NCBI GenBank assembly: GCA_964510295.1
Contig: CAZEBQ010000001.1
Span: 829 to 64,828, forward strand
Direction of reading: 5' to 3'
Length of the DNA stretch: 64,000 bases
Origin: an uncultured Anaerolineales bacterium
Lineage (GTDB): Bacteria; Planctomycetota; Phycisphaerae; FEN-1346
Shown here: piece after piece, positions 1 to 64,000 of the stretch
How positions within the stretch are numbered: position 1 is the stretch's first letter
Layout: each line of letters opens with the position of its first letter
Program-made: the position numbers and the translations under genes
Notes under the pieces: generated by a model
Told to the model about the DNA's origin: nothing
Database searches by the model: none
Seen by the model: only the letters and a program-made list of their open reading frames with translations

Positions 1-919
1 ACTCGCGGTAGCCGGGCACCGTGCCGAGGACCTCAAAGAGACCCTTCATGGGCTTGGCCCAGCGCGGGTACTTGATGAGGGTGGGGGGCTCGTCGTCGTC
101 GGCGATGGGGGCGGTTTCGACGCCCGCCTCGACGCCGGCGCCGGCGAGATCCGAGGCAAGGGCCGCCACCTTCTCCTCGGGCACCCAGCCCTGGAGGGCG
201 TAGAGACGGTCGTCGTCCAACGCGCTTCGGGTGGCGACCGTCCACTCGATCTGTTCCTTCAGCCTCGCACGCTCGCGGTGGAGCGCGCCGACCAGGTGCG
301 CGAGGGCGGCCAGCCGCACGGCGTCGGCCTTCAGGGCCGCGTCAACCTCTTTGGCTTCGGCCCGGATCGACGGCCGGTCGCGCGCCGGCAGCGGAACGGG
401 CTCGGCGCTGTCGGGCATCTCGGCTTCGCCGCCGCGCCGGATGACGGCCACCAGGACGCGTTTGCCGTGCCACGGGGCGATCGGGTCAACGCATTCGGCC
501 TGGATGGCGCCGAGGTCGGCAGGCGGGAGGGCGAAGAAGGCGAGGTCGATGCCGGCCTCGCGGAGGGCGGCGAACTGCTCCAACCGCACGTCGCCCCAGG
601 GGGCGAGTTGCTCCAGTTGCCGGTACAGCGCGGTGAGACGGGCGGTCCGTTCGGCGGCGTTGCGCTGGATGCCGAGGACGTCGGCGGCGGCGTCGGCCGG
701 TGAGATGTCGGGCGCCTCGCCCGCCGCCGGCGTGCCTTCGAGAATCTGAATGGCCCGGCCGAAACGGTCGAGGGCGGCGGTCGTCTCGGCGTCGGCCACG
801 GCGCGGGCGGCGTCGACGGGTTTGAGGTGGACGACGCCGAGGTCGCGCAAGGTCGCGAGGAGCCGATCGCGGTCGGCCTTTCGAGCCACGACGTAGATCT
901 TGCTCATGGTGACGATCAT
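1..919 (-). CDS. atpI: V-type ATP synthase subunit I (a-subunit). Only the N-terminal ~306 codons are present; the gene runs off the left edge of the window.
   Basis: Absent from the ORF track because no stop lies in the window. The reverse complement of 919..1 translates MIVTMSKIYVVARKADRDRLLATLRDLGVVHL...ALQGWVPEE...IKYPRWAKPMKGLFEVLGTVPGYRE, typical of the cytoplasmic N-domain of V-ATPase I subunits. Its ATG overlaps the atpD stop (ATGA), continuing the operon. Confidence 0.6.
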   Translation of the reverse strand, partial: MIVTMSKIYVVARKADRDRLLATLRDLGVVHLKPVDAARAVADAETTAALDRFGRAIQILEGTPAAGEAPDISPADAAADVLGIQRNAAERTARLTALYRQLEQLAPWGDVRLEQFAALREAGIDLAFFALPPADLGAIQAECVDPIAPWHGKRVLVAVIRRGGEAEMPDSAEPVPLPARDRPSIRAEAKEVDAALKADAVRLAALAHLVGALHRERARLKEQIEWTVATRSALDDDRLYALQGWVPEEKVAALASDLAGAGVEAGVETAPIADDDEPPTLIKYPRWAKPMKGLFEVLGTVPGYRE

Positions 920-1590
920 GGCTCGGCGGCCTCCTCGGTGAGGCCGGCGGCGGGGACGAGGACTTCGCGCGGGTCGGCGGCGGATTCCGACTCGCTGATC
1001 TTGCCCTTGGCGATCTTGGCCCGTCCGACGGCAGCCGTCATCTCGTCGCCCAGGTGAATGCGGATGCGGCGAATGTTCTCGCGGGCCGAGGGTATCTTGA
1101 CCTTATCGAAGAGGTTGACTCGCTGGATGATCTTCACCAGTTCCCGGTGCAGGCGGTCGTACTGTTGATCGAGGACGTCGCGTTCGGCCTGGCGGCGGTT
1201 GACTTCCCGGAGGTCGAGCAGGGCCCGGTCCACCCACGCGGGGGTCGAGAACAGGCTGTACGTCGGCTGCGGAAAGACCACGTCTTCGAGGACCGGGATG
1301 GTCACGCCCGCGACGTTGGCGGTGGTGGTTCGGATCTCCTGCGGCCGGGCGGCCGTCTCGACGTCGACGCCGGCCCGATCGGCCAGAACCGCCCGGTAGG
1401 CGTCGAAGGTGCGGCGTGCGGCATCGGCGGCGTCACGGGCGGCGTGCCGTTTCTTCGTCACGTCGCGGACGGTTGCCTGCAACTGCTGCTGCTTCAGTTT
1501 CAGCATGGGCAGGTACCGCTCGAACCGCGCGAGCGCTTCGCGCTGTCGCTTAAGTTCCGGGCGCGTCAGTTTGAGTTTACGTTGTACCAT
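916..1590 (-). CDS. atpD: V-type ATP synthase subunit D
   Basis: Translation MVQRKLKLTRPELKRQREALARFERYLPMLKLKQQQL... matches the V-ATPase D subunit family. The start was moved to the internal ATG at 1588-1590 because the upstream part of the track ORF reads through a non-coding palindrome. Confidence 0.85.
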   Translation of the reverse strand: MVQRKLKLTRPELKRQREALARFERYLPMLKLKQQQLQATVRDVTKKRHAARDAADAARRTFDAYRAVLADRAGVDVETAARPQEIRTTTANVAGVTIPVLEDVVFPQPTYSLFSTPAWVDRALLDLREVNRRQAERDVLDQQYDRLHRELVKIIQRVNLFDKVKIPSARENIRRIRIHLGDEMTAAVGRAKIAKGKISESESAADPREVLVPAAGLTEEAAEP

Positions 1591-1598
1591 GGTCACAC

Positions 1599-1659
1599 GA
1601 TTTCGGATTTCGGATTGCGGATTTCGGATTGGCGCTAATCCGAAATCCCAAATCCGCAA

Positions 1660-1660
<1 letters not shown>
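1599..1660. repeat. Palindromic array of heptamer repeats (GATTNCG x5 followed by CGNAATC x4) filling the atpB-atpD spacer
   Basis: Directly visible as gatttcg gatttcg gattgcg gatttcg gattggc / gctaatc cgaaatc ccaaatc cgcaatc. A 7-nt period is incompatible with coding, and the two halves are inverted relative to each other. Confidence 0.7.
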
Positions 1661-2967
<1,307 letters not shown>

Positions 2968-3101
2968 AGCGTTCGATTCCTCTGCGACCTCGACAAAGCC
3001 AGTCCGTCGAATGTCGAAGGCCAAATGCTCAAGGGTGGCTTCGCCGCGCAGGCCCTGTTGCCGGCCGGTCCTGTCTGTTTCGTGTTCTTCCGCGCATGCG
3101 G

Positions 3102-3136
3102 CATTTGGCATTTATCATTGTTCATTCGTCATTCGC
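3102..3136. repeat. Tandem heptamers CATTNNN x5 (AATGNNN on the coding strand) at the atpA stop / atpA-atpB spacer
   Basis: catttgg catttat cattgtt cattcgt cattcgc forms an AT-rich island in an otherwise ~68% GC region. It overlaps the atpA stop codon at 3122-3124. Confidence 0.6.
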
Positions 3137-4921
3137 GACAGCCTGGAGTTCCGCGTCGGCGTCCTGTTCGGTCGATGTTCCCTCCGCCTTCTGCGGTGCG
3201 TCGACGCCTTTCGTGGCGAGGAACCGGTCGATCTCGGCCTCGATCTGGCGGAACTCCTCGCTGTCCATGGCGGCGAAGTTCCAGTTGCGGTAGAGGTCCT
3301 GGCCCTTGACGAGGCTGCGACGGGCCGTGTCCTTGTCGTCGAACTCGAAGTCGAGGTCGATGAACTCCAGGATCTTGTCGAAGACGCACTGCTGCCGCTC
3401 GGCCGACGTGGCGGCGTCCACCGGGTCGAAGGCGTTTTGCTGAAGGTACACGTTGTCGAAGAACTCGGCCTTCAGCATGACGAGAAAATCGTCGATGCTT
3501 GTGCCTTCCTCGCCGACGACCGCCATCATCTGCTTCACGTCGTTGCCGTGGCGCAGCAGGCGGCTGACGCGGGTGGTCTTCTCGGCGTCGATGATGCCAG
3601 CGTACTTGGACCACGAGTCGAGCGGGTCGATGGCGGGGTAGCGGCGGGCATCGGCCCGGGCCTGGCTCAGACCGTGGAACGCACCGACGACCTTCAGGGT
3701 GCCCTGCGTGACGGGTTCCTCGAAGTTGCCACCCGCCGGGCTGACGGTTCCGCCGATCGTGACGGAGCCGATGCGGCCGTCGGTCAGTTCAACCGCGCCG
3801 GCACGCTCGTAGAAACTGGCGATGCGGCTCTCGAGGTACGCCGGAAAGGCTTCTTCGCCGGGGATCTCTTCCAGGCGGCCCGAGACCTCGCGCAGCGCCT
3901 GGGCCCAGCGGCTGGTCGAGTCGGCCAGCAGCAGCACGTTCAGGCCCATCTGCCGGTAGTACTCGGCCAGCGTGGTGGCGGTGTAGACCGACGCCTCTCG
4001 TGCGGCCACGGGCATGGCGCTGGTGTTGCAGATGATGATAGTCCGTTCCATGAGCGATCGGCCGGTGCGCGGGTCCTGGAGTTCGGGGAACTCGCGGATC
4101 GTCTCGACCACTTCGCCCGCCCGCTCGCCGCAGGCCGCAACAATCACGATGTCTACCTGGGCGTACCGCGACGTGATCTGCTGGAGCACGGTCTTGCCGG
4201 CGCCGAACGGGCCGGGAATGCAGTACGTGCCGCCCCGGACGACCGGGAACATCGAATCGATGATCCGGACCTGGGTGACGAGCGGCTCGGAGGGCATGAG
4301 GCGGCGCCGGGAGACGTTCAGGGCACGCTTCACGGGCCACGTTTGCGTCATGGTGACGGGATGTTCGCTACCCGCCTCGTCCGCGAGGACGGCGATCTCG
4401 TCTTCGATTGTGTAGTCGCCGGGGTCGGCGATGCGGGCGACTTTCAGGTCGCCCGTCGCATTGAACGGCGCCATGATCTGATGCTCGAAGAGGCCTTCAG
4501 GGACCGTGCCCAGCGTATCGGCCGCCCGAACGGTCGCGCCCGCCTCGACCTTGGGTGTGAACGGCCACGTCTTGTCTGTCGCCAGAGCGTCGATGTAGAC
4601 GCCGGGCTTCAGGAAGAAGCCTTCCTGCTCGGCGAGTTGGTACAACGGGTTCTGGAGACCGTCGTAGACCTGCCCGAGCAGGCCGGGACCGAGGGTGACC
4701 GAGAGCATCTCCTCCCGGAACTCGACCACGTCGCCGACCTTCAGGCCGCGCGTCTCCTCGAACACCTGGAGGTCGGCCAGCCGGCCGCGGATGCGAATCA
4801 CCTCCGAAAGGAGCCTGGCCCCGTCGCCGCGACAACAGTAGCCGACGGAGTTCTGCACGACCCGGCCGGTGGTCTCGGCGATGACCATGTTTCCGAAGAC
4901 GGCTACGATTCGTCCGTTCAA
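3122..4921 (-). CDS. atpA: V-type ATP synthase catalytic subunit A
   Basis: Walker A GPFGAGKT is present in ...CIPGPFGAGKTVLQQ..., and the overall 599-aa sequence matches V/A-type A subunits. Confidence 0.9.
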   Translation of the reverse strand: MNGRIVAVFGNMVIAETTGRVVQNSVGYCCRGDGARLLSEVIRIRGRLADLQVFEETRGLKVGDVVEFREEMLSVTLGPGLLGQVYDGLQNPLYQLAEQEGFFLKPGVYIDALATDKTWPFTPKVEAGATVRAADTLGTVPEGLFEHQIMAPFNATGDLKVARIADPGDYTIEDEIAVLADEAGSEHPVTMTQTWPVKRALNVSRRRLMPSEPLVTQVRIIDSMFPVVRGGTYCIPGPFGAGKTVLQQITSRYAQVDIVIVAACGERAGEVVETIREFPELQDPRTGRSLMERTIIICNTSAMPVAAREASVYTATTLAEYYRQMGLNVLLLADSTSRWAQALREVSGRLEEIPGEEAFPAYLESRIASFYERAGAVELTDGRIGSVTIGGTVSPAGGNFEEPVTQGTLKVVGAFHGLSQARADARRYPAIDPLDSWSKYAGIIDAEKTTRVSRLLRHGNDVKQMMAVVGEEGTSIDDFLVMLKAEFFDNVYLQQNAFDPVDAATSAERQQCVFDKILEFIDLDFEFDDKDTARRSLVKGQDLYRNWNFAAMDSEEFRQIEAEIDRFLATKGVDAPQKAEGTSTEQDADAELQAVANDE

Positions 4922-4998
4922 GATTCTTGTCCTCTTGCTCGTTGCCTGGCGACGCCCCCGGCGTATTCAGCGGGGGGTGAATAGACGGTTTGTCGCGA

Positions 4999-5691
4999 TC
5001 ACGGTTCCTCGGCCGCGGGCTTGCTGAGGCGGTGCCATCGGATGAGGAGCATGAGTCTGGCGGCGTAGGCGGCCAGTTCGTCGTCGCTGAAAGAGAACCA
5101 CGCGTCGTGCTCGTTCAGCCACCGCCAACGGGCCGTGTCCAGGATGCGCGTGCCCTCGAGCGGGTTCTTGGCGCCGGCCCAGTGGCCTAGCAGATCTGCG
5201 AAGTCCTCTTCGGCGTCGCCGAGTTCCGGCGCGACGCGGTAGTCGTCCGGGTCGAGGTTGAGCGTCTCGGCCCGCCTGGCCGCCAGGGCGTTGCGCAGGG
5301 CAACCTCGTGGCCGACCCACGCCGCGAGGAACCTGCTCCCCCGCCGGCGCGCCACGGCATCCGCATGGCGAAAGTAGGCTTCCCAGACGGCGTCGGATGC
5401 GATTGGCACCGTCTCATCGCCCTTGGCCGGGGCGAGGTACGCCGGTAGCGGCTTCTCGTCGCGGACCTGGGCGGCGGTCAGCAAGGCCGGTTCGGCGTCC
5501 CGGCTTTCGCCGGTCAGTGCGGCGTCGCGCTGGAGAAGATCGTCGCCGAGCAAGATCGCGTCAACCAACGTTCGCGCCGTGGCACCGTGGCTGACCTGTT
5601 CCCGCAAGGCGGCGAGCGAGAGCGGCGGCTCAGAACCCAGGTCCGCCAGAGACGGCAGCGCGCTGGCCAGGTAGTAGTTCTCTGATGCCAT
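4999..5691 (-). CDS. DUF2764-like protein of V-ATPase operons, sitting where a C/d-type subunit would be
   Basis: A 230-aa acidic helical protein placed between atpE and atpA, as in Bacteroidetes/Chlamydiae V-ATPase operons. There is no TM segment. The assignment rests on synteny plus weak family recall. Confidence 0.5.
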   Translation of the reverse strand: MASENYYLASALPSLADLGSEPPLSLAALREQVSHGATARTLVDAILLGDDLLQRDAALTGESRDAEPALLTAAQVRDEKPLPAYLAPAKGDETVPIASDAVWEAYFRHADAVARRRGSRFLAAWVGHEVALRNALAARRAETLNLDPDDYRVAPELGDAEEDFADLLGHWAGAKNPLEGTRILDTARWRWLNEHDAWFSFSDDELAAYAARLMLLIRWHRLSKPAAEEP

Positions 5692-5700
5692 CTCGGCGTC

Positions 5701-6333
5701 CTACGCCGTGGGTTGCGTCACGGCCCGGTTGAGCATCTCGCGGAGACTCGGATTCACAAGTTCCGAAAGCGCCTCGACCACCGAGGCGAGCGTAACCTCG
5801 ATGTTGGCGCCTTCAATCTCGTACTCGAACCCGGCTTCGGCGAGCGTTCCTTTCAGGTCGATCGACACGTCGCCGCTCTCCGCCTTCTCGTGCAGATGGG
5901 CGAGCGCCCACTGGGTCAATTGGTGTTGCATGTCGGGCGCCACGTTAATCTTCATGAGGATGCGACCGTCGAGGTCGGCCTGGACGTACTGCATGACGAT
6001 GTCGTGCAGCAGGTGTTTGAGGAATTCGGGATCGCCCAGGTGAGGTTCCGCCCCGGCAGCGAGGGTGGCACGGACCGCCTGCGTCAGGGCGTCGCGCAGA
6101 CGCAGCGTGGTGTCCCGGGCCGCCAACTGGAGGTCGGTCTTGGATTTCTCCAGGGCGCTGGCTGCCTCGGCTTCGGCGGCCTCGACAATCCTGCGGGCAT
6201 TGGCCTCGGCCTCGGCGACGATGCGCTCGGCCTTGTCATTGGTGTCGGCAAGGAGCCTGTCGGCGGCGTCCTTGCCGGCCTGGACGCCCTCCTGCTGGAG
6301 TTTGGCGACGAACGATTCGATGGATTCGGCCAT
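5701..6333 (-). CDS. atpE: V-type ATP synthase subunit E
   Basis: MAESIESFVAKLQQEGVQAGKDAADRLLADTNDKAERIVAEAEANARRIVEAAE... has the coiled-coil N-terminus typical of the V-ATPase E (peripheral stalk) subunit and is the first gene of the operon. AGGAGG-like GGAGG sits upstream of the ATG. Confidence 0.75.
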   Translation of the reverse strand: MAESIESFVAKLQQEGVQAGKDAADRLLADTNDKAERIVAEAEANARRIVEAAEAEAASALEKSKTDLQLAARDTTLRLRDALTQAVRATLAAGAEPHLGDPEFLKHLLHDIVMQYVQADLDGRILMKINVAPDMQHQLTQWALAHLHEKAESGDVSIDLKGTLAEAGFEYEIEGANIEVTLASVVEALSELVNPSLREMLNRAVTQPTA

Positions 6334-6593
6334 GTCGGCCTCCGTTGATGCGCTGGGCTTATCCTATAATAATCGTCTTCTGCCGGGGTCACCTTGAGGG
6401 ACGTTTCGGCCTGTTCGTGCGGCGTGGCTTGGCGGTGCGCCGGGGTTTTGGGAGTGTCCGGATGACAGCGGCGGTCATCCCAAGCGCCGACCCGCACGAA
6501 GCGGCGGTCAAGCGGGATGCCGTTTCCCCCACCCCCGTCACATGCCCCGCCCTCGGCGTCAGTCGCATCTGCCGAAGCCCCCGGGGCCGGGAT

Positions 6594-6622
6594 TCAATAC
6601 CACCATCGGCGATTCATGTCAA
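6594..6622 (-). promoter_or_regulatory. Putative sigma70-type promoter of the V-ATPase operon (TTGACA-17-TATTGA read on the minus strand)
   Basis: The reverse complement of 6594-6622 reads ttgaca tgaatcgccgatggtgg tattga. It lies ~260 nt upstream of the atpE start and is weak evidence only. Confidence 0.25.
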
Positions 6623-6766
6623 GCAAGACCGACAATTTCAGGCGCAAGCGTGTGTGGCGACGACGCGCGGGCCGTGACGCCGCCGGCCGCCTTGCCGCCC
6701 TCGATTCGCACGACGGCGCCCGTTTCCCGTTTGAGCATTCCGAAGCCACCCCGTCTGAAGCCGGTC

Positions 6767-7591
6767 TCACCTGAGCGACCGGACCTTGGTTGCCTGTCGC
6801 AGGACCACGCTGTACGGCGCGTGCACGTTGAGCCGCAGGTTGAGGAACCGGCCGAGCGGCCCGTCGGAGGTCAGGATAATGTGTCGCGACGTCGGCGTCT
6901 TGATCCCCGGCATGGCGCTCTGATGGCCCGTGACGAGAATCTCGGCGTCGACGCTCCTGGCGAACTCGTCGGCGGCCGCCTGATCGTGATTGCGTCCCCA
7001 GACCAGGGCGTAGACGCTGCCGCCCGGCAGGTAATCGTCCATCGTCAGCGACCGCTCGAAGACGGTGTAGTCGAAGTGCGGCAGGGCGTCGCCCTGAGGC
7101 GTGGAGTGGCTGATGAGGACGCCGGTCGGCGTCCGGACGGCAAGCGGCAGGGCCGACAGGAACCGCCGGTACGCCCCGTGGACCTCCGGCCAGGCCGGGC
7201 CGTAGGCGTTCTCAATGCCTTTCCAGAAGGGCGAGGTGACGTTGCGGCCGCCCTTCGAGACGATGGACCCGAGGATTTCACACAGGTCGTGGTTCGACAG
7301 CACCATCTGGACCTGCGATTTGTGCCGGCACTTCAGAGCCGCTGCCTCCTCGAGCAGCCGGAAACTCACCTCGCCGCCCCCCTCGTCCGTCGGCCCGCCG
7401 TGGATCAGTTCCTGGAGAATCAGGTAGCGGTCCTTGTGCAGGTGGAGTGCCGACCACTCGACGACTTGGTCGAAATTGTCGCGGTCGCCGTGCAGGTCGC
7501 CCAGGACCACCATGTCGCCCTTCTCGGGAAGACGGACAATGTTGCCGCGCCGCAACGGGTCGCGCCGCATCAGGATCGCCGCGCGGTCCAT
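6767..7591 (-). CDS. Metallophosphoesterase (calcineurin-like PPP/ApaH-type phosphatase)
   Basis: GDLHGD ... GNHD-type motifs appear in ...MVVLGDLHGDRDNFDQVVEWS...MVLSNHD.... The start was chosen at an internal Met because the longer track ORF (to 7816) runs into a repeat element. Confidence 0.6.
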   Translation of the reverse strand: MDRAAILMRRDPLRRGNIVRLPEKGDMVVLGDLHGDRDNFDQVVEWSALHLHKDRYLILQELIHGGPTDEGGGEVSFRLLEEAAALKCRHKSQVQMVLSNHDLCEILGSIVSKGGRNVTSPFWKGIENAYGPAWPEVHGAYRRFLSALPLAVRTPTGVLISHSTPQGDALPHFDYTVFERSLTMDDYLPGGSVYALVWGRNHDQAAADEFARSVDAEILVTGHQSAMPGIKTPTSRHIILTSDGPLGRFLNLRLNVHAPYSVVLRQATKVRSLR

Positions 7592-7825
7592 GCGGTCCAC
7601 GATCTGGCCGATACCCGGGTGGGCGTTGCCGAGGTGGATGTCCCAATCGTTCTGACCGTCCTGGGGCTGCGTCACCGCGGTACTCCTCGGCACAGCGTGC
7701 GGCTGCTGGAACCACCACGCTACGTGGCCTTGTGTGCCCGCCTGGTTGCCTTCCGCGGCCACCGGGAAGCATCGCCACGACCATTCGCCGCGCCCTGCGA
7801 AGGCCGCCGCGCCCAAAGCAGCGCA

Positions 7826-7957
7826 CTACGCCTAATCCTACAACGCTACTTCGCCTTCTTGTCCGCCTGGTGGCCTTCCCAGGCCACCAGGAACAGGCAT
7901 AAACTGCGTTCGCGGCGGCCTGGGAAGGCCGCCGCGCGGAACGTAGCGTCGTAGTAC
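7826..7957. repeat. Nested palindromic intergenic repeat (REP/MITE-like), copy 1
   Basis: Two hairpins, ctggtggccttcccaggccaccag and gcggcggcctgggaaggccgccgc, are flanked by outer inverted arms cctacaacgctacttcg / cgaacgtagcgtcgtag. The element is related to copies at 38680, 39434, 41426, 51603, 57011 and 62572. Confidence 0.65.
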
Positions 7958-8667
7958 TAACGGCCCGGCCGCGTCTGAAGGTGACGTTTCAGACGGACCG
8001 CCCTCAAATCCATCAGGAACGCCTCCAGCGGGAACAGGCGTCCGGGACACTTCGTGTTCTTGAGTTCGCCGTGGCCGACGACGTTGCCGGGCCCGATGTC
8101 GTAACGGTTGCCGAGGGCCAGCACGAGCATCTCGAGAGAGGCCATCTGGGCAGGGGTCGGCGGCGCCAACTCAAAATTGCCGACCAGGCAGATGCCGATC
8201 CCCTCCCGGTTGAACTCAGGATGGTGCGACACCTTGGCGTGAGCGCCCGGGCGCTGCTCGATCCATCGCTCGGTCGGGGTAATCTTGCCATCGGCGGTGC
8301 CCGGCGCGCGGCCGTTGTTGATGACGAAGTGGTAGCCGACTCCCTCGAACCCCTTGCCAATGTGGTTGTGTTTAATGGCATTGAGCGTTGCCGACGGCGT
8401 GGCCGTGTGGTGGACCACGATGTACTGCCATGTCCGGTTCGGCGCCATACCGGCGGGCCAGATGAGCGTCTGGATGGCCGAGGCGTCCGGCAGAACCTCG
8501 CCTTGGGGCGGTGGACGCTTCTCGATCATGTGAACCGAGGCGGCCCAACAGGCCAAGGCGGCCACCGTCATGGCGACGGCCAGCAGCCCCCAGACCTTCA
8601 GCATCCGGGCCACGTCTATTCTCGCGGGCGCCGGGGGAGGCACGACCGTCTGTGGGTTGTCCGTCAT
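7957..8667 (-). CDS. N-acetylmuramoyl-L-alanine amidase (amidase_2 / AmpD-PGRP family) with an N-terminal TM anchor
   Basis: WQYIVVHHTA...GYHFVINNGRAPG...HAKVSHHPEFNREGIGICLVGNF is the classic amidase_2 signature. Confidence 0.8.
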   Translation of the reverse strand: MTDNPQTVVPPPAPARIDVARMLKVWGLLAVAMTVAALACWAASVHMIEKRPPPQGEVLPDASAIQTLIWPAGMAPNRTWQYIVVHHTATPSATLNAIKHNHIGKGFEGVGYHFVINNGRAPGTADGKITPTERWIEQRPGAHAKVSHHPEFNREGIGICLVGNFELAPPTPAQMASLEMLVLALGNRYDIGPGNVVGHGELKNTKCPGRLFPLEAFLMDLRAVRLKRHLQTRPGR

Positions 8668-8879
8668 GGCACGCTCACTTCATCGGTGCAGGTCGCAGCC
8701 GCCGGCCACCCTATTATAGTTCCACCCCGCCGGGCCGTCCAGACAGGATTCGTCGTGGACTTGTGGCGCCCGGTGTGCGATGGATATGATGTGCGGTCCC
8801 GGACGGCCGGCGATCAAGACGCCGGCCCCGTGCAGTCGTACAACTACAGACCCGACGTGCAACCGGCCGAGATAAGGGT

Positions 8880-10433
8880 GTGAACGTGCTTTGGCGGAAA
8901 CGGATCCTGCTGGCGGCGTTGTGCGCTGTTGCCCTCGCGGCGTGGAGCCGACCGTCTGCGCGCGCCGCCGAACCGGTCAGCCCCGTTGCGGTCCGCACGG
9001 CGGCCGGCCCGCAGGTGTGTCTGGTGACGGCCGAGGGTCCGCTCGGCCTGCCGGCGGCCTACGCCACCGGCTTTCTGTTCGGAAACGGCAAGTTCGTCGT
9101 GACCGATCTGGCCTCGGTGGCGCAGCCGGGCGTGACGCAGGTGACCCTCCGGTTTCAGGACGGCACCACGACCGTCTGCCGCGAGTTCGGCATGGCCGAC
9201 CCTGCCATCAGTCTGGTGGCTATCCACGTGGCGAAGCCAAGGGAAGACGCCGGTGGCCTGACGCTCTCAACCGAGACGCCGACGGATGAGGACCGCACGC
9301 CGGCCGTGGCCCTCGGGTGGAAATGGGGACGGCAACTCGACCTGACCATCGGCCAACTGACGAACGGCGTTTCCGGCGCCGCCCTTGCCGAACGACTGCA
9401 GATCGCGGTGCCCGCAGGCCCGCTGAGGTTCCTGGTCTTCCTCAATCCGACGCATGAGATCGCGCCCGGCGCCCCGATCATCGACGGCGGGGGACGTGTG
9501 GCGGGTATCCTCGTCGACGTCCTGGGTTCCGAGAAGACCCTCGCGGTGCCGGCCCCGCTTCTGCGGGCCGCGCTGCTGACGGCCGGGGCACAACTGAAGC
9601 CGCTCTCGCATCTCCCCAAGCCGATCTGGCCCACCGTCGTCCAGGACCTCGCCGGCAAGCCGACTACCCCGCAGGGGTTCGCGGCAGCCGTGCGGGCGGT
9701 CAAGACACGCAGCCGATGCCGGCAATGCAAAGGCAGCGGCAAGGTCGTTGTCCGGAAAGTCGTCGGCTACAACCGCTTCGGCGGCCTCTCGCAGCCCATC
9801 TACGAAAACGTCACCAAGGTCTGCACCGCGTGTCAGGGGGAAGGCGTGGTCTGCGGCAAAGGGCTCTACGCCTACTTCGCCCGCATGGCCGAGGGGGCGA
9901 CGCGGCTGCTGGCCTCGCCTGCCACACCCGAGAAGGCCAGGGTGGCCGCCATCGCCAACGGCCGGAGCCTTCTCGACGCACTCGGAAAGATCGGTCGCCA
10001 CTATCGCGACGATCTCATTGCCCAGGCCAAGGTTGACCTGTCGAAGCCCGGCGGGACGTTCCCGCGCGGTGTCGTCGTCTACGCCCAACTGCGCAAGGAC
10101 GTCAAGGGACCGGACGGCACGTACACGCTGCTGGCGCCTCACAAGTCGGCCACGGACCTGGTTGTCCGGTCGGACCGGCTCCGGGCAGCGCTCGGCGAGA
10201 AGGCGGACCCCAAGGACGCCGGACCCGTCGAGGGCGACTGGATCGTCCTGGCGGGGCTGGCCGAGGGCACGGTCACACTCAAAGGCCGGCAACCGGTTTA
10301 TCTCAGACCGTTCGGATGGACCTGGGGACCGAGCCTGGGCCCGCGTCCCGCTACGGCGCCGCCGTCAACGCATACCGGACGCCCGCACCATAAGGGTCCG
10401 AAGAAGGGCGAGCCGAGTTTCTTCGGCCTGTGA
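8880..10433 (+). CDS. Secreted protein combining a degenerate DegP/trypsin-like (S1C) domain with a DnaJ-type CxxCxGxG zinc finger
   Basis: A signal peptide MNVLWRKRILLAALCAVALAAWS is followed by GFLFGNGKFVVTDLASV and GAPIIDGGGRVAGILV, which align with S1C motifs but lack the catalytic His and Ser. CRQCKGSGKV and CTACQGEGVV repeats follow. Confidence 0.5.
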   Translation: MNVLWRKRILLAALCAVALAAWSRPSARAAEPVSPVAVRTAAGPQVCLVTAEGPLGLPAAYATGFLFGNGKFVVTDLASVAQPGVTQVTLRFQDGTTTVCREFGMADPAISLVAIHVAKPREDAGGLTLSTETPTDEDRTPAVALGWKWGRQLDLTIGQLTNGVSGAALAERLQIAVPAGPLRFLVFLNPTHEIAPGAPIIDGGGRVAGILVDVLGSEKTLAVPAPLLRAALLTAGAQLKPLSHLPKPIWPTVVQDLAGKPTTPQGFAAAVRAVKTRSRCRQCKGSGKVVVRKVVGYNRFGGLSQPIYENVTKVCTACQGEGVVCGKGLYAYFARMAEGATRLLASPATPEKARVAAIANGRSLLDALGKIGRHYRDDLIAQAKVDLSKPGGTFPRGVVVYAQLRKDVKGPDGTYTLLAPHKSATDLVVRSDRLRAALGEKADPKDAGPVEGDWIVLAGLAEGTVTLKGRQPVYLRPFGWTWGPSLGPRPATAPPSTHTGRPHHKGPKKGEPSFFGL

Positions 10434-10495
10434 CTCTGCCGGCCGATCACGGGCGGCGCTGGACACCGGGCCCGAGATCCGGTACATTCGGCGCG

Positions 10496-11140
10496 ATGGC
10501 TGCAGACCCCGATTGCGTAACTGTGGCAAAGCGGCAGACTCGCCGGGACGTGGCCGAGGCGGTGGCGCGACTCACGCCCGGCCGGCGGCGGGAGGCGAGC
10601 GCGGCGGTGGCCGGGAACCTGGCCGGCGTGCCCGACGTGGCCGAGGCCCGGACGCTGATGGCCTTTCTGTCGCTGCCCACCGAGATCGACACCTGGCCGC
10701 TCATCCGCTGGGCGTGGCGCCAGGGGAAACGAGTGACAATTCCCCGGATCGAGCCCGCTACGGACGCCGGCGACGCTGCGCGTGACCGGCTGAACATGGT
10801 GGCCGTACTCCTCGGGGAGGCGGACGTAGCCGAAGCGAGCACTCACCCGGCCGTGTGCCCGGGGCCGCTCGGCATCCTGGGCGTTCCGGGTGCCCCGGTG
10901 ATGCCGCCCGGTGAGATCGACGTGGTCCTGCTGCCGTGTCGGGCGGTGGACCGGCGGGGGAACCGTCTTGGCAAGGGCGGCGGGTTCTACGACCGCTTTC
11001 TGGCCCAGGCCGGCCTGCGGGCAACGCGGATCGCCATCGGCTTCCGCGAGCAGGTGCTCGACGAGGTGCCCGTCGCCGACCACGACCAGCCGATCGACAT
11101 GGTCGTGACCGACGACGAGATTCTCGCCTTCGGGCGTTAG
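10496..11140 (+). CDS. 5-formyltetrahydrofolate cyclo-ligase
   Basis: GKGGGFYDRFL and the overall ~215-aa layout match the MTHFS/YgfA family. The start was set at the in-frame ATG 10496 (MAADPD...). Confidence 0.75.
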   Translation: MAADPDCVTVAKRQTRRDVAEAVARLTPGRRREASAAVAGNLAGVPDVAEARTLMAFLSLPTEIDTWPLIRWAWRQGKRVTIPRIEPATDAGDAARDRLNMVAVLLGEADVAEASTHPAVCPGPLGILGVPGAPVMPPGEIDVVLLPCRAVDRRGNRLGKGGGFYDRFLAQAGLRATRIAIGFREQVLDEVPVADHDQPIDMVVTDDEILAFGR

Positions 11141-11230
11141 CCGCGGCGCGGGCCCATAATGTTGTGACGTGTTAGCCGCGCGGCTTGCCCCGTGCGTGAT
11201 GAGTTTGACCCAGGAAGGAGTGCCTCTGGC

Positions 11231-12247
11231 ATGACGACGTTCGGGCGTGTCGCTGTGACGGTCGCGGTGGCGGCGGTCCTGGTGGGAGTCACCGCGCTGG
11301 TTGCGCATCTGTTGGACGTGCCGGAAGCGACGTCCAACCTGCCGGCGCCGTCGGTCACCGTCGAGACGCCGAGCACGACCGAGGAACTGGGACCGCCCCC
11401 CCAGCCTCCTGCCGAGCCCAAGCCGCCCGACGCGGCGAAACCGCCCGTGCCTGCCGAAACGCAGCCGCCCGACGCGGCGAAACCGCCTGCGCTTGCCGCA
11501 GGGGACGAGCAGCAGACTGACTCGGCCGGCGCCGGGGCCCAAGCGGCCGACGAAGGCCTCGCGATGGTGCGCGACCGCCCGGTCGCCGCACAGAAACGGC
11601 TCAGCCAGGCCGTCCGCGCGGGGGTCGTCGGGCTCAAGGCCGCCGAGGTCCGCGAGGCCATCAAGAACCTGGCCGACAAGTTGCAGTTGTCGTCACGCCG
11701 GCATCCTGACGATACCTACTCCAAGGGGTACCACGTGGCTTCAGGCGACACGCTCACCAGCATCGGCGAGCGGCACTGCATCCCGTACGAACTCGTCATG
11801 AAGGTAAACCGCCTGTCCACAACGAGCATCGTGGCCGGCCAGACGCTCAAGGTTATCCAGGGGCCGATCCACATAGAGATCCTGAAGGGCCGCAAGGAAC
11901 TGCGGGTCTGGCTCGGCGACGTCTGCCTGCGGACGTATCTGGTCGGCATCGGAGCAGCGGACTCGACGCCCGATGGAGTGTTCATCGTCAAGAGCAAGGT
12001 CCAAAATCCGCCGTACCAACCGCAGCACAAGCCGAAGTCGGAGTTCCGCGCGGCCGGGGCACCCGACAATCCGCTCGGGACGCGGTGGATCGACATCGGC
12101 AACCATTATGGAATCCACGGCACGATCGAACCCGACAGCGTCGGCCGCAGCGTATCCGAAGGCTGCATTCGCCTGCACAACAAGGACGTCGAAGAACTCT
12201 ACGACATGGTCGTCATCGGTGCGACCAAGGTCACCATCCGGCCATAG
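11231..12247 (+). CDS. LysM-domain L,D-transpeptidase (YkuD family) with a Pro-rich linker
   Basis: A TM segment and PPDAAKPP repeats are followed by LysM (YHVASGDTLTSIGERH...) and an Ldt catalytic region ending ...SEGCIRLHNKDVEELY. AAGGAG lies upstream of ATG 11231. Confidence 0.8.
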   Translation: MTTFGRVAVTVAVAAVLVGVTALVAHLLDVPEATSNLPAPSVTVETPSTTEELGPPPQPPAEPKPPDAAKPPVPAETQPPDAAKPPALAAGDEQQTDSAGAGAQAADEGLAMVRDRPVAAQKRLSQAVRAGVVGLKAAEVREAIKNLADKLQLSSRRHPDDTYSKGYHVASGDTLTSIGERHCIPYELVMKVNRLSTTSIVAGQTLKVIQGPIHIEILKGRKELRVWLGDVCLRTYLVGIGAADSTPDGVFIVKSKVQNPPYQPQHKPKSEFRAAGAPDNPLGTRWIDIGNHYGIHGTIEPDSVGRSVSEGCIRLHNKDVEELYDMVVIGATKVTIRP

Positions 12248-12305
12248 GGCTGCGCTGCTGTGCGGGTCAGACGTACAATAGGGTGGTTGCAGAGGGTCTG
12301 GAGCC

Positions 12306-15300
12306 ATGACGACTCTTACCGACTATCGTCCGTATTTCGAGGTGCTCGGCCGGGTGGAGCGAATCCGGGCGAGGATCCGGTCGCTCGGCGTCCTCGAAGG
12401 GCTGTTCACGCTGATCACCGTCCTGTGCGGCATGGTGCTGGTGCTGACCCTGGCGCAGGGGTACCTGCGTTTCGGGCCGGCCGGCCGGCTGATCCTTCTG
12501 CTCACCGGCGCCGGGACGGCCGTCGTCGCCTTCTGGCGGTGCTTCGTTATCCCCATCCGGTATGACCCGAACGACAAGGAGGTGGCCCGCTTTTTGGAGG
12601 TCCGGCTCCCCGAACTGGGCAACAGCCTCATCAACACCATCCTGCTGGCCGAGCGGGCCGACGACTGGTCGGGGGTTCTGGTGGAACGGGCCATCGACGA
12701 GGCGGCCAGCGGCGCCAGGGGCGTGGACCTGATGGCGGCCGTCAGCGAACGTCGGGCCAAACGGTGGGGGCTTGCGGCCGGCCTGGCGATGCTGCTGCTC
12801 GCGGCGTTCGTGGTTTTGGCGTACGGTCGATTCTCGTCGGCGGGGCTTCAGATCCTGATGCCGCTGACGCGCGTGGCGTCGGTCGGCGACGTGCAGTTCC
12901 GCTCCATCACGCCGGGCAGCGTGTCGTGGATCAAGGGCGAACCGCTGACCATCGAGGCTGTCATCTCCGACCCCAAGGGCAAACGCTACGAGGGCGCCAT
13001 CGAGATCTGCGGCGTGACGGACGGCCACACCGGCCGCAACGCCCTGGCCCTTGCGTCGGGTACGCTCAACCGCTTTGCGTATCGCGTGCCGCAGGTCCTC
13101 CAGCCGTTCGCGTACCGTCTGACGGTGGGCGGCACGGAGAGCCCGCAGTTCAAGGTCGCGCTGAAAGAGCCGCCGCTCATCGAGCAGATTGACGTTACCT
13201 ACCACTACCCCGAGTACACGGGCCTGGAGCCGCAACGCGTCGAGAACAACGGCGGCGAGATGCGCTGCCTCACCGGAACGACCGTCGAGATGGTGATCCG
13301 CGCCTCTTCGCCTGTCGAGGCAAGCAGCCTGTTGTTCGGCAGCGGGCAGACGCTCAAGTGTCTCCCCGGCGAGAGCGGCCGCACCGCGTCCACCCGGTTC
13401 ACCGTCTTGGCCGATGACACGTACCAGATTCACCTGGGCGGGGCGGCGCCGAACGGGGCCGCCGTGGTGTACCGGATCTTTGCCCTCGAAGATCAACCGC
13501 CCGTCGTGCAGTTCACGGTTCCGGCCCGCGACGTGGTGGCCGGCCTCGGCGACAGCGTCAAGATGAGTCTCAAAGGCGCCGACCGGTACGGACTCGGCGA
13601 GGTCCGCCTCTTGGCCCAGACCGAGGGCGCGGCCGAGCCCGCCGTTCTCGCCACGTGGAAGACATTCGCCAACCCGAAAGAGGCGGTCATCGACTCTTGC
13701 GTGCGCATCGACCCGGCCGAGTACCGCATCGGCCAGACCATCATCTACTGGGCCGAGGCCCTCGACCGGCGGACGTACCAGGGTGGCGCGACGCCCAAGG
13801 GGCCGAACCGGGCGACGACCGCCAAGTACAAGATCATCCTCGAAGACAAGAAGGTGGCCGCCGAGCAGAAACTCGACCAACTCTCACGCCTCTACGAACG
13901 CCTCCGCGAAATCCTCAAGAGTCAGGAGCAGGCCCGAATCGCCACGGGCGGGCTCGCCCAACTCAAGGCCCTGGCCGAGGCACGATCCGGAGGCTTCACC
14001 CTCGGACAGGCCCAGCGGTCGATCCGCGAAGCGACGCTACGGGTCGTCAAGGAGGTCGCGTTCGACGCCGAGACGATGGCCATTCGCGAGACTCTTCAGA
14101 TGCTGACCGCCAATGAGATGGCCGCCGCCATGACGAAGGCCAAGGCGATTGCCGATATCCAGGACGCCTCGCGCCTGGCGACCGTGCCCCAACTCGCTGC
14201 GGCTCTCGCCAGGGACCAGGATACCATCATCGCGGTGCTGCGGCGCATTCTCGACATCACGGCCAGGCTTGCCGACGCGGTCAAGGAGGAACAGAACCGC
14301 CTCGACCCCTCGGACCTGCCCGACGACGTGCTCGACAAACTCAAGGCCCTGCGCGACCGTCTGAAGGAGTTCGTGGACGAGCAGAAGAAGGTCATCGAGG
14401 CGTCCAAGGAACTCGCCAAACGACCCGTTGACGATTACACCGAAACCGACCAGCGGGAACTTGAGAAACTCGAGGCCATCGAGGACCAGTGGGACAAGTT
14501 CCTGACCGAGGCCATCGCCGATTTCTCAAAGGTGCCGGAGGTCGATGCGTCGAACCCGAGCCTCTGCAAGGAACTCATCGAGGTCAAGACCGACGTCGAA
14601 ATGGCCGCCGACGCCCTCTCGAAGAAGGCGGCTGACATCGCCGTCCCGCTCGAAGAACTCGGCATGGAGGGGGCCGAAGAGATCGCCGAGAATCTCGAAC
14701 GGTGGTTGCCCGACACGCCCGACCGCGACCGCTGGAGCCAGGAAGACTTTACCGGCGACTACGAAATCCCCCACGCCGAACTGCCCGAACAACTCGAAGA
14801 CCTCGTCGGCGACCTCCTGGAAGAGGAGGAAGACCTCTTCGAGGAGATGGAGGACGTGACCGCCAACGCTGGCGACTCCATCGACAAGGGCGCCGGATGG
14901 GACGCCATGGACGGCCCCATCTCCAGTTTCGCCGCCAAGGGCGTTACCGGCAACCGGTTGCCGAACACGAGCGAGATCAGCGGTCGCAGCGGCGAAGGTC
15001 GCACCGGCAAGGCATCGGGTGAGTTCGTCGAGGAGACCGCCACCGGCAAAGGCGGACGCCGGACTCCCACACGCCTGTCGCCCGATGCCTTCTCCAAGGG
15101 CGAGGTCAAGGATACCAGCCCCGAGGCGCCGACCGGCGCAACGGGCGGCGGGAAGATCTCCGGTTCAGGCAGCGAAGGCCTCGAAGGCCCCGTCCCGCCC
15201 GAGGTCCAGCGGCGGATGGGAACCCTCGCCGGCCGGCAGGCCCAACTTCGCAACAAGGCCGAAGGCGTCAAGGCCGCACTCCAGGTCCGCAACTACGACT

Positions 15301-15581
15301 CCTTCTCGCTGAACGAGGCCATCGACGCCATGCGGAAGATCCAACGCGACATCCTCGCCGGCCGCTACCGCAACGCCCTCCGGCGAAAGGACGTCGTCCT
15401 CGATAACCTCAAAGGCACCAAGATGCTCCTGTCGGGCGAGGTCCGTATCCGCAAAGACGCCAGCGTGGCCCTGCCCAATGAAGTCCAGAAAGACGTGCTC
15501 GATGCCCTCGACAAGCCCATGCCGCGCGGCTACGAGGAGTACCTCAAGCGCTACTACACGCGGCTAAGCGAAGGCTCGTGA
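12306..15581 (+). CDS. Large (1091 aa) membrane-anchored hypothetical protein with long coiled-coil/acidic regions, possibly DUF4175-like
   Basis: Two N-terminal TM helices are followed by a ~1000-aa extracytoplasmic region with EEEEDLFEEMED and Gly/Ser-rich tracts. No motif could be confidently assigned. Confidence 0.55.
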   Translation: MTTLTDYRPYFEVLGRVERIRARIRSLGVLEGLFTLITVLCGMVLVLTLAQGYLRFGPAGRLILLLTGAGTAVVAFWRCFVIPIRYDPNDKEVARFLEVRLPELGNSLINTILLAERADDWSGVLVERAIDEAASGARGVDLMAAVSERRAKRWGLAAGLAMLLLAAFVVLAYGRFSSAGLQILMPLTRVASVGDVQFRSITPGSVSWIKGEPLTIEAVISDPKGKRYEGAIEICGVTDGHTGRNALALASGTLNRFAYRVPQVLQPFAYRLTVGGTESPQFKVALKEPPLIEQIDVTYHYPEYTGLEPQRVENNGGEMRCLTGTTVEMVIRASSPVEASSLLFGSGQTLKCLPGESGRTASTRFTVLADDTYQIHLGGAAPNGAAVVYRIFALEDQPPVVQFTVPARDVVAGLGDSVKMSLKGADRYGLGEVRLLAQTEGAAEPAVLATWKTFANPKEAVIDSCVRIDPAEYRIGQTIIYWAEALDRRTYQGGATPKGPNRATTAKYKIILEDKKVAAEQKLDQLSRLYERLREILKSQEQARIATGGLAQLKALAEARSGGFTLGQAQRSIREATLRVVKEVAFDAETMAIRETLQMLTANEMAAAMTKAKAIADIQDASRLATVPQLAAALARDQDTIIAVLRRILDITARLADAVKEEQNRLDPSDLPDDVLDKLKALRDRLKEFVDEQKKVIEASKELAKRPVDDYTETDQRELEKLEAIEDQWDKFLTEAIADFSKVPEVDASNPSLCKELIEVKTDVEMAADALSKKAADIAVPLEELGMEGAEEIAENLERWLPDTPDRDRWSQEDFTGDYEIPHAELPEQLEDLVGDLLEEEEDLFEEMEDVTANAGDSIDKGAGWDAMDGPISSFAAKGVTGNRLPNTSEISGRSGEGRTGKASGEFVEETATGKGGRRTPTRLSPDAFSKGEVKDTSPEAPTGATGGGKISGSGSEGLEGPVPPEVQRRMGTLAGRQAQLRNKAEGVKAALQVRNYDSFSLNEAIDAMRKIQRDILAGRYRNALRRKDVVLDNLKGTKMLLSGEVRIRKDASVALPNEVQKDVLDALDKPMPRGYEEYLKRYYTRLSEGS

Positions 15582-17500
15582 ACCGACCGGCCCGGGGTCA
15601 GGGGCCGTACCGGGGGAGGCGTATGAGGCACGTTCCGGCAGGTCTCCTTGGTGTCGTTGCCGCGTCGCTTCTGGTGTCGGCCTCCAGCGGCGCGATCGCC
15701 GCCCCGTTTGCTGCCCCGTCCGCTGCGCCGCCCGCTGCTCCGTCTGCTGCGCCGGCCCTGCCCAAGACGGGCGCGACCGATCCGGCCGCCGCGAAGGAGG
15801 AGCCGAAACCGCCCGAGATGCCGGCGGCCGTCCGGTGGCAGGCCAGAGTCCTGACCCCCAACGTCCTGTCGTGCGAGCCGGTTATCCTCGAGGTCGGTTG
15901 GCGCAACACGTCCACGGAGCGCGTAACGTATCCCGACGATCAGCCGCTGCTCTTTGTCGTCCGACAACCGGGCGAGAAGGGGCTGCGCCTGTTCTGGATC
16001 GTGCGGCGAATCCGCCGCGACCTGATGATTCCCCTGGCACCCGGCCAGACCTACTCCCGCAAAGTGCCGTTCGTGTTGGGATGGGAACCGGGCGAGACCA
16101 AGCCCCCCAAGGAGTTCGTCCTCACCGAGCCGGGACCGTACGAGATCTTTATCGTCGGTGCGCTGAATAAGAAGCCGATGGCCGTCACGGTTGCCGAAGC
16201 CGCATCGGCCGCGGACGTTGCGGCACGGAAAGGGTGGACCGTCGAGGCCGCCCGTTGGCTGGTCGGCGGGCGGCCGGATCCCAAGACGGTTGAGCCGGCC
16301 CTGGAGACCATCTACTCGCACCATCCGACCAGCCGGTACGCGCCGTGGGCGATGTGGATTCACGCCACCATCATGACGGCGCGCGGCGACGCCGGGGACT
16401 TTGCGGCGGCGGCGCGACTGGGCGAGATGCTTGCGGCACGGTATCCGGATTTCGCCCTCCGAGAGGAGGTGCTTAAGGCCACGGTCGCCGTCTACGCCGC
16501 CACCGGGAAAGCCGACCGAGGCCACCAGGTGTTGGCGGAGTTGGCGCGCCTGTTCCCACAGAGCCGGTACCTCGCGGACCTGCGTGAACGTCTCGACAAG
16601 GCGGCGGCGCGGCCGGTGGCGCGGCCGGTCGTGCGGTCCGAGATGCCGTCGCCGGCCACGCCGATTCCACGGGCGACGGTCCGCGTATCCGGGACCGAGA
16701 TGATCCCGCAAGGCGCCCGCGAGGCGTTCCAGGCGTTCTGGCGGGCGGTGGCCGGCGGCGACTTCGCCGCCCTCGCGGCCCTGCTCGCCGAGGAGTTCAT
16801 GAGTGATGACGGGCCGCGGCAGCAATACCTGTCGGCCCTCTGGAAGCAGCGGAAGAACGCCGCCGCCGGCGCGATCCAGGTCCGTGTCGGCAAGGCCCGA
16901 CTCGCCGAGGCGTATGCGCGGCCGCGAAGCATGCCGTCGGGTGCGGCGCGGACGTGGCAAGGCGAGTTGTGCATCGTCGACGGGTCGCTGGCCGTCGCCT
17001 GGGACCGGCCGGGCGGCGTCAAGGACGTGACGCGTCGTCCGACCGCGTGCTGGGTGCTCCGGAAGTCCGCCGCAGGAAGATGGAAACTGCTCTCTGAAAC
17101 CTCCTCCACACCCAACCTGCTCGCCGCCGGGCAGGCGCAGGGCATCTACTCGAAATTGCCGAGGGGGCTGAAGACCTGGCGCATCAGCGACGGCACGCGC
17201 GAACGCTTCCCCTATGAGGAGATCAAGGCCGAACTCGGCCTCACGGGGAAAGTCGCCGACGACCGCGCCAGGTGGGTCAATCATAAGTTGACCATGACGG
17301 GGGCGGCGATGACCGAGCCGCGGCTCCAAGGCCAGATCCGCCTGCCGCTCAACTCCGACGCCCCGACCCCCGGGCAGTGGATTGTGCGGGACGTGCACAT
17401 CTGTCTGGCCCCGGGGCCGAGCGGCGACCTCATCCTGAAACGCATCGACCTGAAGATGCCAAGCCAGCCGAGCCGGCCCGACCCGGCAGGGTTGCCGTGA
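15578..17500 (+). CDS. Secreted Ala/Pro-rich hypothetical protein (640 aa)
   Basis: A signal peptide and an AAPxAAPS repeat linker are present. The start overlaps the stop of the preceding gene by 4 nt, which suggests translational coupling. Confidence 0.5.
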   Translation: MNRPARGQGPYRGRRMRHVPAGLLGVVAASLLVSASSGAIAAPFAAPSAAPPAAPSAAPALPKTGATDPAAAKEEPKPPEMPAAVRWQARVLTPNVLSCEPVILEVGWRNTSTERVTYPDDQPLLFVVRQPGEKGLRLFWIVRRIRRDLMIPLAPGQTYSRKVPFVLGWEPGETKPPKEFVLTEPGPYEIFIVGALNKKPMAVTVAEAASAADVAARKGWTVEAARWLVGGRPDPKTVEPALETIYSHHPTSRYAPWAMWIHATIMTARGDAGDFAAAARLGEMLAARYPDFALREEVLKATVAVYAATGKADRGHQVLAELARLFPQSRYLADLRERLDKAAARPVARPVVRSEMPSPATPIPRATVRVSGTEMIPQGAREAFQAFWRAVAGGDFAALAALLAEEFMSDDGPRQQYLSALWKQRKNAAAGAIQVRVGKARLAEAYARPRSMPSGAARTWQGELCIVDGSLAVAWDRPGGVKDVTRRPTACWVLRKSAAGRWKLLSETSSTPNLLAAGQAQGIYSKLPRGLKTWRISDGTRERFPYEEIKAELGLTGKVADDRARWVNHKLTMTGAAMTEPRLQGQIRLPLNSDAPTPGQWIVRDVHICLAPGPSGDLILKRIDLKMPSQPSRPDPAGLP

Positions 17501-17809
17501 GCCGGCGACCTCAACCGGTGGGTCAACATCTGGCTGCGGTACCAGGCGGGCAGTCTCGCGTGGTGGTCGCGCACGTCGGCTACTGCTACATGGGCATCTA
17601 CGGGTACGGCACGCGCGACGAGGAGCGCACCCGCAAGTGCCTCGCCTCGATGGAGACGTCCCTGAACGCATCGAAGGGGAGTCTGGCCGTGCCACCCGTC
17701 TTGAGTCTACTTCGGCAGCCGGTGGATGGGAAGCGTCCACGGGAAAACCGTGGCGGCGGCGTGAGGGGCGCGCGATAATTGGGCCGCAGCGTCGGCTGGA
17801 GGAGCGATC

Positions 17810-18859
17810 GTGGTTCAGCACGCCTGTCGGGGTTGGATGGTTGGGGCGGCGATGGTTGTGGCGGCTGTCCTCGCGGTCGTCGTGGTTGGGGGAACCGCCG
17901 CATTCGGCGACCTGAAGCCGCCGTTTGCGTGGACGTTGTCGCGGCCGCTCATTTCGCCGGTTCAGCCGGCCGAAGGCGAGTGCGTCTCGGTGAAGGACCC
18001 GACCATCGTGTTTGCCGAGGGCCAGTGGCACCTGTTCATGACGCTCCGCGGCCGGCCGCGCTCCCACCAGATCGAGTATGTCTCGTTCGCGAAGTGGGAG
18101 GACGCCGACAAGGCGCCGCGGAGCATCCTCCGCTGCCACGACGGCTACTTCTGTGCGCCGCAGGTCTTCTACTTTCGGCGGCATAGGACGTGGTACCTTG
18201 TGTATCAGTCGGCCGATCCGAACCGCAAACCGGGCCTGCAGCCGACCTACGCGACGACCGAGACGCTGGGCGATCCCGCATCGTGGTCGCCGGGCAAATG
18301 GTTCTTCCCGAAGGTCAACCCGAAGGGCGTCCGCCGCTGGATCGATTTCTGGGTCATCTGCGATGCGCAGCGTGCGTACCTCTTCTTCACGTCCCTCGAC
18401 GGACACCTGTGGCGGATGTGGACGCCCATCGAGACGTTCCCGGAAGGGTTCGACCATTGTGAACTCGCCCTGAAGGCCGACATCTTCGAGGCCGCCCACA
18501 TCTACCGGCTCAAAGGTCGGGACGACTACCTGGCCGTCATCGAGGCCCAGGGCAGGGGCGGACGCCGGTACTATAAGGCCTACACAGCCGACCGTCTAAA
18601 CGGTGCCTGGCGGCCGCTGGCCGACACCGAGAAGCAGCCGTTCGCGGGTGAGGTCAACGTTCGCCAGGCGGCCCCGCCGTGGGCCGACAACATCAGCCAC
18701 GGCGAACTGCTTCGCGCCGGATTCGACGAGACGCTCACGGTCGATCCGGCCAACCTGCGGTTCCTCATCCAGGGCGTCACACAGAAGGCCAGGGCCGGCA
18801 AGAAGTATGGCGACATCCCGTGGCGGCTGGGGCTCCTGACGGCCGTGGCGCGCGACTGA
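17810..18859 (+). CDS. Glycoside hydrolase, five-bladed beta-propeller type (GH43/GH62-like)
   Basis: A signal/TM N-terminus is followed by DPTIVFAEGQWHLFMT and a later ISHGELLR, reminiscent of GH43/62 family propellers. This is a family-level call only. Confidence 0.5.
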   Translation: MVQHACRGWMVGAAMVVAAVLAVVVVGGTAAFGDLKPPFAWTLSRPLISPVQPAEGECVSVKDPTIVFAEGQWHLFMTLRGRPRSHQIEYVSFAKWEDADKAPRSILRCHDGYFCAPQVFYFRRHRTWYLVYQSADPNRKPGLQPTYATTETLGDPASWSPGKWFFPKVNPKGVRRWIDFWVICDAQRAYLFFTSLDGHLWRMWTPIETFPEGFDHCELALKADIFEAAHIYRLKGRDDYLAVIEAQGRGGRRYYKAYTADRLNGAWRPLADTEKQPFAGEVNVRQAAPPWADNISHGELLRAGFDETLTVDPANLRFLIQGVTQKARAGKKYGDIPWRLGLLTAVARD

Positions 18860-18931
18860 CCCGCCGCACCGGCGGGCCGCTGTTGGCGCCGAAACGCGAT
18901 TCGGCGCAAGGAGAGTACGCGGGGTATAGCA

Positions 18932-20197
18932 ATGAGCCGACCCATCCGAACGCCGGCGCGTCTGTGGGTCGTGCCGCTCCTGCTTCTTCTCGTCCCCGGC
19001 TGCGATATGCGGGGGCAGGCGCCGCCCGGCGAAATGCCGTGGGTGCGCGTTTCCCAGGACGGGCGACGCTTCGTGCTGGAACCGTCCGGTAGAACATTCG
19101 TCCCGTGGGGCTTCAACTACGACCATGACGACGGTGGCCGCCTCATCGAAGACTACTGGGACGCCGAGTGGCAACGGATCGAGGAAGATTTCCACGAGAT
19201 GAAGCAGTTGGGCGCCAACGTGGTCCGGGTGCACCTGCAACTTGGCCGGTTCATGGAGGGTCCCGATGGGGTCAACGACCGCGCCCTTGACCAACTGAGC
19301 CGCCTCCTCGGCCTGGCCGAGCGGGTGAGTCTGTACCTGGACCTGACGGGCTTGGGCTGCTACCACAAGCAGGACGTTCCCCCGTGGTACGATCCGCTGG
19401 CCGAGAGCGACCGCTGGGACGTGCAGGCGCGTTTCTGGGAAGCGGTGGCCGGGCGATGTGCCGGCAGCCCGGCCGTTTTCTGCTACGACCTGATGAACGA
19501 GCCGGTCGTTCCGGGCCGGCGCGGGAAGCGCGACGACTGGCTGGCCGGGGCTTTTGCGGGGAAGCACTTCGTTCAGTTCATCGCCCTGGAGACAGGAGAT
19601 CGCGAGCGGCCGGCCGTTGCGTTGGCGTGGGTCCGCCGCCTGAAAGCCGCCATCCGGAAACACGACCCCCGCCACCTTGTCACGGTCGGCCTCGTGCCGT
19701 GGAGCCTCGACCGGCCGGGTCTATCGTCAGGTTTCGTGCCGGAGAGAATCGCGACTGAACTGGACTTCATCAGTGTCCACCTGTATCCGGAGAGGGGACG
19801 CGTGGACGAGGCGATGGAGACGTTGCGCGGATTCGCCGTCGGCAAGCCGGTCGTCATCGAGGAGACGTTTCCCCTGAAATGTGGCCGGCCGGAATTCGAG
19901 CGGTTCATCGACCGGTCGCGCGAGGTGGCGTCGGGCTGGATCGGGTTCTACTGGGGCAAGACGCCTGAGGAGTGCCGCCAGTCGGGCACCATCCGCGATG
20001 CGATGACGTGGGGCTGGCTGGACCTCTTCCAGAAGAACGCAAAGACGATGAAGCCGCAGCCGCTTTCGAGAGTCCGTACAAGGCAAGGGGATACCAATGA
20101 AACTGACAGCCGCTGGAGTCCTGGTGCTGGTCCTTGTGTTCGGGTTGACGCGATCTGCCGCAGCGGAGGGCATCATCGCGCCGGGGGCGAAACCTGA
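18932..20197 (+). CDS. Glycoside hydrolase family 5-like lipoprotein
   Basis: A lipobox LLVPGC is present. NVVRVHL...YDLMNEP contains the GH5 NEP acid/base motif within a TIM-barrel-like length. Confidence 0.65.
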   Translation: MSRPIRTPARLWVVPLLLLLVPGCDMRGQAPPGEMPWVRVSQDGRRFVLEPSGRTFVPWGFNYDHDDGGRLIEDYWDAEWQRIEEDFHEMKQLGANVVRVHLQLGRFMEGPDGVNDRALDQLSRLLGLAERVSLYLDLTGLGCYHKQDVPPWYDPLAESDRWDVQARFWEAVAGRCAGSPAVFCYDLMNEPVVPGRRGKRDDWLAGAFAGKHFVQFIALETGDRERPAVALAWVRRLKAAIRKHDPRHLVTVGLVPWSLDRPGLSSGFVPERIATELDFISVHLYPERGRVDEAMETLRGFAVGKPVVIEETFPLKCGRPEFERFIDRSREVASGWIGFYWGKTPEECRQSGTIRDAMTWGWLDLFQKNAKTMKPQPLSRVRTRQGDTNETDSRWSPGAGPCVRVDAICRSGGHHRAGGET

Positions 20198-20993
20198 AAA
20201 ACTGGCCGGCGGGTTCGAATTCACCGAGGGGCCGGCCGCCGATGCCGAGGGCAACGTCTTCTTCACCGATCAGCCGAACGACCGCATCCTGAAATGGAGC
20301 GTCGAGGGCAAACTCTCGACGTTCCTCCAGCCGTGCGGATGCTCGAACGGCCTCTACTTCGATCGCAGCGGCAACCTGCTGGCCTGCGCCGACGAGAACA
20401 ACCAATTGTGGTCGATCAATCCGTCGGGCAGGGTGACCATTCTCGTCAAGCATTTCAAGAACAGGCTGCTCAACGGCCCCAACGACGTGTGGGTTCGGCC
20501 CGACGGCGGCATCTATTTCACCGACCCGTTCTACAAGCGGTCGTACTGGAAGCGCGGGCCGATGGAGCAGGAGGGACAGTGCGTCTACTACCTTTCGGCC
20601 GACCGCAAGATCTTCAGACGCGTGACCACCGACCTGAAGCAGCCGAACGGCATCATCGGAACGCCCGACGGCAAGCAACTCTACGTGGCCGATATCGGCG
20701 CGAACACAACATATCTCTACGCCATCAACGAGGACGGGACCCTCGCCGACCGCAAACTCTTCTGCAAGATGGGCTCCGACGGCATGACCATCGATTCGGC
20801 GGGCAACGTCTACCTGACCGGCCGCGGGGTGACCGTCTTCGACCCAAGCGGTAACAAGATCGAACATATCCAGATCCCCGAACGCTGGACGGCCAACGTC
20901 TGCTTCGGCGGCAAAGACCGTAAGACGCTCTTCATCACGGCCAGCAAAAGTCTGTACGGCTTGCGCATGGCGGTTAAGGGAGCGGGTGGATGA
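20097..20993 (+). CDS. SMP-30/gluconolactonase/LRE-like six-bladed propeller protein
   Basis: A signal peptide is followed by FTEGPAADAEGNVFFTD...NGPNDVWVRPDGGIYFTDP..., typical of the SGL family. It overlaps the GH5 gene by ~100 nt. Confidence 0.8.
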   Translation: MKLTAAGVLVLVLVFGLTRSAAAEGIIAPGAKPEKLAGGFEFTEGPAADAEGNVFFTDQPNDRILKWSVEGKLSTFLQPCGCSNGLYFDRSGNLLACADENNQLWSINPSGRVTILVKHFKNRLLNGPNDVWVRPDGGIYFTDPFYKRSYWKRGPMEQEGQCVYYLSADRKIFRRVTTDLKQPNGIIGTPDGKQLYVADIGANTTYLYAINEDGTLADRKLFCKMGSDGMTIDSAGNVYLTGRGVTVFDPSGNKIEHIQIPERWTANVCFGGKDRKTLFITASKSLYGLRMAVKGAGG

Positions 20994-21204
20994 GACGGAT
21001 GCTCCCCGCCGGGGGGCGAGGTAGCCGCGAAGCCCCGGCCGTGGACCCGAAGCGCTGACCTGCGTGAGATTGGTGCGCGCCGGGTCGGCCTAGCCGCCGC
21101 GCACATGCGCCGTTATGCGCGGCGGGTGCCGAGACCACCGCCGAAGGTCGTACGCGCTGGGAGCCGGCCTCCCGGCCACGTGCCACACGGCCCGTAGTAC
21201 GTGT

Positions 21205-21330
21205 TTAGCGTGTCATTCCGAGCGAGCGAAGCGAGTCGAGGAATCTCGCCGTTATCCGTGTCCAGACGACGAGATTTCTCCGCTCGCCCTCGCCTTTGGC
21301 GAGGGCTCGGTCGAAATGACATCGCTTCGA
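21205..21330. repeat. Structured inverted-repeat element (candidate small RNA or MITE)
   Basis: tgtcattccgagcgagcgaagcgagtcgaggaatc ... gccctcgcctttggcgagggc ... ctcggtcgaaatgaca, with terminal inverted repeats tgtcattccgag / ctcgg(tc)gaaatgaca. It lies just upstream of the dtxR promoter. Confidence 0.4.
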
Positions 21331-21413
21331 GAGGAGGCTAAGCACGTACGGGCCGCGCGGGCGCGCAGGGGCACCCGTGAACGGTCCCGGCGAATTCCCG
21401 CCCAAAAAGGGGC

Positions 21414-21442
21414 TTGACAAGTTCGGCGCGGCGAACTATGAT
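21414..21442 (+). promoter_or_regulatory. Sigma70-type promoter (TTGACA-17-TATGAT) of the dtxR-feoAB operon
   Basis: ggcTTGACAagttcggcgcggcgaacTATGATgcc has a perfect -35, 17-nt spacer and near-consensus -10, 60 nt upstream of the GTG start. Confidence 0.6.
21420..21437 (+). promoter_or_regulatory. Operator-like inverted repeat AGTTCG-N6-CGAACT inside the promoter spacer, with a third half-site CGAACT at 21451-21456
   Basis: The palindrome is seen directly. The same AGTTYG-N6-CRAACT architecture recurs at 24640-24657 in front of the second dtxR gene. Confidence 0.55.
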
Positions 21443-21503
21443 GCCTGTGGCGAACTTTTGGGGGCAGAATCCTTTGTCACGGGCAAAGAGGGAGGTTCCC
21501 GCC

Positions 21504-21992
21504 GTGACGCAGGCAACGTCAGCCGCCGGACTCAGCGAGAGCCTTCAGGATTACCTGGAGGCTGTCTATCTGCTTGTCCAGCGCCACGGTGTGGCGCGGA
21601 TGAAGGAGATTGCGGCCCATGTCGGCGTCGGCAAGTCGTCGGTCACCTGTGGCGTTCAGGCCCTGGCCGAACGGGGCCTCGTCAACTACGAGCCGTACCA
21701 ATACGTGACGCTGACTGAGACAGGCGAAACCATGGGCAAGGCCCTCCTGCGGAAGCATCGTGTGCTGAAGCGGTTCCTGATGGAGGTCCTCGGCGTACCC
21801 GATGCGGAGGCCGAAGCGGTCGGTTGCAAGATGGAACATGCCATCAAGGGCGACGTGCTCGACCGGTTGGTGCGGTTCGTCCATTTCGTGGAGCAGCGTT
21901 CCGACGTCGATGGTCCTTGGGCGGAGGCGTTTCGGGAGTTCCGTCGCGATGCCGAGGGCCTCAACGGTTCTCTGGAGGGCCGACACACGTGA
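21504..21992 (+). CDS. DtxR/MntR-family metal-dependent transcriptional repressor (two-domain, ~162 aa)
   Basis: LSESLQDYLEAVYLLVQRHGVARMKEIAAHVGVGKSSVT... is the DtxR wHTH. A GTG start is preceded by AGAGGGAGG. The stop overlaps the feoA start (GTGA). Confidence 0.8.
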   Translation: MTQATSAAGLSESLQDYLEAVYLLVQRHGVARMKEIAAHVGVGKSSVTCGVQALAERGLVNYEPYQYVTLTETGETMGKALLRKHRVLKRFLMEVLGVPDAEAEAVGCKMEHAIKGDVLDRLVRFVHFVEQRSDVDGPWAEAFREFRRDAEGLNGSLEGRHT

Positions 21993-22273
21993 CACGCTTC
22001 GGACACGCCGGCCAACCTGGCGCCGTGTCGCTTGCCTCCCTGCCGGACGGCGCGTCGGCGCAGTTGGTCACGGTGGCGGGCGGCGTGGGGCTGCGGTCGC
22101 GTTTGGCGGCTATGGGGCTTCGCGCGGGCGTCGCCATCCGGGTCGTTCACAACGGCGGCCGCGGCCCGTTCGTTCTGGCGGCCGGCGAGTTGCGCATCGT
22201 TCTCGGCCGGGGAATGGCGCGGAAGGTCATGGTGGTTCCCAGCGGTGGGCCGGATCATGGCAGACGCGAGTAA
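21989..22273 (+). CDS. feoA: Ferrous iron transport protein A
   Basis: A ~94-aa SH3-like protein: LASLPDGASAQLVTVAGGVGLRSRLAAMGLRAGVAIRVVHNGGRGPFVLAAGELRIVLGRGMARKVMV. Confidence 0.75.
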   Translation: MTRFGHAGQPGAVSLASLPDGASAQLVTVAGGVGLRSRLAAMGLRAGVAIRVVHNGGRGPFVLAAGELRIVLGRGMARKVMVVPSGGPDHGRRE

Positions 22274-24407
22274 ACCCGCCGCACCAGCCCCGGGCGAGAC
22301 CCGCCTGGCCCGAAACAGCCAAACCGTAACGGTCGCCCTGGCCGGAAACCCCAACTCCGGCAAGACGACGATCTTCAACGCACTGACGGGCTCGCGGCAG
22401 CACGTCGGGAATTACCCGGGCGTCACGGTCGAAAAGAAGGTTGGGGTCTGCCGGCACCGAGGCGTACGACTTGAGATCGTGGACCTGCCCGGCACCTACA
22501 GCCTGACGGCGTACGCGACGGACGAACTGGTGGCCCGCGAGTTTGTCATCGATGAGCACCCCGGGGTCGTCGTTGACATCCTCGACGGCTCGAACCTCGA
22601 GCGCAACCTGTTTCTGGCGGTGCAGTTCATGGAGTTGGGTCTGCCGCTGGTCCTCGTGCTGAACATGAGCGATCTGGCGTCGGCTCGCGGCTACGTGTTT
22701 GATCTCGAGCAACTGTCTGCCCTGCTGGGCGGTGTGCCCCTGATTCCGGCCGTCGGCAACCGCGGCCAAGGGATCGACAAGATTCGCGACGCCATCGTCG
22801 CCGTCGCAACGGGGGCGCGCCACCTGCGCCCGGTGCCGATCACGTATGGCCCGGAGATCGACAAAGAGGTCGACAAACTGGCTGCCGTCCTGGAGACCGA
22901 GGCCGAGCGTCTCGCGCCACGGCAGCCGCGGTGGGTCGCTCTGAAACTCCTCGAGAACGACCGGCGAATCCGCGAGCGCATCGAGCAGGTGTGTGAGAGC
23001 GCGGCGGCTGTCCTGGCGGCGGCTGACGAGGCGATCGCCCACCTCAGAAGAATCCTCGGCGACGAGCCCGAGATCGTCATCGCCGACCGGCGGTACGGGT
23101 TTATCAGCGGCGCCTGTCAGGAGACGGTTCGCAGCACGGTTGAGGCCCGGCACACGCGGTCCGACCAGATCGATGCCGTCATCACGCATCCTGTGCTGGG
23201 GCTGCCGATCTTCCTGGGCCTGCTGTATCTGGTCTTCTGGGGGACGTTCAGCCTGGGCGAGTACCCGATGGCCGCCATCGATTATGCCTTCCAGTGGTTG
23301 GGGCAGGCCGTGGGGGGGCTGTGGGCGGCCGGCAGCGACAGCGCCCTGCGGTCGCTCCTCGTGCACGGTGTCATCCGCGGCGTCGGTGCGGTGATCGTCT
23401 TTTTGCCGAACATCCTGATTCTGTTTCTGGCCATTGCGGTGCTGGAGGATTCCGGGTACATGGCCCGGGCGGCGTTTATCATGGACCGGTGGATGCACAA
23501 GATCGGCCTGCACGGTCAGAGTTTCATCCCGATGGTCATCGGCTTCGGGTGTACGATCCCGGCGATCATGGCGACGCGAGTCCTCGCGAGCCGGCGCGAC
23601 CGCCTCACGACGATGCTCATACTGCCGCTGATGAGTTGCAGCGCCCGCCTGCCGATTTACATGATGTTCACGGCCGCATTCTTCATCGAGAAGTGGCGAG
23701 GGCCGGTCCTGTGGACGATGTACGTCGTGGGGGCGGCTGTGGCGGTGCTGGCGGCCAAACTGCTCAAGTCCACACTCCTTCGCGGCGAGGCCGAACCGTT
23801 CGTCATGGAACTGCCCCCCTACCGCACCCCCACCGTCAAGGGCACACTCATCCACACGTGGCAGCGGGGCTGGATGTACGTCCGCAAGGCAGGCACGATC
23901 ATCCTCGGCGTCTCTATCCTCCTGTGGGCGCTGACCAGTTACCCCAAGCCGCACCCCCGGGAGACCGAGGACCTGGCGGCCGAGGGGCGGCAGGCGGCGG
24001 CGCTCGAATACTCGGTTGCTGGCCGCGTCGGCAAGGCCTTTGAGCCCGTCACCCGGCCGCTCGGATTCGATTGGCGGGTCAACACGGCCATGATGGGCGC
24101 ATTTGCCGCCAAGGAGGTCTTCGTCGCACAGATGAGCATCGTCTATTCGCTCGGCGACACGGATGAGGCCGAGGCCCAGCCGCTACAGACCGCGCTCAGG
24201 AGCAACTACACCCCCCTCCAGGCCATCGCCATCATGATCTTCTCTCTGCTCGGATTCCCCTGCATGGCCACGGTCGCCGTCATGTGGACTGAGAGCGGCT
24301 CCTGGAAATGGGCACTCCTTCAGTGGACAGGACTCACCGGCCTCGCCTACCTTGCCGCCTTGCTCGTGTATCAGATCGGCAGCGCCCTCGGATTGGCAGG
24401 GGGGTGA
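22257..24407 (+). CDS. feoB: Ferrous iron transport protein B (GTPase plus permease)
   Basis: A G-domain TVALAGNPNSGKTTIFNALTG ... VDLPGTYSL is followed by a polytopic membrane domain. Total length is 716 aa from ATG 22257. Confidence 0.9.
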   Translation: MADASKPAAPAPGETRLARNSQTVTVALAGNPNSGKTTIFNALTGSRQHVGNYPGVTVEKKVGVCRHRGVRLEIVDLPGTYSLTAYATDELVAREFVIDEHPGVVVDILDGSNLERNLFLAVQFMELGLPLVLVLNMSDLASARGYVFDLEQLSALLGGVPLIPAVGNRGQGIDKIRDAIVAVATGARHLRPVPITYGPEIDKEVDKLAAVLETEAERLAPRQPRWVALKLLENDRRIRERIEQVCESAAAVLAAADEAIAHLRRILGDEPEIVIADRRYGFISGACQETVRSTVEARHTRSDQIDAVITHPVLGLPIFLGLLYLVFWGTFSLGEYPMAAIDYAFQWLGQAVGGLWAAGSDSALRSLLVHGVIRGVGAVIVFLPNILILFLAIAVLEDSGYMARAAFIMDRWMHKIGLHGQSFIPMVIGFGCTIPAIMATRVLASRRDRLTTMLILPLMSCSARLPIYMMFTAAFFIEKWRGPVLWTMYVVGAAVAVLAAKLLKSTLLRGEAEPFVMELPPYRTPTVKGTLIHTWQRGWMYVRKAGTIILGVSILLWALTSYPKPHPRETEDLAAEGRQAAALEYSVAGRVGKAFEPVTRPLGFDWRVNTAMMGAFAAKEVFVAQMSIVYSLGDTDEAEAQPLQTALRSNYTPLQAIAIMIFSLLGFPCMATVAVMWTESGSWKWALLQWTGLTGLAYLAALLVYQIGSALGLAGG

Positions 24408-24408
24408 T

Positions 24409-24639
24409 ATGGCCACGGCAGAGACGATACTGGTGGTGGTTATCGTGGCGGCCATGACGGTGCTCGTCGGCCGGCGCATGTGGCGCACCCTCAGCGGCAA
24501 GGGGGAGACGTGTGGGGGCTGCTCCCGGTCGTGCGCTGTGGTGGCATCGCCCGACGGGCTCAGGCGAGGCGGTCGCCAACCGGCGTTAGCCCAAGAAAAG
24601 GACGAGTTTGGAGTTGACAAGTCGGTAAAGTCGTGCTAA
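24409..24639 (+). CDS. FeoB-associated Cys-rich membrane peptide (FeoC-like accessory)
   Basis: It starts 2 nt after the feoB stop. MATAETILVVVIVAAMTVLVGRRMWRTLSGKGETCGGCSRSC is a single TM helix plus a GCGGC-type Cys cluster, typical of the small FeoB-associated family. The C-terminal tail is longer than usual. Confidence 0.5.
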   Translation: MATAETILVVVIVAAMTVLVGRRMWRTLSGKGETCGGCSRSCAVVASPDGLRRGGRQPALAQEKDEFGVDKSVKSC

Positions 24640-24642
24640 AGT
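24614..24642 (+). promoter_or_regulatory. Sigma70-type promoter (TTGACA-17-TAAAGT) of the second dtxR gene
   Basis: agTTGACAagtcggtaaagtcgtgcTAAAGTttgg. The first 9 nt (ttgacaagt) are identical to the dtxR1 promoter. Confidence 0.5.
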
Positions 24643-24657
24643 TTGGATTGGCAAACT
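24640..24657 (+). promoter_or_regulatory. Operator-like inverted repeat AGTTTG-N6-CAAACT overlapping the -10/+1 of the dtxR2 promoter
   Basis: aAGTTTGgattggCAAACTt seen directly. It is followed by ggcaaacttttcgggcag, which parallels ggcgaacttttgggggcag at 21449-21467. Confidence 0.55.
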
Positions 24658-24681
24658 TTTCGGGCAGCGACAGAGGCCTTG

Positions 24682-25410
24682 ATGATGGGTGTTTCCGCAG
24701 AGTTGAGTGCCCAGTCCGAGGATTACCTGGAGGCTATTCTCCAGTTGGTTGCCCAGAAGGGCATCGCCCGGGCGCGCGACATCGCCAAGCGGCTCAGTGT
24801 CCACAAATCGACCGTCACCGGCGCGCTGAGACATCTGGCGGACAAGGGCCTTGTCAATTATACCCCTTACGAGGCGAGCACCCTGACGCCGCAAGGAAGG
24901 AAAATCGCCGGCGAGGTCCTGAGGCGGCACAAGACCATCAGCGCCTTTCTAAGGCAGGTCCTGCTGCTCCAAGAAGACGTTGCCGAGGGAAACGCCTGCC
25001 GCATGGAACATGCCGTGGACCAGGCCGTCATCAGCAGGCTGGTCCAGTTCATGGAATTCGTTCAGGCGTGCCCGGGAAGCCCCGAGGGATGGGCGCAATA
25101 CCTCGAGGGGAAGTGTGAACACGGCAACAAACGCAAGGACTGCCGGCAGTGCCTTGTGCTGAGCCATGCGGCGGCGAGTGCTGTGCCCACGCTTGATACC
25201 CTTGGGGCCGGTCAACGGGGCGCCGTCGTCAAGGTCCACGGCACCGGGGCGATCCGACGGCGGATCGTGGAGATGGGGGTCGTGCGCGGCACAGTCATCG
25301 GGGTGCTTAAGGCCGCGCCGGACGGGGGGCCGATGGAGGTCAGGCTCAAGGGCTACAATCTTGCTCTGCGGAAGGAGGAAGCCGCACGAATCCAGGTCAA
25401 GCCCGACTGA
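24682..25410 (+). CDS. DtxR/IdeR-family repressor with a C-terminal FeoA/SH3-like domain (three-domain type)
   Basis: The N-terminus LSAQSEDYLEAILQLVAQKGIARARDIAKRLSVHKSTVTGALRHL is a DtxR wHTH. The C-terminus GAGQRGAVVKVHGTGAIRRRIVEMGVVRGTVIGVLKAAPDGGPMEVRLKGYNLALRKEEAARIQV is a FeoA/SH3 fold. Confidence 0.75.
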   Translation: MMGVSAELSAQSEDYLEAILQLVAQKGIARARDIAKRLSVHKSTVTGALRHLADKGLVNYTPYEASTLTPQGRKIAGEVLRRHKTISAFLRQVLLLQEDVAEGNACRMEHAVDQAVISRLVQFMEFVQACPGSPEGWAQYLEGKCEHGNKRKDCRQCLVLSHAAASAVPTLDTLGAGQRGAVVKVHGTGAIRRRIVEMGVVRGTVIGVLKAAPDGGPMEVRLKGYNLALRKEEAARIQVKPD

Positions 25411-25469
25411 TCGCATTCGAGAAGGTCGGTGGACCGACAGCGAGGGCGACGCATGAGGCAACGAAGGCC

Positions 25470-25506
25470 TTTACCCCAGGCGAACGGGGGGAGAGAGAGC
25501 GTTTTT
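25470..25506 (+). terminator. Putative intrinsic terminator after dtxR2 (GC stem followed by T7)
   Basis: ccccaggcgaacggggggagagagagcgttttttt. The stem is short and imperfect but the T-run is strong. Confidence 0.35.
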
Positions 25507-25624
25507 TTGTCGCAGAAGTTGGGGCTCCCCAACATTGTTGTATTAGGCCAACTAGACCATGGGCGAACCGGAACACAACAACGCGGGGCGTCGCACCCTT
25601 GAACCCGTATCTTAGAAAGGAAGG

Positions 25625-26437
25625 ATGGAGATGCGACAGGCAGAAATTCACACAGGGTTGTTGATTCTGGTAACGATGTCGCTCGCCGGATGGTTGCCGG
25701 CGACGGCACGCGGGGCGGTGCTCGAACCCGCCGCCGACAACTGGATCAACTCGTGTTCGAGCGGCTGCACGGTCAACGGCGGCGCCGACGCCGAGATCCG
25801 GGTCCGAACCTCATGGTGGGGCGGCCAGACGAAGGAACCCAAGAACTTCCGGTCCCTTCTCCAGTTCGATCTGGCGTCGCTGCCGCCCGCCATCCAGGCG
25901 GACCCCGGCCTGATCACCAGCGCCACGCTTGGGCTCTACTACTGGAGCGCGCCGCACGACGACCCCGCCGGCCGCACCTACGTCGTCCACCGCGTCACCA
26001 ATTCCTGGGACGAGATGAACTCCACCTGGCAGGCACGCGATGATTACCAGGAGGCCAGCCCCGTGTACTGGGACCCCTTCAACACTGGCGTGCCCGCGTA
26101 CCAGCCGGGCGGAGGCGACTTTGCCTCGACCGTCTATGCGACCGCCGCCGTTCCCCACTCCACCGACACCTGGATGACGTGGAACGTGACGGGCCTGGTC
26201 CGCGAATGGGTCGCCGGGACGCACGCGAACCTCGGGCTGATCGTCAAGGACGCGAGTGAGATCGAGGGGAACCCCGGCAGCGGCGCGGTCAGTTACCACG
26301 CCCGGTTCAGGAGCCGGGACTACCAGGACACGGGCCTGCGGCCGTACCTGGAGGTCGTGCCCGAACCGGCGACCATCGCGCTGGTCGGGCTTGGGACGGT
26401 TGCCCTGGCGGTTTCGCGAAGGCGCGGCCGTCGGTGA
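25625..26437 (+). CDS. PEP-CTERM-anchored secreted protein with a DNRLRE-type carbohydrate-binding domain
   Basis: A signal peptide and a DNRLRE-like region (SLLQFDLASLP...VVHRVTNSWDEMNSTWQ) are followed by a C-terminal VPEPATIALVGLGTVALAVSRRRGRR (PEP motif, TM helix, Arg cluster). Confidence 0.7.
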   Translation: MEMRQAEIHTGLLILVTMSLAGWLPATARGAVLEPAADNWINSCSSGCTVNGGADAEIRVRTSWWGGQTKEPKNFRSLLQFDLASLPPAIQADPGLITSATLGLYYWSAPHDDPAGRTYVVHRVTNSWDEMNSTWQARDDYQEASPVYWDPFNTGVPAYQPGGGDFASTVYATAAVPHSTDTWMTWNVTGLVREWVAGTHANLGLIVKDASEIEGNPGSGAVSYHARFRSRDYQDTGLRPYLEVVPEPATIALVGLGTVALAVSRRRGRR

Positions 26438-26512
26438 CTTGGCCGGCCGAGGGGCAGGGGTGAGCGAGGGCGACGCTTCTGCCATCGGTCTACCTGTGCA
26501 GGAAGGAGCCCC

Positions 26513-27223
26513 GTGATGAGGCGCAGAGCCCCGAGTGGGCGAACCGCCGGCCGCGGCGCGTTCACGCTCGTCGAACTGATGGTCCTCGCGTCGATCCTCG
26601 CGGTCCTCGCGGGCCTGCTGTTCCCAGCGGTGGGCGCGGCCTATGCCGTGGCAGACCGCGTGACGTGCGCGAGCAACCTGAAACAGATCGGCCTGGCCGT
26701 CATCACCTATGCAAACCAGCACGGGGGTATGTACCCGACCGCCGAAGATGCCTGGGGCAAAGGCGGGCCCGGCAACTGGTGGGAGAACCCCGATTTCCTC
26801 ACGCTCCTGGCCGTCGAGCCGGGTTGGCGCGAACCCTCGGTGTTGACCTGCCCGGCCGACACGCAGCCGGACCTGTTCTGCGACGGCCGGCCGAAGCCCC
26901 TCTGCTCAAGTTACGCTGCCAACACGTCGTGTTTCGGGGCGAGGCGCGGCGGGTCCAGAGCAGCGCGCCCGAATACTCTCATCAAGCAGCCTTCCCGAAC
27001 GCTGGCGTTCTGCGACGCGGCAACCAGCAGCGACGCGCCCCTGGTCGTCGGCCACCAGGGGTGCGTCGAGGGCGGAATCGCCTTTCGCCACAAGGGCTGT
27101 GCGCAGGGCGTATTCCTCGATGGCCACGTGGATGCCCTTTCCCCGGCCGATGTACCGCTCGGCCATGACGCCTGGAAGGAGCCTCTGTGGGGCGCCGATC
27201 CGCAACTTTGGCAGGTGCGGTAG
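26513..27223 (+). CDS. Prepilin-type N-terminal cleavage/methylation domain protein with an H-X9-DG (DUF1559) motif
   Basis: GAFTLVELMVLASILAVLAGLL is the pseudopilin N-terminus. The C-terminal FRHKGCAQGVFLDGHVDAL is the H-X9-DG signature that is massively expanded in Planctomycetes. Confidence 0.75.
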   Translation: MMRRRAPSGRTAGRGAFTLVELMVLASILAVLAGLLFPAVGAAYAVADRVTCASNLKQIGLAVITYANQHGGMYPTAEDAWGKGGPGNWWENPDFLTLLAVEPGWREPSVLTCPADTQPDLFCDGRPKPLCSSYAANTSCFGARRGGSRAARPNTLIKQPSRTLAFCDAATSSDAPLVVGHQGCVEGGIAFRHKGCAQGVFLDGHVDALSPADVPLGHDAWKEPLWGADPQLWQVR

Positions 27224-27263
27224 GCCGTGTGAATCCGAACGGCCCCGAGAAAGGTATGATGTC

Positions 27264-27923
27264 ATGGAAGCATCTAATGAGAGGCGGACAAGCGAACACG
27301 GCGGCAGGGCCTTCGTATCCTGGCTGATCGCCGCGCTCTTTCTGGTCCTTCTGGGTTCCGGGGTGGTGCTCTTTGCCGCTCCACGCTGCAAGGACGCTGC
27401 CTGGACGGCCTGGGGTACCCTTGGCTTGACAAAAGACCAATGGGAAGCCCTTCACGTGAACGCCGCGGCCCTTTTCGCCCTGGCCACGGCTGCGCACCTG
27501 GCGCTCAACTGGAAAGCCTTTGTTGGATATCTGCGTGTCACTCGTGCCGCCCGGTGTGGGAGCGTTTGGGCAACGGCGGCGGCAGCCCTGGTGGGCGCCG
27601 TGCTCATCGCAGGCGTCGCGATGGAAATGCAGCCCTTCGAGGCCCTGACGGCGCTCAGCGAAGGCCTGAAGGACGACTATGCCTCGTCGATTGGTCGGGC
27701 GCCCTGGCCGTGTGCCCAACGGGCCACGGTAGGCAACGTGGCTCGCCGCCTGGGTCTCTCCCCTGAAGACGCGCTGGCGGCCCTTCGTCGCGCGGGCTAT
27801 CGCGCACCGAGCGAACGGAGCACCCTCCTGCAAGTGGCAGCCGACAACGGCGTCGCGCCCGCGGACGTGTTTGGGATAATCGTAACGGCTTCGCGTTCCG
27901 GCGCGCAGGGCCGGGCGCGATGA
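27264..27923 (+). CDS. Membrane protein, DUF4405-like (two N-terminal TM helices plus a helical C-domain)
   Basis: WLIAALFLVLLGSGVVLFAAP and AAALFALATAAHLALNWKAF are TM helices. This is a family-level guess only. Confidence 0.4.
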   Translation: MEASNERRTSEHGGRAFVSWLIAALFLVLLGSGVVLFAAPRCKDAAWTAWGTLGLTKDQWEALHVNAAALFALATAAHLALNWKAFVGYLRVTRAARCGSVWATAAAALVGAVLIAGVAMEMQPFEALTALSEGLKDDYASSIGRAPWPCAQRATVGNVARRLGLSPEDALAALRRAGYRAPSERSTLLQVAADNGVAPADVFGIIVTASRSGAQGRAR

Positions 27924-28029
27924 GCACGTCCGTCCCGCCGGCTCTTGTTCCGCAGGACGCACGACGTTACCATGCCGGCGGTTCCCTTCGTGAACCAGCC
28001 GGGAGCGTGCAAGGAAGGAGAGGGCAACC

Positions 28030-31000
28030 ATGACCAGGCACAACCTTTCAGCGGCTTGCCTGTGTGCCGTCGTCCTCGTGGCGGTCGCGCAGGCGGCGTG
28101 GGCCGCTGATCCTGCGGACCAGGCTCGACAGATCCTCCGTTCGACGGGCGTCAAGGGCGGCCTGGTTGTCCATGTCGACTGTGGGGATGGGAAACTGACC
28201 GCTGCACTGCACGCAGGCGACAGTTACCTGGTTCACGGCCTGGACGCCAGCGCCAAGAACGTTCGGCAGGCGCGCGACTCTATAAGCAAGCAGGGGCTGT
28301 ACGGCCAAGTGTCTGTGGAGCAGTGGTCGGGCGATCGTCTGCCTTACATCGACAACGTGGTAAACCTGTTGGTGGTGGAAGAGGCCGGCCGCGTCTCCGA
28401 CGCAGAGGTGATGCGCGTCCTGTGTCCCAACGGCGTTGTCTTCACGAAGAAAGACGGCAAATGGACAAAGGTCGTCAAGCCGTGGCCGGACGATATCGAC
28501 GAGTGGACGCACTTCCTTCACGATGCCACGGGCAACGCGGTGGCCGGAGACACCAGGATCGCCACGCCGAAGCATCTCCAGTGGCAGGCGGGGCCCAAGC
28601 GGACCAGGGACCACGACGCGCAGGCCAGCATCAGCGCCATGACCTCCAGCGGCGGCCGCATCTTCTACATCCTTGACGAGGGGCTCACGTCGCTGATCCA
28701 TCGTCCCGCCAACTGGCATCTCATTGCCCGTGACGCTTTCAACGGGATGCTGCTGTGGAAGCGCAACATTGACTCCTGGGTCACCCATCTGCATTATTTC
28801 CGTTCCGGGCCGACCCAACTGCCGCGGCGGCTGGTTTCGATCGGCGACCGCGTCTATGCCACGCTCGGACTCGACGCGCCGGTCACGGTCCTGGATGCGG
28901 CGGACGGTAAGACGCTGCTGACGTACAAAGGATCGGAGAAGGCCGAGGAGTTCATCTGCCACGAGGGCATCCTTCTCGCGGTGATCGGCGACCCCCGTCT
29001 GTGGAACCGTTACGCGCCCAAAATCGGCAACTACTGGGATTTCTACGATGAGGAAGGGCCCGAGGCGGCCAAACGCATCGTTGCCTATCAGGCGGATACG
29101 GGAAAAGAACTCTGGCGGATAGAGGGTGAGAATCTTGCACGCCTGGCCCCGTTGTCGCTGGCGGCCGGAAACGCAAGGGCGTTCTATCTCGATAACCAGA
29201 ATCTGTACTGCGTCGATTTGCACAGCGGCAAGGAACGCTGGAGGGCGCCGTTTCCCACGAAGGGGCTTTTCCTGAGAAACTACGCGCCGACCGTAGTTCA
29301 GTATACAGATACGATTGTCTGCTTGTCGCTGGACAGGTTGTCGGTCTTTGCCGTCAAGGACGGCCGCAAACTCTGGGAGACCACGGGATACGCCGGCTTC
29401 GCCTCGCCGGGCGACCTGTTCGTGATTGATGACCTGGTATGGACGTTTCCGACTACCGCAACGGTCCACGTGGATAAGCAAAAGGTGCCGGGCAAGGGTA
29501 ACGAGTTTCTGGCCTTTGACCTTTACACGGGCGAGGTCAGAAAAACGTTGGTCAAGAAGGAGGTGTGGCCGGGCGGGCATCACCATCGTTGTTACCGGAA
29601 CAAGGCGACGCAGCGGTATTTTATCAGCGGCCGGCGCGGTCTGGAGTTTGTGGATCTTAAGGGCAACGACAACACCATCAACTGGTGGCTCAGGGGAGTG
29701 TGCCAGTATGGCATCATGCCCTGCAATGGATTGGTCTACATGCCGCCGCATCCCTGCAAGTGTTTTGGACGGATCAAGTTCGACGGATTTCACGCGGTGG
29801 CGGCACAGCGGGTGAAGGCAGGGCCCGAGAGTGGACCCGCTGAAAGGCTCCTCAAGGGGCCCGCCTACAAACAAGTCCGAAATCGGGCGGCTGACATCCG
29901 AAATGAGCGGCGGACCCCAGACCGGCAGACGCCCAAAACCTCGGCCTGGGCGGCGCCGGTGCCGAATGCCCATCCTGAAGAGTGGCCTACCTATCGGCAT
30001 GATATAACCCGTAGCGGCTGCGCGAGCACAAAGGTTCCTGTCGATGTCAAGAAGAAGTGGCAGGCCGACATCGGCGCCAGGTTGAGCAGCGTCGTCGTGG
30101 CGCAGAACCGGTTGTTTGTCAGCGCCGTGGACCGTCAGACCCTTTACTGTCTCGACGCCGACAGCGGAAAAACGATGTGGAGGTTTGTCGCCGACGGCCG
30201 CGTTGATTCGCCGCCCACGATCTCATCCGGCACCGCCTTCTTCGGCTGCCGCAATGGGTGCGTCTATGCCGTGGGCGCCGCCGACGGTGAATTGGCTTGG
30301 CGTTTCAGGGGCGCGCCTCTTGACAGGCGCACCGTCGTGCGCGACAGGCTCGAGTCGGCCTGGCCGATACATGGCAGCGTGTTGGTACACGGGGGAGTGG
30401 TCTACTTTGCCGCCGGGCAGTCCTCGTACCTGGACGGCGGGATCCGGTTGGTCGGTCTGGACGCCCGGACCGGAGCCGTTCGCTGCACGACGACGTTCAG
30501 CACGGAAGGCGTGAGTCAGTCGGGTGGCCTGCCGGACGTTCTTGTTTCAGACGGACAAGAGATCTTCATGCGGCACATGCGGTACGATTTGTCGCTGCGG
30601 CCCGCCAAAGGCGGAGGGGTGAGAGCCCTGGTGGCAGATACCGGCCTGCTCGAGGATTGCTGGGGCCACCGGTGGAACTGGATCCTGGGCGGCGGGGGAA
30701 TATGTCCGGCCGGCAAACTTCTGGTGTTCGACGGCGGCATGGCCTATGGTGTCCAGACATTCTACACGTTTCTGAAACACGACAAGTCTATGCAGCCGTC
30801 CACGCACACCGGGCATCTGCATCAAAAGTACGCCCGGTACACCAAAGACGGGTTTCCGATAGGAACGAGGCTTTTTGCCCAGGAGAACACGCTTGGGGGA
30901 GCCTCCAGGAGGAGATGGCTCCTCAACAGCAACAAGCACGTATGGAACAGCAAAACGCTCGTTCAGTTCCGTGCCATGGTTCTTGCAGGCGACGCGCTGT

Positions 31001-31212
31001 TTGGCGCGGGATGGAAAGACTCCGTCAAGGTCTTTGAAGGAAACCCGAACGAGGACGGCGAGACCGTCCTGATGGTCATCTCCGCCGCGGACGGCAAGAC
31101 GCTGGGAGAATATCCGCTTGAGGCGCAGCCCGTCTTCGACGGCCTCGCGGCAGCCTACGGCAGGCTGTATCTGGCGATGAAGGATGGGACGGTGACGTGC
31201 TGGGGCAGGTGA
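28030..31212 (+). CDS. Large secreted PQQ-like beta-propeller repeat protein (1060 aa) with an N-terminal methyltransferase-like Rossmann segment
   Basis: A signal peptide is followed by GGLVVHVDCGDGKLTAAL (SAM-MTase motif I-like). Multiple PQQ/BamB-like repeats follow (DADSGKTMWRF, DARTGAVRC, SAADGKTLGEY). Confidence 0.65.
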   Translation: MTRHNLSAACLCAVVLVAVAQAAWAADPADQARQILRSTGVKGGLVVHVDCGDGKLTAALHAGDSYLVHGLDASAKNVRQARDSISKQGLYGQVSVEQWSGDRLPYIDNVVNLLVVEEAGRVSDAEVMRVLCPNGVVFTKKDGKWTKVVKPWPDDIDEWTHFLHDATGNAVAGDTRIATPKHLQWQAGPKRTRDHDAQASISAMTSSGGRIFYILDEGLTSLIHRPANWHLIARDAFNGMLLWKRNIDSWVTHLHYFRSGPTQLPRRLVSIGDRVYATLGLDAPVTVLDAADGKTLLTYKGSEKAEEFICHEGILLAVIGDPRLWNRYAPKIGNYWDFYDEEGPEAAKRIVAYQADTGKELWRIEGENLARLAPLSLAAGNARAFYLDNQNLYCVDLHSGKERWRAPFPTKGLFLRNYAPTVVQYTDTIVCLSLDRLSVFAVKDGRKLWETTGYAGFASPGDLFVIDDLVWTFPTTATVHVDKQKVPGKGNEFLAFDLYTGEVRKTLVKKEVWPGGHHHRCYRNKATQRYFISGRRGLEFVDLKGNDNTINWWLRGVCQYGIMPCNGLVYMPPHPCKCFGRIKFDGFHAVAAQRVKAGPESGPAERLLKGPAYKQVRNRAADIRNERRTPDRQTPKTSAWAAPVPNAHPEEWPTYRHDITRSGCASTKVPVDVKKKWQADIGARLSSVVVAQNRLFVSAVDRQTLYCLDADSGKTMWRFVADGRVDSPPTISSGTAFFGCRNGCVYAVGAADGELAWRFRGAPLDRRTVVRDRLESAWPIHGSVLVHGGVVYFAAGQSSYLDGGIRLVGLDARTGAVRCTTTFSTEGVSQSGGLPDVLVSDGQEIFMRHMRYDLSLRPAKGGGVRALVADTGLLEDCWGHRWNWILGGGGICPAGKLLVFDGGMAYGVQTFYTFLKHDKSMQPSTHTGHLHQKYARYTKDGFPIGTRLFAQENTLGGASRRRWLLNSNKHVWNSKTLVQFRAMVLAGDALFGAGWKDSVKVFEGNPNEDGETVLMVISAADGKTLGEYPLEAQPVFDGLAAAYGRLYLAMKDGTVTCWGR

Positions 31213-31396
31213 CACCGACGGGTCCTTCTCGCCGAGACTTGTCGTCCTTGCGATGCGGCGTCTTGCAACGTAGAAGGTAAGCGATTAGCATACGGTTGCT
31301 TTGATGGGCGCGGCGGCGGTCACTGGCGCAGTTGCGCCTTGAAAGGGACCGTGCATTTGCCGCGGCGGCGTCCACCACGGCGGAGGTGGTTGTGGC

Positions 31397-31732
31397 GTGA
31401 GATTCAGCGAGTACGAACGCGGTGCCGTGAAGGTTCTCAAGCCGGAAGGGCCGCTCAGGGGCGACGACGCCCAGGAGTTCAGGGACCGGGTCGTGGAGAT
31501 GGCCGACGGCAACAGCGGCCGGTGCGTCGTGGACGTCTCGGCCGTGCAGTACGTTGACAGCAAAGGCCTCCAGGCCCTGGTGGACGCTGGCGAACACGTC
31601 CTGCACACCGGCCGGCGGCTGAAACTGTGCGGCGTGGCGGAGATCGTTCGGCAGGTGCTCGATCTGACGGAACTGTCGCCGGAGTTCGAGTACTTCGCCA
31701 ACGTCAACGCCGCCGTGAGGAGTTTCCTGTGA
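31397..31732 (+). CDS. STAS-domain protein (anti-sigma-factor antagonist, SpoIIAA-like)
   Basis: VKVLKPEGPLRGDDAQEFRDRVVEM...VVDVSAVQYVDSKGLQALVDAGE... is the classic STAS fold sequence. It has a GTG start. Confidence 0.75.
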   Translation: MRFSEYERGAVKVLKPEGPLRGDDAQEFRDRVVEMADGNSGRCVVDVSAVQYVDSKGLQALVDAGEHVLHTGRRLKLCGVAEIVRQVLDLTELSPEFEYFANVNAAVRSFL

Positions 31733-33477
31733 CCGAGCCCGCGCAGCCCAAGGAGCCGGTCGGCGAGGTGCTGGTCCGGGCGGGCATGCTCTCACGCGAC
31801 CAGTTGACCGGCGCCCTCGACGAGCAGGGGCTCACCGGCCGCAAGTTGGGCGAAGTGCTTGTGGACCAGGGGGTGGTGGGTCCGGCCGTGGTGGTCCGCG
31901 TGGTGGCCGAGCACCTGGGCGTCAAGGGCTGCCTGCTTCGCCATGGCCTGATCGATCCGGCGCTGCTGGACCTCATCGGACAGAAGGAGGCCGAGCGGCT
32001 GAAGGCCCTCCCGATGTTCCTCGTCCGCGACACGCTGACCACGGCCATGGCCGAGCCGCAGTCACTGCCCGGCACCGACCAGTTGAGGCTGCTGACCGGG
32101 TGCCGGATCCGCCCCGTGTTGGCGCTGGAAGCCAACGTGCTGGAGTTCATCGACAAGTACGCGGGCGGCGAGACCGACATGAGCGCCTTCCTCGCCTCCC
32201 TGGCCCGGATGGACGTGTCGGTCATCGAACAGGAGAAGGTGGACCAGAGGCCGGTGGCCGACCTGGACGAGACGGGCGAAGAGAGCCCCGTCGTGGACCT
32301 CGTCAACATGGTTCTCCTGACGGCCGTCAGGGACGGCGCCAGCGATATCCACATCGAACCCGAGAAGAAGGGCACCCAGCGTGGCACGCGCATCCGGTAT
32401 CGGATTGACGGCCGCCTCCGTGACCTCATGAAGCCGCCGACGGGCCTGCACGCCGCCATCACGTCTCGTGTCAAAGTCATCGGCAAGATGAATATCGCCG
32501 AGAAGCGTCTGCCCCAGGAGGGGCGCGTGCGCATCGTTGCCGACCGGCGCGAGATTGACCTCCGCGTGTCCAGCATGCCGACGCTGCTCGGCGAGAAGGT
32601 CGTCCTCCGCATCCTGGACAAAGAGAACCTCCACCGCCGCATGGAGGAGCTGGGGTTCAGGACGGAGCCCCTCGCGGCCTTCCGCAAGATGCTCCGGCAA
32701 CCCAACGGGCTGCTCCTCGTTACGGGGCCGACAGGCAGCGGCAAGACCACGACCCTCTACTCGGCGCTCGACATCATCCGCAACCCGGAACTGAACGTTC
32801 TGACCGTCGAGGACCCCGTGGAGTACCAACTCGACCTGATCAACCAGGTGCAGGTGCAGGCGTCCATCGGCATGACCTTCGCGCGAATCCTGCGGAGCAT
32901 GCTGCGCCAGGACCCGGACGTCATTCTCGTGGGCGAGGTCCGCGACGAGGAGACCGCCAGGGTGGCCGTCCAGGCCGCGCTGACCGGGCACTTGGTCCTG
33001 GCCACGCTCCACACCAACGACGCGCCGGGTGCGGTGGCGCGGCTACTGGACATGGGGATCGAACCGTACCTGCTCTCCGGCGCCCTCAACGGCGTTGTCG
33101 CCCAGCGGTTGGCCAGGCTGGTTTGTGAGAACTGCGCGACGACATATACCCCGACCGAGAACGTTCTCGAGGACGCAGGACTTGCCACGGCAACCGGTCA
33201 TACCTTCCGCAGGGGCGAGGGATGCGAGAAATGCCATGAATCCGGGTTCCGCGGCCGCGCCGGCATCTACGAGGTCATGGAGATCACCCCCGGCACGCGG
33301 CGGATGATCCACCGGGCCGCGCCGACCCACGAGTTGCGCGACGGCCTGCGCGAGGGCGGATTCCTCACGCTCCGAGAGGAAGGCGTCCGGATGGCCACCC
33401 AGGGAAGGACCACCCTCGAGGAAGCCCTGAGCGTCACGCACGGCGAAGCCGCCCTGGCGGCCGAGGGTGATGTGTAA
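31729..33477 (+). CDS. Type II/IV secretion-system ATPase (GspE/PilB/MshE family) with an N-terminal MshEN-type domain
   Basis: Walker A GPTGSGKTTTL, Asp box, Walker B DPDVILVGEVRD and His box LVLATLHTN are present. The tetracysteine motif is CENC...CEKC. The N-terminal LGEVLVDQGVV... region is GspE_N/MshEN-like. The GTG start overlaps the STAS stop (GTGA). Confidence 0.9.
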   Translation: MTEPAQPKEPVGEVLVRAGMLSRDQLTGALDEQGLTGRKLGEVLVDQGVVGPAVVVRVVAEHLGVKGCLLRHGLIDPALLDLIGQKEAERLKALPMFLVRDTLTTAMAEPQSLPGTDQLRLLTGCRIRPVLALEANVLEFIDKYAGGETDMSAFLASLARMDVSVIEQEKVDQRPVADLDETGEESPVVDLVNMVLLTAVRDGASDIHIEPEKKGTQRGTRIRYRIDGRLRDLMKPPTGLHAAITSRVKVIGKMNIAEKRLPQEGRVRIVADRREIDLRVSSMPTLLGEKVVLRILDKENLHRRMEELGFRTEPLAAFRKMLRQPNGLLLVTGPTGSGKTTTLYSALDIIRNPELNVLTVEDPVEYQLDLINQVQVQASIGMTFARILRSMLRQDPDVILVGEVRDEETARVAVQAALTGHLVLATLHTNDAPGAVARLLDMGIEPYLLSGALNGVVAQRLARLVCENCATTYTPTENVLEDAGLATATGHTFRRGEGCEKCHESGFRGRAGIYEVMEITPGTRRMIHRAAPTHELRDGLREGGFLTLREEGVRMATQGRTTLEEALSVTHGEAALAAEGDV

Positions 33478-33549
33478 CCGTGCGGTTCCCGCCGCCTGCG
33501 ATGCCGGTGCGGCATGGGGCTTGCCGCGCGGCACGCCGCGTGGCCGAGG

Positions 33550-34251
33550 TCACTTCGGCGGCTTCTTTCCCTCCCGCGCCTTCGTCGCGCCCGCTTCGAG
33601 CGCTGCCTTGACGAGCGGCGCCCAGACCTCGTATCCCTTGCGGTTCATGTGGAGCATGTCCTTCAGGAAGATGTCGGTGCGGGGGGCGCCGTCGGCGCCC
33701 AGCATCGGCGTGGCCACGTCGATGTACGTCAGGCTCGCCTCCGTCCCGGCGTACTCGCGGATCAGGCGGTTGGCCTCTTTGGCTTGCGGCCAGACCTTCA
33801 CGCGGCGCGGGCTGGGTTTGATGGCGAGGAAGTGGATCGGTACGTGCGGCAGGGCCTTTCGGACCTTTGCCACGAACGTCTTGTAATCCGTGAGGATCCG
33901 CGCGGGCGTCTTCCCGGCCCAGACGTCGTTGTCGCCGGCGTAAAAGACGATCTGCGCGGGCCGGTATCGGATGACCAGACGCTCGGCGTAGTGGATCTGG
34001 TCGGAAACCTGGCTTCCCCCGATGCCGCGCGCGATGGCGGTCATCGGCTTGAAGTCTTCCGGAATGCTTTTCCACATGCGGACCGACGAACTGCCGACGA
34101 AAAGCACAGCCCCCTGCGGCGGCGGCGACTTGACGTCCTGTGCTTCGTATGCCCGAACCTGGCCTTCCCAGCGCTCGGGCGGCGGGTTCGGCGGCTCGGC
34201 CGCAAACACAGCAGCCGCCAACGCTGCGAGAATGGTCACGAACCGCCACAT
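33550..34251 (-). CDS. SGNH/GDSL-family hydrolase, secreted
   Basis: A signal peptide is followed by VLFVGSSSVRMW (GDS-block) and a C-terminal DMLHMNRKGY (DxxH). Confidence 0.7.
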   Translation of the reverse strand: MWRFVTILAALAAAVFAAEPPNPPPERWEGQVRAYEAQDVKSPPPQGAVLFVGSSSVRMWKSIPEDFKPMTAIARGIGGSQVSDQIHYAERLVIRYRPAQIVFYAGDNDVWAGKTPARILTDYKTFVAKVRKALPHVPIHFLAIKPSPRRVKVWPQAKEANRLIREYAGTEASLTYIDVATPMLGADGAPRTDIFLKDMLHMNRKGYEVWAPLVKAALEAGATKAREGKKPPK

Positions 34252-34395
34252 TCGCGCACCTCTTGGTCTACATGCCATGAACGCCCCTTTCGTGACGCGA
34301 GTTCCTCCGTTGCCGCTGTACCGCTCTGCCTGGGGGAAGACAACTGAAATCCCTGTGGGGCAAGGCGTTCAGGACGCCGCAGCGCCGCCTCAGAG

Positions 34396-36948
34396 CTACG
34401 GGAACAAGTCCAGCGGATCATTGCACTCTTTAGGCAACGGCTTGTTCGAGGGCCACTCCAAGCCGAATGGGTCGTCGTAAGACTGCCACGCCCGATAGTC
34501 ATCCGGCGGTTGCCCATTCGCCAGCGCCTCAGCCTCGCGGCGGACGCAACGCTGCACGATTAGGCACGGATCCTCCTCGGCCACGCGCCGCATGAGTGGA
34601 ACCGCCCGCCGGTCGCCGCACAGCCTCAGCGCCTCGGCGGCCCGCTGCCTTGCGCCGCGGTACCTTGAGGTTTCGAGCATATCCATGAAGAGGTCAACCG
34701 CTGCGTCGCAGCGTACGTCCCTGCCATCGACGTGGTAAGCGTTCTGGAAATCGCAGCCGATCGACTCCTGGTCCTCTGCCGAGAGATCAGGGAAGGCCTT
34801 CCTCAGAGCCTCGTATCCTGAGGGCTCTCCCATTTTGGCAAGGGCCTTGGCGGCTATCGTCCGTGCGAAGTCGCGCTCGTCTTTCAGAGCCTGGGCCAGC
34901 GGCGCGACGGCTGGTGTGCCCATCGTCGGCAAGTCCTTCCGCGGGTCGTAAATGTCGTGGGGCCAGGTCAGAAGATCATCGAGCAGTTCGAGATACATCG
35001 GCACGGCACGTGGGTCACCGAACATGCGCAGCGCTCGCGCCACATAGATGCGGAAGAAGACGCTATGGGCGTACGTAGGATCAGGCTCTCGCGAGAGGGC
35101 CGGTAGCCAGACGGTGCCAACCTGCGAGGGCAGGCTCCCGCGCTTCTCCAAAGGCTCCCGTACCGGCGTATCGAGGAACTGCACGAGTGGCTCGGCGGCC
35201 CGTGCGTCGCCCAGCCGGGCAAGGCCCTCGATGGCGGCCATCCGCAACGAGTCAGTGACGGGTTCTGCATCGGTCACGACGCCCATCAGCAGCCGGAACG
35301 CGCGCGGGTCGCCCGTGTTCCCGATGGCTATGGCTGCCTCGCACTGTCGCTCGTCTTCAGCGCCACGGAGAATCTTGGCCAGTTGCTCGAGCGCCTCCGG
35401 CGCGGGTAACTGTCCCAGGACGCACATGGCAAGGCGACGAATTTTGGGGTCCTCACTGTCGAGCCGCGCGATCGCATGGGGCACGACAGCCAGGCCCATC
35501 GTCGCCAGTTGCTTGGCGTTGTCCTGCAGATAGCCACGACATGCACATGCTGCGAACAGCGCGGGAATGGCCGACGGGTTGCCGATACGAAAGAGGGCCT
35601 CGGCGGTCGCGTCCCGGACCTGCCGCTCGTGATGCTCGTCGGCATCGGGGTATCCGCCGTAATCCGGCGGTGCGTCGTAGTGGAACACACCCATGAGGGC
35701 CTTGGTGGCCTGTGCGCCGCCGATCTCGCCGAGGGCCCTGATCGCGGGCAAGATGGTACTACGGTCCGGCTTCTCGACGAGTCGGCACAGGGGCCCGACC
35801 GCCCGTTGGTCTTTCAGCCGACGGAGCGCCTCGACCGCCTCGCACCGCACCATCGCTTCCTCATCTTCAAGCGCTGTGATGAGCGGCTCGACGGCGCGGG
35901 CGTCGCCGATGATGCCCAACGCACGCGCTGCGCGCTTGCGCACCTCGCTGGTCACGTGTCGGAGAGTGGACAGCAAGGCGGGAACCGCTGAAGCATTCCC
36001 CGGCCAACCGAGCGAGTTGGCGGCCATTGCTACGACACGCGCGTCGGCATCATTAAGGGTCTCGGTGAGGGCCGACAGGACGCGCTCGTCCTCGAGGTCC
36101 GGCCACCACGCCAGGGCCCGCGCAGCGCAGGCCCGGGCCAGCGCATCGTCCTCACGCAGGATCTCCAGCAGCACAAGCGCGTGCTCGCCCCAGTCGGCGA
36201 TCTGCTCGGCGGCGTCCCTGCGGATCTCGTCGTACTGTTCAGGGTCACGGAGCGCCGCCGCCAGCGCGGCTACGACATCGTCACAGGGGATTCCGCCCAA
36301 GGCCTGGACTGCGGCTACGCGGACGAGCGGCTCATCGTTCGTCAGCGCCTCACGAAGCGGCACAACCGCCCGCAGATCAGCGATCATGCCCAGTGCGTGA
36401 GCCGCCAGGGCCCGGACGCGGAGATCGGAATCTTCGAGGGCAACCAGCAGGAAGGGCACAGCCGCCTCCCCGACCTCGATGATAGCCCAGACCGCGCCGC
36501 GTGCCGGTTGCAGGGTCAGGCCACGCCAGTCTTCTTCGCTCGCCTCGGGATTGGTGTGGAAGCGCCCTAACCATCGGCAGGTCTTTTCCCAGAGACCGGG
36601 CGAGGTCTCTTTCGGTTCTTCCCGGAAGAGGCGGAAGCGGTCAGGCACACTTGGCTCGGCCAGCATGGCCAGAAGCCAGGGCAGGGCGGGCTTTGCCTCG
36701 CGACCCAGATCCCCAAGCGTGTCAGCAGCCTCATACCGCGCGGCAGGTTCCGGCGAGTAGAGCGCCTCAATCGCTTGCTGCAACTCCGGTGGCCCCTCAC
36801 GTGGGATCTGGAAGTGCCAGGGTGCCCGCACTCGTACCTGGGGCGGAAGGGTGCACATGAACGACCACTGCCACACGCACCAAGCCCCCGCCGTCAGGCC
36901 CGCAACCGACGCCAATACGAGAATTGCCCTGCGCAGTCTGGTTCGCAT
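34396..36948 (-). CDS. HEAT/PBS-lyase repeat protein (850 aa)
   Basis: Many repeats of the ...VR..AA.ALG.IGD.RAV.PLI.AL.D... type are present. Confidence 0.7.
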   Translation of the reverse strand: MRTRLRRAILVLASVAGLTAGAWCVWQWSFMCTLPPQVRVRAPWHFQIPREGPPELQQAIEALYSPEPAARYEAADTLGDLGREAKPALPWLLAMLAEPSVPDRFRLFREEPKETSPGLWEKTCRWLGRFHTNPEASEEDWRGLTLQPARGAVWAIIEVGEAAVPFLLVALEDSDLRVRALAAHALGMIADLRAVVPLREALTNDEPLVRVAAVQALGGIPCDDVVAALAAALRDPEQYDEIRRDAAEQIADWGEHALVLLEILREDDALARACAARALAWWPDLEDERVLSALTETLNDADARVVAMAANSLGWPGNASAVPALLSTLRHVTSEVRKRAARALGIIGDARAVEPLITALEDEEAMVRCEAVEALRRLKDQRAVGPLCRLVEKPDRSTILPAIRALGEIGGAQATKALMGVFHYDAPPDYGGYPDADEHHERQVRDATAEALFRIGNPSAIPALFAACACRGYLQDNAKQLATMGLAVVPHAIARLDSEDPKIRRLAMCVLGQLPAPEALEQLAKILRGAEDERQCEAAIAIGNTGDPRAFRLLMGVVTDAEPVTDSLRMAAIEGLARLGDARAAEPLVQFLDTPVREPLEKRGSLPSQVGTVWLPALSREPDPTYAHSVFFRIYVARALRMFGDPRAVPMYLELLDDLLTWPHDIYDPRKDLPTMGTPAVAPLAQALKDERDFARTIAAKALAKMGEPSGYEALRKAFPDLSAEDQESIGCDFQNAYHVDGRDVRCDAAVDLFMDMLETSRYRGARQRAAEALRLCGDRRAVPLMRRVAEEDPCLIVQRCVRREAEALANGQPPDDYRAWQSYDDPFGLEWPSNKPLPKECNDPLDLFP

Positions 36949-37195
36949 GATGGGCCTCGCTCGGCTGACCGTCCTACGCGATCATACCCCAAACTTCTTC
37001 GCATGGAAAGACCCCTCTGCTTACGCTTGCATGGTGTGCTTGAGAGTGGGTTGTGCTGACCTGGGTGCCCGCACCCCTGTGAAATAACTATTGACGCCCG
37101 GCGGCCGCGCTGAGAGAGTATCCGTTCCGGCGCGGCCGCTGAAACGTGTGGATGGACTGCGCCGATGACCCTGCGAGCGAACGAAGGAGACGGCC

Positions 37196-37510
37196 GTGGC
37201 ACAATTCCATCACGTCGGCGTTCCGACGGACATCGAGCACCCGGATGAGACCTATCTCGAAGATGGTGGCGTGCACATCACCGACCCCGCGGCCAGTCCG
37301 TACCACTTCGAGTACCTCCGATTTGACGCCGACAGTCCCCTGCCCGACGCGATGAAAACGAACCCCCACATTGCCTACATGGTGGACGATCTGGGGGCGG
37401 CCATGGAGGGCGAAGAGGTTCTGCTCGAACCCTTCAACCCCATGCCGAACCTCCGTGTGGCGTTCGTCGTCAAGGACAATATCGTCGTTGAACTGATGCA
37501 GGAGATCTGA
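37196..37510 (+). CDS. VOC (glyoxalase/bleomycin-resistance fold) family protein
   Basis: A 104-aa protein with MAQFHHVGVPTDIEH. Confidence 0.5.
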   Translation: MAQFHHVGVPTDIEHPDETYLEDGGVHITDPAASPYHFEYLRFDADSPLPDAMKTNPHIAYMVDDLGAAMEGEEVLLEPFNPMPNLRVAFVVKDNIVVELMQEI

Positions 37511-37676
37511 GCCGGCCGACAGCGCCCCGAGTCCCGCGCCGTGGGGCTCCCGACCCGTCGCGCGAAACGGCGCATCCGCGCCGCGGGGACGCCTGACCGG
37601 CCGCGCCGTATTCTCAACAGACCTCCACCGGGTTCCTCCAGAAGCACAAGACAGAAAGGTGGCTCATCCGATGGCA

Positions 37677-38672
37677 ATGAAAAAGTTCATAAACGACCCC
37701 GACGACCTCGTCAGCGAGTTGCTTCAAGGTTACGCTCTCGTGCACGCGAGCAAGATCAAGGTCGTCGCGAACAACCGCGTCACCCGCGTCAAGCCGAAGG
37801 GCGAGGGCAAGGTCGGCATCGTGACGCTCGGCGGCAGCGGTCACGAGCCGGCCCTCAGCGGGTTCGTCGGCTTCGGCATGATCGACATCAGCGTGGCCGG
37901 CGAGATCTTCGCGGCGCCCGGTGCGCCGGCCTGCCTCGAAGCCCTCAAAGCAGCCGACCGCGGCGCCGGCGTTCTCTTCGTTGTCCTGAACCATCCCGGC
38001 GACGTCCTGTCGGCCAACCTGACCATGGAAATGGCCGAGAAGGAGGGGCTGAACGTCAAGCAACTGCTCACGCACGAAGACATCGCCGGCGGCCCGCGCT
38101 CCGAGCCGGACCAGCGCCGCGGCCTGGTCGGGTGCATCCCCCTCTACAAACTCGTCGGCGCCGCCGCCGAGGCCGGCAAGTCGCTCGACGAGGTCTACGC
38201 CATCGGCGAGGCCTACGAGAAGAACATGGCCACCTTGGCCGTGGCCGTCACCAGCGCCACACACCCCGCCACGGGCGAGGCCATGTTCGAACTGGCCGAC
38301 GACGAGATGGAGATCGGCATGGGCCAGCACGGCGAGGCCGGCACCGGCCGAACCAAACTCAAAACCGCCGACGAGACCGCAGACACGATGCTCGCCATGC
38401 TCCTGCAGGACCTGGGTGTCCAAGCCGGCGAGCAACTTCTTGTCATGATCAACGGCTCCGGCGCGGCGACCCTCATGGAACTCTACATCATCTTCCGCCG
38501 CGTCCACCAGGTCCTCACGGAGAAGGGCATCAAGGTGGCCTGCAGCCGTGTCGCCGAAGACCTGACCGTCCAGGAGATGGCCGGGTTCCAGATGCACATC
38601 GGTCGCGTCACCGATGAGATGATCGACCTGTGGAACGCGCCGTGCGACACGCCCTCCATGACCGTCCGGTAG
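37677..38672 (+). CDS. dhaK: Dihydroxyacetone kinase, DhaK subunit
   Basis: MKKFINDPDDLVSELLQGYAL...GGSGHEP... contains the Dak1 His-containing motif. The gene is adjacent to dhaL. Confidence 0.85.
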   Translation: MKKFINDPDDLVSELLQGYALVHASKIKVVANNRVTRVKPKGEGKVGIVTLGGSGHEPALSGFVGFGMIDISVAGEIFAAPGAPACLEALKAADRGAGVLFVVLNHPGDVLSANLTMEMAEKEGLNVKQLLTHEDIAGGPRSEPDQRRGLVGCIPLYKLVGAAAEAGKSLDEVYAIGEAYEKNMATLAVAVTSATHPATGEAMFELADDEMEIGMGQHGEAGTGRTKLKTADETADTMLAMLLQDLGVQAGEQLLVMINGSGAATLMELYIIFRRVHQVLTEKGIKVACSRVAEDLTVQEMAGFQMHIGRVTDEMIDLWNAPCDTPSMTVR

Positions 38673-38679
38673 GCGGGCC

Positions 38680-38760
38680 GACGCCGCGCGGTGGGCAGTC
38701 CTGCCCATCGCGCGAAGGGCAGGGGGATGACGCGGCGGGCAGGACTGCCCGCCGCGCGGC
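38680..38760. repeat. Palindromic repeat pair (REP-like) inserted between dhaK and dhaL
   Basis: cgcgcggtgggcagtcctgcccatcgcgcg and gcgcggcgggcaggactgcccgccgcgc hairpins. Confidence 0.6.
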
Positions 38761-38785
38761 AGCCCAGGACAGATGGGGCGAGCCC

Positions 38786-39433
38786 ATGGCTGAGACGATC
38801 GGTTACGACGAAATGGTCAGGATGCTTCGCGGCGCCGCCGAGAAGGTGACGACCGAGCACCAGACGCTCTCGAAATTCGACGCCGCCATCGGCGACGGCG
38901 ACCACGGCACCGCCATGAGGCGGGCCATGGCCTGTCTCGCCAAGGCCGTTGCCGAGAACCGGTCGCGCGACCTCGCCAGCGTCCTGAACGACGTGGGCTG
39001 GGCCATCCTGAGCGCGGGCGGCGGATCCACCGGCCCGCTGTTCGGCACCTTCTTCATGGGCATGGGCGAAGGCGCGGCCGATCACGCAACGCTCGACGCC
39101 CCAGCCCTGGCCGATGCGTTCGAGGCGGCGCTGGCAGCCGTCAGGAAGCAGACCAAGGCCGAACCGGGCGACAAGACCATGATCGACGCCCTCGTTCCCG
39201 CCGTCGAAGGTCTGCGGGCGGCCGCCGACGAGGGGCTCAGCCCCGCAGAGGCCCTCCACAGGGCCGCCGATGCCGCTGAACGGGCAGCCGCCTCCACCAA
39301 GGACATGCAGGCACGCTTCGGCAAGGCCAAGAACCTGGGCCGGCGCACCCTCGGAACGCCCGACCCGGGGGCCACGTCGGTCGGCCTCATTTTCCGGGGC
39401 TTCGCCGACGGCTTGGCCTCCGGCGGCAACTGA
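38786..39433 (+). CDS. dhaL: Dihydroxyacetone kinase, DhaL (ADP-binding) subunit
   Basis: ...LSKFDAAIGDGDHGTAM... is the Dak2 DGDHG motif. The start was moved to ATG 38786 downstream of the repeat. Confidence 0.85.
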   Translation: MAETIGYDEMVRMLRGAAEKVTTEHQTLSKFDAAIGDGDHGTAMRRAMACLAKAVAENRSRDLASVLNDVGWAILSAGGGSTGPLFGTFFMGMGEGAADHATLDAPALADAFEAALAAVRKQTKAEPGDKTMIDALVPAVEGLRAAADEGLSPAEALHRAADAAERAAASTKDMQARFGKAKNLGRRTLGTPDPGATSVGLIFRGFADGLASGGN

Positions 39434-39556
39434 TCCTACAACGCCACTTCCCGCGCGGCGGGTCTCCTGACCCGCCGCGCAACGGCGAAAATGGGTTTTG
39501 ACGCGCGGTGGGTAGACAGGCTCACCGCGCGAAATGGCGAAGTGGCGTTGTGGTAC
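39434..39556. repeat. Nested palindromic REP/MITE-like element immediately after the dhaL stop
   Basis: Outer arms ctacaacgccacttc / gaagtggcgttgtgg. Inner hairpins cgcgcggcgggtctcctgacccgccgcgc and cgcgcggtgggtagacaggctcaccgcgcg. Confidence 0.7.
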
Positions 39557-39743
39557 TAAAGCACGCCGATGGCTCCGGACGGGCAGGAACACGATTGCCG
39601 TGGAGGTTCAGAGGACGAGAAAGACGAGATTCTTCGACTTGGCCGTCCTCGAAATGGTTGAACGCTGACCGACGATGTGGGATACTTGACCGGCCGTCTT
39701 GCCGCGTGAATACTCAACCCGAAGGCACAAGGAGACCAGCCGC

Positions 39744-40628
39744 ATGCCATCGAAAGAGAAACCGGGGAGCAAGAAGAACTTCCACGTGGACGTTCCGATG
39801 AGCACGGAGGGCTTCTTCCTCCGCGGCTCGAACGCCCTCGACTGGGGAATGAAGAACCGCCTCAGCCGCATCTTCAATCCCGAGACCGGCCGCACCGTCA
39901 TGCTTGCCTTCGACCACGGGTACCTGATGGGGCCGACGACCGGCCTCGAGCGGATGGACGTGACGGTGGTTCCGCTGATCCCCTACGTGGACTGCCTCAT
40001 GTGCACACGCGGCGCTCTGCGGACGTGTATCCCGCCCGAAACCCGCAAGCCTGTCTGTCTTCGCGTCAGCACGGGGGCGACCATTCTGAAGGACGACATG
40101 AGCGACGAGTGCATCGGCGTGGACATCGAAGAGGCCGTTCGCCTGGGCGCCGCCGCCATGGCCGTCCAGTGCTACGTGGGCGGAGCGTGTGAGCGGCAGA
40201 CGCTGGAGAACCTGTCGCGGGTCATCAACGCGGGCAACCGTTACGGTATCGCCACGCTCGGTGTGACGGCCGTCGGCAAGGAGATGGCGCGCGACGCCCG
40301 GTACCTGGGGCTCGCCAGCCGTGTCCTCGCCGAACTCGGCGCCCATTATGTCAAGACCTACTTCTGTGCCGAGAAGTTTGAGGAGGTGGTGGCGGGGTGC
40401 CCGGTGCCGATCGTCATCGCCGGCGGCAAGAAAATCCCCGAACCCGACGCCTTGACGATGGCTTACCAGGCCATCGACCAAGGCGCCCTCGGCGTGGACA
40501 TGGGCCGAAACATCTTTGCGGCCGAGGACCCCGTGGCCATGAGCCGGGCCGTGCGGACCGTCGTCCACAACCTCGAAAAGCCCGACAAGGCCTACCAGAT
40601 GTACCAGGACCTGAAGGGCAAGAACTAG
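39744..40628 (+). CDS. Class I aldolase of the DhnA/LsrF (DeoC-like) family
   Basis: ...TVMLAFDHGYLMGPT...HYVKTYF...IVIAGGKK... resembles DhnA-type fructose-bisphosphate aldolase/LsrF. AAGGAG lies upstream of the ATG. Confidence 0.7.
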   Translation: MPSKEKPGSKKNFHVDVPMSTEGFFLRGSNALDWGMKNRLSRIFNPETGRTVMLAFDHGYLMGPTTGLERMDVTVVPLIPYVDCLMCTRGALRTCIPPETRKPVCLRVSTGATILKDDMSDECIGVDIEEAVRLGAAAMAVQCYVGGACERQTLENLSRVINAGNRYGIATLGVTAVGKEMARDARYLGLASRVLAELGAHYVKTYFCAEKFEEVVAGCPVPIVIAGGKKIPEPDALTMAYQAIDQGALGVDMGRNIFAAEDPVAMSRAVRTVVHNLEKPDKAYQMYQDLKGKN

Positions 40629-40704
40629 CCGGACCGAGACTGAGCCCGCTGAGGACCAGGGCCTGCGGCCCCGCGCCCGGCGGGCGGAAAGGAGCGCGTG
40701 AATC

Positions 40705-41397
40705 ATGGCGGATGTCACAAGGCGACAGATGATGACGGGCCTGGCGGCAGGCGCCGCGGCAGGCATGGCCGCAACCGGCGCGGGCTGTGCGGAGACGAAG
40801 GTGGACAAGAAACTCAGGGCATTTAAGAACGAGGAGTTCTACGATGCCGACGGCACGTTCGACCAGGATGCCGCCAAGAAGGCCTATTACGACCTCATGG
40901 CGTATCACGGCTACCCCGCCTACGAGAGCCTCAAGGAAGTCCTGTGGGTCCTGGACTTTGCCGTCGGCCGCTTCACCGACGTCGGCATGGGCGGCGTCTT
41001 CTGGCTCAACGAGTGGGTGGAAGAAGGCAAGTACGGTTACCTCGGCCACGAGATCTTTCTGCTGCCGGGTCAGATGATACCCGAGCATTGGCACGTCCAG
41101 CACGAGGATATCCCGCCGAAGATGGAAGGCTGGCACTGCCGCTACGGCGAGGTGATCCTTTTCGCCGAGGGCGATCCGTCGCCGGATGCCGAGAAGATCA
41201 TCCCCGCGAGCGAACTCAAGTTTACCACGTGCCGTAACGTGCAACGCCTGGCACCCGGCGAGGTCGGCAAACTCGCAGTGCCCTTAGCGCCGCACTTCCA
41301 GGTCGCCGGACCCGAAGGCGAGATCGCGAGCGAATACGCCTCGTACCACTCGATGGACGCGCTGCGGTTCCGCAACCCCGGCATCAAACTCGACTAG
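40705..41397 (+). CDS. Tat-secreted cupin-fold sugar isomerase-like protein (D-lyxose/D-mannose ketol-isomerase-like)
   Basis: A Tat motif TRRQMMTGLAAGAAAG is followed by a cupin-like metal site ...MIPEHWHVQHED...GWHCRYGEVILFAEG. Confidence 0.45.
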   Translation: MADVTRRQMMTGLAAGAAAGMAATGAGCAETKVDKKLRAFKNEEFYDADGTFDQDAAKKAYYDLMAYHGYPAYESLKEVLWVLDFAVGRFTDVGMGGVFWLNEWVEEGKYGYLGHEIFLLPGQMIPEHWHVQHEDIPPKMEGWHCRYGEVILFAEGDPSPDAEKIIPASELKFTTCRNVQRLAPGEVGKLAVPLAPHFQVAGPEGEIASEYASYHSMDALRFRNPGIKLD

Positions 41398-41425
41398 GCG
41401 GCTCGGATGAGTCTCTTGAGAGTTG

Positions 41426-41636
41426 CTGCGCGGCGGGTCTCCGGACCCGCCGCGCATGTGCGCCATCATGCGCGCTGGGCCCCGATACCGTGTTGCCCAA
41501 ACCGGAGCCGTGCCACCCAAACCGCGCGGCGGCCTTCCCAGGCCGCCGCGAGAGGCGTGCACAGGGCGTGGTGGCCGGGGAAGGCCACCACGCGGAAGCA
41601 AGGCTGAATTGGGCAACAGGCCCCCGATACTCTGCT
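41426..41636. repeat. Large composite nested palindromic repeat (~210 bp)
   Basis: Hairpins cgcggcgggtctccggacccgccgcg, gcggcggccttcccaggccgccgc and gtggtggccggggaaggccaccac sit inside outer arms ccccgataccgtgttgcccaa / ttgggcaacaggcccccgatac. Confidence 0.7.
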
Positions 41637-41718
41637 GCACATGACTTGCGTCGGGCCGTGCGTGGGGCGGCCTGAAGGGTTTACTCGTGAAAGGACGGCT
41701 CAGAGGGAGGACCGCGCC

Positions 41719-43074
41719 GTGAGACGAACACTGCCTGTGGCCGCCGCGCTCGCCGCCCTGTTGGCGTCTGTCGCCGCGGCCGACGACACCTTGCTGAAGC
41801 ACACCCGCGAGGCGATGGCGAAGGCCACGGACTACTTTACGTCGATCTCCACAAATGGCGGATGGGTGGGCATGTACAGCCTCGACCTCAAGCAGCGGTG
41901 GGGCGAGGGCCTTTACGAGAAGGCCAAAGCGACTCAAATCTGGGTCCAGCCCCCCGGCACGCCCACCGTCGGAAAGACCTTGCTCCGGGCCTTTCGCGCC
42001 ACGGGCGAGGAGCGGTACCTGGCGGCCGCTCGCAACACAGGCCGGGCACTCGTCTGGGGACAGCGGACCGAAGGAGGATGGGACCACCGCGTGGACGTCT
42101 CACACCTGACGCCCGACGCTCGTGTGCCCGAGAGGAAGAAAGGCCACTGCAGTTTCGACGACAACATCAGCCAAGGCGCGGTCGATTTCCTCATGGATCT
42201 CGACGAGACGCTCGACGAGCCGTGGCTGGACAACGGGGTTGCCCTCGGTCTGCGGTTTCTCCTGCGCAGCCAGTTCCCGAACGGGGCGTGGCCGCAGTGG
42301 TATCCGTTGCGCGGTGGGTACCACGACTACTACACGTTCAACGACAACGCGATCAACGACTGCATCCGGGTGTTGCTCGACGCCCACCGCCGCTACGGCA
42401 AGAAGGAATATCTCGCCGGCGCAAAGCGCGGCGGGGATTTCATCATCGTGTCGCAGGTCAAGCCGCCGCAGACGGGCTGGGCCCAGCAGTATTCGAATGA
42501 CCTGAAGCCCGCGAAGGCCCGGTCGTTTGAGCCCACCGCCGTCTGCAGCACCACCACCGCACGGAATATCCGGACGCTCGTCGACCTGACCGTCTACACG
42601 GGCGAGACGAAGTACTTGGGCCCCATCCCGGCGGCGCTCGACTGGCTCGATCGGTCGAAACTCAAGGCCGGCCTCTGGGCACGCCTGTACGAGGTCGGCA
42701 CGAACAAGCCGATCTACGGCGACCGCGACGGCAAGGTCCATTACACGCTCCAGGAGATCAGCGAAGAGCGGCGGACGGGCTACTCCTGGCAGAGCGAGTA
42801 CGGCGTGGCGTCGGCCAGGGCCTACTACGAGCGCGTCCGCAAGACCGGGCCGGCCGTGTATGCGAAGAGCCGCGCCAAGGCGCCGGCGCCCACCGGCCTG
42901 GCGAAACGGGCGAAGAATCTGGAGCCGCGCGTCAAGAACGTTATCGCCGCCCTCGACGCGGAAGGCCGATGGGTGGACGACGGCAAGAGGGTCCGCTGTC
43001 AGACGTTCGTCGCCAACATGAGCGTGCTGTGCGATTACGTCGAGGCGGCCGCACCCCGGCGGGCGGCCGAGTAG
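41719..43074 (+). CDS. Secreted (alpha/alpha)-toroid protein, possibly a polysaccharide lyase family 10 (PelA/Pel-15E-type pectate lyase) homologue
   Basis: A GTG start with strong RBS AGAGGGAGG and a signal peptide. QFPNGAWPQWYP and W-rich repeats are present. The family call is tentative. Confidence 0.4.
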   Translation: MRRTLPVAAALAALLASVAAADDTLLKHTREAMAKATDYFTSISTNGGWVGMYSLDLKQRWGEGLYEKAKATQIWVQPPGTPTVGKTLLRAFRATGEERYLAAARNTGRALVWGQRTEGGWDHRVDVSHLTPDARVPERKKGHCSFDDNISQGAVDFLMDLDETLDEPWLDNGVALGLRFLLRSQFPNGAWPQWYPLRGGYHDYYTFNDNAINDCIRVLLDAHRRYGKKEYLAGAKRGGDFIIVSQVKPPQTGWAQQYSNDLKPAKARSFEPTAVCSTTTARNIRTLVDLTVYTGETKYLGPIPAALDWLDRSKLKAGLWARLYEVGTNKPIYGDRDGKVHYTLQEISEERRTGYSWQSEYGVASARAYYERVRKTGPAVYAKSRAKAPAPTGLAKRAKNLEPRVKNVIAALDAEGRWVDDGKRVRCQTFVANMSVLCDYVEAAAPRRAAE

Positions 43075-43168
43075 GGCGGCGGTGCCCGCGGAACCCGTTC
43101 CCAGGCATCCCAAGGAGAAAACCGTGCCGGATGAACCCGGAGAACAAGAGCACGGCTCCTCCAGGGGC

Positions 43169-44584
43169 ATGAACCGACGGGGTTTCCTGCACGTGGTGGC
43201 GGCGGGCGCCGCCGCGGCCTGCGGGCTGTGCCGGTCCGCCGCAGCCGCCCCGAAGCCCAACCGGCCGAACATTGTGGTCATTCTGACCGACGACCAGGGC
43301 TACGCGGACATCAGTTTCAACCCGCGTCATCCGCGGGAGGTCTCCACGCCGCACATGGACGCCCTGGCGCGCGAGGGGGTGTTCTTCACAGAGGCCTACA
43401 TCAGCGGCAACGTCTGCTCGCCGACCCGGGCGGGGATCATGACCGGACGCTACCAGCAGCGTTGCGGCATCTACACGGCGGGGGAGGGCGGTTCGGGCCT
43501 GCCCCTGACCGAGACGATCTTCCCGCAGTTTCTGAAGCCGGCGGGCTATGTCTGCGGAGCCTTCGGCAAATGGCACCTCGGGCTGACCCGCGAGTACAGC
43601 CCGGTGGCGCGCGGATTCGATACGTTCTACGGGTTCCTCGGGCGCGGCGCGCACGACTACTTCAAACTCGATGACCCCGACTCGCCCCTCTACCGCGGCC
43701 TTGAGCCGGTGAGGGATGAAGGGTATCTCACGACCCGTCTGACCGACGAGGCCGTCTCGTTCATCAAGCGGTACAAGGACCGGCCGTTCTTCGCGTACCT
43801 GGCTTACAATGCGGTCCACGCGCCCGCCCAGGCGCCTGAAGAGGACATCAAGCGGTTCGACACGGGGGACCCGCAGCGCGACGTCCTGATGGCCATGCTG
43901 AAGCATCTGGACGCCGGCGTCGGCCGTGTCGTTCACACGCTCAAGCAGGAAGGCGTCTGGGAGAACACCTTGCTCTTCTTCCTGACGGACAACGGCGGGT
44001 CCAAAGCGATGCACGCGAACAACGCGCCGCTGCGCGGCTTCAAGCAATGGAATTACGAGGGTGGGATTCGCACGCCGTTCGTCGTCACGTGGCCGGCGCG
44101 GTTGACGGGCGGCCGAACGGTGGATGTGCCCGTCATCTCGTTCGATATTCTGCCCACCGCGCTTGCCGCGGCCGGCGTCGGGTCACCGACGGACAAGCCG
44201 TTCGACGGAAAGAGTCTGTTGCCCGTCCTCGACGGCCACGCGAAGACGTTGCACGAACACCTGTTCTGGAGCGAGGGCGGCTCGACCGGCGAATGGGCCG
44301 TACGGTCCGGCCACTGGAAACTGGTGGCCATTCGCCAGATGCGGGAACTGTTTGACCTGGACGCGGACCCCTCCGAGGCCCACGACCTCGCCGCGCAGAG
44401 GCCCGATAAGGTGGAGGAACTCACCCGGCTCTACGACGCCTGGCTCGACCGGATGGCCGAGCCGATCAAGAGCGGCGGCAAACGGTGGGAGCAGAAGGCG
44501 TTAACTCCCAGAGAGAAAAAACGCCTCGAACGAAGGAAATTGCGGAAGACCAAGAAGGGCAAGCCGGACCAGACGCCTCCGTGA
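43169..44584 (+). CDS. Arylsulfatase (formylglycine-dependent sulfatase family), Tat-exported
   Basis: A Tat signal NRRGFLHVVAAGAAAA and the sulfatase signature CSPTRAGIMTGRY (C-x-P-x-R). PNIVVILTDDQGYAD is the N-terminal motif. Confidence 0.85.
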   Translation: MNRRGFLHVVAAGAAAACGLCRSAAAAPKPNRPNIVVILTDDQGYADISFNPRHPREVSTPHMDALAREGVFFTEAYISGNVCSPTRAGIMTGRYQQRCGIYTAGEGGSGLPLTETIFPQFLKPAGYVCGAFGKWHLGLTREYSPVARGFDTFYGFLGRGAHDYFKLDDPDSPLYRGLEPVRDEGYLTTRLTDEAVSFIKRYKDRPFFAYLAYNAVHAPAQAPEEDIKRFDTGDPQRDVLMAMLKHLDAGVGRVVHTLKQEGVWENTLLFFLTDNGGSKAMHANNAPLRGFKQWNYEGGIRTPFVVTWPARLTGGRTVDVPVISFDILPTALAAAGVGSPTDKPFDGKSLLPVLDGHAKTLHEHLFWSEGGSTGEWAVRSGHWKLVAIRQMRELFDLDADPSEAHDLAAQRPDKVEELTRLYDAWLDRMAEPIKSGGKRWEQKALTPREKKRLERRKLRKTKKGKPDQTPP

Positions 44585-44717
44585 CCGCTTCGCCGCCGCG
44601 ATGCCGAGGGTCGTCGCTGCGGTCCGTCTTGGCGAGAGCAGAACGTTGATTCACCGGCTGCAGCACCGTATTATCCAGGGGAACCTGCAACGCCGTGAAC
44701 ATGAAAGGAACCGAGCG

Positions 44718-45623
44718 ATGGAGACACGACACGACCGCGACGCGGCCGGCATCAGCCGACGCCACCTCCTGAAGGGCGTGGCCGGCGGTGCTGCCGCGAT
44801 GGCGGCAATGGGACTTGTGAACGGGCAAGCAAGGGCGGAGGAAGCCATGGCCGGTGCCAAACTCAAAGGCCGAATCAAGCAGTCCGTCTCCAGGTGGTGC
44901 TTCGGCAAGATTCCGATGGACGAGTTCTGCAAGGCCTGTGCCGAGATGGGCATCAAGGGCATCGATCTGATCGGCCCGAGGGATTGGCCCACGATGAAGA
45001 AGTACGGCCTTGTGGGCACGTGCACGCCCGGCAGCATCGGCATCGCCAAGGGCCTGAACGACAAGAAGAACCATGAGAAGGCCCTGGCGAGACTCCGCCA
45101 GGCCATCGAGCAGACGGCCGAGGCCGGCTTCCCGAACGTGATATGCATGTCGGGCAACCGCGGCAACATCTCCGATGAGGAGGGCCAGGCGAACTGTGTC
45201 GAGGCCCTCAAGCAGGTCGCCGGCCTGGCCGAGAAGAAGGGTGTGACCATCGTCATGGAACTGCTGAACTCGAAGGTCGACCACAAGGGGTACATGGCCG
45301 ACCACACGGACTGGCTCGTCGAAGTCATCAAGCGCGTGGGCAGCCCGAGGTTCAAGGCCCTCTACGACATCTATCACATGCAGATTATGGAAGGCGACAT
45401 CATCCGGACCATCCGCGACAACATCGACACCATCGGCCACTTCCACACGGGCGGCAACCCCGGCCGCAACGAACTCGACGAGACGCAGGAACTCTACTAC
45501 CCGGCCATCATGAAGGCCATCGTCGAGACGGGCTTCAAGGGCTGGGTGGCCCACGAGTTCGTCCCGAAGCGCAAGCCGCCGCTCGACAGCCTCCGCCAGG
45601 CGGTCGGGATCTGCGACGTGTGA
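44718..45623 (+). CDS. Sugar phosphate isomerase/epimerase (xylose-isomerase-like TIM barrel; hydroxypyruvate-isomerase-like), Tat-exported
   Basis: A Tat signal SRRHLLKGVAGGAAAMAA and ...VTIVMELLN...HFHTGGNPGRNE...GWVAHEF... AP-endonuclease-2-type TIM barrel motifs. Confidence 0.7.
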   Translation: METRHDRDAAGISRRHLLKGVAGGAAAMAAMGLVNGQARAEEAMAGAKLKGRIKQSVSRWCFGKIPMDEFCKACAEMGIKGIDLIGPRDWPTMKKYGLVGTCTPGSIGIAKGLNDKKNHEKALARLRQAIEQTAEAGFPNVICMSGNRGNISDEEGQANCVEALKQVAGLAEKKGVTIVMELLNSKVDHKGYMADHTDWLVEVIKRVGSPRFKALYDIYHMQIMEGDIIRTIRDNIDTIGHFHTGGNPGRNELDETQELYYPAIMKAIVETGFKGWVAHEFVPKRKPPLDSLRQAVGICDV

Positions 45624-45676
45624 CGGCAAGGGGCACGCTTCAAATTTGTGCATCCGGATTTGGTGGAGCGATATAA

Positions 45677-45919
45677 CTTGCGGTTGGAGGACTAGCCGTC
45701 TCCGACTATCACATCAACATTTTCTACAGCGAGGAGGACGGCGGGTACGTGGCCGACGTTCCGGACCTGGAGTCGTGTTCGGCGTTTGGAAAGACCCCAG
45801 AGGAGGCGCTCGCCGAGGTCGAGCGTGCGAAGGAGGCTTGGCTCCAGGCGGCGCGCGACGCAGGCAAGCCGATTCCCCCGCCGCGCTATCGGCCGGTCAT
45901 CTACCAGACGTCAGATTAG
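45677..45919 (+). pseudogene. HicB-like (UPF0150) antitoxin fragment without a canonical start and without a hicA partner
   Basis: Reading the +3 frame by hand gives ...YHINIFYSEEDGGYVADVPDLESCSAFGKTPEEALAEVERAKEAWLQAARDAGKPIPPP..., a HicB N-domain-like sequence. There is no ATG/GTG/TTG at its expected start, and the region in front is too short for a hicA. Confidence 0.35.
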
Positions 45920-45973
45920 GAACGCGCTGTGGACGCGCACGGGCCAAGCGCCTGCGCCGCGATCGACGGGCCT

Positions 45974-46100
45974 TGTCTGCCCTGGAGTCGCGCTACCCTT
46001 TCACTGCCCCCGCCGTCAGGCCGCTGATGAACTCGCGCTGCAGCATGATGAACAGGGCCATCACCGGCAGAATCGCCGGCACCGCCCCCGCCATCCGGAT
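45974..46100 (-). pseudogene. C-terminal remnant of a carbohydrate ABC-transporter permease (MalG-type)
   Basis: Reverse-complement translation gives ...GPTFGIRMAGAVPAILPVMALFIMLQREFISGLTAGAVKG*, the conserved tail of sugar ABC permeases. The frame upstream is interrupted and overlaps the start region of the next gene. Confidence 0.4.
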
Positions 46101-46190
46101 GCCGAAGGTCGGTCCGACGCCGTTTTCCCTTCCCAACCGGCGCCACTGGCGATACCGTTTTCGGGACCTTTACAGTCGGGGAGGCACACC

Positions 46191-48605
46191 ATGCGACCGT
46201 CGATGGGTGCGAGAATGCTCGCGGCCTGGGTGGTGCTCGTGGCCGCAGGCGCGTGTCGGGCCGAGACGCTCACACTTCAGCAAGGGGCAGGCGGCTACAA
46301 CGGCTGCGTCACGCATACGCTCTGGAGCGCGAAAGCCAAACCGGCCGAGAAGGCGGTGGCAGGGGAGGGCGTCCTTGCGATGCGCGGGTCGGCGAATCGC
46401 CTGCTCTTGAAATTCGGGTTGCCCGAGTCGCTGCGCTCCAGGAAGGTGGCCCGCGCCCGCCTCGCCGTCTTCGTGCCCAAGGCGGCGAACCTCAGGATGA
46501 TCTGCGAAATCCTCTGCCGCGAGGTGCTCCAGGACTGGACGGCCGACGCTGACTGGGGCAGTGCCCGGCCCGGTCATCCGTGGAAGACGCCCGGCGGCAC
46601 GACGGACCGCACGACGGACTACCAGCGCGGCCGGCCGACGGGGGCCGTCGATTCGGAGTCGCTCTGGGAATACGACGGCCGGTACTTCCCGCACCGCTAT
46701 CGGTTCCTCGCGGTGCCTGAAGGCGGGAAGTGGATCGAGTTCAACGTCACGCCGCTCGTGCGCAAATGGATGGAAGACCCCCGCGCCAATCGCGGCGTGG
46801 CGCTCGAACCCATCGGTCAGGCCGACCGCCGGTTTCCCAACCGGACGGCCATCGACATTCCGGCGGCAGACAGCCCGGACCGCACGCATCGCCCCAAACT
46901 CCTTCTGGATGTCGAGCCACTTGAGGTCGCCTACGAGGTCGCCGCCACCCACGCGCTCCGCAAGTTCTGCGACCGCAGCGGCCGGTATCGGTTCCGGGGC
47001 CCGTACGCGCCGCGGCACGACATGGCGATGGCCCGCAACGAGTTCGAGCCGTTCCAGGTACTCGTCTTTCCCGTGGTCGCTGACCTGAAGGGCGTGGTTC
47101 TGGAATGCGCGGACCTGGTGGATGCCGCCACCGGCGCGAAGATACCGAAGGAAGACGTGACGTATCACCTGCAGGAGGTTTTCCGGCTCCACACCAACAA
47201 CAAGATCAAGGACTGGTACTTCCACGGGAAGAACTTCGAGGTGCCCGACCCGCTCGCGCCTGCCAGGCCCGCGGACCTGCCCGTCCACGTGGCCACGCCG
47301 TTCTGGATGACCGTCCGGACGCGGCCAGAAACGAAGGCCGGCACGTATCGCGGCAGGATTACGGTGAGGCCCCGGAATGCCCCGCCGCGCCACGTGGACC
47401 TCACGGTCAAGGTCTGGGATTACTCGGTTCCCGAGAGGTGGAACTTTCACACGATGGGCCAGACCTGTTGGGGATACATCGGACGGGTGCACGGGAAGAT
47501 CACGCCCGACCTGAAGCGCCGCTACATCGACTTCCTGCTCGACCACCGTTTCAACCCGACCGAGCAGTACGCGGACAAACTGTCGCCCGATGCACCGGAC
47601 ATCCCGTACTGCTTCGAGCGCGGCGGGAACACGATCTATCTCTCGGGGAACTTCACGGGCAACGTCGAGGCGCTGCGCGGGCGGTACGACACCGTCCAGA
47701 AACTGGGCCTCATCGACCACGCCCTCGTCTACATCGGCGACGAGACCAAGGACTGGAACCAGATGCGCCGACGGTCCGATCGGATTCGCAAGGTGTGTCC
47801 GGAACTGATGATCATGATCGGCGGATCGTTTCCGCGCACCGAACTCGACGGGGTCATCGACATCTACGATCCTCAGATCGACCGCCGCACCAATCAGGTC
47901 TACAGCCTGCCGGCCGACCAGATGCAGCCGCTCATCGCCAAGTCGCAGGCCAAGGGCGAGAAGTTCTTCTGGTACGTCGCCGCCGGCCCGATGCTGCCGT
48001 GCCCGAACGTGCAGATGGAAGACCCGCTCATCGCCTCGCGTGTCCTGTTCTGGATGACCTGGAAGTTCGGCGTCACCGGCTTCGAGTACTACTGCTACAA
48101 CATCTGGCAGCACAACCTGCCCGACAAGGACGGCCGCCGCTGGCCCGACAAGCCGTTCTACCCGCGCGGGTGGGGCGACACGAACGGCGACGGCATGCTC
48201 TTCTATCCCGGCCGAGACGGGCCGCTTTCCAGCGTTCGCTTCGAGAACATCCGCGACGGTATCGAGGACTGGGAAAGCCACCAGGTCCTGGCCGACTACG
48301 TGACCGCGCTAAAAGACAAGGTCACGAAGCAGCCGAGCCTTGCGGCAAAGGCGCGGCCGCTTCTGGCGCGGGCCGAGGCCGTCCTCAAGGTGCCTGGCGA
48401 CGTGTGCGGCGAGGACTTCACCCAGTGGACGTGGCAGCCGCAGGTTCTCCTCCAGGCCCGCCGCAACCTGGGCGAGACGATCGAGGAATTCGCGAAACTC
48501 GTGACGGAGGATGAGGCGGGTTCCGCCGCCGATGCCCGCCGCAACGCCGTCCTCCAGCGCCAGCGGGCTATGCTGAAGGCCCGTTCCGCAGCGGCGGGGA
48601 GTTAG
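46191..48605 (+). CDS. Secreted DNRLRE-domain plus DUF4091-type (GH123-like) glycoside hydrolase candidate
   Basis: ATG preceded by GGGGAGG, with a signal peptide. The N-terminal GSANRLLLKFGLPE...W...W is a DNRLRE-like module. The C-terminus carries WYVAAGPM...WKFGVTGFEYYCYNIWQHN...GDGMLFYPG, typical of DUF4091. Confidence 0.55.
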   Translation: MRPSMGARMLAAWVVLVAAGACRAETLTLQQGAGGYNGCVTHTLWSAKAKPAEKAVAGEGVLAMRGSANRLLLKFGLPESLRSRKVARARLAVFVPKAANLRMICEILCREVLQDWTADADWGSARPGHPWKTPGGTTDRTTDYQRGRPTGAVDSESLWEYDGRYFPHRYRFLAVPEGGKWIEFNVTPLVRKWMEDPRANRGVALEPIGQADRRFPNRTAIDIPAADSPDRTHRPKLLLDVEPLEVAYEVAATHALRKFCDRSGRYRFRGPYAPRHDMAMARNEFEPFQVLVFPVVADLKGVVLECADLVDAATGAKIPKEDVTYHLQEVFRLHTNNKIKDWYFHGKNFEVPDPLAPARPADLPVHVATPFWMTVRTRPETKAGTYRGRITVRPRNAPPRHVDLTVKVWDYSVPERWNFHTMGQTCWGYIGRVHGKITPDLKRRYIDFLLDHRFNPTEQYADKLSPDAPDIPYCFERGGNTIYLSGNFTGNVEALRGRYDTVQKLGLIDHALVYIGDETKDWNQMRRRSDRIRKVCPELMIMIGGSFPRTELDGVIDIYDPQIDRRTNQVYSLPADQMQPLIAKSQAKGEKFFWYVAAGPMLPCPNVQMEDPLIASRVLFWMTWKFGVTGFEYYCYNIWQHNLPDKDGRRWPDKPFYPRGWGDTNGDGMLFYPGRDGPLSSVRFENIRDGIEDWESHQVLADYVTALKDKVTKQPSLAAKARPLLARAEAVLKVPGDVCGEDFTQWTWQPQVLLQARRNLGETIEEFAKLVTEDEAGSAADARRNAVLQRQRAMLKARSAAAGS

Positions 48606-50275
48606 AGCGGCCGGAGCGTCACCTCGCCGAGGCGGCGGCGGACCTCGTGTTTCATGACCTTCAGGGTGGTTGTGCGGGGGAACTCGCCCGGCCACACGCC
48701 GAAGCGATTCGGCCGCTTGTAGTCGGCCAGACGGGCACACGCCCCGCGTATCTCGTCGCGGAGCAGGTCCTCGCAGTTCGCGGCGTGTTCCGGGCCGAGC
48801 GCTTCGTCATCCACGGCCACCAGTGCGACGATCTCCTCGTCCACGCCGGCGCCCTCGCCCGTGCGGACGCCCAGAACGCACGTCTCGCGGACGTGGGGGC
48901 ACAGGCCGATCTCGGCTTCGATCTCCGCCGGGTACACGTTCTTGCCGGACTCGCTGACGATGACGTCCTTGAGCCGCCCGACCACGTAGAGGTAGCCCTG
49001 TTCATCCACGCGGCCGAGGTCGCCGGTCGCGAGCCAACCGTCTTGAAGGACGGCGGCGGTGGCCTCGGTGTCCTCGAAGTACCCGGCCATGACGTTTGGC
49101 CCCCGGACACAGATCTCGCCGATGCCGTCGCCTGTGCCATCGGGCGTACGCGTTCTCACTTCCACGCCGGGAAGCGGCTTGCCGACGGAGCCGAAGGCGT
49201 AGTGCGTCAACGTGTTGCATGAGACGACCGGGGCCGCTTCCGAGAGGCCGTAGCCTTCGAGGATCGGCAGCCCCAACTGTGAGAAGAATCGCGCAAGACG
49301 CCCATCCAGCGGCGCGCCGCCGCAGATGAAGAACCGCATCCTCCCGCCGAACGCACGGTGAACCTGCCGGAACAGCACCCGGTCGAGCCGAAGGCCGACA
49401 CGCCGCGCGCCCGGCGCCACGCGGCGGCTGGCGTCAAAGAGAAGCCGCTTCCATCGCGGCTCCGACCTGAGCGCCGAGAGGATACGCTTCCGAAGCAGCC
49501 TGGCCATCGCCGGCACCATCAGCACGAGCGTGGCCTCGCAACGCCGCATCGCTTCGAGAAGGGTCCGCGGATTCAGCGACCCGGGATACGTGACGCTCGC
49601 ACCGACGATGAGCGGGATGAGCAGGCCGGCCGTCTGCTCGAACAGGTGATTCAGCGGAAGAATCGAGACCAGCCGGTCGTCGGACCGGACGTCCATCCAC
49701 TGTGTGCCGGCCACCGCATTGGACGTGAGGTTCCCATGGGTCAGCACGATGGCCTTGCTCGCGCCGGTGGTGCCGGAGGTGAAACTCAAGACCGCCGTGT
49801 CGGCGCCTGTCACGTCCGGCGCGCTTGCCGCCGGGACCGCCGGCGACGTGTCCGCCTCGGCTTCGGCGAGCAGGTCCTCGATCGTCATGATGGTTACACG
49901 GCGCGAGCCGTCCGCGGCGTCGCCGGCTGCGGCGGCGAGGGGCCGTGAAACCAGGAGGAGGTGCGTGCGGCTGCGCCGAAGGATGCCGCGGATCTCGGCG
50001 CGCTTGAGGCGCGCGTCGATGGGCACGCACACAGCCCCCCGCAGATGGATGGCGAAGTAGGCAACGGCCCATTCCGGCCGGTTCTCGCAGAGCAGGGCCA
50101 CCGGCGTGCCCTTCGCCACGCCGCAGGTCGCCAGACGGTCTGCCACGCCCGCCGCGTGTGCCCCGAGGCCGCGATACGTGTAGGCGGGGGCCCCGGCGTC
50201 GCCGTGCTTTCGCAGAGCCAGACGGTCGCCGAACGTGCGGACGCCGTGGGCGAGGATTTGCGGAATCGTTTCCAT
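48602..50275 (-). CDS. Long-chain fatty-acid--CoA ligase (AMP-dependent synthetase/ligase family)
   Basis: LSFTSGTTGASKAIVLTHGNL (AMP-binding motif I), ...YGLSEA..., ...TGDLGRVDEQGYLYVVGRLKD... are canonical FadD motifs. Confidence 0.8.
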   Translation of the reverse strand: METIPQILAHGVRTFGDRLALRKHGDAGAPAYTYRGLGAHAAGVADRLATCGVAKGTPVALLCENRPEWAVAYFAIHLRGAVCVPIDARLKRAEIRGILRRSRTHLLLVSRPLAAAAGDAADGSRRVTIMTIEDLLAEAEADTSPAVPAASAPDVTGADTAVLSFTSGTTGASKAIVLTHGNLTSNAVAGTQWMDVRSDDRLVSILPLNHLFEQTAGLLIPLIVGASVTYPGSLNPRTLLEAMRRCEATLVLMVPAMARLLRKRILSALRSEPRWKRLLFDASRRVAPGARRVGLRLDRVLFRQVHRAFGGRMRFFICGGAPLDGRLARFFSQLGLPILEGYGLSEAAPVVSCNTLTHYAFGSVGKPLPGVEVRTRTPDGTGDGIGEICVRGPNVMAGYFEDTEATAAVLQDGWLATGDLGRVDEQGYLYVVGRLKDVIVSESGKNVYPAEIEAEIGLCPHVRETCVLGVRTGEGAGVDEEIVALVAVDDEALGPEHAANCEDLLRDEIRGACARLADYKRPNRFGVWPGEFPRTTTLKVMKHEVRRRLGEVTLRPL

Positions 50276-50358
50276 GCCTCCAGCGTATCCTAGGGCGGCG
50301 GCGGGCCCGGTCAAGGGGCATTCCCGACGAGGGCTTGCACTCAGACGAAACCGGACGT

Positions 50359-51573
50359 ATGGTCTGCCTCGAAGGCGCCGAGGCGTTTCCGGGAAGGGGT
50401 GCTGTGTCTCGATCGGTCCGAGTCCTGGCCGTTGCGTTCTTCGAGAGCGCTGCGACGATCTTTATCGAACGTGGCCTGTACTTCTACACCCACGAGCGGC
50501 TGGGCTTCACGGGCACCGAGAACCTTGGGCTGGCACTCGCCTGGGGCGTCGCATACGTGGTCGGAGCGCAACTTAGCCACGGCGCCTCCAAACGCCTCTC
50601 CGAGAAGGGGCTGCTTGTCCTGACGCTCCTGGGTCAGGTCATCGGCCACGCCGTGCTCTGCGTGTGGGCCGGGCCGGTCGCGGTGGTTGCCCTGGCGATG
50701 GCCATCGGCTGTATCGCGGGCCTCAAATGGCCCGTGCTGGAGAGTTACGTCGCCGCCGGCCGCACCCCCAAGGACCAGGCAGGGGCACTCGGACGCTTCA
50801 ACCTGTCGTGGGCGGGGGCCGTGCCCTTGGGGCTGGTGGCGGCCGGCCCGTTGATCGCGTGGCGGCCGGAGGCGCTGTTTGCGGCGGCGGGATGTTTGAG
50901 CATCGTCAGCCTGGTCCTGGCCCGGCCCCTGCCGAAGCGGCTCGTCCACCTGCCGCACGACCATCCCGAGCGGCCCAACACCGGCGGGATGGCCCGGTAC
51001 CGAGGCCTGCTCGTCTCGGCCCGGTGGTCGATGCTGACGGGCTACTCGCTGATGTGGATCCTGGCGGCGCTGCTGCCGAGCGTGTTCGAGGGGCTCGGCG
51101 TGGGTGTGGCCTGGGCGACGGCCCTGTCGGGCCTGCTCGACGTGTTCCGCTTCCTGGCGTTCCTGACGCTGGGGCTGTGGCGCGGCTGGCACAGCCGCAG
51201 CGTCCCGCTGGCGCTGGTGATCGTTGGGTTGCCGGCAGGCTTCTTCATGGCCCTGTTCGGGGGCGACATGGCGACGGTGCTCGGCGGCGAACTCCTGTTC
51301 GGGGCCGCGGTCGGCATGACCTACTACGCGGCGCTGTATTACGCGATGATCGTCAAGAACGCTGCGGTGGACGCCGGCGGGTCGCACGAGAGCCTGATCG
51401 GCGCGGGCTTTGCCATCGGACCGGCGTCGGGCCTCGTCGGGAACGGGTTAGCCCCGGCGGTCGGTGGCCCCGTCGTCGGCCGCCTCGTTGGCGTGGCGCC
51501 GCTGGTGGTGGTCTGTGCCATCGGCGCCGCCGTGGCGCTCGTGAAGGTGGTGCGTGCGGGGCCGCCGACCTGA
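50359..51573 (+). CDS. MFS-type transporter (about 12 TM helices)
   Basis: A hydrophobic 404-aa protein with repeated TM segments. It is divergent from the fadD-like gene across an ~85-bp spacer. Confidence 0.65.
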   Translation: MVCLEGAEAFPGRGAVSRSVRVLAVAFFESAATIFIERGLYFYTHERLGFTGTENLGLALAWGVAYVVGAQLSHGASKRLSEKGLLVLTLLGQVIGHAVLCVWAGPVAVVALAMAIGCIAGLKWPVLESYVAAGRTPKDQAGALGRFNLSWAGAVPLGLVAAGPLIAWRPEALFAAAGCLSIVSLVLARPLPKRLVHLPHDHPERPNTGGMARYRGLLVSARWSMLTGYSLMWILAALLPSVFEGLGVGVAWATALSGLLDVFRFLAFLTLGLWRGWHSRSVPLALVIVGLPAGFFMALFGGDMATVLGGELLFGAAVGMTYYAALYYAMIVKNAAVDAGGSHESLIGAGFAIGPASGLVGNGLAPAVGGPVVGRLVGVAPLVVVCAIGAAVALVKVVRAGPPT

Positions 51574-51602
51574 GCAGTCCGACGTGGCCCCCTTGGAGTT
51601 GG

Positions 51603-51674
51603 TGCGCGGCGGGTCTCCGGACCCGCCGCGAATGTGGGCCGGTAAGCGCGGTGGGTGCCGAGACCCGCCGCACA
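51603..51674. repeat. REP-like hairpin pair
   Basis: gcgcggcgggtctccggacccgccgcg and gcgcggtgggtgccgagacccgccgc. Confidence 0.65.
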
Positions 51675-51700
51675 AAGCGCCCGCGCAACCGTGAACTGCT

Positions 51701-51976
51701 CTACGGCCCGGACTCGTTCGCCTTGCGTGCCTTCTCAATCAGTTCGATGAGGCTGGCCGCCTTGTCCTTCGGCGGGGCCAGGATGCGGGCGATGTCGTCT
51801 TGGCTGAAGTGCCGCCGGATAAAGGCGGCGATGTCGAAGGTCTCCCCCCAGCAGTCGGCGATGCGGCCGCACGGTAGTCGGCGGCCCGGCGCGCGGCAAT
51901 ACGAGAAGGGGACGTCGTGGCCGAGCATGGGGCATCGGCGTTGCCTGCCGTCGTGCGCGGTGATTTCGTCGGCCAT
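51701..51976 (-). CDS. Small Cys-rich hypothetical protein (91 aa)
   Basis: ...CPMLGHDVPFSYCRAPGRRLPCGRIADCW... looks like a metal-binding Cys cluster. Several overlapping ORFs in other frames make the choice of frame uncertain. Confidence 0.3.
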   Translation of the reverse strand: MADEITAHDGRQRRCPMLGHDVPFSYCRAPGRRLPCGRIADCWGETFDIAAFIRRHFSQDDIARILAPPKDKAASLIELIEKARKANESGP

Positions 51977-52054
51977 CTCGGCGCTCCACCGAACGGGGCG
52001 GGGCCGACCGCCCTCGAGACGGCCGGCCCCGGAGTTACCATTTGCCGGATGCCG

Positions 52055-53446
52055 TCAGGACAGGCTCTTGGCGACGTCCTCCGGTTTCGGAAAGTCTTTG
52101 ATGGCGGCCAGGCTCTTCAGCATCTCCTCCTCCGGAAGCGGGTAGTCCACCAGTTTGCCGTGGAAGAATGCGTCGTAGCCCGTCAGGTCCATCAGTCCGT
52201 GGCCGGACCAGTTGAACAGGATCACCTTCTCCTTGCCCTCTTCGGTGGCCTTGTTGGCTTCCTCGACGACGGCGGCAATGGCGTGCGCGGTCTCGGGGGC
52301 GGAGATGAACCCTTCGGTCCGCGCCCAGGAGACCGCCGCCTCGTAGCAGGTGAGTTGTTCGTAGGCGCGCGGCTCGAGCAGGCCTTCCGTAATGGCCAGG
52401 CTGAGCAGGGGCGCCATGCCGTGATACCTCAAGCCGCCGGCATGAATGGGCGGCGGAACGAAGGTGTGACCCAGGGTGTGCATCGGCAGAAGCGGCGTCA
52501 TCCCCGCCGTGTCGCCGTGGTCGTAGGCGTAGGGGGCACGGGTCATCGTCGGGCAACTCGTGGGCTCGACCGGAATAATCGTTATGTCTGCACCGGCGAT
52601 CTTGTCGGCGAGGAACGGGAACGCCAGGCCCGAGAAGTTCGACCCGCCCCCCGCGCACCCGATGACCACGTCAACCGCGTTCTCGCCGAGCAACTCGAGT
52701 TGCTTCTTGGCCTCCAGGCCGATGATCGTCTGGTGCATGAGCACATGGTTCAGCACGCTGCCGAGGCTGTAGCGCGTCATGCCGGTGGGGTCGGTGACGG
52801 CGGCTTCGATGGCCTCGCTGATGGCGATGCCGAGCGACCCGGGGGTGTCGGGCATCTTCTCGAGGATGGCCCGGCCGGCGTTGGTCTCCGGGGACGGGCT
52901 CGGAATGCACGTGGCTCCCCACGTCTCCATCATCAGGCGGCGGAAAGGTTTCTGGTCGAAACTGATGCGGACCATGAAGACCTTGCACTCCAGCCCGACC
53001 AGCGCACAGGCGAACGCCAGCGCGCTGCCCCACTGGCCGGCGCCCGTCTCGGTAGTCAGACGCTCCATGCCGAACTGCTTGTTGTACCAGGCCTGGGGGA
53101 CCGCCGTGTTGGGCTTGTGACTGCCGGGAGGTGAGACGCCCTCGTTCTTGTAGTAGATCCGCGCGGGCGTGCCGAGGGCCTTCTCGAGACGGTGCGCCCG
53201 GTACAGCGGGCTCGGCCGCCACAGCGACAGCAGCCCCAGAATCTCCTCCGGGATGTCCACCCACCGGTCCGTGCATACCTCCTGCTCGATGAGGTTCATG
53301 GGGAACACCGGCGCCAACATGTCGGGCGAGATGGGCTTCCCGTCGGGCCCGATGGGCGGCAGCGGCGGGTGCGGCAGGTCGGCTGCCAGATTGTACCACT
53401 GGCGCGGCATGTCCTTTTCGCTCAAGAAAACTTTGGTTTGGTCCAT
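52055..53446 (-). CDS. TrpB-like pyridoxal-phosphate enzyme (tryptophan synthase beta, TrpB2 type), standalone
   Basis: [25 protein letters not shown]...[19 protein letters not shown]...GCAGGGSNF... matches the TrpB2 subgroup. No other trp genes are nearby. Confidence 0.85.
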
Positions 53447-53722
53447 GGTATTCTCCTGATAGGGGTCTGTGATTGGCTCGGGGTCGCCGTGCCTTCTGCG
53501 CTCGCATGTCGCCACGGCGGACTACAGGCCCGCGGCAAGTGGGGTAGAGATACCCGAAGTCTCCCCTCTATGGCAAGCGGAATCCGCGCCGCTTGCGTTC
53601 GCCGGTGACCGGCGCGGCCAGGGTGCACCTTGCCGGTTGACTTGAAAGGTCGGGCGGCAGGCAATGGACGATTGCCGCCGCAGGACGGTCGCGTCCGGCC
53701 CGAACGGGCCGACGGCGCGGCC

Positions 53723-53929
53723 TCACACCTGAAGGCGAGTGACGTTCTCGGCTTTAGCGCCTTTCGGGCCTTGCGTCAACTCGAATTCCACATCGTCGCC
53801 TTCGGCGAGGGTTTTGAACCCGTCGCCGGCGATGCTCGAGTAATGAACGAAGACGTCGTCTCCCCCTTCCTGTTCGATAAACCCAAAGCCCTTCTGATCG
53901 TTGAACCACTTGACTTTGCCTCGTGCCAT
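53723..53929 (-). CDS. cspA: Cold-shock protein (CspA family)
   Basis: [33 protein letters not shown]... contains the RNP1/RNP2 motifs. Confidence 0.9.
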
Positions 53930-53957
53930 GCCTTGAAACCTCCAGACTCCGAATCAC

Positions 53958-53998
53958 CAAAAAAACCACCCGGCCAAGCGGAGAACCTCCGCCGGGTG
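53958..53998 (-). terminator. Terminator-like hairpin plus U7 inside the cspA 5' leader (putative attenuator/thermosensor)
   Basis: Minus-strand reading gives ccacccggcggaggttctccgcttggccgggtgg ttttttt (9-bp GC stem plus T7), ~25 nt upstream of the cspA RBS GGAGGT. Confidence 0.45.
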
Positions 53999-54236
53999 GC
54001 TCAAGCACACAGCCTTAACACGGCCAAACGTGAACGTGGCCGGTACGAGTTGATGCGGCCGACAGGCAACAAACCTCTCGCGCTCCTCTACAACCTTCCC
54101 CAGTCTAGCCACATCGCAGTTGCCGGTCAAGAAGAAAAAGTGCGCGTTGCGCGCGGGAAAGTCGCCTTTTGACTTGCCTGAAACGGGCCCGGCGCCTACA
54201 CTGCCCCACTTGTGGACCCGGGTTCGGGCGGTTCGG

Positions 54237-55310
54237 ATGTTCTGTGCGTGCAGCGGGAGTATCGGTGACGTGACGCGAGTCAGGGCGACATGGCTCGGGG
54301 CGGGCGCCCTGACGCTGGCCGGGGTGGTCATTCTGGTTGCGGTGGGAGGCTGCGAACCTCAGGCCTGGCGCAACCAGGACGGAACCATCGTCACCGGAAA
54401 GATCGACTATCAGAAAGAGCCGGTCACCGGCCGGACGTACCATCTCTATGTTCCGAGAACCTATAACCCGAAGCGCCAGTATCCGCTTGTCCTGACGGCT
54501 CAGGGCACGTTCCCCTTCGACGAGGCGGCCGGCCAGCGCAACCGCTGGACCGACGTGGCCGAGCGGTACGGTCTGATCATCTGCTCGGCCGATTTCGATT
54601 CCGCCACCGGCTGGCTTGGCGTGCCGAACGACCGGCCCGCTCCCGAACTCGTTCGCGACGACAAGGCCGCCATAGCCATCATCCGCGAACTGAAATCACG
54701 CTACAACATCAACCCCGACGCGCTCATGATCACCGGTTGGTCGGGCGGGGGCTATCCGGCCCATTACATCGGGCTCAACCATCCCGACGTGTTCCGCTGC
54801 ATCGTCGGCCGCGCCGCCAACTTCAAGGAAAACCTCGTGACCGACGACGTGGCGCTGCGGGCGCGCCAGATGCACGTCTACGTCTTCTTCGGGGCCGGAG
54901 ACCTGCCTGGCTTCGATCAGATGAACCGCGACGCCAACTTCTGGTACACCGTCAGGGGGTTCCGCAACTTCGTCATCCGACGCCTGCCGGGCGGCCACGA
55001 CCCCAACCAGGTGGAGGCCGCACGCTATTTCCTGAACATCGTCAACCACTGGCCGGCCGTTCACATCGACGCCAGCACCACCAAGGGCAGGGCGCCGCTG
55101 ACGGTCAGGTTCCGCGCCCTCGTCCGCGACCCCGACTCGCCCGACGGACGAGTCGATTCGGTGCTCTGGAACCTCGGCGACAACACCGTCTCGGCCCGGG
55201 CCGAGGTCACCCATACCTACACCCGGCCCGGCCTCTACAACGTGTTCCTGACGGTGGTGGATCTCGACAATCATCATGAATATACCCAGACGTGGGTCCG
55301 CGTGAACTGA
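54237..55310 (+). CDS. Alpha/beta-hydrolase esterase (PHB-depolymerase/esterase-like) lipoprotein with a C-terminal PKD domain
   Basis: A lipobox AVGGC and GWSGGG (GxSxG) are present. The C-terminal ...LTVRFRALVRDPDSPDGRVDSVLWNLGDNTVSARAEVTHTYTRPGLYNVFLTVVD is a PKD-type module. Confidence 0.6.
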   Translation: MFCACSGSIGDVTRVRATWLGAGALTLAGVVILVAVGGCEPQAWRNQDGTIVTGKIDYQKEPVTGRTYHLYVPRTYNPKRQYPLVLTAQGTFPFDEAAGQRNRWTDVAERYGLIICSADFDSATGWLGVPNDRPAPELVRDDKAAIAIIRELKSRYNINPDALMITGWSGGGYPAHYIGLNHPDVFRCIVGRAANFKENLVTDDVALRARQMHVYVFFGAGDLPGFDQMNRDANFWYTVRGFRNFVIRRLPGGHDPNQVEAARYFLNIVNHWPAVHIDASTTKGRAPLTVRFRALVRDPDSPDGRVDSVLWNLGDNTVSARAEVTHTYTRPGLYNVFLTVVDLDNHHEYTQTWVRVN

Positions 55311-55338
55311 CCGTGCGGCCCACGCGTCCCCTTTGGGC

Positions 55339-55367
55339 TTGATTTGCCCCGCTTGCCGACCTAAAAT
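55339..55367 (+). promoter_or_regulatory. Putative metK promoter (TTGATT-17-TAAAAT), followed by a ~70-nt structured leader
   Basis: cTTGATTtgccccgcttgccgaccTAAAATgcc. The leader has nested stems ttggcg...cgccaa and ggcgct...agcgcc before RBS GGAAGGAG. Confidence 0.4.
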
Positions 55368-55442
55368 GCCAGCCTTGGCGCTGATGGTTTCGAGCGCCGA
55401 CTAACGCCAACCCAGACTACTTTTTACGGAAGGAGCACAGGC

Positions 55443-56669
55443 GTGGCTAAGAAGGACGGAACCTCGCACCCTGCGTTCAGCCTGCCGGAAGGCCACACCC
55501 TCTTTACAAGTGAGGCGGTTACGGTGGGCCATCCCGACAAGATGGCCGACCAGATATCCGACGCGGTCCTCGATGCCATGATCGGCCAGGACCCGACCAG
55601 CCGCGTCGCTTGCGAGACCCTTGTCACCACCGGCATGTGCGTCGTGGCGGGCGAGGTGACCACGAAGGCGCAGGTCGATATCCGCGACGTCGTCCGCGGC
55701 ACGATCCACGACATCGGGTACACCGACGCTGCCATGGGCTTCGACTTCGAACATTGCGCCGTGCTCCTGGCGCTCGACCGCCAGAGCCCCGACATCGCCA
55801 TGGGTGTCGATGCCTCGGAGGGCAAGGAGCAGGGGGCCGGCGACCAGGGCATCATGTTCGGCTACGCCTGCCGCGAGACACCTGAACTGATGCCCATGCC
55901 CATCCAATTGGCACACCAGTTGTGCATTCGCCTCAAGCAGATTCGCGAAGCCGCCGAGGTCCGCTGGCTGCGGCCCGACGGCAAGAGCCAGGTCACCGTC
56001 CAGTACGACGAGAACGGGAGGGCCGTCCGGCTCCACACGGTCGTCGTCTCGACGCAGCACGCCGACCAGGTGGACGGCAAGACCGTCTCCAACGAGGAAA
56101 TCCGACGCGAGATCATTGAGCGGGTCATCAAGCCCGTTGCCCCCGCTGAACTCCTCGACGACGACACCATCTGCCACATCAACCCCACCGGCCGCTTCGT
56201 CGTCGGCGGACCCCAGGGCGACTGCGGCCTGACCGGACGCAAGATCATCGTCGATACCTACGGCGGCAAGGGAAGCCACGGCGGTGGGGCCTTCAGCGGA
56301 AAGGACCCCTCCAAAGTCGACCGCAGCGCCGCCTACATGGCTCGACACGTCGCAAAGAATCTCGTTGCGGCCGAACTCGCCGACGAATGCGAGGTCCAAC
56401 TTGCCTACGCCATCGGCGTCGCCGATCCGTTGAGCATCCGCGCAGATACGAACGGCACCGGCAAGATTCCCGACGTCGCCCTGGCGAAGGTCATCCGCGA
56501 CGTGTTCCCCCTGAAGCCGCGCGAGATGATCGAGTACCTGAACCTCCTGCGTCCCATCTTCCGCAAGACCGCCGAGGGCGGCCACTTCGGCCGCGAACTC
56601 CCCGAGTTCACCTGGGAAGAACTCCGCAAAGTCGACGAACTGAAACAGGCCGCCCGCAACTGGAAGTAG
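55443..56669 (+). CDS. metK: S-adenosylmethionine synthetase
   Basis: [17 protein letters not shown]..., ...[12 protein letters not shown]..., [19 protein letters not shown] are universal MetK motifs. It has a GTG start. Confidence 0.9.
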
Positions 56670-56784
56670 CCGGGCACGGCGCCGCAGGGACCGGATTCCC
56701 CGTGCACCAGGGGCTTGTCAACAGTTGGGTGCTCTACGACAACTCCGGGCCGACGCCGCGCTTCCTGGCGGCGGGAGACAATCG

Positions 56785-56967
56785 ATGACTCGAAAGATCA
56801 TCGGAACGAAAGACCCGGACATTCTCGGTTCGATGGCGGCACTCCGGCGGGCAGCGAAGCGGGCGCTGCGAGAGGGCCTGGAAACCGGGACGCCCGTCTG
56901 GGTCATCAAGAACGGACGCATGGTAGACCTGACACGCGGCAAGCGCCCCAAGGCCCGGGCCCGGTAG
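56785..56967 (+). CDS. Small basic hypothetical protein (60 aa)
   Basis: MTRKIIGTKDPDILGSMAALRRAAKRALREGLETGTPVWVIKNGRMVDLTRGKRPKARAR. Its ATG overlaps (ATGA) the stop of a 28-codon ORF (GTG 56703) reading VHQGLVNSWVLYDNSGPTPRFLAAGDNR. Confidence 0.35.
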   Translation: MTRKIIGTKDPDILGSMAALRRAAKRALREGLETGTPVWVIKNGRMVDLTRGKRPKARAR

Positions 56968-57010
56968 AGCAGCCTGCGAAGCGGGCTGACCGGAGTTCTT
57001 CGAGGTCCGG

Positions 57011-57038
57011 CCGCGGCGGGTCTCCGTACCCGCCGCGA
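57011..57038. repeat. REP-like hairpin (solo copy)
   Basis: ccgcggcgggtctccgtacccgccgcg. Confidence 0.6.
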
Positions 57039-57127
57039 CAGTCGTACCAAAGCGCGCTGGCCTAAGGCTTGACTGCCGGCCACCTGCACCGAGCCTGCCG
57101 AGGGGGATAGGGTGCCGACAACCTGCA

Positions 57128-57874
57128 TCATGGGAGGTTGAAAACATTCTGGCGAGAGGAGTCAATCAGGTCATTCTCGGCCTGATCCAAGACAACCCCC
57201 TTGTATTCGGCATATGCCCCGAGAATACGAAACGCAAACCGCCAGTGCCAGTCCATGAAAAGGAAATCGGTGACCAAGGGACCCTCCTCGATTGTCAGCG
57301 GAGAGGAATGAACAACTCCGCTGAGGAATCTCTGGATCAGTTCGTACTCCGATTCGAAACCAGCCGCTTTGGCCAGGTCGCGGAGGCTGCCAGAGTACCA
57401 GGTGTTGCGCACTTTGCCCTTCTTGTTCGAGTATCTCGCCTTCACCGCCATAAAACGCTTCTTGATTTCCGGTTCCGCATTCGGCCGTTTGGGGCTATTC
57501 CTGACCCGCTTCGCGAGGGCTGTCCTGCTGGCGTCCATCAGATCGATACGGCGTTTTCGCTCGACATCCCTGAAGTCCAAGAACAGTTCTGCTCGCTCGT
57601 CTCGTCTGTTCGGGTCCGCCATGATGTATAGCCCTTGAAGCATCGCGTCGTATATGCTTCGAAGAATCGATGCCGCATCGAACCCATAGTCGGGGACAGC
57701 GTTGTTCCGAAGGACGGCCAAGGAATTCCCGGACGCGACGATGCGCCTCGCGATCATCTCCATGGCAATTGCCACAGAGCATGGAATCTGCACAGCGTTG
57801 AGCTTGACTGTAATTCTGTTGGCAACTGCCCGCTGGTATTCGAGAATATCGTTGTCGGACAAATCCGATGTCAT
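57128..57874 (-). CDS. Hypothetical protein in a low-GC (~50%) island, immediately downstream of lexA and apparently co-transcribed with it. It contains an R-x6-H motif (possible HEPN-like).
   Basis: A 248-aa soluble protein, MTSDLSDNDILEYQRAVANRITVK...ELIQRFLSGVVHSSPL...; no Walker or TM motifs are present. GAGGTG RBS lies 8 nt upstream of the ATG. There is a 30-nt gap to the lexA stop. GC content is clearly lower than the flanks. Confidence 0.6.
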   Translation of the reverse strand: MTSDLSDNDILEYQRAVANRITVKLNAVQIPCSVAIAMEMIARRIVASGNSLAVLRNNAVPDYGFDAASILRSIYDAMLQGLYIMADPNRRDERAELFLDFRDVERKRRIDLMDASRTALAKRVRNSPKRPNAEPEIKKRFMAVKARYSNKKGKVRNTWYSGSLRDLAKAAGFESEYELIQRFLSGVVHSSPLTIEEGPLVTDFLFMDWHWRFAFRILGAYAEYKGVVLDQAENDLIDSSRQNVFNLP

Positions 57875-57904
57875 TGCAGCACCTCGTGTCGCGTGAGCCC
57901 CGGG

Positions 57905-58498
57905 TCAGTACTTCCGCAAAACGCCGATGACGACCCCTTGAATCCGGCAGGTCTTGACGTAGATGGGCTTCATCCTTTCGTTGGCGGGCTGGAGGCGGAT
58001 GCGGCCTTTCTCGCGGTAGAACGTCTTGAGGGTGGCGTCGCCACCATCGAGGAGGGCGACGACCGTCTCGCCGTTTCGGGCTTGCGACCGTTTTTCGACG
58101 ATGACGTAGTCGCCGTCGCGAATCTGCTCGTCGATCATCGAGTCGCCGCGAACCTGGAGGACGAAGGTCTCGCCGGCGCGGCCCCGGAAGAGTTCCTCGA
58201 GGTCGAGGATCTCGGCGTCTTCAACGGCCTCGATGGGGCTGCCGGCGGCGATAAGGCCGACGAGCGGCAGGGCGGTCGGCCGGCCGGAAAGTTCCGGCGC
58301 CAGTTCGATCGCACGGCTGAGCGTCGGCCGGCGGCGCAGGGCGCCGCGGGCCTCAAGCGCCTCGATGTGCTCGAACACCGTCGGCCGGGAGACGCCCAGG
58401 TGGTCGGCGATCTCCTGCATCGTCGGCGCATAATCGTTCTCCGCGACGTAGTCGCGGATAAATACGACGATATCATGTTGGCGACGCGTCAGGTTCAT
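57905..58498 (-). CDS. lexA: LexA repressor (SOS regulator, S24 peptidase)
   Basis: MNLTRRQHDIVVFIRDYVAENDYAPTMQEIADHLGVSRPTVFEHIEALEARG (wHTH), ...VRGDSMIDEQIRDGDYVIVE... (Ser) and ...ATLKTF... (Lys) are present. The long upstream in-frame extension in the ORF track is Pro/Ala-rich junk. Confidence 0.9.
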   Translation of the reverse strand: MNLTRRQHDIVVFIRDYVAENDYAPTMQEIADHLGVSRPTVFEHIEALEARGALRRRPTLSRAIELAPELSGRPTALPLVGLIAAGSPIEAVEDAEILDLEELFRGRAGETFVLQVRGDSMIDEQIRDGDYVIVEKRSQARNGETVVALLDGGDATLKTFYREKGRIRLQPANERMKPIYVKTCRIQGVVIGVLRKY

Positions 58499-59309
58499 GG
58501 CGTTCCTCCGGAATTCGATGGTGCCCGTATGTGACAGGCGTCGTGCGCGCGGCAGGTACGATGCCGTGGGAACGTGCCCCGCTGCTCCCGCAGCGGGCTC
58601 GAACCGCGGCGGGGTCGAACCGTGGCGCTTGGCCGGCACGGCACATTCGCAGCACGAAACGCGGACGAAGGAGGGGAGGGCCGGAGCGCCCCCCAATCGG
58701 TGCTCCGGCCCCGCGTGGTCTCGCGCCGCCGGTGGGGGCGGCGACGCCAAAGACCGCTGGCTTTCGTCCTGCCGCGCGGCCGGGGCCGGGGTGCGTGGGG
58801 GACACCTCGGCCGGGCCATCGGTGTGCGGCGAGACGTTGGGTGCGCTGACCGGTCGTGGGGATGGCCGCCTGTGGGGCAGGGCGGCCACGAGATGGCGTC
58901 GGCTGCGTCCTGGGCCGGCCGGCGTGCCAGCGCGGGGGGAGGCGGGCGGGCCGAGGGGGGCACGGGTTGCCCTTCGACCGCGCCCGATCCTCTTCCCACG
59001 TGTTCGCTGGCATCGGGCGGCGCAAGCGCCGTCGACAAACCGGTCACTGACCGGCGGCCGTCGAATCGGGCGTGCGGAGTTTGCTTGCACTCCGGTCCGA
59101 GGACCGCTATAAGCGCTTTGGCTGCTCTCGAAAAACGGTTGTCAAAGAGCCGAGTACGACACCCGTCATGATGGGCGGTAGGGTATCCTAACAGCGCCCT
59201 AACGTCAAGAGGTAAATCGGCCTGAGGGCGAGAAAACTTGACCTTTTCTGGCCGAAAAAGCCTAACAGAGTCCTAACTCGTTGTCGGGGGCGAACTTACG
59301 TCGCGATGT

Positions 59310-60455
59310 TTGTCGGGGCCGGACGAAAGTTTTTTCCGCAGGAGGTGGTCCTTGGCGAAACGACGGCGGACTTCACGGGCCGCGATCCGCAGCGCACGCC
59401 TCGCCCGCATCCTGCGCCAGCGCGACGTGCCGGCCATGCTGATCACCGATCCGGTCGGCGTCGGCTACCTGTCGGGTTTCACGGGTGAGGACAGTTGGCT
59501 TGTGGTCGGCAAGGGCAAGGGGTGGCTGCTCACGGACTCGCGTTTCGCGGAGCAGGCCCAGGTCGATTGCCCTGCCCTGGCCATCACGGTGCGCAAAGGT
59601 TCGTTGGTCGAGGCGTTGGCGAAGGTCGTGCGGCGCAAGGGCCTCGGGCGGCTGGGATACGATCCGGAAGCGGTGTCGGTGGCGCTGCTCGGGCGGCTGC
59701 GCAAAGGGTTGAAGGGGGTGCGGCTGGTGCGAGTGCCGGACGTCGCGACCCGGCTCCGGCTCTGCAAAGATGCGACGGAACTGAAGACGATCCGCCGGGC
59801 GATTGCCGTGGCCGCAGAGGCCTGGGCGGGGTTCCGCGCGTCGATCCGTCTCGGCATGACCGAGCATCAACTGGCCGCCGACCTCGACCACCGGATGCGC
59901 CTGGCCGGGGCGGACGGCTGCGCGTTTCCGACGATCGTGGCCATCGACGCCTCCGCCGCCAGACCCCACGCCATCCCGGGCCGCACGCGCCTGAAGCGCG
60001 GGTCGGTGCTTCTGGTGGACTTTGGCGCGAAGGTTGACCGGTATGTCTGCGACTTGACACGGGTCCTCTTTGCCGGTAGAATCTCTCCTTTTGTTCGCCG
60101 CGTGTACGGCGTGGTGTACGATGCGCAGGCCGCCGGCATCGCCCGAGCGGGGCCGGGCGTCGCGTTCACCGAGGTCGACGCCGCCGTCCGCGGCGTCATC
60201 AAGGAGGCTGGTTTCGGCAAGCGGTTCCGGCACGGCACCGGGCACGGCATCGGCCGCAAGGTCCACGAGGGGCCGGGGCTCGCGCCCAGGGGCGTGAAGG
60301 GTGAACTCGAACCGGGCATGGTCGTCACCGTTGAGCCGGGCATCTATCTGAGAGGCCGGTTCGGCATCCGCATCGAGGACGACGTCCTGATCACCCCGAC
60401 CGGGCGCACCGTGCTGACGCACGTGGAGAAGGATATCGACCAGATGATCCTGTAG
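59310..60455 (+). CDS. Xaa-Pro aminopeptidase / M24-family metallopeptidase
   Basis: ...HGTGHGIGRKVHEGP... and ...VVTVEPGIY... are M24B (pita-bread) metal-ligand motifs. The N-terminal DVPAMLITDPVGVGYLSGFTG is the creatinase-N domain. The TTG start is uncertain. Confidence 0.75.
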   Translation: MSGPDESFFRRRWSLAKRRRTSRAAIRSARLARILRQRDVPAMLITDPVGVGYLSGFTGEDSWLVVGKGKGWLLTDSRFAEQAQVDCPALAITVRKGSLVEALAKVVRRKGLGRLGYDPEAVSVALLGRLRKGLKGVRLVRVPDVATRLRLCKDATELKTIRRAIAVAAEAWAGFRASIRLGMTEHQLAADLDHRMRLAGADGCAFPTIVAIDASAARPHAIPGRTRLKRGSVLLVDFGAKVDRYVCDLTRVLFAGRISPFVRRVYGVVYDAQAAGIARAGPGVAFTEVDAAVRGVIKEAGFGKRFRHGTGHGIGRKVHEGPGLAPRGVKGELEPGMVVTVEPGIYLRGRFGIRIEDDVLITPTGRTVLTHVEKDIDQMIL

Positions 60456-60564
60456 CCGCCGTACGGGCTGGCCATGTCTCGCCGTCAGTCGAGAGAAGAT
60501 TGCACCGAGTGACCCTGTGGCTGCCGGACACGGCGGCTGGACGACCGATAGCAGGAGAACGGCT

Positions 60565-61056
60565 ATGGCAGACGAACAGGCAGCGGACGGGGCCGAATCC
60601 GGCGCCGGCAAGGTTGACCTCGACGCGATCCGGCAACTCCTGACATTGATGGATGAGCACGGCCTCGAGGAACTGGAGATCGAGCACGAAGACATGGCCG
60701 TGCGCCTGCGCAAAGCCGGCGCGAGCACTGCGGCCCCGGTCGCCGCTGCGCCTGCTGCCGCGCCGCCGCCGGCACCCGCCGCCGCTTCGCCCGAGGCCGA
60801 AGCCGATGAGGAGAGCCTGCCGACGATCGACTCGCCGATGGTCGGCACGTTTTACGAGGCGGCCAGCCCGGAGGCCGACCCGTTTGTCCGGGTGGGCAAC
60901 ACCGTGGACGAGTCCACTGTGGTCTGCATCATCGAGGCGATGAAGGTGTTCAACGAGATCCGGGCGGAGAAGAGCGGCACGATCGAGGCGATTCTGATCA
61001 AGAATGCGGACTCCGTTGAGTTCGGCCAGCCGCTGTTTGTCATCCGCCCCGTTTAG
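60565..61056 (+). CDS. accB: Acetyl-CoA carboxylase biotin carboxyl carrier protein
   Basis: An Ala/Pro linker is followed by ...CIIEAMKVFNEIRAEKSGTIEAILIKNADSVEFGQPLFVIRP, the biotinyl-lysine motif EAMKV. Confidence 0.85.
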   Translation: MADEQAADGAESGAGKVDLDAIRQLLTLMDEHGLEELEIEHEDMAVRLRKAGASTAAPVAAAPAAAPPPAPAAASPEAEADEESLPTIDSPMVGTFYEAASPEADPFVRVGNTVDESTVVCIIEAMKVFNEIRAEKSGTIEAILIKNADSVEFGQPLFVIRPV

Positions 61057-61185
61057 CAGTTGCCCGAGAGCGTGCGCGGCGGGGCTGCCGGCGTGCCGCG
61101 AGAGGGGTGGCCGAGCCTGGGTGCCGAGCGGGCAAACCCGACACCCAAGGAACCAGGCGGTCTCTGGGCCGGCCGGGGAGAGAGC

Positions 61186-62523
61186 ATGTTCTCACGTATC
61201 CTGGTGGCGAATCGCGGCGAAATCGCCTTGCGCATCATCCGGGCGTGCACCGAGATGGGCATCGAAAGCGTCGCCGTCTATTCCGAGGCCGACCGCGGCG
61301 CCCGGTACCTCGACCTGGCCGACGACACCATCTGCATCGGCCCCGCGCCGCCGGCCCAGTCGTACCTGAACACCTCGCGGATCATCTCGGCGGCCGAGGT
61401 GGCCGACGTCGACGCCATCCATCCCGGGTATGGCTTCCTGGCCGAGAACCCGCACTTCGCCGAAGTGTGCCGCTCGTGCAACATCGAGTTCATCGGTCCG
61501 AACGTCGAGGCCATGCGCCTCGTGGGCGACAAGGTCCAGGCCAAGGAACTCGCCCGCCGCGCCAACATCTACACCATTCCCGGCTCCGACGGGGCACTCG
61601 ACAACGTGGACGAGGCCATCGGCCTGGCCCGCCAGATCGGTTACCCCGTCATCGTCAAGGCGGCAGCGGGCGGCGGCGGGCGCGGCATGCGCATCGCACA
61701 CAACGACATCTCGCTGACCCAGGCCGTCGGACAGGGACAGTCCGAAGCCGATGCCGCTTTCAAGGACGGACGCGTCTATCTCGAAAAGTACCTCGACGGC
61801 GTCCGCCATATCGAGGTCCAGATTCTCGCGGACTCGCGCGGCGCCTGCGTCCATCTGTGGGAACGCGACTGCACGTGCCAACGCCGGCATCAGAAACTGA
61901 TCGAGGAATCGCCCTCGCCCGCCATCAGCGACCGCACCCGCGCCAAACTCTGCGATGCCGCCGTCCGGATGGCCAAGGAGGCCGGCTACACCGGCGCCGG
62001 AACCGTCGAGTTCCTGGTGGACAAGGATGAGAGATTCTACCTCCTGGAAGTCAACGCCCGCATCCAGGTCGAGCATCCGGTGACCGAACTCGTGACCGGC
62101 ATCGACCTCGTGGAGCAGCAGATTCGCGTGGCCGCCGGTGAGCGGCTGCCGTTTCGCCAGAAGGACGTGCCGCAGAAAGGGTGTGCCATCGAGTGCCGCA
62201 TCAACGCCGAGGACTGCTTCAACGATTTCCGCCCGTCGCCGGGCGTCCTGGAGCGGTTCTGCGTCCCGGGCGGGCCGGGGGTCCGCGTCGATACCCACTG
62301 CTGCCAGGGGTGGACCATCTCGCCTCAGTACGACTCGATGATCGCGAAACTGCTCGTCCACCGGCCGACCCGCGCCGCCGCCATCGTGACCATGCGCCGG
62401 GCCCTCTCGGAGTTCGTCATCGAGGGCGTCCAGACCACCGTCCCGCTGCACATGGACATCATGTCGAACCCCGATTTCAACGCCGCACGCGTCGACACCG
62501 GCTGGGTCGAACGCGTCTGGTAA
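61186..62523 (+). CDS. accC: Acetyl-CoA carboxylase biotin carboxylase subunit
   Basis: [21 protein letters not shown]..., ...[10 protein letters not shown]..., ...[11 protein letters not shown]..., ...[15 protein letters not shown]... are all present. Confidence 0.9.
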
Positions 62524-62571
62524 GCGGCGTGACTGAAAGTTCGCCGCATCAAAGGCGGTGGGATTAACACT

Positions 62572-62690
62572 ATAGCGCCACTTCGCGCGCGGCGGGTCTC
62601 CGTACCCGCCGCGCAGCCCCGCAAATGGCCCTTTACACGCGGTGGGTGCGGAGACCCACCGCGCGAAATGCCTAGGTGGCGCTGTGGTGT
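62572..62690. repeat. Nested palindromic REP/MITE-like element after accC
   Basis: Outer arms tagcgccacttcg / ctaggtggcgctgtgg. Inner hairpins cgcgcggcgggtctccgtacccgccgcgc and cgcggtgggtgcggagacccaccgcgcg. Confidence 0.7.
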
Positions 62691-62739
62691 TGAATCAGGT
62701 GCACGGAACCTAAAGAAGTCAAGCGGTCGTTGTCTTCAA

Positions 62740-62816
<77 letters not shown>

Positions 62817-63158
62817 CGCGTCTCGACGGCCAGCCGTACGGCGCTGCTGGTCCGAGCACAAATGCCCGGCCGACGAACGGCCCATTCTCCGCCCGCGTGG
62901 CGGCGTGTCAAGCGAAAACGTCGCCCAATCGGCGATGCGGGTGTGGCAACGATTTCTGGCATGGGACGATTTCCTGCGGCTTGGCCGTAGCGCCGGGGTT
63001 TATCCCCGGCGCATCCTGGGCGGCGCCGCCGCCAACGGCCGCCGGGCATGAAGCCCGGCGCTACAACCGCCTGTGATCGCCAGAAAGAATTGCCCCAATC
63101 GGCGATGCGGGCGCACCTGGCCCTGGTGGCGGCGCGGCCGGAGTGCCCGCACGGAATC

Positions 63159-64000
63159 TCACCGCTGATAGATGGGAAGTTGGCGATACGATACGCTCAT
63201 GGCCAGAACGGCCATGGCGCTGGAGTAGTAGTCTCCGCCTTCGCCGACGTTCTCGCCGGAGGATCGCCACTTGCCGTCCTTCTGCTGGGCCGTGAGCATG
63301 ACCTCGTACATCTGCGAGGCCCACCGGTCCCAGTAATCGTCGCCGAGTTGAAACATGCCCTGTGAACAATAGTACATGGCATAGGAGAAGTGGGACCCGC
63401 GTCCGTAGTGGGTGGGCAGGTTCTTGAGGAGCCACTCGCCGGCCATCAGGGCGCTGCGGTCGCGATGCCGGCCGCACAGTTCCAGGCAGAGCAGGGCGGT
63501 TCCCGTCCGGCCCCACCCGGAGCCGCCGCCCGGCTGATAGGCAAAGCCGCCGTCGCGGCGAACCTGGCACTTCATGACGTAGCCGATGCCGCGCGCGATG
63601 GCCTCGGTCGGGACGGCCGCACCGTTGTTGCGCGCCGACCGCAGGGCCATGACGGCCCAACTGGTGCAGGAGATGTCGCTGTCGCGGCTGTCGCCCTGGT
63701 ACCGCCAGCCGCCCGTGCTGCGTTCGTCCTTGTGAATCTGCTGGGCCGAAAGGATCAACTTCATGGCCTTGGCCAGGACCTTGTCGATCCTGGCCTGGCG
63801 CTCGGCCTCGACCATGCCGGAGACCTCCGAGAGCATCAGCGCCGAGATGCAGTGGCTGTACATCGGCCCGTGGCCGGAACTGCCGCGGGTCAGCATGCCG
63901 TTGGACTGCTGGTTCTTCAGGATGAAATCAATCCCCTTGTCGAGGGCCTTGCCGTATGGCCCGACGCCGGGGGTGTGCCCCTTGGCAAGCAGCGCCATGA
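63159..64000 (-). CDS. Prenyltransferase/squalene-oxidase-repeat ((alpha/alpha)6 toroid, terpene-cyclase-like) protein, C-terminal part; the gene continues past the right edge
   Basis: Repeats of the ...GGW...G.......T.WAV.AL... type are seen, e.g. STGGWRYQGDSRDSDISCTSWAVMALR and DGGFAYQPGGGSGWGRTGTALLCLEL. Confidence 0.5.
   Translation of the reverse strand, partial: MALLAKGHTPGVGPYGKALDKGIDFILKNQQSNGMLTRGSSGHGPMYSHCISALMLSEVSGMVEAERQARIDKVLAKAMKLILSAQQIHKDERSTGGWRYQGDSRDSDISCTSWAVMALRSARNNGAAVPTEAIARGIGYVMKCQVRRDGGFAYQPGGGSGWGRTGTALLCLELCGRHRDRSALMAGEWLLKNLPTHYGRGSHFSYAMYYCSQGMFQLGDDYWDRWASQMYEVMLTAQQKDGKWRSSGENVGEGGDYYSSAMAVLAMSVSYRQLPIYQR

Follow-up and report, generated by a model that had tools for sequence, protein, structure and literature searches.

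Intergenic hairpin elements of a clade of uncultured Planctomycetota-like bacteria are probably REP-like MITEs

Correia elements of Neisseria resemble the family reported here in being inverted-repeat elements of about 100-150 bp that are inserted beside genes, are co-transcribed and can form a long hairpin; however, their host group is unrelated, they duplicate TA, have 26-bp arms and are not known to contain an internal REP-like hairpin pair. BIMEs are not known to have terminal inverted arms or a target duplication. In the E. coli REP/BIME elements (PMC2817692), the Y and Z types form, like our family, a mosaic of few hairpin types in alternating orientation, with two pairing stem variants, at operon 3' ends and within operons; the sequence is different, and our analysis gave no evidence of IHF, gyrase or Pol I binding. 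REPINs of Pseudomonas fluorescens SBW25 (Bertels & Rainey 2011, PMC3116915) share with our family two inverted REP-like palindromes set a short, constant distance apart, a copy number that probably runs to hundreds in each genome, placement outside genes, conservation in related species and genome-specific sub-populations. Our family differs in having no GTAG tag and no flanking RAYT among those looked up, in its extra outer arms and target duplication, and in two hairpins that differ systematically (C-type versus T-type).

IS5 duplicates a 4-bp YTAR target (PMC5009759), and IS5-derived MITEs are like our elements in being about 130 bp long and non-coding, with inverted terminal arms, the 4-bp YTAR duplication and a bias toward non-coding DNA. 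Unlike them, our family has no IS5 parent or matching transposase in the sequence searched, and its interior is a conserved REP-like hairpin pair rather than IS remnants, with arms that covary. REP superfamilies with GTAG or CGTC tags, which like our family are short GC-rich stem-loops, often dimers, in the PVC group, are reported also in Planctomycetes, e.g. R. baltica; untagged palindromic families are an open class in that survey, which also describes odd composites in which degenerate REPs are fused to unrelated stem-loops (Di Nocera et al. 2013, PMC3733652). True GTAG REPs flank RAYT genes in the clade studied here, whereas our hairpin is untagged.

We analysed a window, the whole 64-kb stretch of DNA considered here, and reason that its elements are probably MITEs, transposable elements that do not move autonomously, built here on a GC-rich, REP-like hairpin that mostly occurs as a head-to-head pair. 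The family belongs to a known kind, the hairpin-bearing, REP-like MITE; as an element it is ordinary, and its hosts, uncultured bacteria of a Planctomycetota-like clade, have been little studied. The repeat unit is a hairpin of 24-28 nt, GCGG[C/T]GGG-top-CCC[G/A]CCGC. In the window, we found 5 exact and 2 near matches of the core hairpin GCGGCGGGTCTCCNNACCCGCCGC, where 100 shuffles gave 0, and 2 exact matches of a second hairpin, GCGGCGGCCTTCCCAGGCCGCCGC, against 0 expected, which bears out the common GC-rich modules that an earlier note on this DNA had described; a third hairpin top, GGGCAGTCCTGCCC, is used by the copy between dhaK and dhaL. Hairpins are usually paired head-to-head (62 pairs, versus 2 tail-to-tail), one being C-type and the other T-type, the latter a compensated C-G to T-A change. 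Doublets are C+T (n = 42) or C+C (n = 13) and never T+T (n = 0), and their spacers fall into discrete classes of 18, 24-26, 32 or 36-41 nt. The stem base is strictly conserved across copies, and the flanks are GC/GCGC, (T)GC...GC(A); neither a GTAG nor a CGTC tag was found at a hairpin end, and GTAGGGTGG is absent from the window. Intact copies are far more stably folded than their shuffles, with z from -5 to -8.4, while element F, a single hairpin, reaches -3.3. Like classical REPs, the hairpins are GC-rich imperfect palindromes of 20-40 nt present in many extragenic copies, and like REPINs the doublets are two inverted REPs with a short spacer.

With a covariance model from 14 related copies, we scanned the whole window unfiltered and recovered at E < 0.01 precisely the seven loci that had been claimed (7826-7957, 38680-38760, 39434-39556, 41426-41636, 51603-51674, 57011-57038 and 62572-62690). 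The scan added one marginal copy, and several further decayed copies were spotted by eye, so the earlier list was sound but missed the four decayed copies of Table 1. Two of the loci call for correction: 57011-57038 is a single hairpin, and 41426-41636 is two elements, one nested in the other.

Table 1. Hairpin elements in the window (fold z, against shuffles; model E, covariance model)
Feature	Position	Fold z	Model E	Structure and other evidence
Decayed arm-1/type-2-hairpin element	7707-7831			Direct repeats, 125-nt spacing (families D12, D16); aligned to 7828-7962
Element A, 129 bp	7832-7960	-6.45	5e-13	CTAA, arm TCCTACAACGCTACTT, T-type TGGTGGCCTTCCCAGGCCACCA (7868-7889), C-type (7912-7935), arm, CTAA
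Decayed type-1 doublet, marginal	21049-21163	only -1.6	0.02	Family D2, 73% identity; arm-2-like left flank; downstream of SGL/gluconolactonase gene
Decayed hairpin doublet upstream of dhaK	37535-37610		8	Families D1, D4; fold no better than shuffles
Element B, dhaK-dhaL spacer	38673-38760	-6.0	7e-5	Arm-2-like GCGGGCCGAC directly after dhaK TAG stop; T-type (38688-38711), 18-20-nt spacer, C-type (38732-38755); top GGGCAGTCCTGCCC
Element C, 130 bp, arm-1 class	39430-39559	-8.4	3e-25	CTGA, CCTACAACGCCACTT, C-type (39455-39478), spacer, degenerate T-type, AAGTGGCGTTGTGGTA, CTAA
Element D (outer), type-1 doublet	41398-41640			Directly after TAG stop (41395-41397): arm-2 GCGGCTCGGATGAGT, C-type hairpin (41430-41453); second hairpin GCGCGCTGGGCCCCGATAC / TCTGCTGCAC interrupted by nested insertion; family D2; relatives comparison; model scan
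Nested type-2 element within D	41489-41622	-5.1	2e-6	Arms GTGTTGCCCAA (41490-41500) and TTGGGCAACAG (41609-41619); hairpins 41526-41549 and 41569-41590; bracketed by direct repeat CCCGATAC (41481-41488 and 41623-41630)
Element E, between convergent genes	51574-51676	-5.05	1e-8	Directly after MFS gene TGA stop (51571-51573); arm-2-like GCAGTCCGACG...GAGTTGGTGC; C-type hairpin (51606-51629), 18-nt spacer, second inverted hairpin (51648-51671)
Element F, single C-type hairpin (57013-57036)	56981-57038	-3.3	2e-4	Hairpin preceded by arm-2-like GCGGGCTGACCGGAGTT
Decayed type-2/arm-3-like element, fills accB-accC spacer	61057-61135			Families D1, D5; GTTGCCCG ... CGGGCAAAC; degenerate hairpin at 61074-61101; spacer call: accC domain begins at about residue 43 of long ORF
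Element G, 130 bp, arm-1 class, accC to tRNA-Asp	62564-62693	-7.05	2e-27	TTAA, CACTATAGCGCCACTT, C-type (62589-62612), 26-nt spacer, T-type (62639-62662), AGGTGGCGCTGTGGTG, TTGA

The outer inverted arms described earlier proved real. In the best-sampled class (arm-1), the inverted arms CACTACAACGCCACTT are about 16 bp long, and their helix is paired in 87% of cells (14 copies). The 15 complete arm-1 elements range from 129 to 209 bp; of these, 13 fall at 129-141 bp (mode 130), and the two longer ones are 160 and 209 bp. The tetranucleotides at their two ends repeat each other in direct orientation (for example CTAA/CTAA or TTAG/TTAG), with consensus YTAR; among genuine elements we counted 10 exact non-palindromic direct matches versus 0 exact inverted ones, and the fourth base of the left tetranucleotide is unpaired with the second base of the right one in 10 of 14 copies. 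Several ends depart from the consensus as YTGA, with a TGA stop, and YTAC is also seen. The direct repeats indicate a 4-bp YTAR target-site duplication, as in IS5. In the other arm classes, the sole two-armed arm-2 copy (L077) has inverted rather than direct ends (CTAA...TTAG), and the direct repeats that flank arm-3 are 8 bp long in the window but 5 bp long in relative L115. One hairpin doublet occurs in at least three different arm sets. Between copies, 7 of the 16 arm pairs changed on both sides, which is unexpected for plain transposase-binding ends and hints that the fold-back structure itself is maintained.

Comparison with orthologous spacers of close relatives (L115, L116 and L118, which are not near-identical strains) revealed empty sites. 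The claim that one copy splits the dhaK-dhaL pair held, with the genes identified by Pfam as Dak1 and Dak2: their spacer, 113 nt long in the window, is only 12 nt (L115) or 14 nt (L116) in relatives. L116 and L118 have no insertion at the dhaL-deoC site of element C, where L115 carries a different element, and both also lack the decayed copy of the spacer upstream of dhaK. Hence, the elements are insertions. Mobility is also signalled by the copy nested in element D and by the tandem copies at element A, where the older neighbour and A have a common CTAA junction. Loop and spacer variants are genome-specific, each genome having its own dominant sub-variant. The arm-1 class thus has the hallmarks of MITEs: small, non-coding elements with terminal inverted repeats and a target-site duplication, and, for the family, presence/absence polymorphism at orthologous sites.

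Repetition extends well beyond the window, since a genome scan found the hairpin family in at least 109 stretches from at least 13 species-level MAGs. Among contigs chosen by AccC similarity, those with an AccC at least 75% identical contained 7 cores in 121 kb, and those with one below 70% contained 0 cores in 278 kb; the core hairpin was not found in more distant relatives or viral contigs. At least 13 species have an identical core even though their proteins share only about 75-80% identity, and this sequence conservation suggests that selection or homogenisation is still at work on top of simple selfish spread. The proposed lineage-specific REP or MITE family is therefore upheld as clade-restricted, polymorphic and extragenic, and the evidence sharpens toward a MITE.

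Most cores (160 of 232) lie outside ORFs, though 84% of the sequence is coding, and their flanking genes are convergent in 41 cases, tandem in 66 and divergent in 8. The hairpins favour neither orientation with respect to the gene upstream, and one doublet is in-frame within an ORF (L043). Copies had been said always to sit directly after stops or between convergent or co-directional genes; as a tendency this stands, with divergent placement rare and five of eight window copies beginning exactly at a stop codon. The neighbouring stop codon falls inside the terminal tetranucleotide in 6 of 19 arm-1 elements, as with the amidase TAG (minus strand, 7957-7959) in the right-hand CTAA of element A and the dhaL TGA in the left CTGA of element C. 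YTAR density is 0.45 per kb in coding versus 3.7 per kb in non-coding sequence, an 8-fold difference (genome 66% GC). Since YTAR is rare in this genome and many of its sites arise from TAA and TAG stops, elements would land at stop codons and between co-directional or convergent genes; hence, YTAR targeting would explain the stop-codon starts.

Classical intrinsic termination, one of the roles suggested earlier, failed, since no element has a T-tail after its hairpins. A scan of 37400-57300 gave 14 terminator-like sites, about the chance level of 12.5, and no element lies at any of them. Lacking a T/U run, the hairpins are ruled out as intrinsic (rho-independent) terminators.

The MITE reading suggests a simple course of events. 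A transposase supplied in trans would cut YTAR with a 4-bp stagger, and joining of the element at the staggered cut would duplicate the tetranucleotide, with the hairpins as cargo. Since a 4-bp YTAR cut is the signature of IS5, the enzyme is, by analogy, probably an IS5-like DDE transposase. A crude search, by tblastn with an InsH query, covered the window and some 700-760 kb of related sequence and turned up neither a full-length IS bounded by these arms nor an IS5-like transposase. The covarying arms, the several arm sets of one doublet, the off-consensus ends and the strong conservation of the core also count against the MITE reading. Once inserted, the hairpins may be transcribed at mRNA 3' ends or in operons (dhaK-dhaL) as putative stabilising or attenuating structures. 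The hairpin may descend from the clade's GTAG-tagged, RAYT-associated REPs.

In an unlikely alternative, the elements form a REPIN/REP population moved by a REP-associated tyrosine (HUH) transposase, or RAYT; the inverted hairpin pair would then travel as single-stranded DNA and the arms would be incidental. REPINs are likewise laid out as head-to-head doublets with a fixed spacer (PMC3116915), the core is kept in many species, as it is where REPIN-RAYT systems are inherited vertically, and element B has no clear second arm or duplication. The clade also has RAYT genes: we sampled six genes in eight loci (P0061 in three, L111-L113), one of which, P0001, is encoded in a MAG (L003/L110) that also has the type-1 hairpin. 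However, a RAYT gene was not found in the window, and the cognate RAYT envisaged by the earlier note did not emerge from this limited sample, in which the family hairpin (GCGGCGGGTCTCC) lies beside none of the RAYT genes looked up. Flanks read at five loci (P0001, P0061, P0045, P0003 and P0047) have GTAG-tagged REPs of other sequence, and the P0030 gene (L202) is flanked by a CTAC-ended AGCCCCAGCCTAC-type repeat. The absence of a GTAG or CGTC tag from our hairpin also argues against RAYT mobilisation, as does the 4-bp target duplication of arm-1 elements, since HUH transposition makes none. Two likenesses speak for it: the stem of the T-type, GGTGGGT/ACCCACC, is similar to that of the GTAGGGTGGGTGC...GCACCCAC REPs flanking clade RAYTs, and one GTAG REP (L126:3814) has a top almost equal to the type-1 top.

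More speculative still is a reading in which the persistent replicator is the hairpin doublet, a former RAYT-type REP minus its GTAG tag, riding on at least three inverted-arm chassis with a duplication-forming, DDE-type mechanism. If true, this would link the REP/RAYT world to that of MITEs and ISs, would make the invariant C/T-type asymmetry and covarying arms signs that a fold-back intermediate is required or that a dedicated protein binds, and would give Planctomycetota their first described system of this sort.

That the hairpins evolved in place as non-mobile, selected host structures (factor-independent terminators, mRNA 3'-end protectors, or nucleoid-protein or gyrase sites) is very improbable, because the features that would suit it, namely sites that follow genes or separate convergent ones but seldom lie in divergent promoter regions, very stable folds, and a strictly conserved stem base with a compensated change in the T-type, are set against varying presence among close relatives, nested and tandem copies, the target duplication, genome-specific sub-variants, the absence of T-runs, chance-level terminator-like sites away from elements, unbiased orientation and a doublet inside an ORF.

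At the gathering score of Rfam, tRNA-Asp was the sole match in the window, and three element-rich loci gave none. A GTAG doublet is also present in the window, at 62982-63071.

We found that all seven loci at which the earlier note had described shared GC-rich hairpins carry them. The core GCGGCGGGTCTCCNNACCCGCCGC (hairpin also written GCGGCGGGTCTCC) has five exact and two near matches (inverted orientation) in the window and none in 100 dinucleotide-preserving shuffles, and the second hairpin, GCGGCGGCCTTCCCAGGCCGCCGC, has two exact matches in the window. As single-stranded DNA, intact copies far exceed shuffled sequences in fold stability (z = -5 to -8.4), and three hairpin tops share one common stem base, GCGG[C/T]GG...CC[G/A]CCGC. 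A covariance model trained on 14 full-length copies, 12 of them taken from related genomes and the other two from the window, recovered, in an unfiltered scan of the whole window, exactly these seven loci at E<0.01, with an extra match at 21049-21163 (E=0.02). Of the seven, 57011-57038 is a single hairpin, and 41426-41636 comprises an outer element with a second one inserted into it. The hairpin elements matched no Rfam family. No T-run follows any hairpin, and terminator-like sites, scanned over 37400-57300, occur at chance level, none coinciding with an element; the classical terminator reading is ruled out because the hairpins have no T-tails.

The best-sampled set of outer inverted arms, arm-1 (CACTACAACGCCACTT...AAGTGGCGTTGTAGTG), is common to 15 complete elements, 13 of them 129-141 bp long (mode 130). 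With the outer bases included, their ends read YTAR, then CACTACAACGC...GCGTTGTAGTG, then YTAR. These four bases beyond the arms, with YTAR as their consensus, match as direct, not inverted, repeats (e.g. CTAA/CTAA, TTAG/TTAG, CTAC/CTAC and GTAG/GTAG): ten matches are exact and non-palindromic, about seven have one mismatch, none is an exact inverted repeat, and in 10 of 14 copies the corresponding covariance columns do not pair. We exclude a duplication of TA (IS630-type): the inner bases lack complementarity, and the direct-repeat match extends over all four positions. The signature of IS5 is a 4-bp YTAR duplication (PMC5009759), and arm-1 elements show the same consensus at their ends. We consider it fairly probable that this is a MITE family that carries paired REP-like hairpins as cargo and inserts with duplication of a 4-bp YTAR site; we infer the identity of the transposase solely from this duplication. 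Single-hairpin versions (86 bp) with arm-1 arms and ends occur in two related loci, L030 and L053. Two other arm sets, arm-2 (YTAR, then GCGGTCCGACATGAGTT; window elements B, D, E and F and the 21-kb copy) and arm-3 (GTGTTGCCCAA or GAGCCTGTTGCAC, with type-2 hairpins), carry the same or sister hairpins, with weak or inconsistent evidence of duplication. Further covariance-model matches added little as an independent duplication set: most lack one arm or have other arms. An approximate InsH query found no IS5-like transposase by tblastn, and no parent IS was found in the limited related sequence covered; unpaired arm matches, taken as candidate IS ends, proved on inspection to be either false matches or degenerate MITEs.

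The hairpins themselves are arranged with marked regularity. Among the 232 cores in the anatomy sample (694 kb of related loci plus the window), 62 neighbouring pairs are head to head vs 2 tail to tail, and the spacers of these doublets take discrete lengths: 18, 24-26, 32 or 36-41 nt. Two stem variants, C-type (GCGGCGGGT/ACCCGCCGC) and T-type (GCGGTGGGT/ACCCACCGC), are combined in 42 of 56 doublets; 13 are C+C, and T+T doublets are absent. Inside the same hairpin, a second change compensates that of the T-type (T with A in 54 copies vs 6 uncompensated), and therefore each small hairpin is perfect. With hairpin 1 paired to hairpin 2, a C.A mismatch is invariant (14/14) and a G.T wobble is present in 13/14; predicted minimum-energy folds hold either two small hairpins in an outer stem or one long hairpin. 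The arm helix is 87% paired, with both-sided changes between copies at 7 of 16 pairs. The MITE model does not fully explain the covarying arms, the asymmetry of C-type and T-type hairpins or the reuse of a single doublet across several arm sets, and all three are compatible with REPIN-like or protein-dependent maintenance, which we regard as unlikely, or with a mixed history. Counting against a REPIN/RAYT system, the RAYTs (REP-associated tyrosine transposases) that we looked up in the clade lie beside other REPs, GTAG-tagged ones such as GTAGGGTGGGTGCnnnGCACCCAC at five of the loci read, and not beside the studied hairpin, and we found no link between them and it. These RAYT genes include P0001 on L003/L110, P0003 on L200, and others. 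An approximate E. coli YafM query found no RAYT in the window by tblastn; across the window and sampled loci it matched L003 only.

RAYT (Y1 transposase) genes were seen on the Planctomycetota-type contigs L003 (3-509, equal to L110:3001-3558), L200, L111 and L114, flanked by arrays of GTAGGGTGG-type REPs, with five tandem 40-nt copies upstream in L111. The stem GGTGGGT/ACCCACC is common to GTAG REPs and the T-type hairpin, and one GTAG-tagged REP (L126:3814, GTAGGGTGGGTCCTCCGGACCCACGCG) has a stem-loop almost matching the type-1 T-type hairpin, which has no tag; this REP might represent an evolutionary link or a hybrid made by gene conversion. A common origin of GTAG REPs and the T-type hairpin is plausible from this short GC-rich similarity.

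Elements were said to lie directly after stop codons or between convergent or co-directional genes; five of the eight clear elements start precisely at a neighbouring gene's stop (see table; flanking genes were confirmed by Pfam).

Hairpin elements, decayed copies and flanking genes in the window
Feature	Position	Strand	Remark
Element A	7832-7960		starts at amidase-gene TAG (minus strand, 7957-7959)
Element B	38673-38760		starts at dhaK TAG
Element C	39430-39559		starts at dhaL TGA
Element D	41398-41640		starts at TAG 41395-41397
Element E	51574-51676		starts at MFS-gene TGA
Element F	56981-57038
Element G	62564-62693
Decayed copy	7707-7831		tandem with 7832-7960; by eye and repeat search
Decayed copy	37535-37610		upstream of dhaK; by eye and repeat search
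Decayed copy	61057-61135		between accB and accC; by eye and repeat search
dhaK (Dak1)	37659-38672
dhaL (Dak2)	38786-39433
DeoC-type aldolase	39699-40628
Pectate-lyase-like gene	41641-43074
MFS transporter	50158-51573
metK	55443-56669
accB	60517-61056
accC	about 61186-62523
tRNA-Asp	62741-62817	minus

In the anatomy sample, 160 of the 232 cores lie outside ORFs, though 84% of the sequence is coding, and a further 49 lie in ambiguous 5' ORF extensions; by spacer orientation, 41 cores are in convergent, 66 in tandem and 8 in divergent spacers. The window is 66% GC, and YTAR occurs in it at 0.45/kb in coding sequence vs 3.7/kb outside. For 6 of 19 arm-1 elements, the neighbouring stop codon falls within the duplicated tetranucleotide. 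On the MITE reading, these two observations suggest that a YTAR-type target preference would direct insertion to stop codons and spacers and so account for the stop-codon positions. With YTAR nearly confined to such places, this would give a simple mechanistic reason why small elements sit at stops in high-GC genomes.

Filled and empty sites were compared in the nearest fetched relatives by DhaL identity (L115, 90%; L116, 79%; L118, 73%); the window's own DhaL is missing from the protein collection, in which 90% was the best identity. The dhaK-dhaL spacer measures 12 nt in L115, 14 nt in L116 and 113 nt in the window, and the short spacers show element B to be an insertion, in the window lineage, into a tight junction. 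Since L118 has an unrelated 177-nt hairpin-rich insert there (9824-10000), this junction has been struck independently at least twice. The dhaL-deoC spacer is empty in L116 and L118 and holds an arm-1 element in the window and an arm-3 element in L115; the spacer upstream of dhaK is also empty in L116 and L118. Within the window, the second hairpin of element D is split by a type-2 element with CCCGATAC on either side, and element A abuts an older copy, with one CTAA common to both. Among 80 metagenome AccC loci, we found no empty site for element G, as they do not keep the gene order downstream of accC and all lack the tRNA-Asp; L012 is too divergent from the window for an exact empty-site comparison. 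The dominant loop and spacer variant differs MAG by MAG. Taken together, the spacer comparisons, the nested and tandem copies and the MAG-specific variants demonstrate continuing insertion and turnover, not conserved orthologous structures. A purely host-functional, immobile origin is very unlikely; inserted copies might have been exapted as mRNA structures. Elsewhere, a type-1 doublet lies inside an ORF (L043:2742-2800) and its ortholog (L103:961-1014) is without the doublet; from the length difference of 63 nt, the doublet seems to have inserted in frame and to have been tolerated.

Scanning one genome per species for exact matches gave at least 109 stretches; among the matches listed, 13 MAGs hold 3-17 stretches each and six more hold one each. 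Independent submitters named these MAGs Phycisphaerae, Planctomycetota or Planctomycetia, and one pipeline named its own MAGs 'uncultured Anaerolineales'. With the latter, the window is syntenic and 75-80% identical at the protein level, and the proteins nearest its DhaL are named Planctomycetes, from which its lineage is probably Planctomycetota. For an unbiased estimate of density, contigs were picked by AccC similarity from the 80 loci fetched for the element G search: at AccC identities of 75% or more, 7 cores occur in 121 kb (window, 7 in 64 kb), and more distant contigs have 0 in 278 kb. On these densities the family is clade-restricted and, by extrapolation, numbers hundreds of copies per genome. 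Viral contigs lack the core.

REPs, BIMEs, REPINs and MITEs are well-known classes. For Planctomycetes, tagged REPs are already in the literature (PMC3733652). Our literature search returned no description of the present family or of Phycisphaerae REP or MITE families, and none appears to have been described before in the host clade. The present elements are a new hairpin family of a known kind of element, with some features unusual in combination. For a clade of uncultured Planctomycetota-like genomes, probably Phycisphaerae, they allow a concrete repeat family to be annotated and offer a usable marker for binning and strain typing, and they are a source of assembly breaks in MAGs because many copies lie at contig ends. 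They also split tight operon junctions; lengthening of the dhaK-dhaL spacer from 12 to 113 nt, with a predicted hairpin of -40 kcal/mol, could shift the relative expression of the two subunits.

Other repeats and loci were noted alongside. A canonical GTAG-tagged REP doublet at 62982-63071 of the window (GTAGCGCCGGGGTTTATCCCCGGCGC ... GCGCCGGGCATGAAGCCCGGCGCTAC), with copies of a direct repeat, cccaatcggcgatgcggg, on either side (near 62925 and 63095), belongs to a family distinct from the studied hairpin, with several repeats in L005 and one in L004. Another inverted-arm element, at 21186-21355 (GTAGTACGTGTTTAGC-gtcattccgagcgagcgaagcgagtcgaggaatc ... ggtcgaaatgac-GCTAAGCACGTAC), matches L101:1-55 at 100% identity over 21199-21253; its family also occurs in L126 and interrupts an element in L115. 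A further family, gagcccgcYgcggaagcRgcgggt ... ggatgaggatgacc ... ccgcttccgcggcgggctcg, is found at L096:1700-1850, L096:2990-3080, L105:6980-7150 and L124:3800-3900, so these genomes hold many distinct small-repeat families. At 11408-11491, a 42-nt tandem pair (86% identical) inside a coding region encodes a proline/alanine-rich repeat. About 800 bp at 58510-59300 have no convincing CDS and no Rfam match at E<=1, and have conserved sequence blocks in common with L012 at the syntenic place, where a type-1 hairpin and two tandem half-hairpins are inserted; the flanking genes share about 78% protein identity with those of L012, and the stretch could encode an ncRNA missed by annotation or a long leader. 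The DUF5677 gene at 57128-57874 (minus strand), which adjoins the lone hairpin 57013-57036, has a third-position GC below that of its neighbours and is missing from the syntenic part of L012; it may be a recent acquisition.

Follow-up and report, generated by a model that had tools for sequence, protein, structure and literature searches.

The locus described here lies in a 64-kb stretch of DNA (the window, meaning the whole stretch that was analysed) from an uncultured Phycisphaerae-type planctomycete. By domain content, it is a predicted feo (ferrous-iron uptake) cluster flanked by two related metal-sensing repressors. Its genes are listed below with the Pfam matches and E-values of their products.

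21504-21992, plus strand: dtxR1, 162 aa, GTG start; PF01325 (3.1e-13), PF02742 (5.8e-18)
21989-22273, plus strand: feoA, 94 aa, GTG start; FeoA PF04023 (8.3e-14)
22257-24407, plus strand: feoB, 716 aa; FeoB_N (8.8e-59), FeoB_Cyto (5e-23), Gate (5e-42), FeoB_C (3e-22)
24409-24639, plus strand: FeoB-associated Cys-rich membrane peptide, 76 aa; PF12669 (FeoB_associated, 8e-8)
24682-25410, plus strand: dtxR2, 242 aa; PF01325 (2.3e-15), PF02742 (2.2e-19), PF04023 (3e-19)

Pfam bears out the gene order dtxR1-feoA-feoB-Cys peptide-dtxR2 proposed in a first-pass annotation of this DNA. FeoB is predicted to be of the Feo type, with the N-terminal G-domain, the helical domain and the Gate/FeoB_C membrane domain all present, and a small SH3-like FeoA gene adjoins feoB, as expected of a Feo system. 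The junctions are tight, as that annotation had described: the dtxR1 stop and the feoA start overlap in GTGA, a junction kept as GTGA, TAGTG or ATGA in four related loci (L001, L002, L003 and L005), and feoA and feoB overlap by 17 nt (22257-22273). The overlap it gave for feoB and the peptide gene was wrong, as 1 nt separates the TGA, which ends at 24407, from the ATG, which starts at 24409. In the same four loci, conservation of the Cys-rich peptide is limited to residues 1-48; its non-conserved tail crosses the -35 of the dtxR2 promoter (P2, listed below) and its TAA stop falls within the -10.

Both regulators score above the Pfam gathering threshold for PF01325, which places them in the DtxR/MntR family, and both carry the PF02742 dimerisation/metal domain with conserved ligands. 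DtxR1 contains Fe_dep_repress and Fe_dep_repr_C and no other Pfam domain, and is hence a two-domain protein. DtxR2 adds to these a C-terminal FeoA-type SH3 domain that resembles solved structures of bona fide FeoA proteins (e.g., 2k5l, 1.5e-15); DtxR/IdeR structures cover DtxR2 only at residues about 7-134, and its linker has the Cys pattern C130-x14-C145-x8-C154-x2-C157. The two proteins are 41% identical over 135 aa. In an alignment to Bacillus subtilis MntR, the recognition-helix signature of DtxR1 reads V-G-K-S-S-V-T; that of DtxR2 is V-H-K-S-T-V-T.

The MntR ligand positions D8, E11, H77, E99, E102 and H103 read D, E, H, C, E and H in DtxR1, in DtxR2 and in each of the 32 aligned relatives with sequence at these positions. 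With Cys in place of E99, all of these proteins depart from the all-oxygen/His binuclear site of MntR. DtxR1 and DtxR2 also miss the NCBIfam equivalog cut-offs for MntR (NF003025, 90.5 and 76.3 bits versus 138; NF008273, 76.4 and 90.9 versus 153) and for DtxR/IdeR (NF053665, 41.7 and 52.9 bits versus 290). When DtxR numbering is mapped by eye, Cys102, Glu105 and His106 are kept and Met10 is Asp in both paralogues. Asp at Met10 is said to be a Mn-type residue and Cys at 102 an Fe-type one, so the metal is not readable from this combination. The first-pass suggestion of a Mn-type and an Fe-type regulator lacks support because the ligand sets are equal; both regulator subfamilies also adjoin feoB in many other genomes. 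The sensed metal is most likely Fe2+.

Between 21000 and 25800, the only strong sigma-70-like promoters found are P1 and P2, and each holds one palindrome.

21414-21442, plus strand: promoter P1 of dtxR1-feoA-feoB-peptide; -35 TTGACA (21414-21419), 17-nt spacer, -10 TATGAT (21437-21442)
21420-21437, unstranded: candidate operator O1a, AGTTCG-GCGCGG-CGAACT, a perfect palindrome filling the P1 -35/-10 spacer; position 5 C/G (DtxR1-type)
21439-21456, unstranded: candidate operator O1b, degenerate left half TGATGC over the -10 and conserved right half CGAACT (21451-21456)
24614-24642, plus strand: promoter P2 of dtxR2; -35 TTGACA, 17-nt spacer, TG-n-TAAAGT
24638-24659, unstranded: candidate operator O2, AAAGTTTG-GATTGG-CAAACTTT (core 24640-24657), over the -10/start region; position 5 T/A (DtxR2-type)

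In the promoter scan P1 has 11 of 12 matches and P2 has 10 of 12 plus the upstream TG. Both open with TTGACAAGT and both carry AGTTYG-N6-CRAACT, at 21420-21437 (AGTTCGGCGCGGCGAACT) and 24640-24657 (AGTTTGGATTGGCAAACT), exactly as had been claimed. The second element said to be shared is present at 21449-21467 and 24650-24667, with one extra G in P1 relative to the pattern as written; its P1 copy, the earlier 'ggcgaactttt' element, corresponds to O1b, 19 bp downstream of O1a. The full palindromes are placed differently, in the -35/-10 spacer of P1 and over the -10/+1 of P2. Because no terminator turned up between the peptide gene and dtxR2, read-through from P1 may also feed dtxR2.

We assessed whether the motif exceeds chance. 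With at most one mismatch, AGTTYG-N6-CRAACT matches only two sites in 64 kb (0.29 expected), and 5 of 100 shuffles gave at least two matches. This test is weak by itself because the motif was derived from the same two sites, and lowering the bar to 8 of 10 matches yields noise (22 observed versus 12.7 expected). Conservation in orthologous promoters is real evidence for more than chance. Phylogenetic footprinting of these promoters, which the first-pass annotation had suggested, found conserved half-sites and variable spacers and flanks. About 30 related Phycisphaerae/Planctomycetota loci have TTGACA, AGTTNG-N6-CNAACT, a -10 hexamer and, 19 bp downstream, another site or half-site. Within the close clade (FeoB 74-90% identical), the N6 spacers and flanks vary around invariant half-sites, -35 and -10 hexamers and downstream CGAACT.

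The individual sites follow this pattern. The -35 and -10 of P1 are kept in L001, L002, L003, L005 and L007, and the O1a half-sites are identical in the first four of these and match at 11 of 12 positions in L007, around a spacer that reads gcgcgg, gtgcgg or ccttgc among relatives. The CGAACT of O1b is invariant in six of six close-clade promoters and the six bases before it are variable; distant relatives have a fuller second palindrome at this position (e.g., L032, TATTAG-GCTGTA-TTAACT). For P2, TTGACA-17-TA(A/G)AGT also precedes three-domain orthologues in L001, L047, L048, L053 and L057, all of which have AGTTTG-N6-CAAAC(A/T) at the position equivalent to O2, and variants occur in L050 and L052. 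A set of 22 dtxR-feoA-feoB promoters has the consensus cTtGacAAAGTTaGgc..g.CtAACTAT and, at +19, a second site. About 50 nt ahead of feoB, ten loci (L011, L014, L015, L017, L018, L024, L032, L047, L048 and L053) have extra copies of the palindrome, and distant relatives have the form AGTTAGG-N4-CCTAACT (e.g., L011, AGTTAGGCATGCCTAACT). O1a and O2 are palindromes that overlap promoters, as expected of operators of this family. The palindromes are very probably DtxR-family operators positioned to block RNA polymerase, and both regulator genes are probably autoregulated.

The fifth position of the half-site differs among the sites of the window (C/G in P1, T/A in P2, G/C in a third site, P3, listed below), with the TroR-type spacing kept. 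We compared this position with the recognition-helix signature of the regulator next to it. In a comparison that is confounded by phylogeny and represents perhaps four or five independent lineages, GTTCG..CGAAC goes with V-G-K-S-S-V (DtxR1 type) in 7 of 7 promoters, including the distant L021, and GTTTG..CAAAC goes with V-H-K-S-T-V (DtxR2 type) in 8 of 8; among the 16 promoters with a GTTAG left half-site, 14 have the signature [RK]-x-S-V-T, and the right half is CTAAC or a variant of it in 14. There are exceptions: in L017 the boxes of both co-resident paralogues are A/T-type, and in L057, which has an HKST regulator, the feoB start bears a GTTCGGCATGCCGAA palindrome. From the covariation of half-site and helix, we infer that the sites are those of DtxR-like proteins and not of some other factor, and from that of position 5, that P1 and P2 probably bear paralogue-specific operators. 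The operator taken in the first-pass annotation to be common to the two promoters is thus not clearly shared, as it differs in promoter position and in a base that tracks the regulator subfamily across many genomes. Nor is the idea that two regulators converge on feo supported, since P2 drives dtxR2 and not feo, and the window has no T/A-type box ahead of feo and no C/G-type box ahead of dtxR2.

A third candidate site lies downstream of dtxR2, ahead of three further genes.

25507-25553, plus strand: candidate promoter P3 and operator pair; T7 run with TTGTCG (25507-25512), O3a and O3b
25517-25534, unstranded: O3a, AGTTGGGGCTCCCCAACA
25536-25553, unstranded: O3b, TGTTGT-ATTAGG-CCAACT, at +19 from O3a
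25625-26437, plus strand: secreted DNRLRE/CBM96 protein with a PEP-CTERM anchor; Pfam CBM96, Disaggr_repeat and PEP-CTERM, NCBIfam DNRLRE_dom (1.4e-27)
26513-27223, plus strand: prepilin-type (pseudopilin-like, H-X9-DG) protein; weak DUF1559 and GspG N-terminal matches
27264-27923, plus strand: DUF4405 membrane protein, putative haem-b cytochrome; Pfam PF14358 (1.3e-14)

O3a is the third and last site in the 64 kb to keep 9 or more of the 10 fixed positions, and P3 has a weak -10. The pattern TTTTTTTGYC-N4-5-AGTTNGG...C.AACA is also found 3' of dtxR2 in L001 and L017. The module of PEP-CTERM, pseudopilin-like and DUF4405 genes adjoins feo and hemP in five other loci. The DNRLRE/PEP-CTERM protein has a homologue in L017 (33% identity, 5e-31), pseudopilin-like orthologues (38-41% identity) adjoin feo/hemP in L017, L047, L056 and L057, and a DUF4405 gene occupies the equivalent position in L055 and L056. 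Haem b binding has been demonstrated for DUF4405 (PMC11334425).

We compared the locus with known systems. The TroR box of Haloferax volcanii, defined by ChIP-seq and validated with reporters, is TTTAGGC-NNN-CCTAAAA (PMC10783522). Like the regulators proposed here, TroR is a DtxR-family iron-dependent repressor. Its TTAGG-N4-CCTAA geometry is that of the ancestral planctomycete AGTTAGG-N4-CCTAACT, its motifs also stand in tandem at target promoters, and it is part of a network where several DtxR paralogues recognise distinct motifs and one of them represses another (TroR on idr; PMC10783522). Unlike the present sites, those of TroR are archaeal and lie in a TATA/BRE promoter context; troR is not autoregulated, TroR controls siderophore and ABC uptake genes instead of feoAB, and position 5 of its half-site is A, whereas the boxes of the window have C or T. 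Of the claim that the motif was unreported, only a part stands: AGTTAGG-N4-CCTAACT has the known TroR geometry, and the planctomycete GTTCG and GTTTG variants were not found in the literature searched.

Corynebacterium diphtheriae DtxR and Mycobacterium IdeR have the same three domains as DtxR2 (wHTH, dimerisation/metal and SH3-like) and are Fe2+-dependent repressors acting on promoter-overlapping palindromes, as is proposed for the present regulators. They differ in that the ancillary-site residues E83 and H98, like Met10, are not conserved here, and their 19-bp box TTAGGTTAGCCTAACCTAA (TTAGGTTAGSCTAACCTAA) has no match with up to three mismatches in the window. The best characterised relatives by sequence (PDB 1on1, E 2e-16) are B. 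subtilis and E. coli MntR, two-domain proteins like DtxR1. They share five of six Mn ligands with both paralogues (D8, E11, H77, E102 and H103), and the MntR helix, VHPSSVT, is similar to both VHKSTVT and VGKSSVT; the partners of MntR are mntH or mntABC, whereas here the partner is the Fe2+ transporter Feo. Treponema TroR, of the tro operon, is described as responding to both Mn and Fe (PMC2628430). It is a single regulator with another operator sequence, and its gene comes at the end of an ABC transporter operon. Fusion of a FeoA domain to a DtxR-type HTH, exactly the architecture of DtxR2, is noted in InterPro (PMC8980893). More than 676 homologues were found (E-values up to 1e-20), and no characterised member of the feoB-adjacent DtxR2 subfamily was found in the literature searched. 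The gene lies downstream of feoB here and directly upstream of feoB or feoA-feoB in six of six relatives examined.

We consider it fairly likely that the locus is an iron-responsive island with two autoregulated DtxR/MntR repressors, each with its own one-base variant of AGTTNG-N6-CNAACT. Under iron-replete conditions, metal-loaded DtxR1 dimers would occupy O1a, between the -35 and -10 of P1, and the neighbouring O1b half-site at the -10/+1, excluding RNA polymerase and switching off dtxR1-feoA-feoB-peptide, whose translation would be coupled through the start/stop overlaps. Metal-loaded DtxR2 would occupy O2, at the -10/+1 of P2, and probably also O3a/O3b ahead of the PEP-CTERM/pseudopilin-like/DUF4405 genes. 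Under iron limitation the apo-repressors would leave the DNA and all three units would be expressed, with the set-point fixed by negative autoregulation.

A different reading is that the sites form a single operator class, with both paralogues binding P1, P2 (and P3) and tuning feo jointly or hierarchically; the two might then differ in metal preference or affinity, one might repress the other, or they might form heterodimers. DtxR-family proteins tolerate degenerate sites and the half-sites differ by one base pair, so cross-binding is plausible; K-S-[ST]-V-T is common to both helices, the same ACTTTT..GGGCAG follows the right half of the second site in P1 and P2, and the A/T-type boxes before both L017 paralogues, the possible read-through from P1 into dtxR2 and the repression of idr by TroR (PMC10783522) fit as well. 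Set against this are the agreement of the position-5 base with subfamily in 15 of 15 GKSS and HKST cases, the different promoter positions of the full palindromes and the distribution of box types in the window; a Mn/Fe division of labour has no support from sequence, given the identical ligand sets. We regard this reading as possible and rather doubtful. Far less probable, in our view, is that the likeness of P1 and P2 is a remnant of promoter duplication or a promoter constraint (TTGACA, AT-rich -10), with palindromes that are unbound or bound by, for example, Fur. The post hoc origin of the motif, the 5 of 100 shuffles and the noise at 8 of 10 matches speak for it. Against it stand half-sites that persist while spacers vary, in loci with FeoB identity as low as about 55% and with regulators of two subfamilies, position-5 changes that are symmetric on both arms, covariation with the adjacent helix and a geometry equal to that of a validated DtxR-family box. 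The sites are also unlike the AT-rich Fur box.

The third site invites its own alternative, that the O3a palindrome (25517-25534) serves only as an intrinsic terminator for dtxR2 and that the genes after it are unrelated neighbours. O3a does score as a terminator-like hairpin: its stem is GC-rich and 6 bp long, its loop has 4 nt and its tail reads ATTGTTGTAT. In L001, however, the stem is mismatched and the tail is not T-rich, and the second half-site CCAACT at +19 is retained; in L017 the stem is AT-rich and lacks a T tail, yet AGTTNGG-N4-CC/CTAACA and the preceding TTTTTTTGYC are still kept. Synteny of the module with feo/hemP in L017, L047, L056 and L057 argues against chance neighbours, and we judge this alternative to be unlikely. 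That a symmetric position-5 code insulates the paralogues, and that DtxR2 controls a hitherto unrecognised Feo-associated extracytoplasmic module, is a tentative extension of the two-repressor reading. If true, GTTCG, GTTTG and GTTAG, read by helices opening with G-K-S-S, H-K-S-T and R/K-x-S, would constitute a simple, transferable specificity code for DtxR proteins, and the DNRLRE/PEP-CTERM, H-X9-DG pseudopilin-like and DUF4405 module (with hemP in relatives) would capture or reduce iron for FeoB. This would also offer a first clue to the function of the planctomycete pseudopilin-like (DUF1559) family, which is hugely expanded.

Iron-uptake regulation is essentially unstudied in Planctomycetota, and no paper on DtxR-feo regulation in the phylum was found in the literature searched. 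Overall, the locus seems to represent an ordinary kind of iron regulation, in which the two repressors seem to use different one-letter variants of the site. The analysis predicts that Feo in this lineage is under DtxR-family repressors, not Fur, as would be expected for the family. It further predicts that a one-base operator switch, with a two-to-three-residue helix signature, separates paralogous regulons, which would aid regulon prediction in metagenomes. Placement of the PEP-CTERM/pseudopilin-like/DUF4405 module in the iron regulon, also predicted, would suggest a function for very abundant planctomycete gene families whose role is unassigned.

Five co-directional genes lie in 21200-25700, as identified by sequence reading, the ORF listing and a Pfam scan. 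A promoter scan found only two sigma-70-like sites in 21000-25800, here called P1 and P2.

Features of the feo locus
21414-21442, P1, TTGACA-17-TATGAT, promoter of dtxR1-feoA-feoB-peptide (promoter scan)
21504-21992, dtxR1, two domains (PF01325 and PF02742), GTG start behind a GGGAGG ribosome-binding site
21989-22273, feoA (Pfam scan)
22257-24407, feoB (Pfam scan)
24409-24639, FeoB_associated Cys-rich peptide (Pfam scan)
24614-24642, P2, TTGACA-17-TAAAGT with TG upstream, promoter of dtxR2 (promoter scan)
24682-25410, dtxR2, PF01325 and PF02742 with a C-terminal PF04023 FeoA domain

DtxR1 and DtxR2 are 41% identical across 135 residues. The GTGA overlap of dtxR1 and feoA and the 17-nt overlap of feoA and feoB that had been reported in the first-pass annotation are both seen in the sequence; feoB and the peptide gene, also reported as overlapping, are instead 1 nt apart. 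Equivalents of the start/stop overlaps in dtxR1, feoA and feoB are present in the related loci L001, L002, L003 and L005, and translation of DtxR1, FeoA and FeoB is probably coupled through them. Since no terminator was detected from the peptide gene to dtxR2, transcription that starts at P1 may continue into dtxR2. The C-terminal tail of the FeoB-associated peptide (approximately residues 49-76; 24553-24639) is unconserved in the same four loci, and its reading frame crosses the -35 of P2 and ends within the P2 -10, where its TAA occupies 24637-24639. Instead of being functional protein, the tail may have arisen as a by-product of the promoter sequence.

The AGTTYG-N6-CRAACT palindromes noticed earlier are located exactly at P1 and P2. 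Allowing at most one mismatch, they are the sole matches in 64 kb, where 0.29 are expected by chance; two hits were reached in 5 of 100 shuffles, and for a post hoc motif the window hit count alone is not compelling. The second element said to be shared by the two promoters is present at both, with a 1-nt indel between the copies. With the threshold for AGTTNG-N6-CNAACT set at 9 or more matches among its 10 fixed positions, we found exactly three sites in 64 kb (shuffle mean 0.64), namely those at P1 and P2 and AGTTGGGGCTCCCCAACA at 25517-25534. The 8/10 threshold gives 22 hits versus 12.7 expected and is noise, so we make no claim in the window beyond three promoters. An Rfam scan of 20900-25700 with E up to 1 returned nothing, and no riboswitch or known sRNA therefore accounts for the conserved leader elements.

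Two further sequence features flank the promoters. A perfect DtxR2-type left half-site, AGTTTG, is found at 24605-24610, just 5' of the P2 -35 and 35 bp before O2, the candidate operator at P2; it is kept in L001 and L037 and absent from more distant DtxR2-type promoters. Just upstream of P1, 21211-21330 forms a long imperfect hairpin (GTGTCATTCCGAGCGAGCGAAGCGAGTCGAGGAATCTCG ... CGAGATTTCTCCGCTCG...CTCGGTCGAAATGACA), which is single copy in the window and has no Rfam match. The 151-nt stretch that contains it (21195-21345) has an MFE of -79 kcal/mol and a z-score of -7.0 versus shuffles, and the orthologous position in L002 holds a different hairpin. It resembles either an intergenic element of REP/MITE type or a strong terminator belonging to the upstream gene.

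Conservation was assessed in 36 loci obtained by a FeoB scan with one genome per species, nearly all of them Phycisphaerae/Planctomycetota MAGs. The dtxR-feoA-feoB order matches the window in approximately 25 of the 36. With the palindrome as anchor, 22 upstream regions align to the consensus cTtGacAAAGTTaGgc..g.CtAACTAT. In the common layout, an 18-bp palindrome fills the spacer downstream of the -35, the -10 starts at its last base, and a second palindrome or half-site lies 19 bp downstream, over the -10/+1 (e.g., TATTAG-GCTGTA-TTAACT in L032). Within the window's own clade (L001, L002, L003, L005 and L007; FeoB 74-90% identical), there is essentially no variation in the -35, AGTTCG, CGAACT, TATGAT or the second, downstream CGAACT; L005 and L007 alone show single-base variants. 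The N6 spacers (gcgcgg, gtgcgg, ccttgc) are variable, as are the six bases in front of the second CGAACT and all sequence upstream of the -35. This comparison of orthologous promoters, which the first-pass annotation had proposed, thus gives a classic footprint in which half-sites are kept and spacers vary, and it identifies the "ggcgaactttt" element as the right half of O1b, the second candidate operator at P1. The palindrome recurs approximately 50 nt upstream of feoB, between feoA/dtxR and feoB, in ten loci (L011 3186, L014 1048, L015 998, L017 941, L018 1284, L024 3940, L032 3953, L047 5877, L048 5875 and L053 6064), which ties the motif to feo and not to the regulator gene alone. In L056 (2588) and L057 (3094), the feoB start codon is overlapped by a perfect palindrome, GTTCGGCATGCCGAA(C). 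The window's clade has no feoB-proximal site because its feoA and feoB overlap.

Two observations concern the genomes compared. On contig CAZIJC010000034.1 (L003/L004), the feoB-peptide region occurs twice in inverted orientation, with feoB on the + strand at 1248-3374 and the other feoB/peptide copy on the - strand at 7372-6300. Either this inverted duplication is genuine or it is an assembly palindrome. The MAGs of L001, L003, L006 and L047 are among those titled "uncultured Anaerolineales bacterium"; their feo loci are closest to Phycisphaerae/Planctomycetota loci, and the PEP-CTERM and DUF1559 genes that they carry are typical of planctomycetes. The taxonomy given to these bins looks unreliable.

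The operator had been described as previously unreported, and its class proves to be a known one. The commonest form among relatives is AGTTAGG-N4-CCTAACT (e.g., AGTTAGGCATGCCTAACT in L011), whose TTAGG-N4-CCTAA core shares its geometry with the TroR motif of Haloferax volcanii (TTTAGGC-NNN-CCTAAAA), which was defined by ChIP-seq, validated with reporter fusions and found in tandem copies (PMC10783522). The classical 19-bp box of the actinobacterial DtxR/IdeR system has 0 matches in the window with up to 3 mismatches. In the literature searched, we found neither the GTTCG/GTTTG half-site variants nor a paper on DtxR-feo regulation in Planctomycetota.

Regulators of the three-domain DtxR2 type are common (>676 homologues with E up to 1e-20), and their genes are directly upstream of feoB or feoA-feoB in 6 of 6 contexts examined. 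A metagenome scan with DtxR2 retrieved 9 loci, including only one close orthologue, from the same species as L001. At approximately 50% protein identity, DtxR2-type promoters match P2 of the window and not P1: they have TTGACA-17-TA(A/G)AGT with AGTTTG-N6-CAAACA across the -10/+1 (L047, L048, L053 and L057; variants in L050 and L052), often with a second T/A-type copy before feoB. DtxR2-type promoters from genomes that lack the tandem arrangement keep the position and sequence of O2, so we rejected recent promoter duplication as the main explanation of the likeness between P1 and P2. We compared the best upstream site with the residues that open the recognition helix.

Recognition-helix start and operator half-sites
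V-H-K-S-T-V, GTTTG..CAAAC, 8/8
V-G-K-S-S-V, GTTCG..CGAAC, 7/7, distant L021 included
V-x-R/K-x-S-V-T-G-A, GTTAG..CTAAC or variant, 14/16 GTTAG promoters

The change at position 5, the fifth base of each half-site, is symmetric in both arms; this symmetry and the co-variation with the helix point to the DtxR-like protein encoded next to the site as the likely binding factor. The pattern suggests that P1 (C/G) is cognate to DtxR1 and P2 (T/A) to DtxR2, and on this sequence evidence the two promoters probably carry different, paralogue-specific operator variants rather than the single shared operator claimed at first. A shared or cross-regulated operator is a lesser possibility. The half-sites differ by just one base pair, which makes cross-talk plausible, and the repression of idr by TroR in H. 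volcanii is a precedent. L017 has A/T-type boxes before both of its paralogues, in L057 an HKST regulator occurs together with the GTTCGGCATGCCGAA palindrome at the feoB start, and the helix-operator correlation is partly phylogenetic. The further claim that both regulators converge on feo is not supported, as feo is not driven by P2.

We also found no support for a division into Mn-type and Fe-type sensors. In HMMER alignments to B. subtilis MntR, the ligand positions D8, E11, H77, E99, E102 and H103 read D, E, H, C, E and H in both paralogues, as they do in each of the 32 aligned relatives with sequence at these positions. In DtxR numbering, mapped by eye, Asp is at Met10 and Cys102, Glu105 and His106 are present, so the ligand set is a hybrid, part Mn-type and part Fe-type; the significance of DtxR positions 10 and 102 was reportedly described by Guedon and Helmann in 2003. 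Neither protein reached the NCBIfam equivalog cut-offs for MntR and DtxR, and reading the metal from domain count was rejected because the ligand sets are identical. Given the constant pairing with feoB, Fe2+ is most likely the co-repressor of both.

FeoA proteins of solved structure match the C-terminal domain of DtxR2 (2k5l, 1.5e-15). This domain was not copied recently from the local feoA (28% identity, E 0.068). FeoA fused to a DtxR-type HTH is a known InterPro architecture (PMC8980893). Between the dimerisation and FeoA domains, residues 130-157 of DtxR2 (25069-25152) contain C130-x14-C145-x8-C154-x2-C157, which is covered by no Pfam model. A similar CP...C...CxxC occurs in many three-domain relatives (homologous proteins P0010, P0014, P0024 and P0026; L056, L057) and some two-domain ones (L019, L025, L027, L040_a), and DtxR1 lacks it. 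The motif could be a structural Zn, Fe-S or redox-sensing site.

The third site, O3a (AGTTGGGGCTCCCCAACA, 25517-25534), begins 107 nt past the dtxR2 stop, with a T7 run and TTGTCG ahead of it, within a candidate promoter, P3 (25507-25553). At +19 is TGTTGT-ATTAGG-CCAACT (TGTTGTATTAGGCCAACT; O3b, 25536-25553), the same tandem layout as at P1. O3a scores as a terminator-like hairpin and might be the dtxR2 terminator; we consider this unlikely, since the hairpin is unconserved in L001 and L017 whereas the operator pattern is conserved there. TTTTTTTGYC-N4-5-AGTTNGG..C.AACA again follows dtxR2 in L001 and in distant L017, and L001 retains the CCAACT half-site. Three genes lie downstream of this candidate operator pair.

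Genes downstream of the third site
25625-26437, DNRLRE/CBM96 protein with a PEP-CTERM anchor
26513-27223, pseudopilin-like H-X9-DG protein
27264-27923, DUF4405 protein, putative haem-b cytochrome

The pseudopilin-like protein has orthologues (38-48% identical) within feoB-x-hemP-PEP-CTERM-N_methyl(-CBM96-DUF4405) arrays in L017, L047, L056 and L057, in which the three-domain dtxR is upstream of feoB (L047, L056, L057) or between feoB and hemP (L017); further orthologues lie in the CBM96-N_methyl(-DUF4405) arrays of L054 and L055. Haem b is bound by DUF4405 proteins, which are relatives of FezC, the ferrosome cytochrome (PMC11334425). We hypothesize that the module captures or reduces extracytoplasmic iron that feeds Feo.

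Gene identities, promoter-operator geometry, conservation and helix-operator co-variation were all observed here, and the locus is of an ordinary kind, a probably autoregulated operon for metal uptake under DtxR-family control, from an unstudied lineage; the first-pass annotation was correct in its observation and right only in part in its interpretation. In the regulation that we propose, metal-loaded DtxR1 on O1a, the first candidate operator at P1, and O1b would occlude P1, metal-loaded DtxR2 on O2 would occlude P2, and DtxR2 would probably also occupy O3a and O3b at P3; iron limitation would release both repressors. A proposed, testable one-base specificity switch and a conserved Feo-linked module slightly raise the interest of the locus. 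This module, comprising the PEP-CTERM protein, the pseudopilin-like protein and the DUF4405 cytochrome, may be an unrecognised iron-acquisition module.

Follow-up and report, generated by a model that had tools for sequence, protein, structure and literature searches.

Does a gene of foreign composition that lies directly behind lexA form an SOS-triggered defence or toxin module, or does its position reflect where it happened to land? This question is raised by a 248-aa gene (57128-57874, minus strand) in the 64,000-nt stretch of DNA analysed here, hereafter called the window. The original prediction had described it as a foreign gene fused into the lexA operon of a Planctomycete-like genome and had proposed an SOS-induced effector related to HEPN RNases. 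Its anatomical part was confirmed. The 248-codon ORF is intact and runs on the same strand as lexA (57905-58498, minus strand), whose 197-aa product, the SOS repressor, matches TIGR00498 (E = 3.2e-54) and the Pfam domains Peptidase_S24 and LexA_DNA_bind. In line with the proposed host, the nearest LexA proteins are named as Planctomycetota of the class Phycisphaerae. The spacer between the two genes (57875-57904, minus strand) measures 30 nt as announced and, as read from the sequence, contains a GAGGTG ribosome-binding site located 5 nt ahead of the ATG. Simple scans found neither a terminator-like nor a promoter-like site in this spacer, and no sigma-70-like site on the minus strand from 57875 to 58500, a range that includes all of lexA and in which such a scan covers Planctomycete promoters poorly. 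In this arrangement, lexA would be the first gene of the transcription unit. The gene was also correctly said not to be part of an imuA-imuB-dnaE2 cassette, as no Pfam or NCBIfam match to ImuA, ImuB or DnaE2 was found after lexA and the 3' side is occupied instead by a convergent 60-aa ORF, followed by metK.

By comparing the gene with 43 ORFs picked across the window, we found that its G+C content (54.4%) is the lowest of all (mean 66.1%, sd 3.1) and that its GC3 is 67.5% compared to a mean of 83% (sd 5.6), with values of 84-85% in lexA (0.843), metK and pepP. The atypical composition that had been claimed is thus real, but the figures attached to it were too extreme, since the gene has 54% and not about 50% G+C and the window 66% and not about 68%. 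Together with the absence of the gene at this site in close relatives, the low G+C and GC3 uphold its foreign origin. Since dN/dS ranges from 0.10 to 0.24 against five homologues, where dS is not saturated, the gene is, judging from these ratios, a functional coding sequence under purifying selection and, being intact, it is presumably expressed. Also, the G+C content of the family gene is lower than that of its flanks in nearly all homologue loci, which fits continuing horizontal movement.

The protein had been thought to carry no recognisable signature. This does not hold, as it matches Pfam DUF5677 (PF18928) over essentially the full length of the profile, with residues 43-196 aligned to profile positions 9-156 of 166, and with a score (66.5 bits, E = 3.9e-18) well above the gathering cut-off of 27.1. 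The protein is therefore a clear member of DUF5677, a family whose function is uncharacterised. A word-indexed search returned 39 close relatives (43-87% identity), all of which carry PF18928 (39/39) and the named ones of which come from Planctomycetota, while an exhaustive profile search yielded 455 cluster representatives at E ≤ 1e-3. The subfamily of the window copy was found in our searches only in Planctomycetota genomes and metagenomes, which sets it apart within DUF5677. We aligned 84 diverse members (25-44% identity), each of them matching the PF18928 model (84/84). R72, W159 and H189 are invariant in this alignment and shared by the window protein, and R44, D66, D76, Q80, Y160, E176 and R216 are conserved in at least 90% of the sequences.

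A confident AlphaFold2 model built from 31 sequences (pLDDT 89.6, pTM 0.85) contains ten helices. The protein is predicted to be cytoplasmic, all-helical and about 250 residues long, and its family keeps a set of polar residues. Foldseek searches of PDB and BFVD with this model gave nothing below E = 0.15, a profile search of PDB sequences returned designed repeat proteins only, and neither by structure nor by profile was the protein connected with a characterised family. PADLOC (PADLOC-DB 2.0) contained no family for the protein at E up to 1, PHROGs, phage and plasmid searches gave no match, and NCBIfam gave no meaningful one. On this basis, a known defence, phage or plasmid gene was ruled out. 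IMG/VR contributed two weak partial matches only, with 31% identity over 73 aa. Rare fusions exist in the family, namely HTH_XRE-DUF5677 (P0354), a single case among the 94 relatives listed, and GNAT-DUF5677 (P0331). With the exception of these XRE-HTH and GNAT fusions, the N-terminal extensions of longer relatives were uninformative.

The proposed HEPN assignment was based on an R-x6-H motif. The string RFLSGVVH is indeed present, but it does not have the properties of a meaningful motif. At the position of its arginine, R182, homologues with 43-87% identity have K, S, W, M, L, Y or H, and R182 lies outside the conserved columns of the 84-member alignment, in which H189 is invariant. Moreover, the consensus LSGxVHSS has no arginine four to six residues ahead of this histidine. 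Since R182 is conserved neither in close homologues nor family-wide, the pair does not qualify as a HEPN catalytic motif, and the DUF5677 family differs in this respect from HEPN toxins and Abi proteins such as SO_3166, MNT-HEPN, AbiV and AbiU2, which are defined by Rx4-6H. The HEPN domain is also about half the size of the DUF5677 protein. No HEPN Pfam model matched the window protein at E up to 1, and a weak HEPN_Apea match was found in only one of the 84 relatives (E = 0.016). The AlphaFold2 and Foldseek comparison with PDB and BFVD returned no specific match, and the model resembles HEPN proteins no more closely than it does helical bundles that are unrelated. Together, these data do not support the view that the gene product is a HEPN RNase toxin.

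To what extent is the gene linked to lexA elsewhere? We collected 38 homologue loci, of which 29 extend 650 nt or more upstream of the gene and represent about 19 independent contexts. lexA was found beside the DUF5677 gene in none of these ~19. Both genes occur together in only one other locus, L010, whose sequence matches the window at 100% identity, so that the window copy is alone, among the DUF5677 genes found, in lying directly behind lexA. Conversely, six lexA loci (L034-L039) that share with the window the synteny accC-accB-pepP / lexA / metK have no DUF5677 gene, and four of them encode LexA proteins 92-97% identical to that of the window. Because no independent homologue lies with lexA and six related lexA loci are without the gene, the linkage is, as far as these loci tell, a one-off of one Phycisphaerae lineage and not a conserved system, contrary to the idea of a recurring SOS-triggered module.

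The comparison of these loci also delimits what is specific to the window. In blastn alignments with L034, L035, L036 and L037, homology ends at 57907 and restarts at 56967 or 56695; the segment 56968-57904 is absent from the sister haplotypes with 97% identical LexA. The exact point of divergence is the lexA stop codon, which is TGA here and TAG in L035. On the other side, metK (55443-56669, plus strand), recognised by ORF translation and by the S-AdoMet synthetase Pfam domains in L034-L039, forms the right-hand border of the variable region. Between these flanks, L039 (LexA 78% identical) has nothing ahead of metK, and L038 (79%) has rSAM_link_UDG (TIGR03916, E = 5.6e-94), a radical-SAM gene with a putative role in DNA repair. 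In L037 (92%), an N-terminal remnant of rSAM_link_UDG (residues 4-124) is accompanied by a HEAT-like gene and by an intact zeta-like toxin gene with a 60-aa partner. L035 (97%), which represents the empty state of the site, has only a 46-aa basic ORF, at a distance of 15 nt from the lexA stop and followed by metK. In L034 and L036 (97%), the L035-type spacer and its 46-aa ORF are combined with a toxin remnant and 60-aa ORF, this toxin-antitoxin remnant being bracketed by a 120-nt duplicate from the 3' end of metK. A 98-aa ORF after lexA in L034 and L036 overlaps this duplicate on the reverse strand and is probably spurious. Since the content of the slot differs from locus to locus around fixed lexA and metK flanks, the lexA-metK interval is a hypervariable turnover hotspot, and the DUF5677 gene is one of the several contents that it can have. 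Like 3'-end genomic hotspots and integration islands, it holds alternative contents in near-identical strains; unlike them, the DUF5677 unit comes without an integrase, attC or flanking repeat.

In the window, the hotspot also holds a decayed zeta-toxin module. The convergent 60-aa ORF (MTRKIIG..., 56785-56967, plus strand) is 88.6% identical in DNA to an ORF of L037 that lies 3' of an intact AAA_33/Zeta_toxin gene, and thus corresponds to the downstream partner of a zeta-like toxin gene, here orphaned. Ahead of it, comparison with L037 identified the C-terminal remnant of a zeta-like (AAA_33) toxin (56690-56784, plus strand), which ends in LVNSWVLYDNSGPTPRFLAAGDNR before the stop codon, while the L037 protein (174-204 aa; AAA_33 E = 1.9e-11, Zeta_toxin E = 1.9e-08) ends in YQMLVNSWVLYDNSGPTPRRLAAGDNP. 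About 528 nt of the toxin gene are deleted relative to L037, with a blastn junction near 56706, and this deletion is common to the window, L034 and L036.

The extent of the DNA that arrived with the gene can be read from its closest homologue locus, L011, in which the protein is 86% identical and the gene sits after an mla operon. The segment shared with L011 (57083-57891, minus strand; blastn, 88.8% DNA identity) consists only of the ORF flanked by 17 nt of upstream and 45 nt of downstream DNA, and begins 13 nt past the lexA stop. Since the shared DNA covers just 57891-57083, the apparent transferred unit includes the ribosome-binding site and no promoter region. A repeat search revealed no convincing flanking repeat or transposition signature around the unit, and no integrase was found among the neighbours in the window or in the homologue loci. 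A promoterless unit could suggest an integron cassette; this was rejected, as inspection by eye of the 150 nt downstream of the gene in 14 homologue loci, and of the folds predicted for them, disclosed no conserved attC-like 3' element.

How, then, might the gene be expressed? Physically, it is joined to the lexA operon as had been claimed, with no more than 17 nt of its own upstream DNA and a 30-nt gap in which a sequence scan for termination found no terminator-like site. Because this gap is free of a terminator and the unit promoterless, the simplest explanation is read-through from lexA, and the DUF5677 gene is likely co-transcribed with lexA. At the other end of the unit, repeat search and RNA folding located a perfect 10-bp G+C-rich hairpin (CGCGGCGGGT / ACCCGCCGCG, 6-nt loop) at 57012-57037, between the convergent genes. 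It is a candidate bidirectional terminator without a T-run and may end the lexA-DUF5677 unit. lexA is autoregulated in other bacteria, and it is from this general rule that SOS control of the DUF5677 gene would follow. By scanning 58499-59300 for GAAC-N4-GTTC and TGTTC-N4-GAACA, we found neither of these Gram-positive- and Verrucomicrobia-type sites, although the motif used in Phycisphaerae may differ. In E. coli, the lexA operon has a substantial basal expression and is never fully off, which argues against the presence of an unguarded toxin in such a place.

Clues to a role were sought in the surroundings of the homologues. Their neighbours are heterogeneous, different in every independent locus and in many cases housekeeping genes, without any recurring partner gene across the homologue loci. 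In particular, no small antitoxin gene of the kind that defines type II toxin-antitoxin systems is conserved next to the gene across independent loci, the convergent 60-aa ORF of the window belonging to the zeta-like module. Some homologues lie by TIR, ResIII, AbiEii, Schlafen-AlbA_2 or toxin-antitoxin genes. One island contains a DNA methylase, AbiEii, PemK and HEPN_AbiU2; a Schlafen-AlbA_2 (putative DNA-binding) gene precedes the homologue by 90 nt in L002-L004; and a resolvase and a zeta-like toxin are found by the homologue in L005 and L033. The zeta-like toxins of L033 and L037 share 50% identity, so that a toxin of this type and a DUF5677 gene face each other convergently in two distinct settings. 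Other neighbours include a TIR/ThsB-like protein, a ResIII/REase_III helicase, RtcB with archease, and a transposase, and the PADLOC matches among them are ThsB/TIR, REase_III, PDC-S66 and PDC-S70. The resolvase, toxin-antitoxin and defence genes beside some relatives resemble the situation described for Bacillota in a preprint, in which DUF5677 is enriched beside serine recombinases (PMC12632615). In the same work, the one DUF5677 ORF tested in Enterococcus fell outside the five of nine candidates with antiphage activity. DUF5677 may have a defence-related role.

Taking these observations together, we consider it probable that the gene is a horizontally acquired, promoterless member of DUF5677, read through from lexA and linked to it by accident. 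According to this scenario, a unit of about 0.8 kb, made of the ORF and its ribosome-binding site, would have been acquired from within Planctomycetota and would have landed 13 nt past the lexA stop, in the lexA-metK hotspot. It would most probably be transcribed by read-through from the lexA promoter and, if lexA is autoregulated here, its expression would be basal and raised by DNA damage. The linkage would then be an accident of the landing site in one lineage; elsewhere the family is represented by solitary accessory genes in variable regions, where defence, toxin-antitoxin and mobile genes are sometimes found as well. As to the role itself, we guess that the protein serves as an accessory factor in conflict or stress, does no harm at basal expression and is not a HEPN RNase toxin. 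It might be a single-gene effector whose activity is gated, or it might serve DNA-binding regulators as a sensor or partner domain.

Three other explanations were weighed against this one. The gene could be an independent passenger, expressed from a promoter in the 3' end of lexA or barely expressed at all, unconnected to SOS and with a neutral adjacency. The site, a hotspot with several alternative contents, would suit a passenger, as would the lack of a known-type SOS box upstream of lexA and the expression of the family from other contexts elsewhere; however, just 17 nt upstream of the ATG arrived with the gene, no promoter-like match was found on the minus strand in 57875-58500, the gap is free of a terminator, and a gene kept intact by purifying selection is presumably expressed. 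We regard this explanation as unlikely. The original prediction, in which the SOS response switches on a HEPN-type RNase toxin or an effector of abortive infection, seems to us somewhat more doubtful still. The R-x6-H string and the AbiEii, PemK, HEPN_AbiU2, TIR, ResIII and RtcB genes adjoining some homologues speak in its favour, but they are opposed by the variability of R182 in close homologues and across the 84 members, by the Foldseek result (nothing below E = 0.15 in PDB and BFVD), by a HEPN Pfam match confined to 1/84 members at E = 0.016, by the absence of a PADLOC family and by the lack of a conserved antitoxin partner. An operon that in E. coli is never fully off is, moreover, a poor site for an unguarded toxin. 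The Enterococcus DUF5677 ORF was not among the 5/9 active antiphage genes (PMC12632615).

The explanation to which we give least weight, and which we hold to be very improbable, makes DUF5677 a partner of DNA-binding repressors (a sensor, co-repressor or anti-repressor) that would here modulate LexA and the SOS response, or else assigns to the gene a DNA-damage function replacing that of the lost radical-SAM repair gene. It draws on the HTH_XRE-DUF5677 fusion P0354, on the AlbA_2 gene lying 90 nt before the homologue in L002-L004 and on the occupation of a slot that holds rSAM_link_UDG in relatives. Yet most homologues have no adjoining regulator or repair gene, the fusion is one case among the 94 relatives listed, and no other homologue was found near lexA.

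The preferred reading, accidental capture behind lexA with read-through, can be compared with known cargo. lexA-linked and LexA-regulated genes include the imuA-imuB-dnaE2 cassettes, the rSAM_link_UDG (TIGR03916) repair pair and the SOS-controlled toxins tisB, symE and yafNO. As with such cargo, the DUF5677 gene lies directly 3' of lexA on the same strand, so that it is probably co-controlled, and the relative L038 carries rSAM_link_UDG in the identical slot. In contrast, DUF5677 has no similarity to those proteins, its linkage is not conserved and no SOS box of a known type was found. With a catalogued family and a singleton linkage, the locus does not found a class of systems of its own; what it adds is a further member of DUF5677, strain-specific and located in a hotspot. 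If read-through is true, the locus would show clearly how, in nature, an accessory gene without a promoter acquires stress-responsive expression behind the gene of a global repressor, and the lexA-metK interval would be a compact model of hotspot turnover in near-identical Phycisphaerae strains. The main practical value lies in the context clue for DUF5677: its genes are mobile and low in G+C, some of them are located in islands of defence or toxin-antitoxin genes, and fusions to XRE-HTH or GNAT domains occur now and then. A bolder version, which we find improbable, would see in DUF5677 a new family of stress-gated single-protein conflict effectors or repressor-partner modules, captured by the lexA operon and armed by DNA damage or prophage induction, with the slot acting as a swap site for SOS-controlled cargo (radical-SAM repair gene, small basic ORF, DUF5677).

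Finally, the roughly 800 nt upstream of lexA form a G+C-rich spacer, which contains G+C-rich palindromes and differs among close relatives. In L034-L036 a 204-aa ORF is called in this spacer. We rejected it as a coding sequence because the region has a repeat with a period of 16 nt, present in 0, 2 or 10.4 copies, and because the window and L037 do not preserve the frame. In the window, this repeat occurs as two tandem copies at 58588-58619, and its copy number varies among relatives, from none in L034 to 10.4 in L037.

The slot directly behind lexA, which is held by the DUF5677 gene in the window, has other contents in the syntenic lexA loci of related genomes. In L034, L035 and L036, whose LexA proteins are 97% identical to that of the window, it is occupied by a highly basic 46-aa ORF (MMPRKATSRRVAKVASKQLRSKRTGRPAKTTAGSALSQREKRRPKR; 5146-5286 in L035, with the same spacer in L034 and L036), which starts 15 nt past the lexA stop and is preceded by a GAGGGAG ribosome-binding site. 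No family match was found for the L035 ORF. In the more distant relative L038 (79% LexA identity), lexA is followed by a radical-SAM gene with a putative role in DNA modification/repair (TIGR03916, E 5.6e-94; 4835-5959, + strand), of which L037 (92% LexA identity) keeps only a remnant covering residues 4-124 (5651-6229, + strand). The TIGR03916 gene is probably what the slot behind lexA originally carried in this clade.

The window also carries a decayed zeta-like (AAA_33/Zeta_toxin) toxin module, located in the interval from metK to the DUF5677 gene (56690-56967, + strand). The toxin has been reduced to its final 30 or so codons by the loss of about 528 nt (junction near 56706); the 60-aa ORF downstream is intact. 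A complete pair of zeta-like toxin and downstream ORF is found in L037 (6849-7642, - strand). In L034 and L036, the toxin-antitoxin remnant is bracketed by a duplicate of the metK 3' end, 120 nt long and 90% identical to window positions 56576-56695 (L034 5837-5956; L036 5374-5493). L035 encodes a LexA protein identical to that of L034 and L036, yet it has a single copy of the metK 3' end and lacks the remnant. The duplicate, which is absent from the window, looks like an att-type duplication with presence/absence polymorphism.

A zeta-like toxin also lies near a DUF5677 homologue on a Phycisphaerae chromosome (L005 7044-8132; L033 6792-7883), where a resolvase, a small ORF and the toxin are arranged convergently with the homologue. 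This toxin is 50% identical to that of L037. The DUF5677/zeta-like pairing therefore occurs in two separate contexts. Domain fusions of DUF5677 are rare: P0354 (L042 1318-2424), whose flanking genes are an 87-aa ORF that overlaps it and a Peptidase_S8 gene, has an XRE-type HTH at its N-terminus, and P0331 has an N-terminal GNAT acetyltransferase.

On the other side of lexA, the lexA-pepP spacer spans about 800 nt (58499-59300) and is very rich in G+C, reaching 79%. Within it lies a tandem repeat of 16-nt units, present twice in the window (58588-58619), 10.4 times in L037 (4669-4834) and not at all in L034. The spacer had no match in Rfam and may be regulatory; the 204-aa ORF that gene callers place on it is probably spurious.

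Elsewhere in the window, a second G+C dip (57-58%, 53750-54200) lies upstream of the gene at 54120-55310. Its only ORF (53630-54172), with the lowest GC3 in the window, looks non-coding. Rfam and ARAGORN both detect a single RNA gene in the window, a tRNA-Asp (GTC) at 62741-62817 (- strand).
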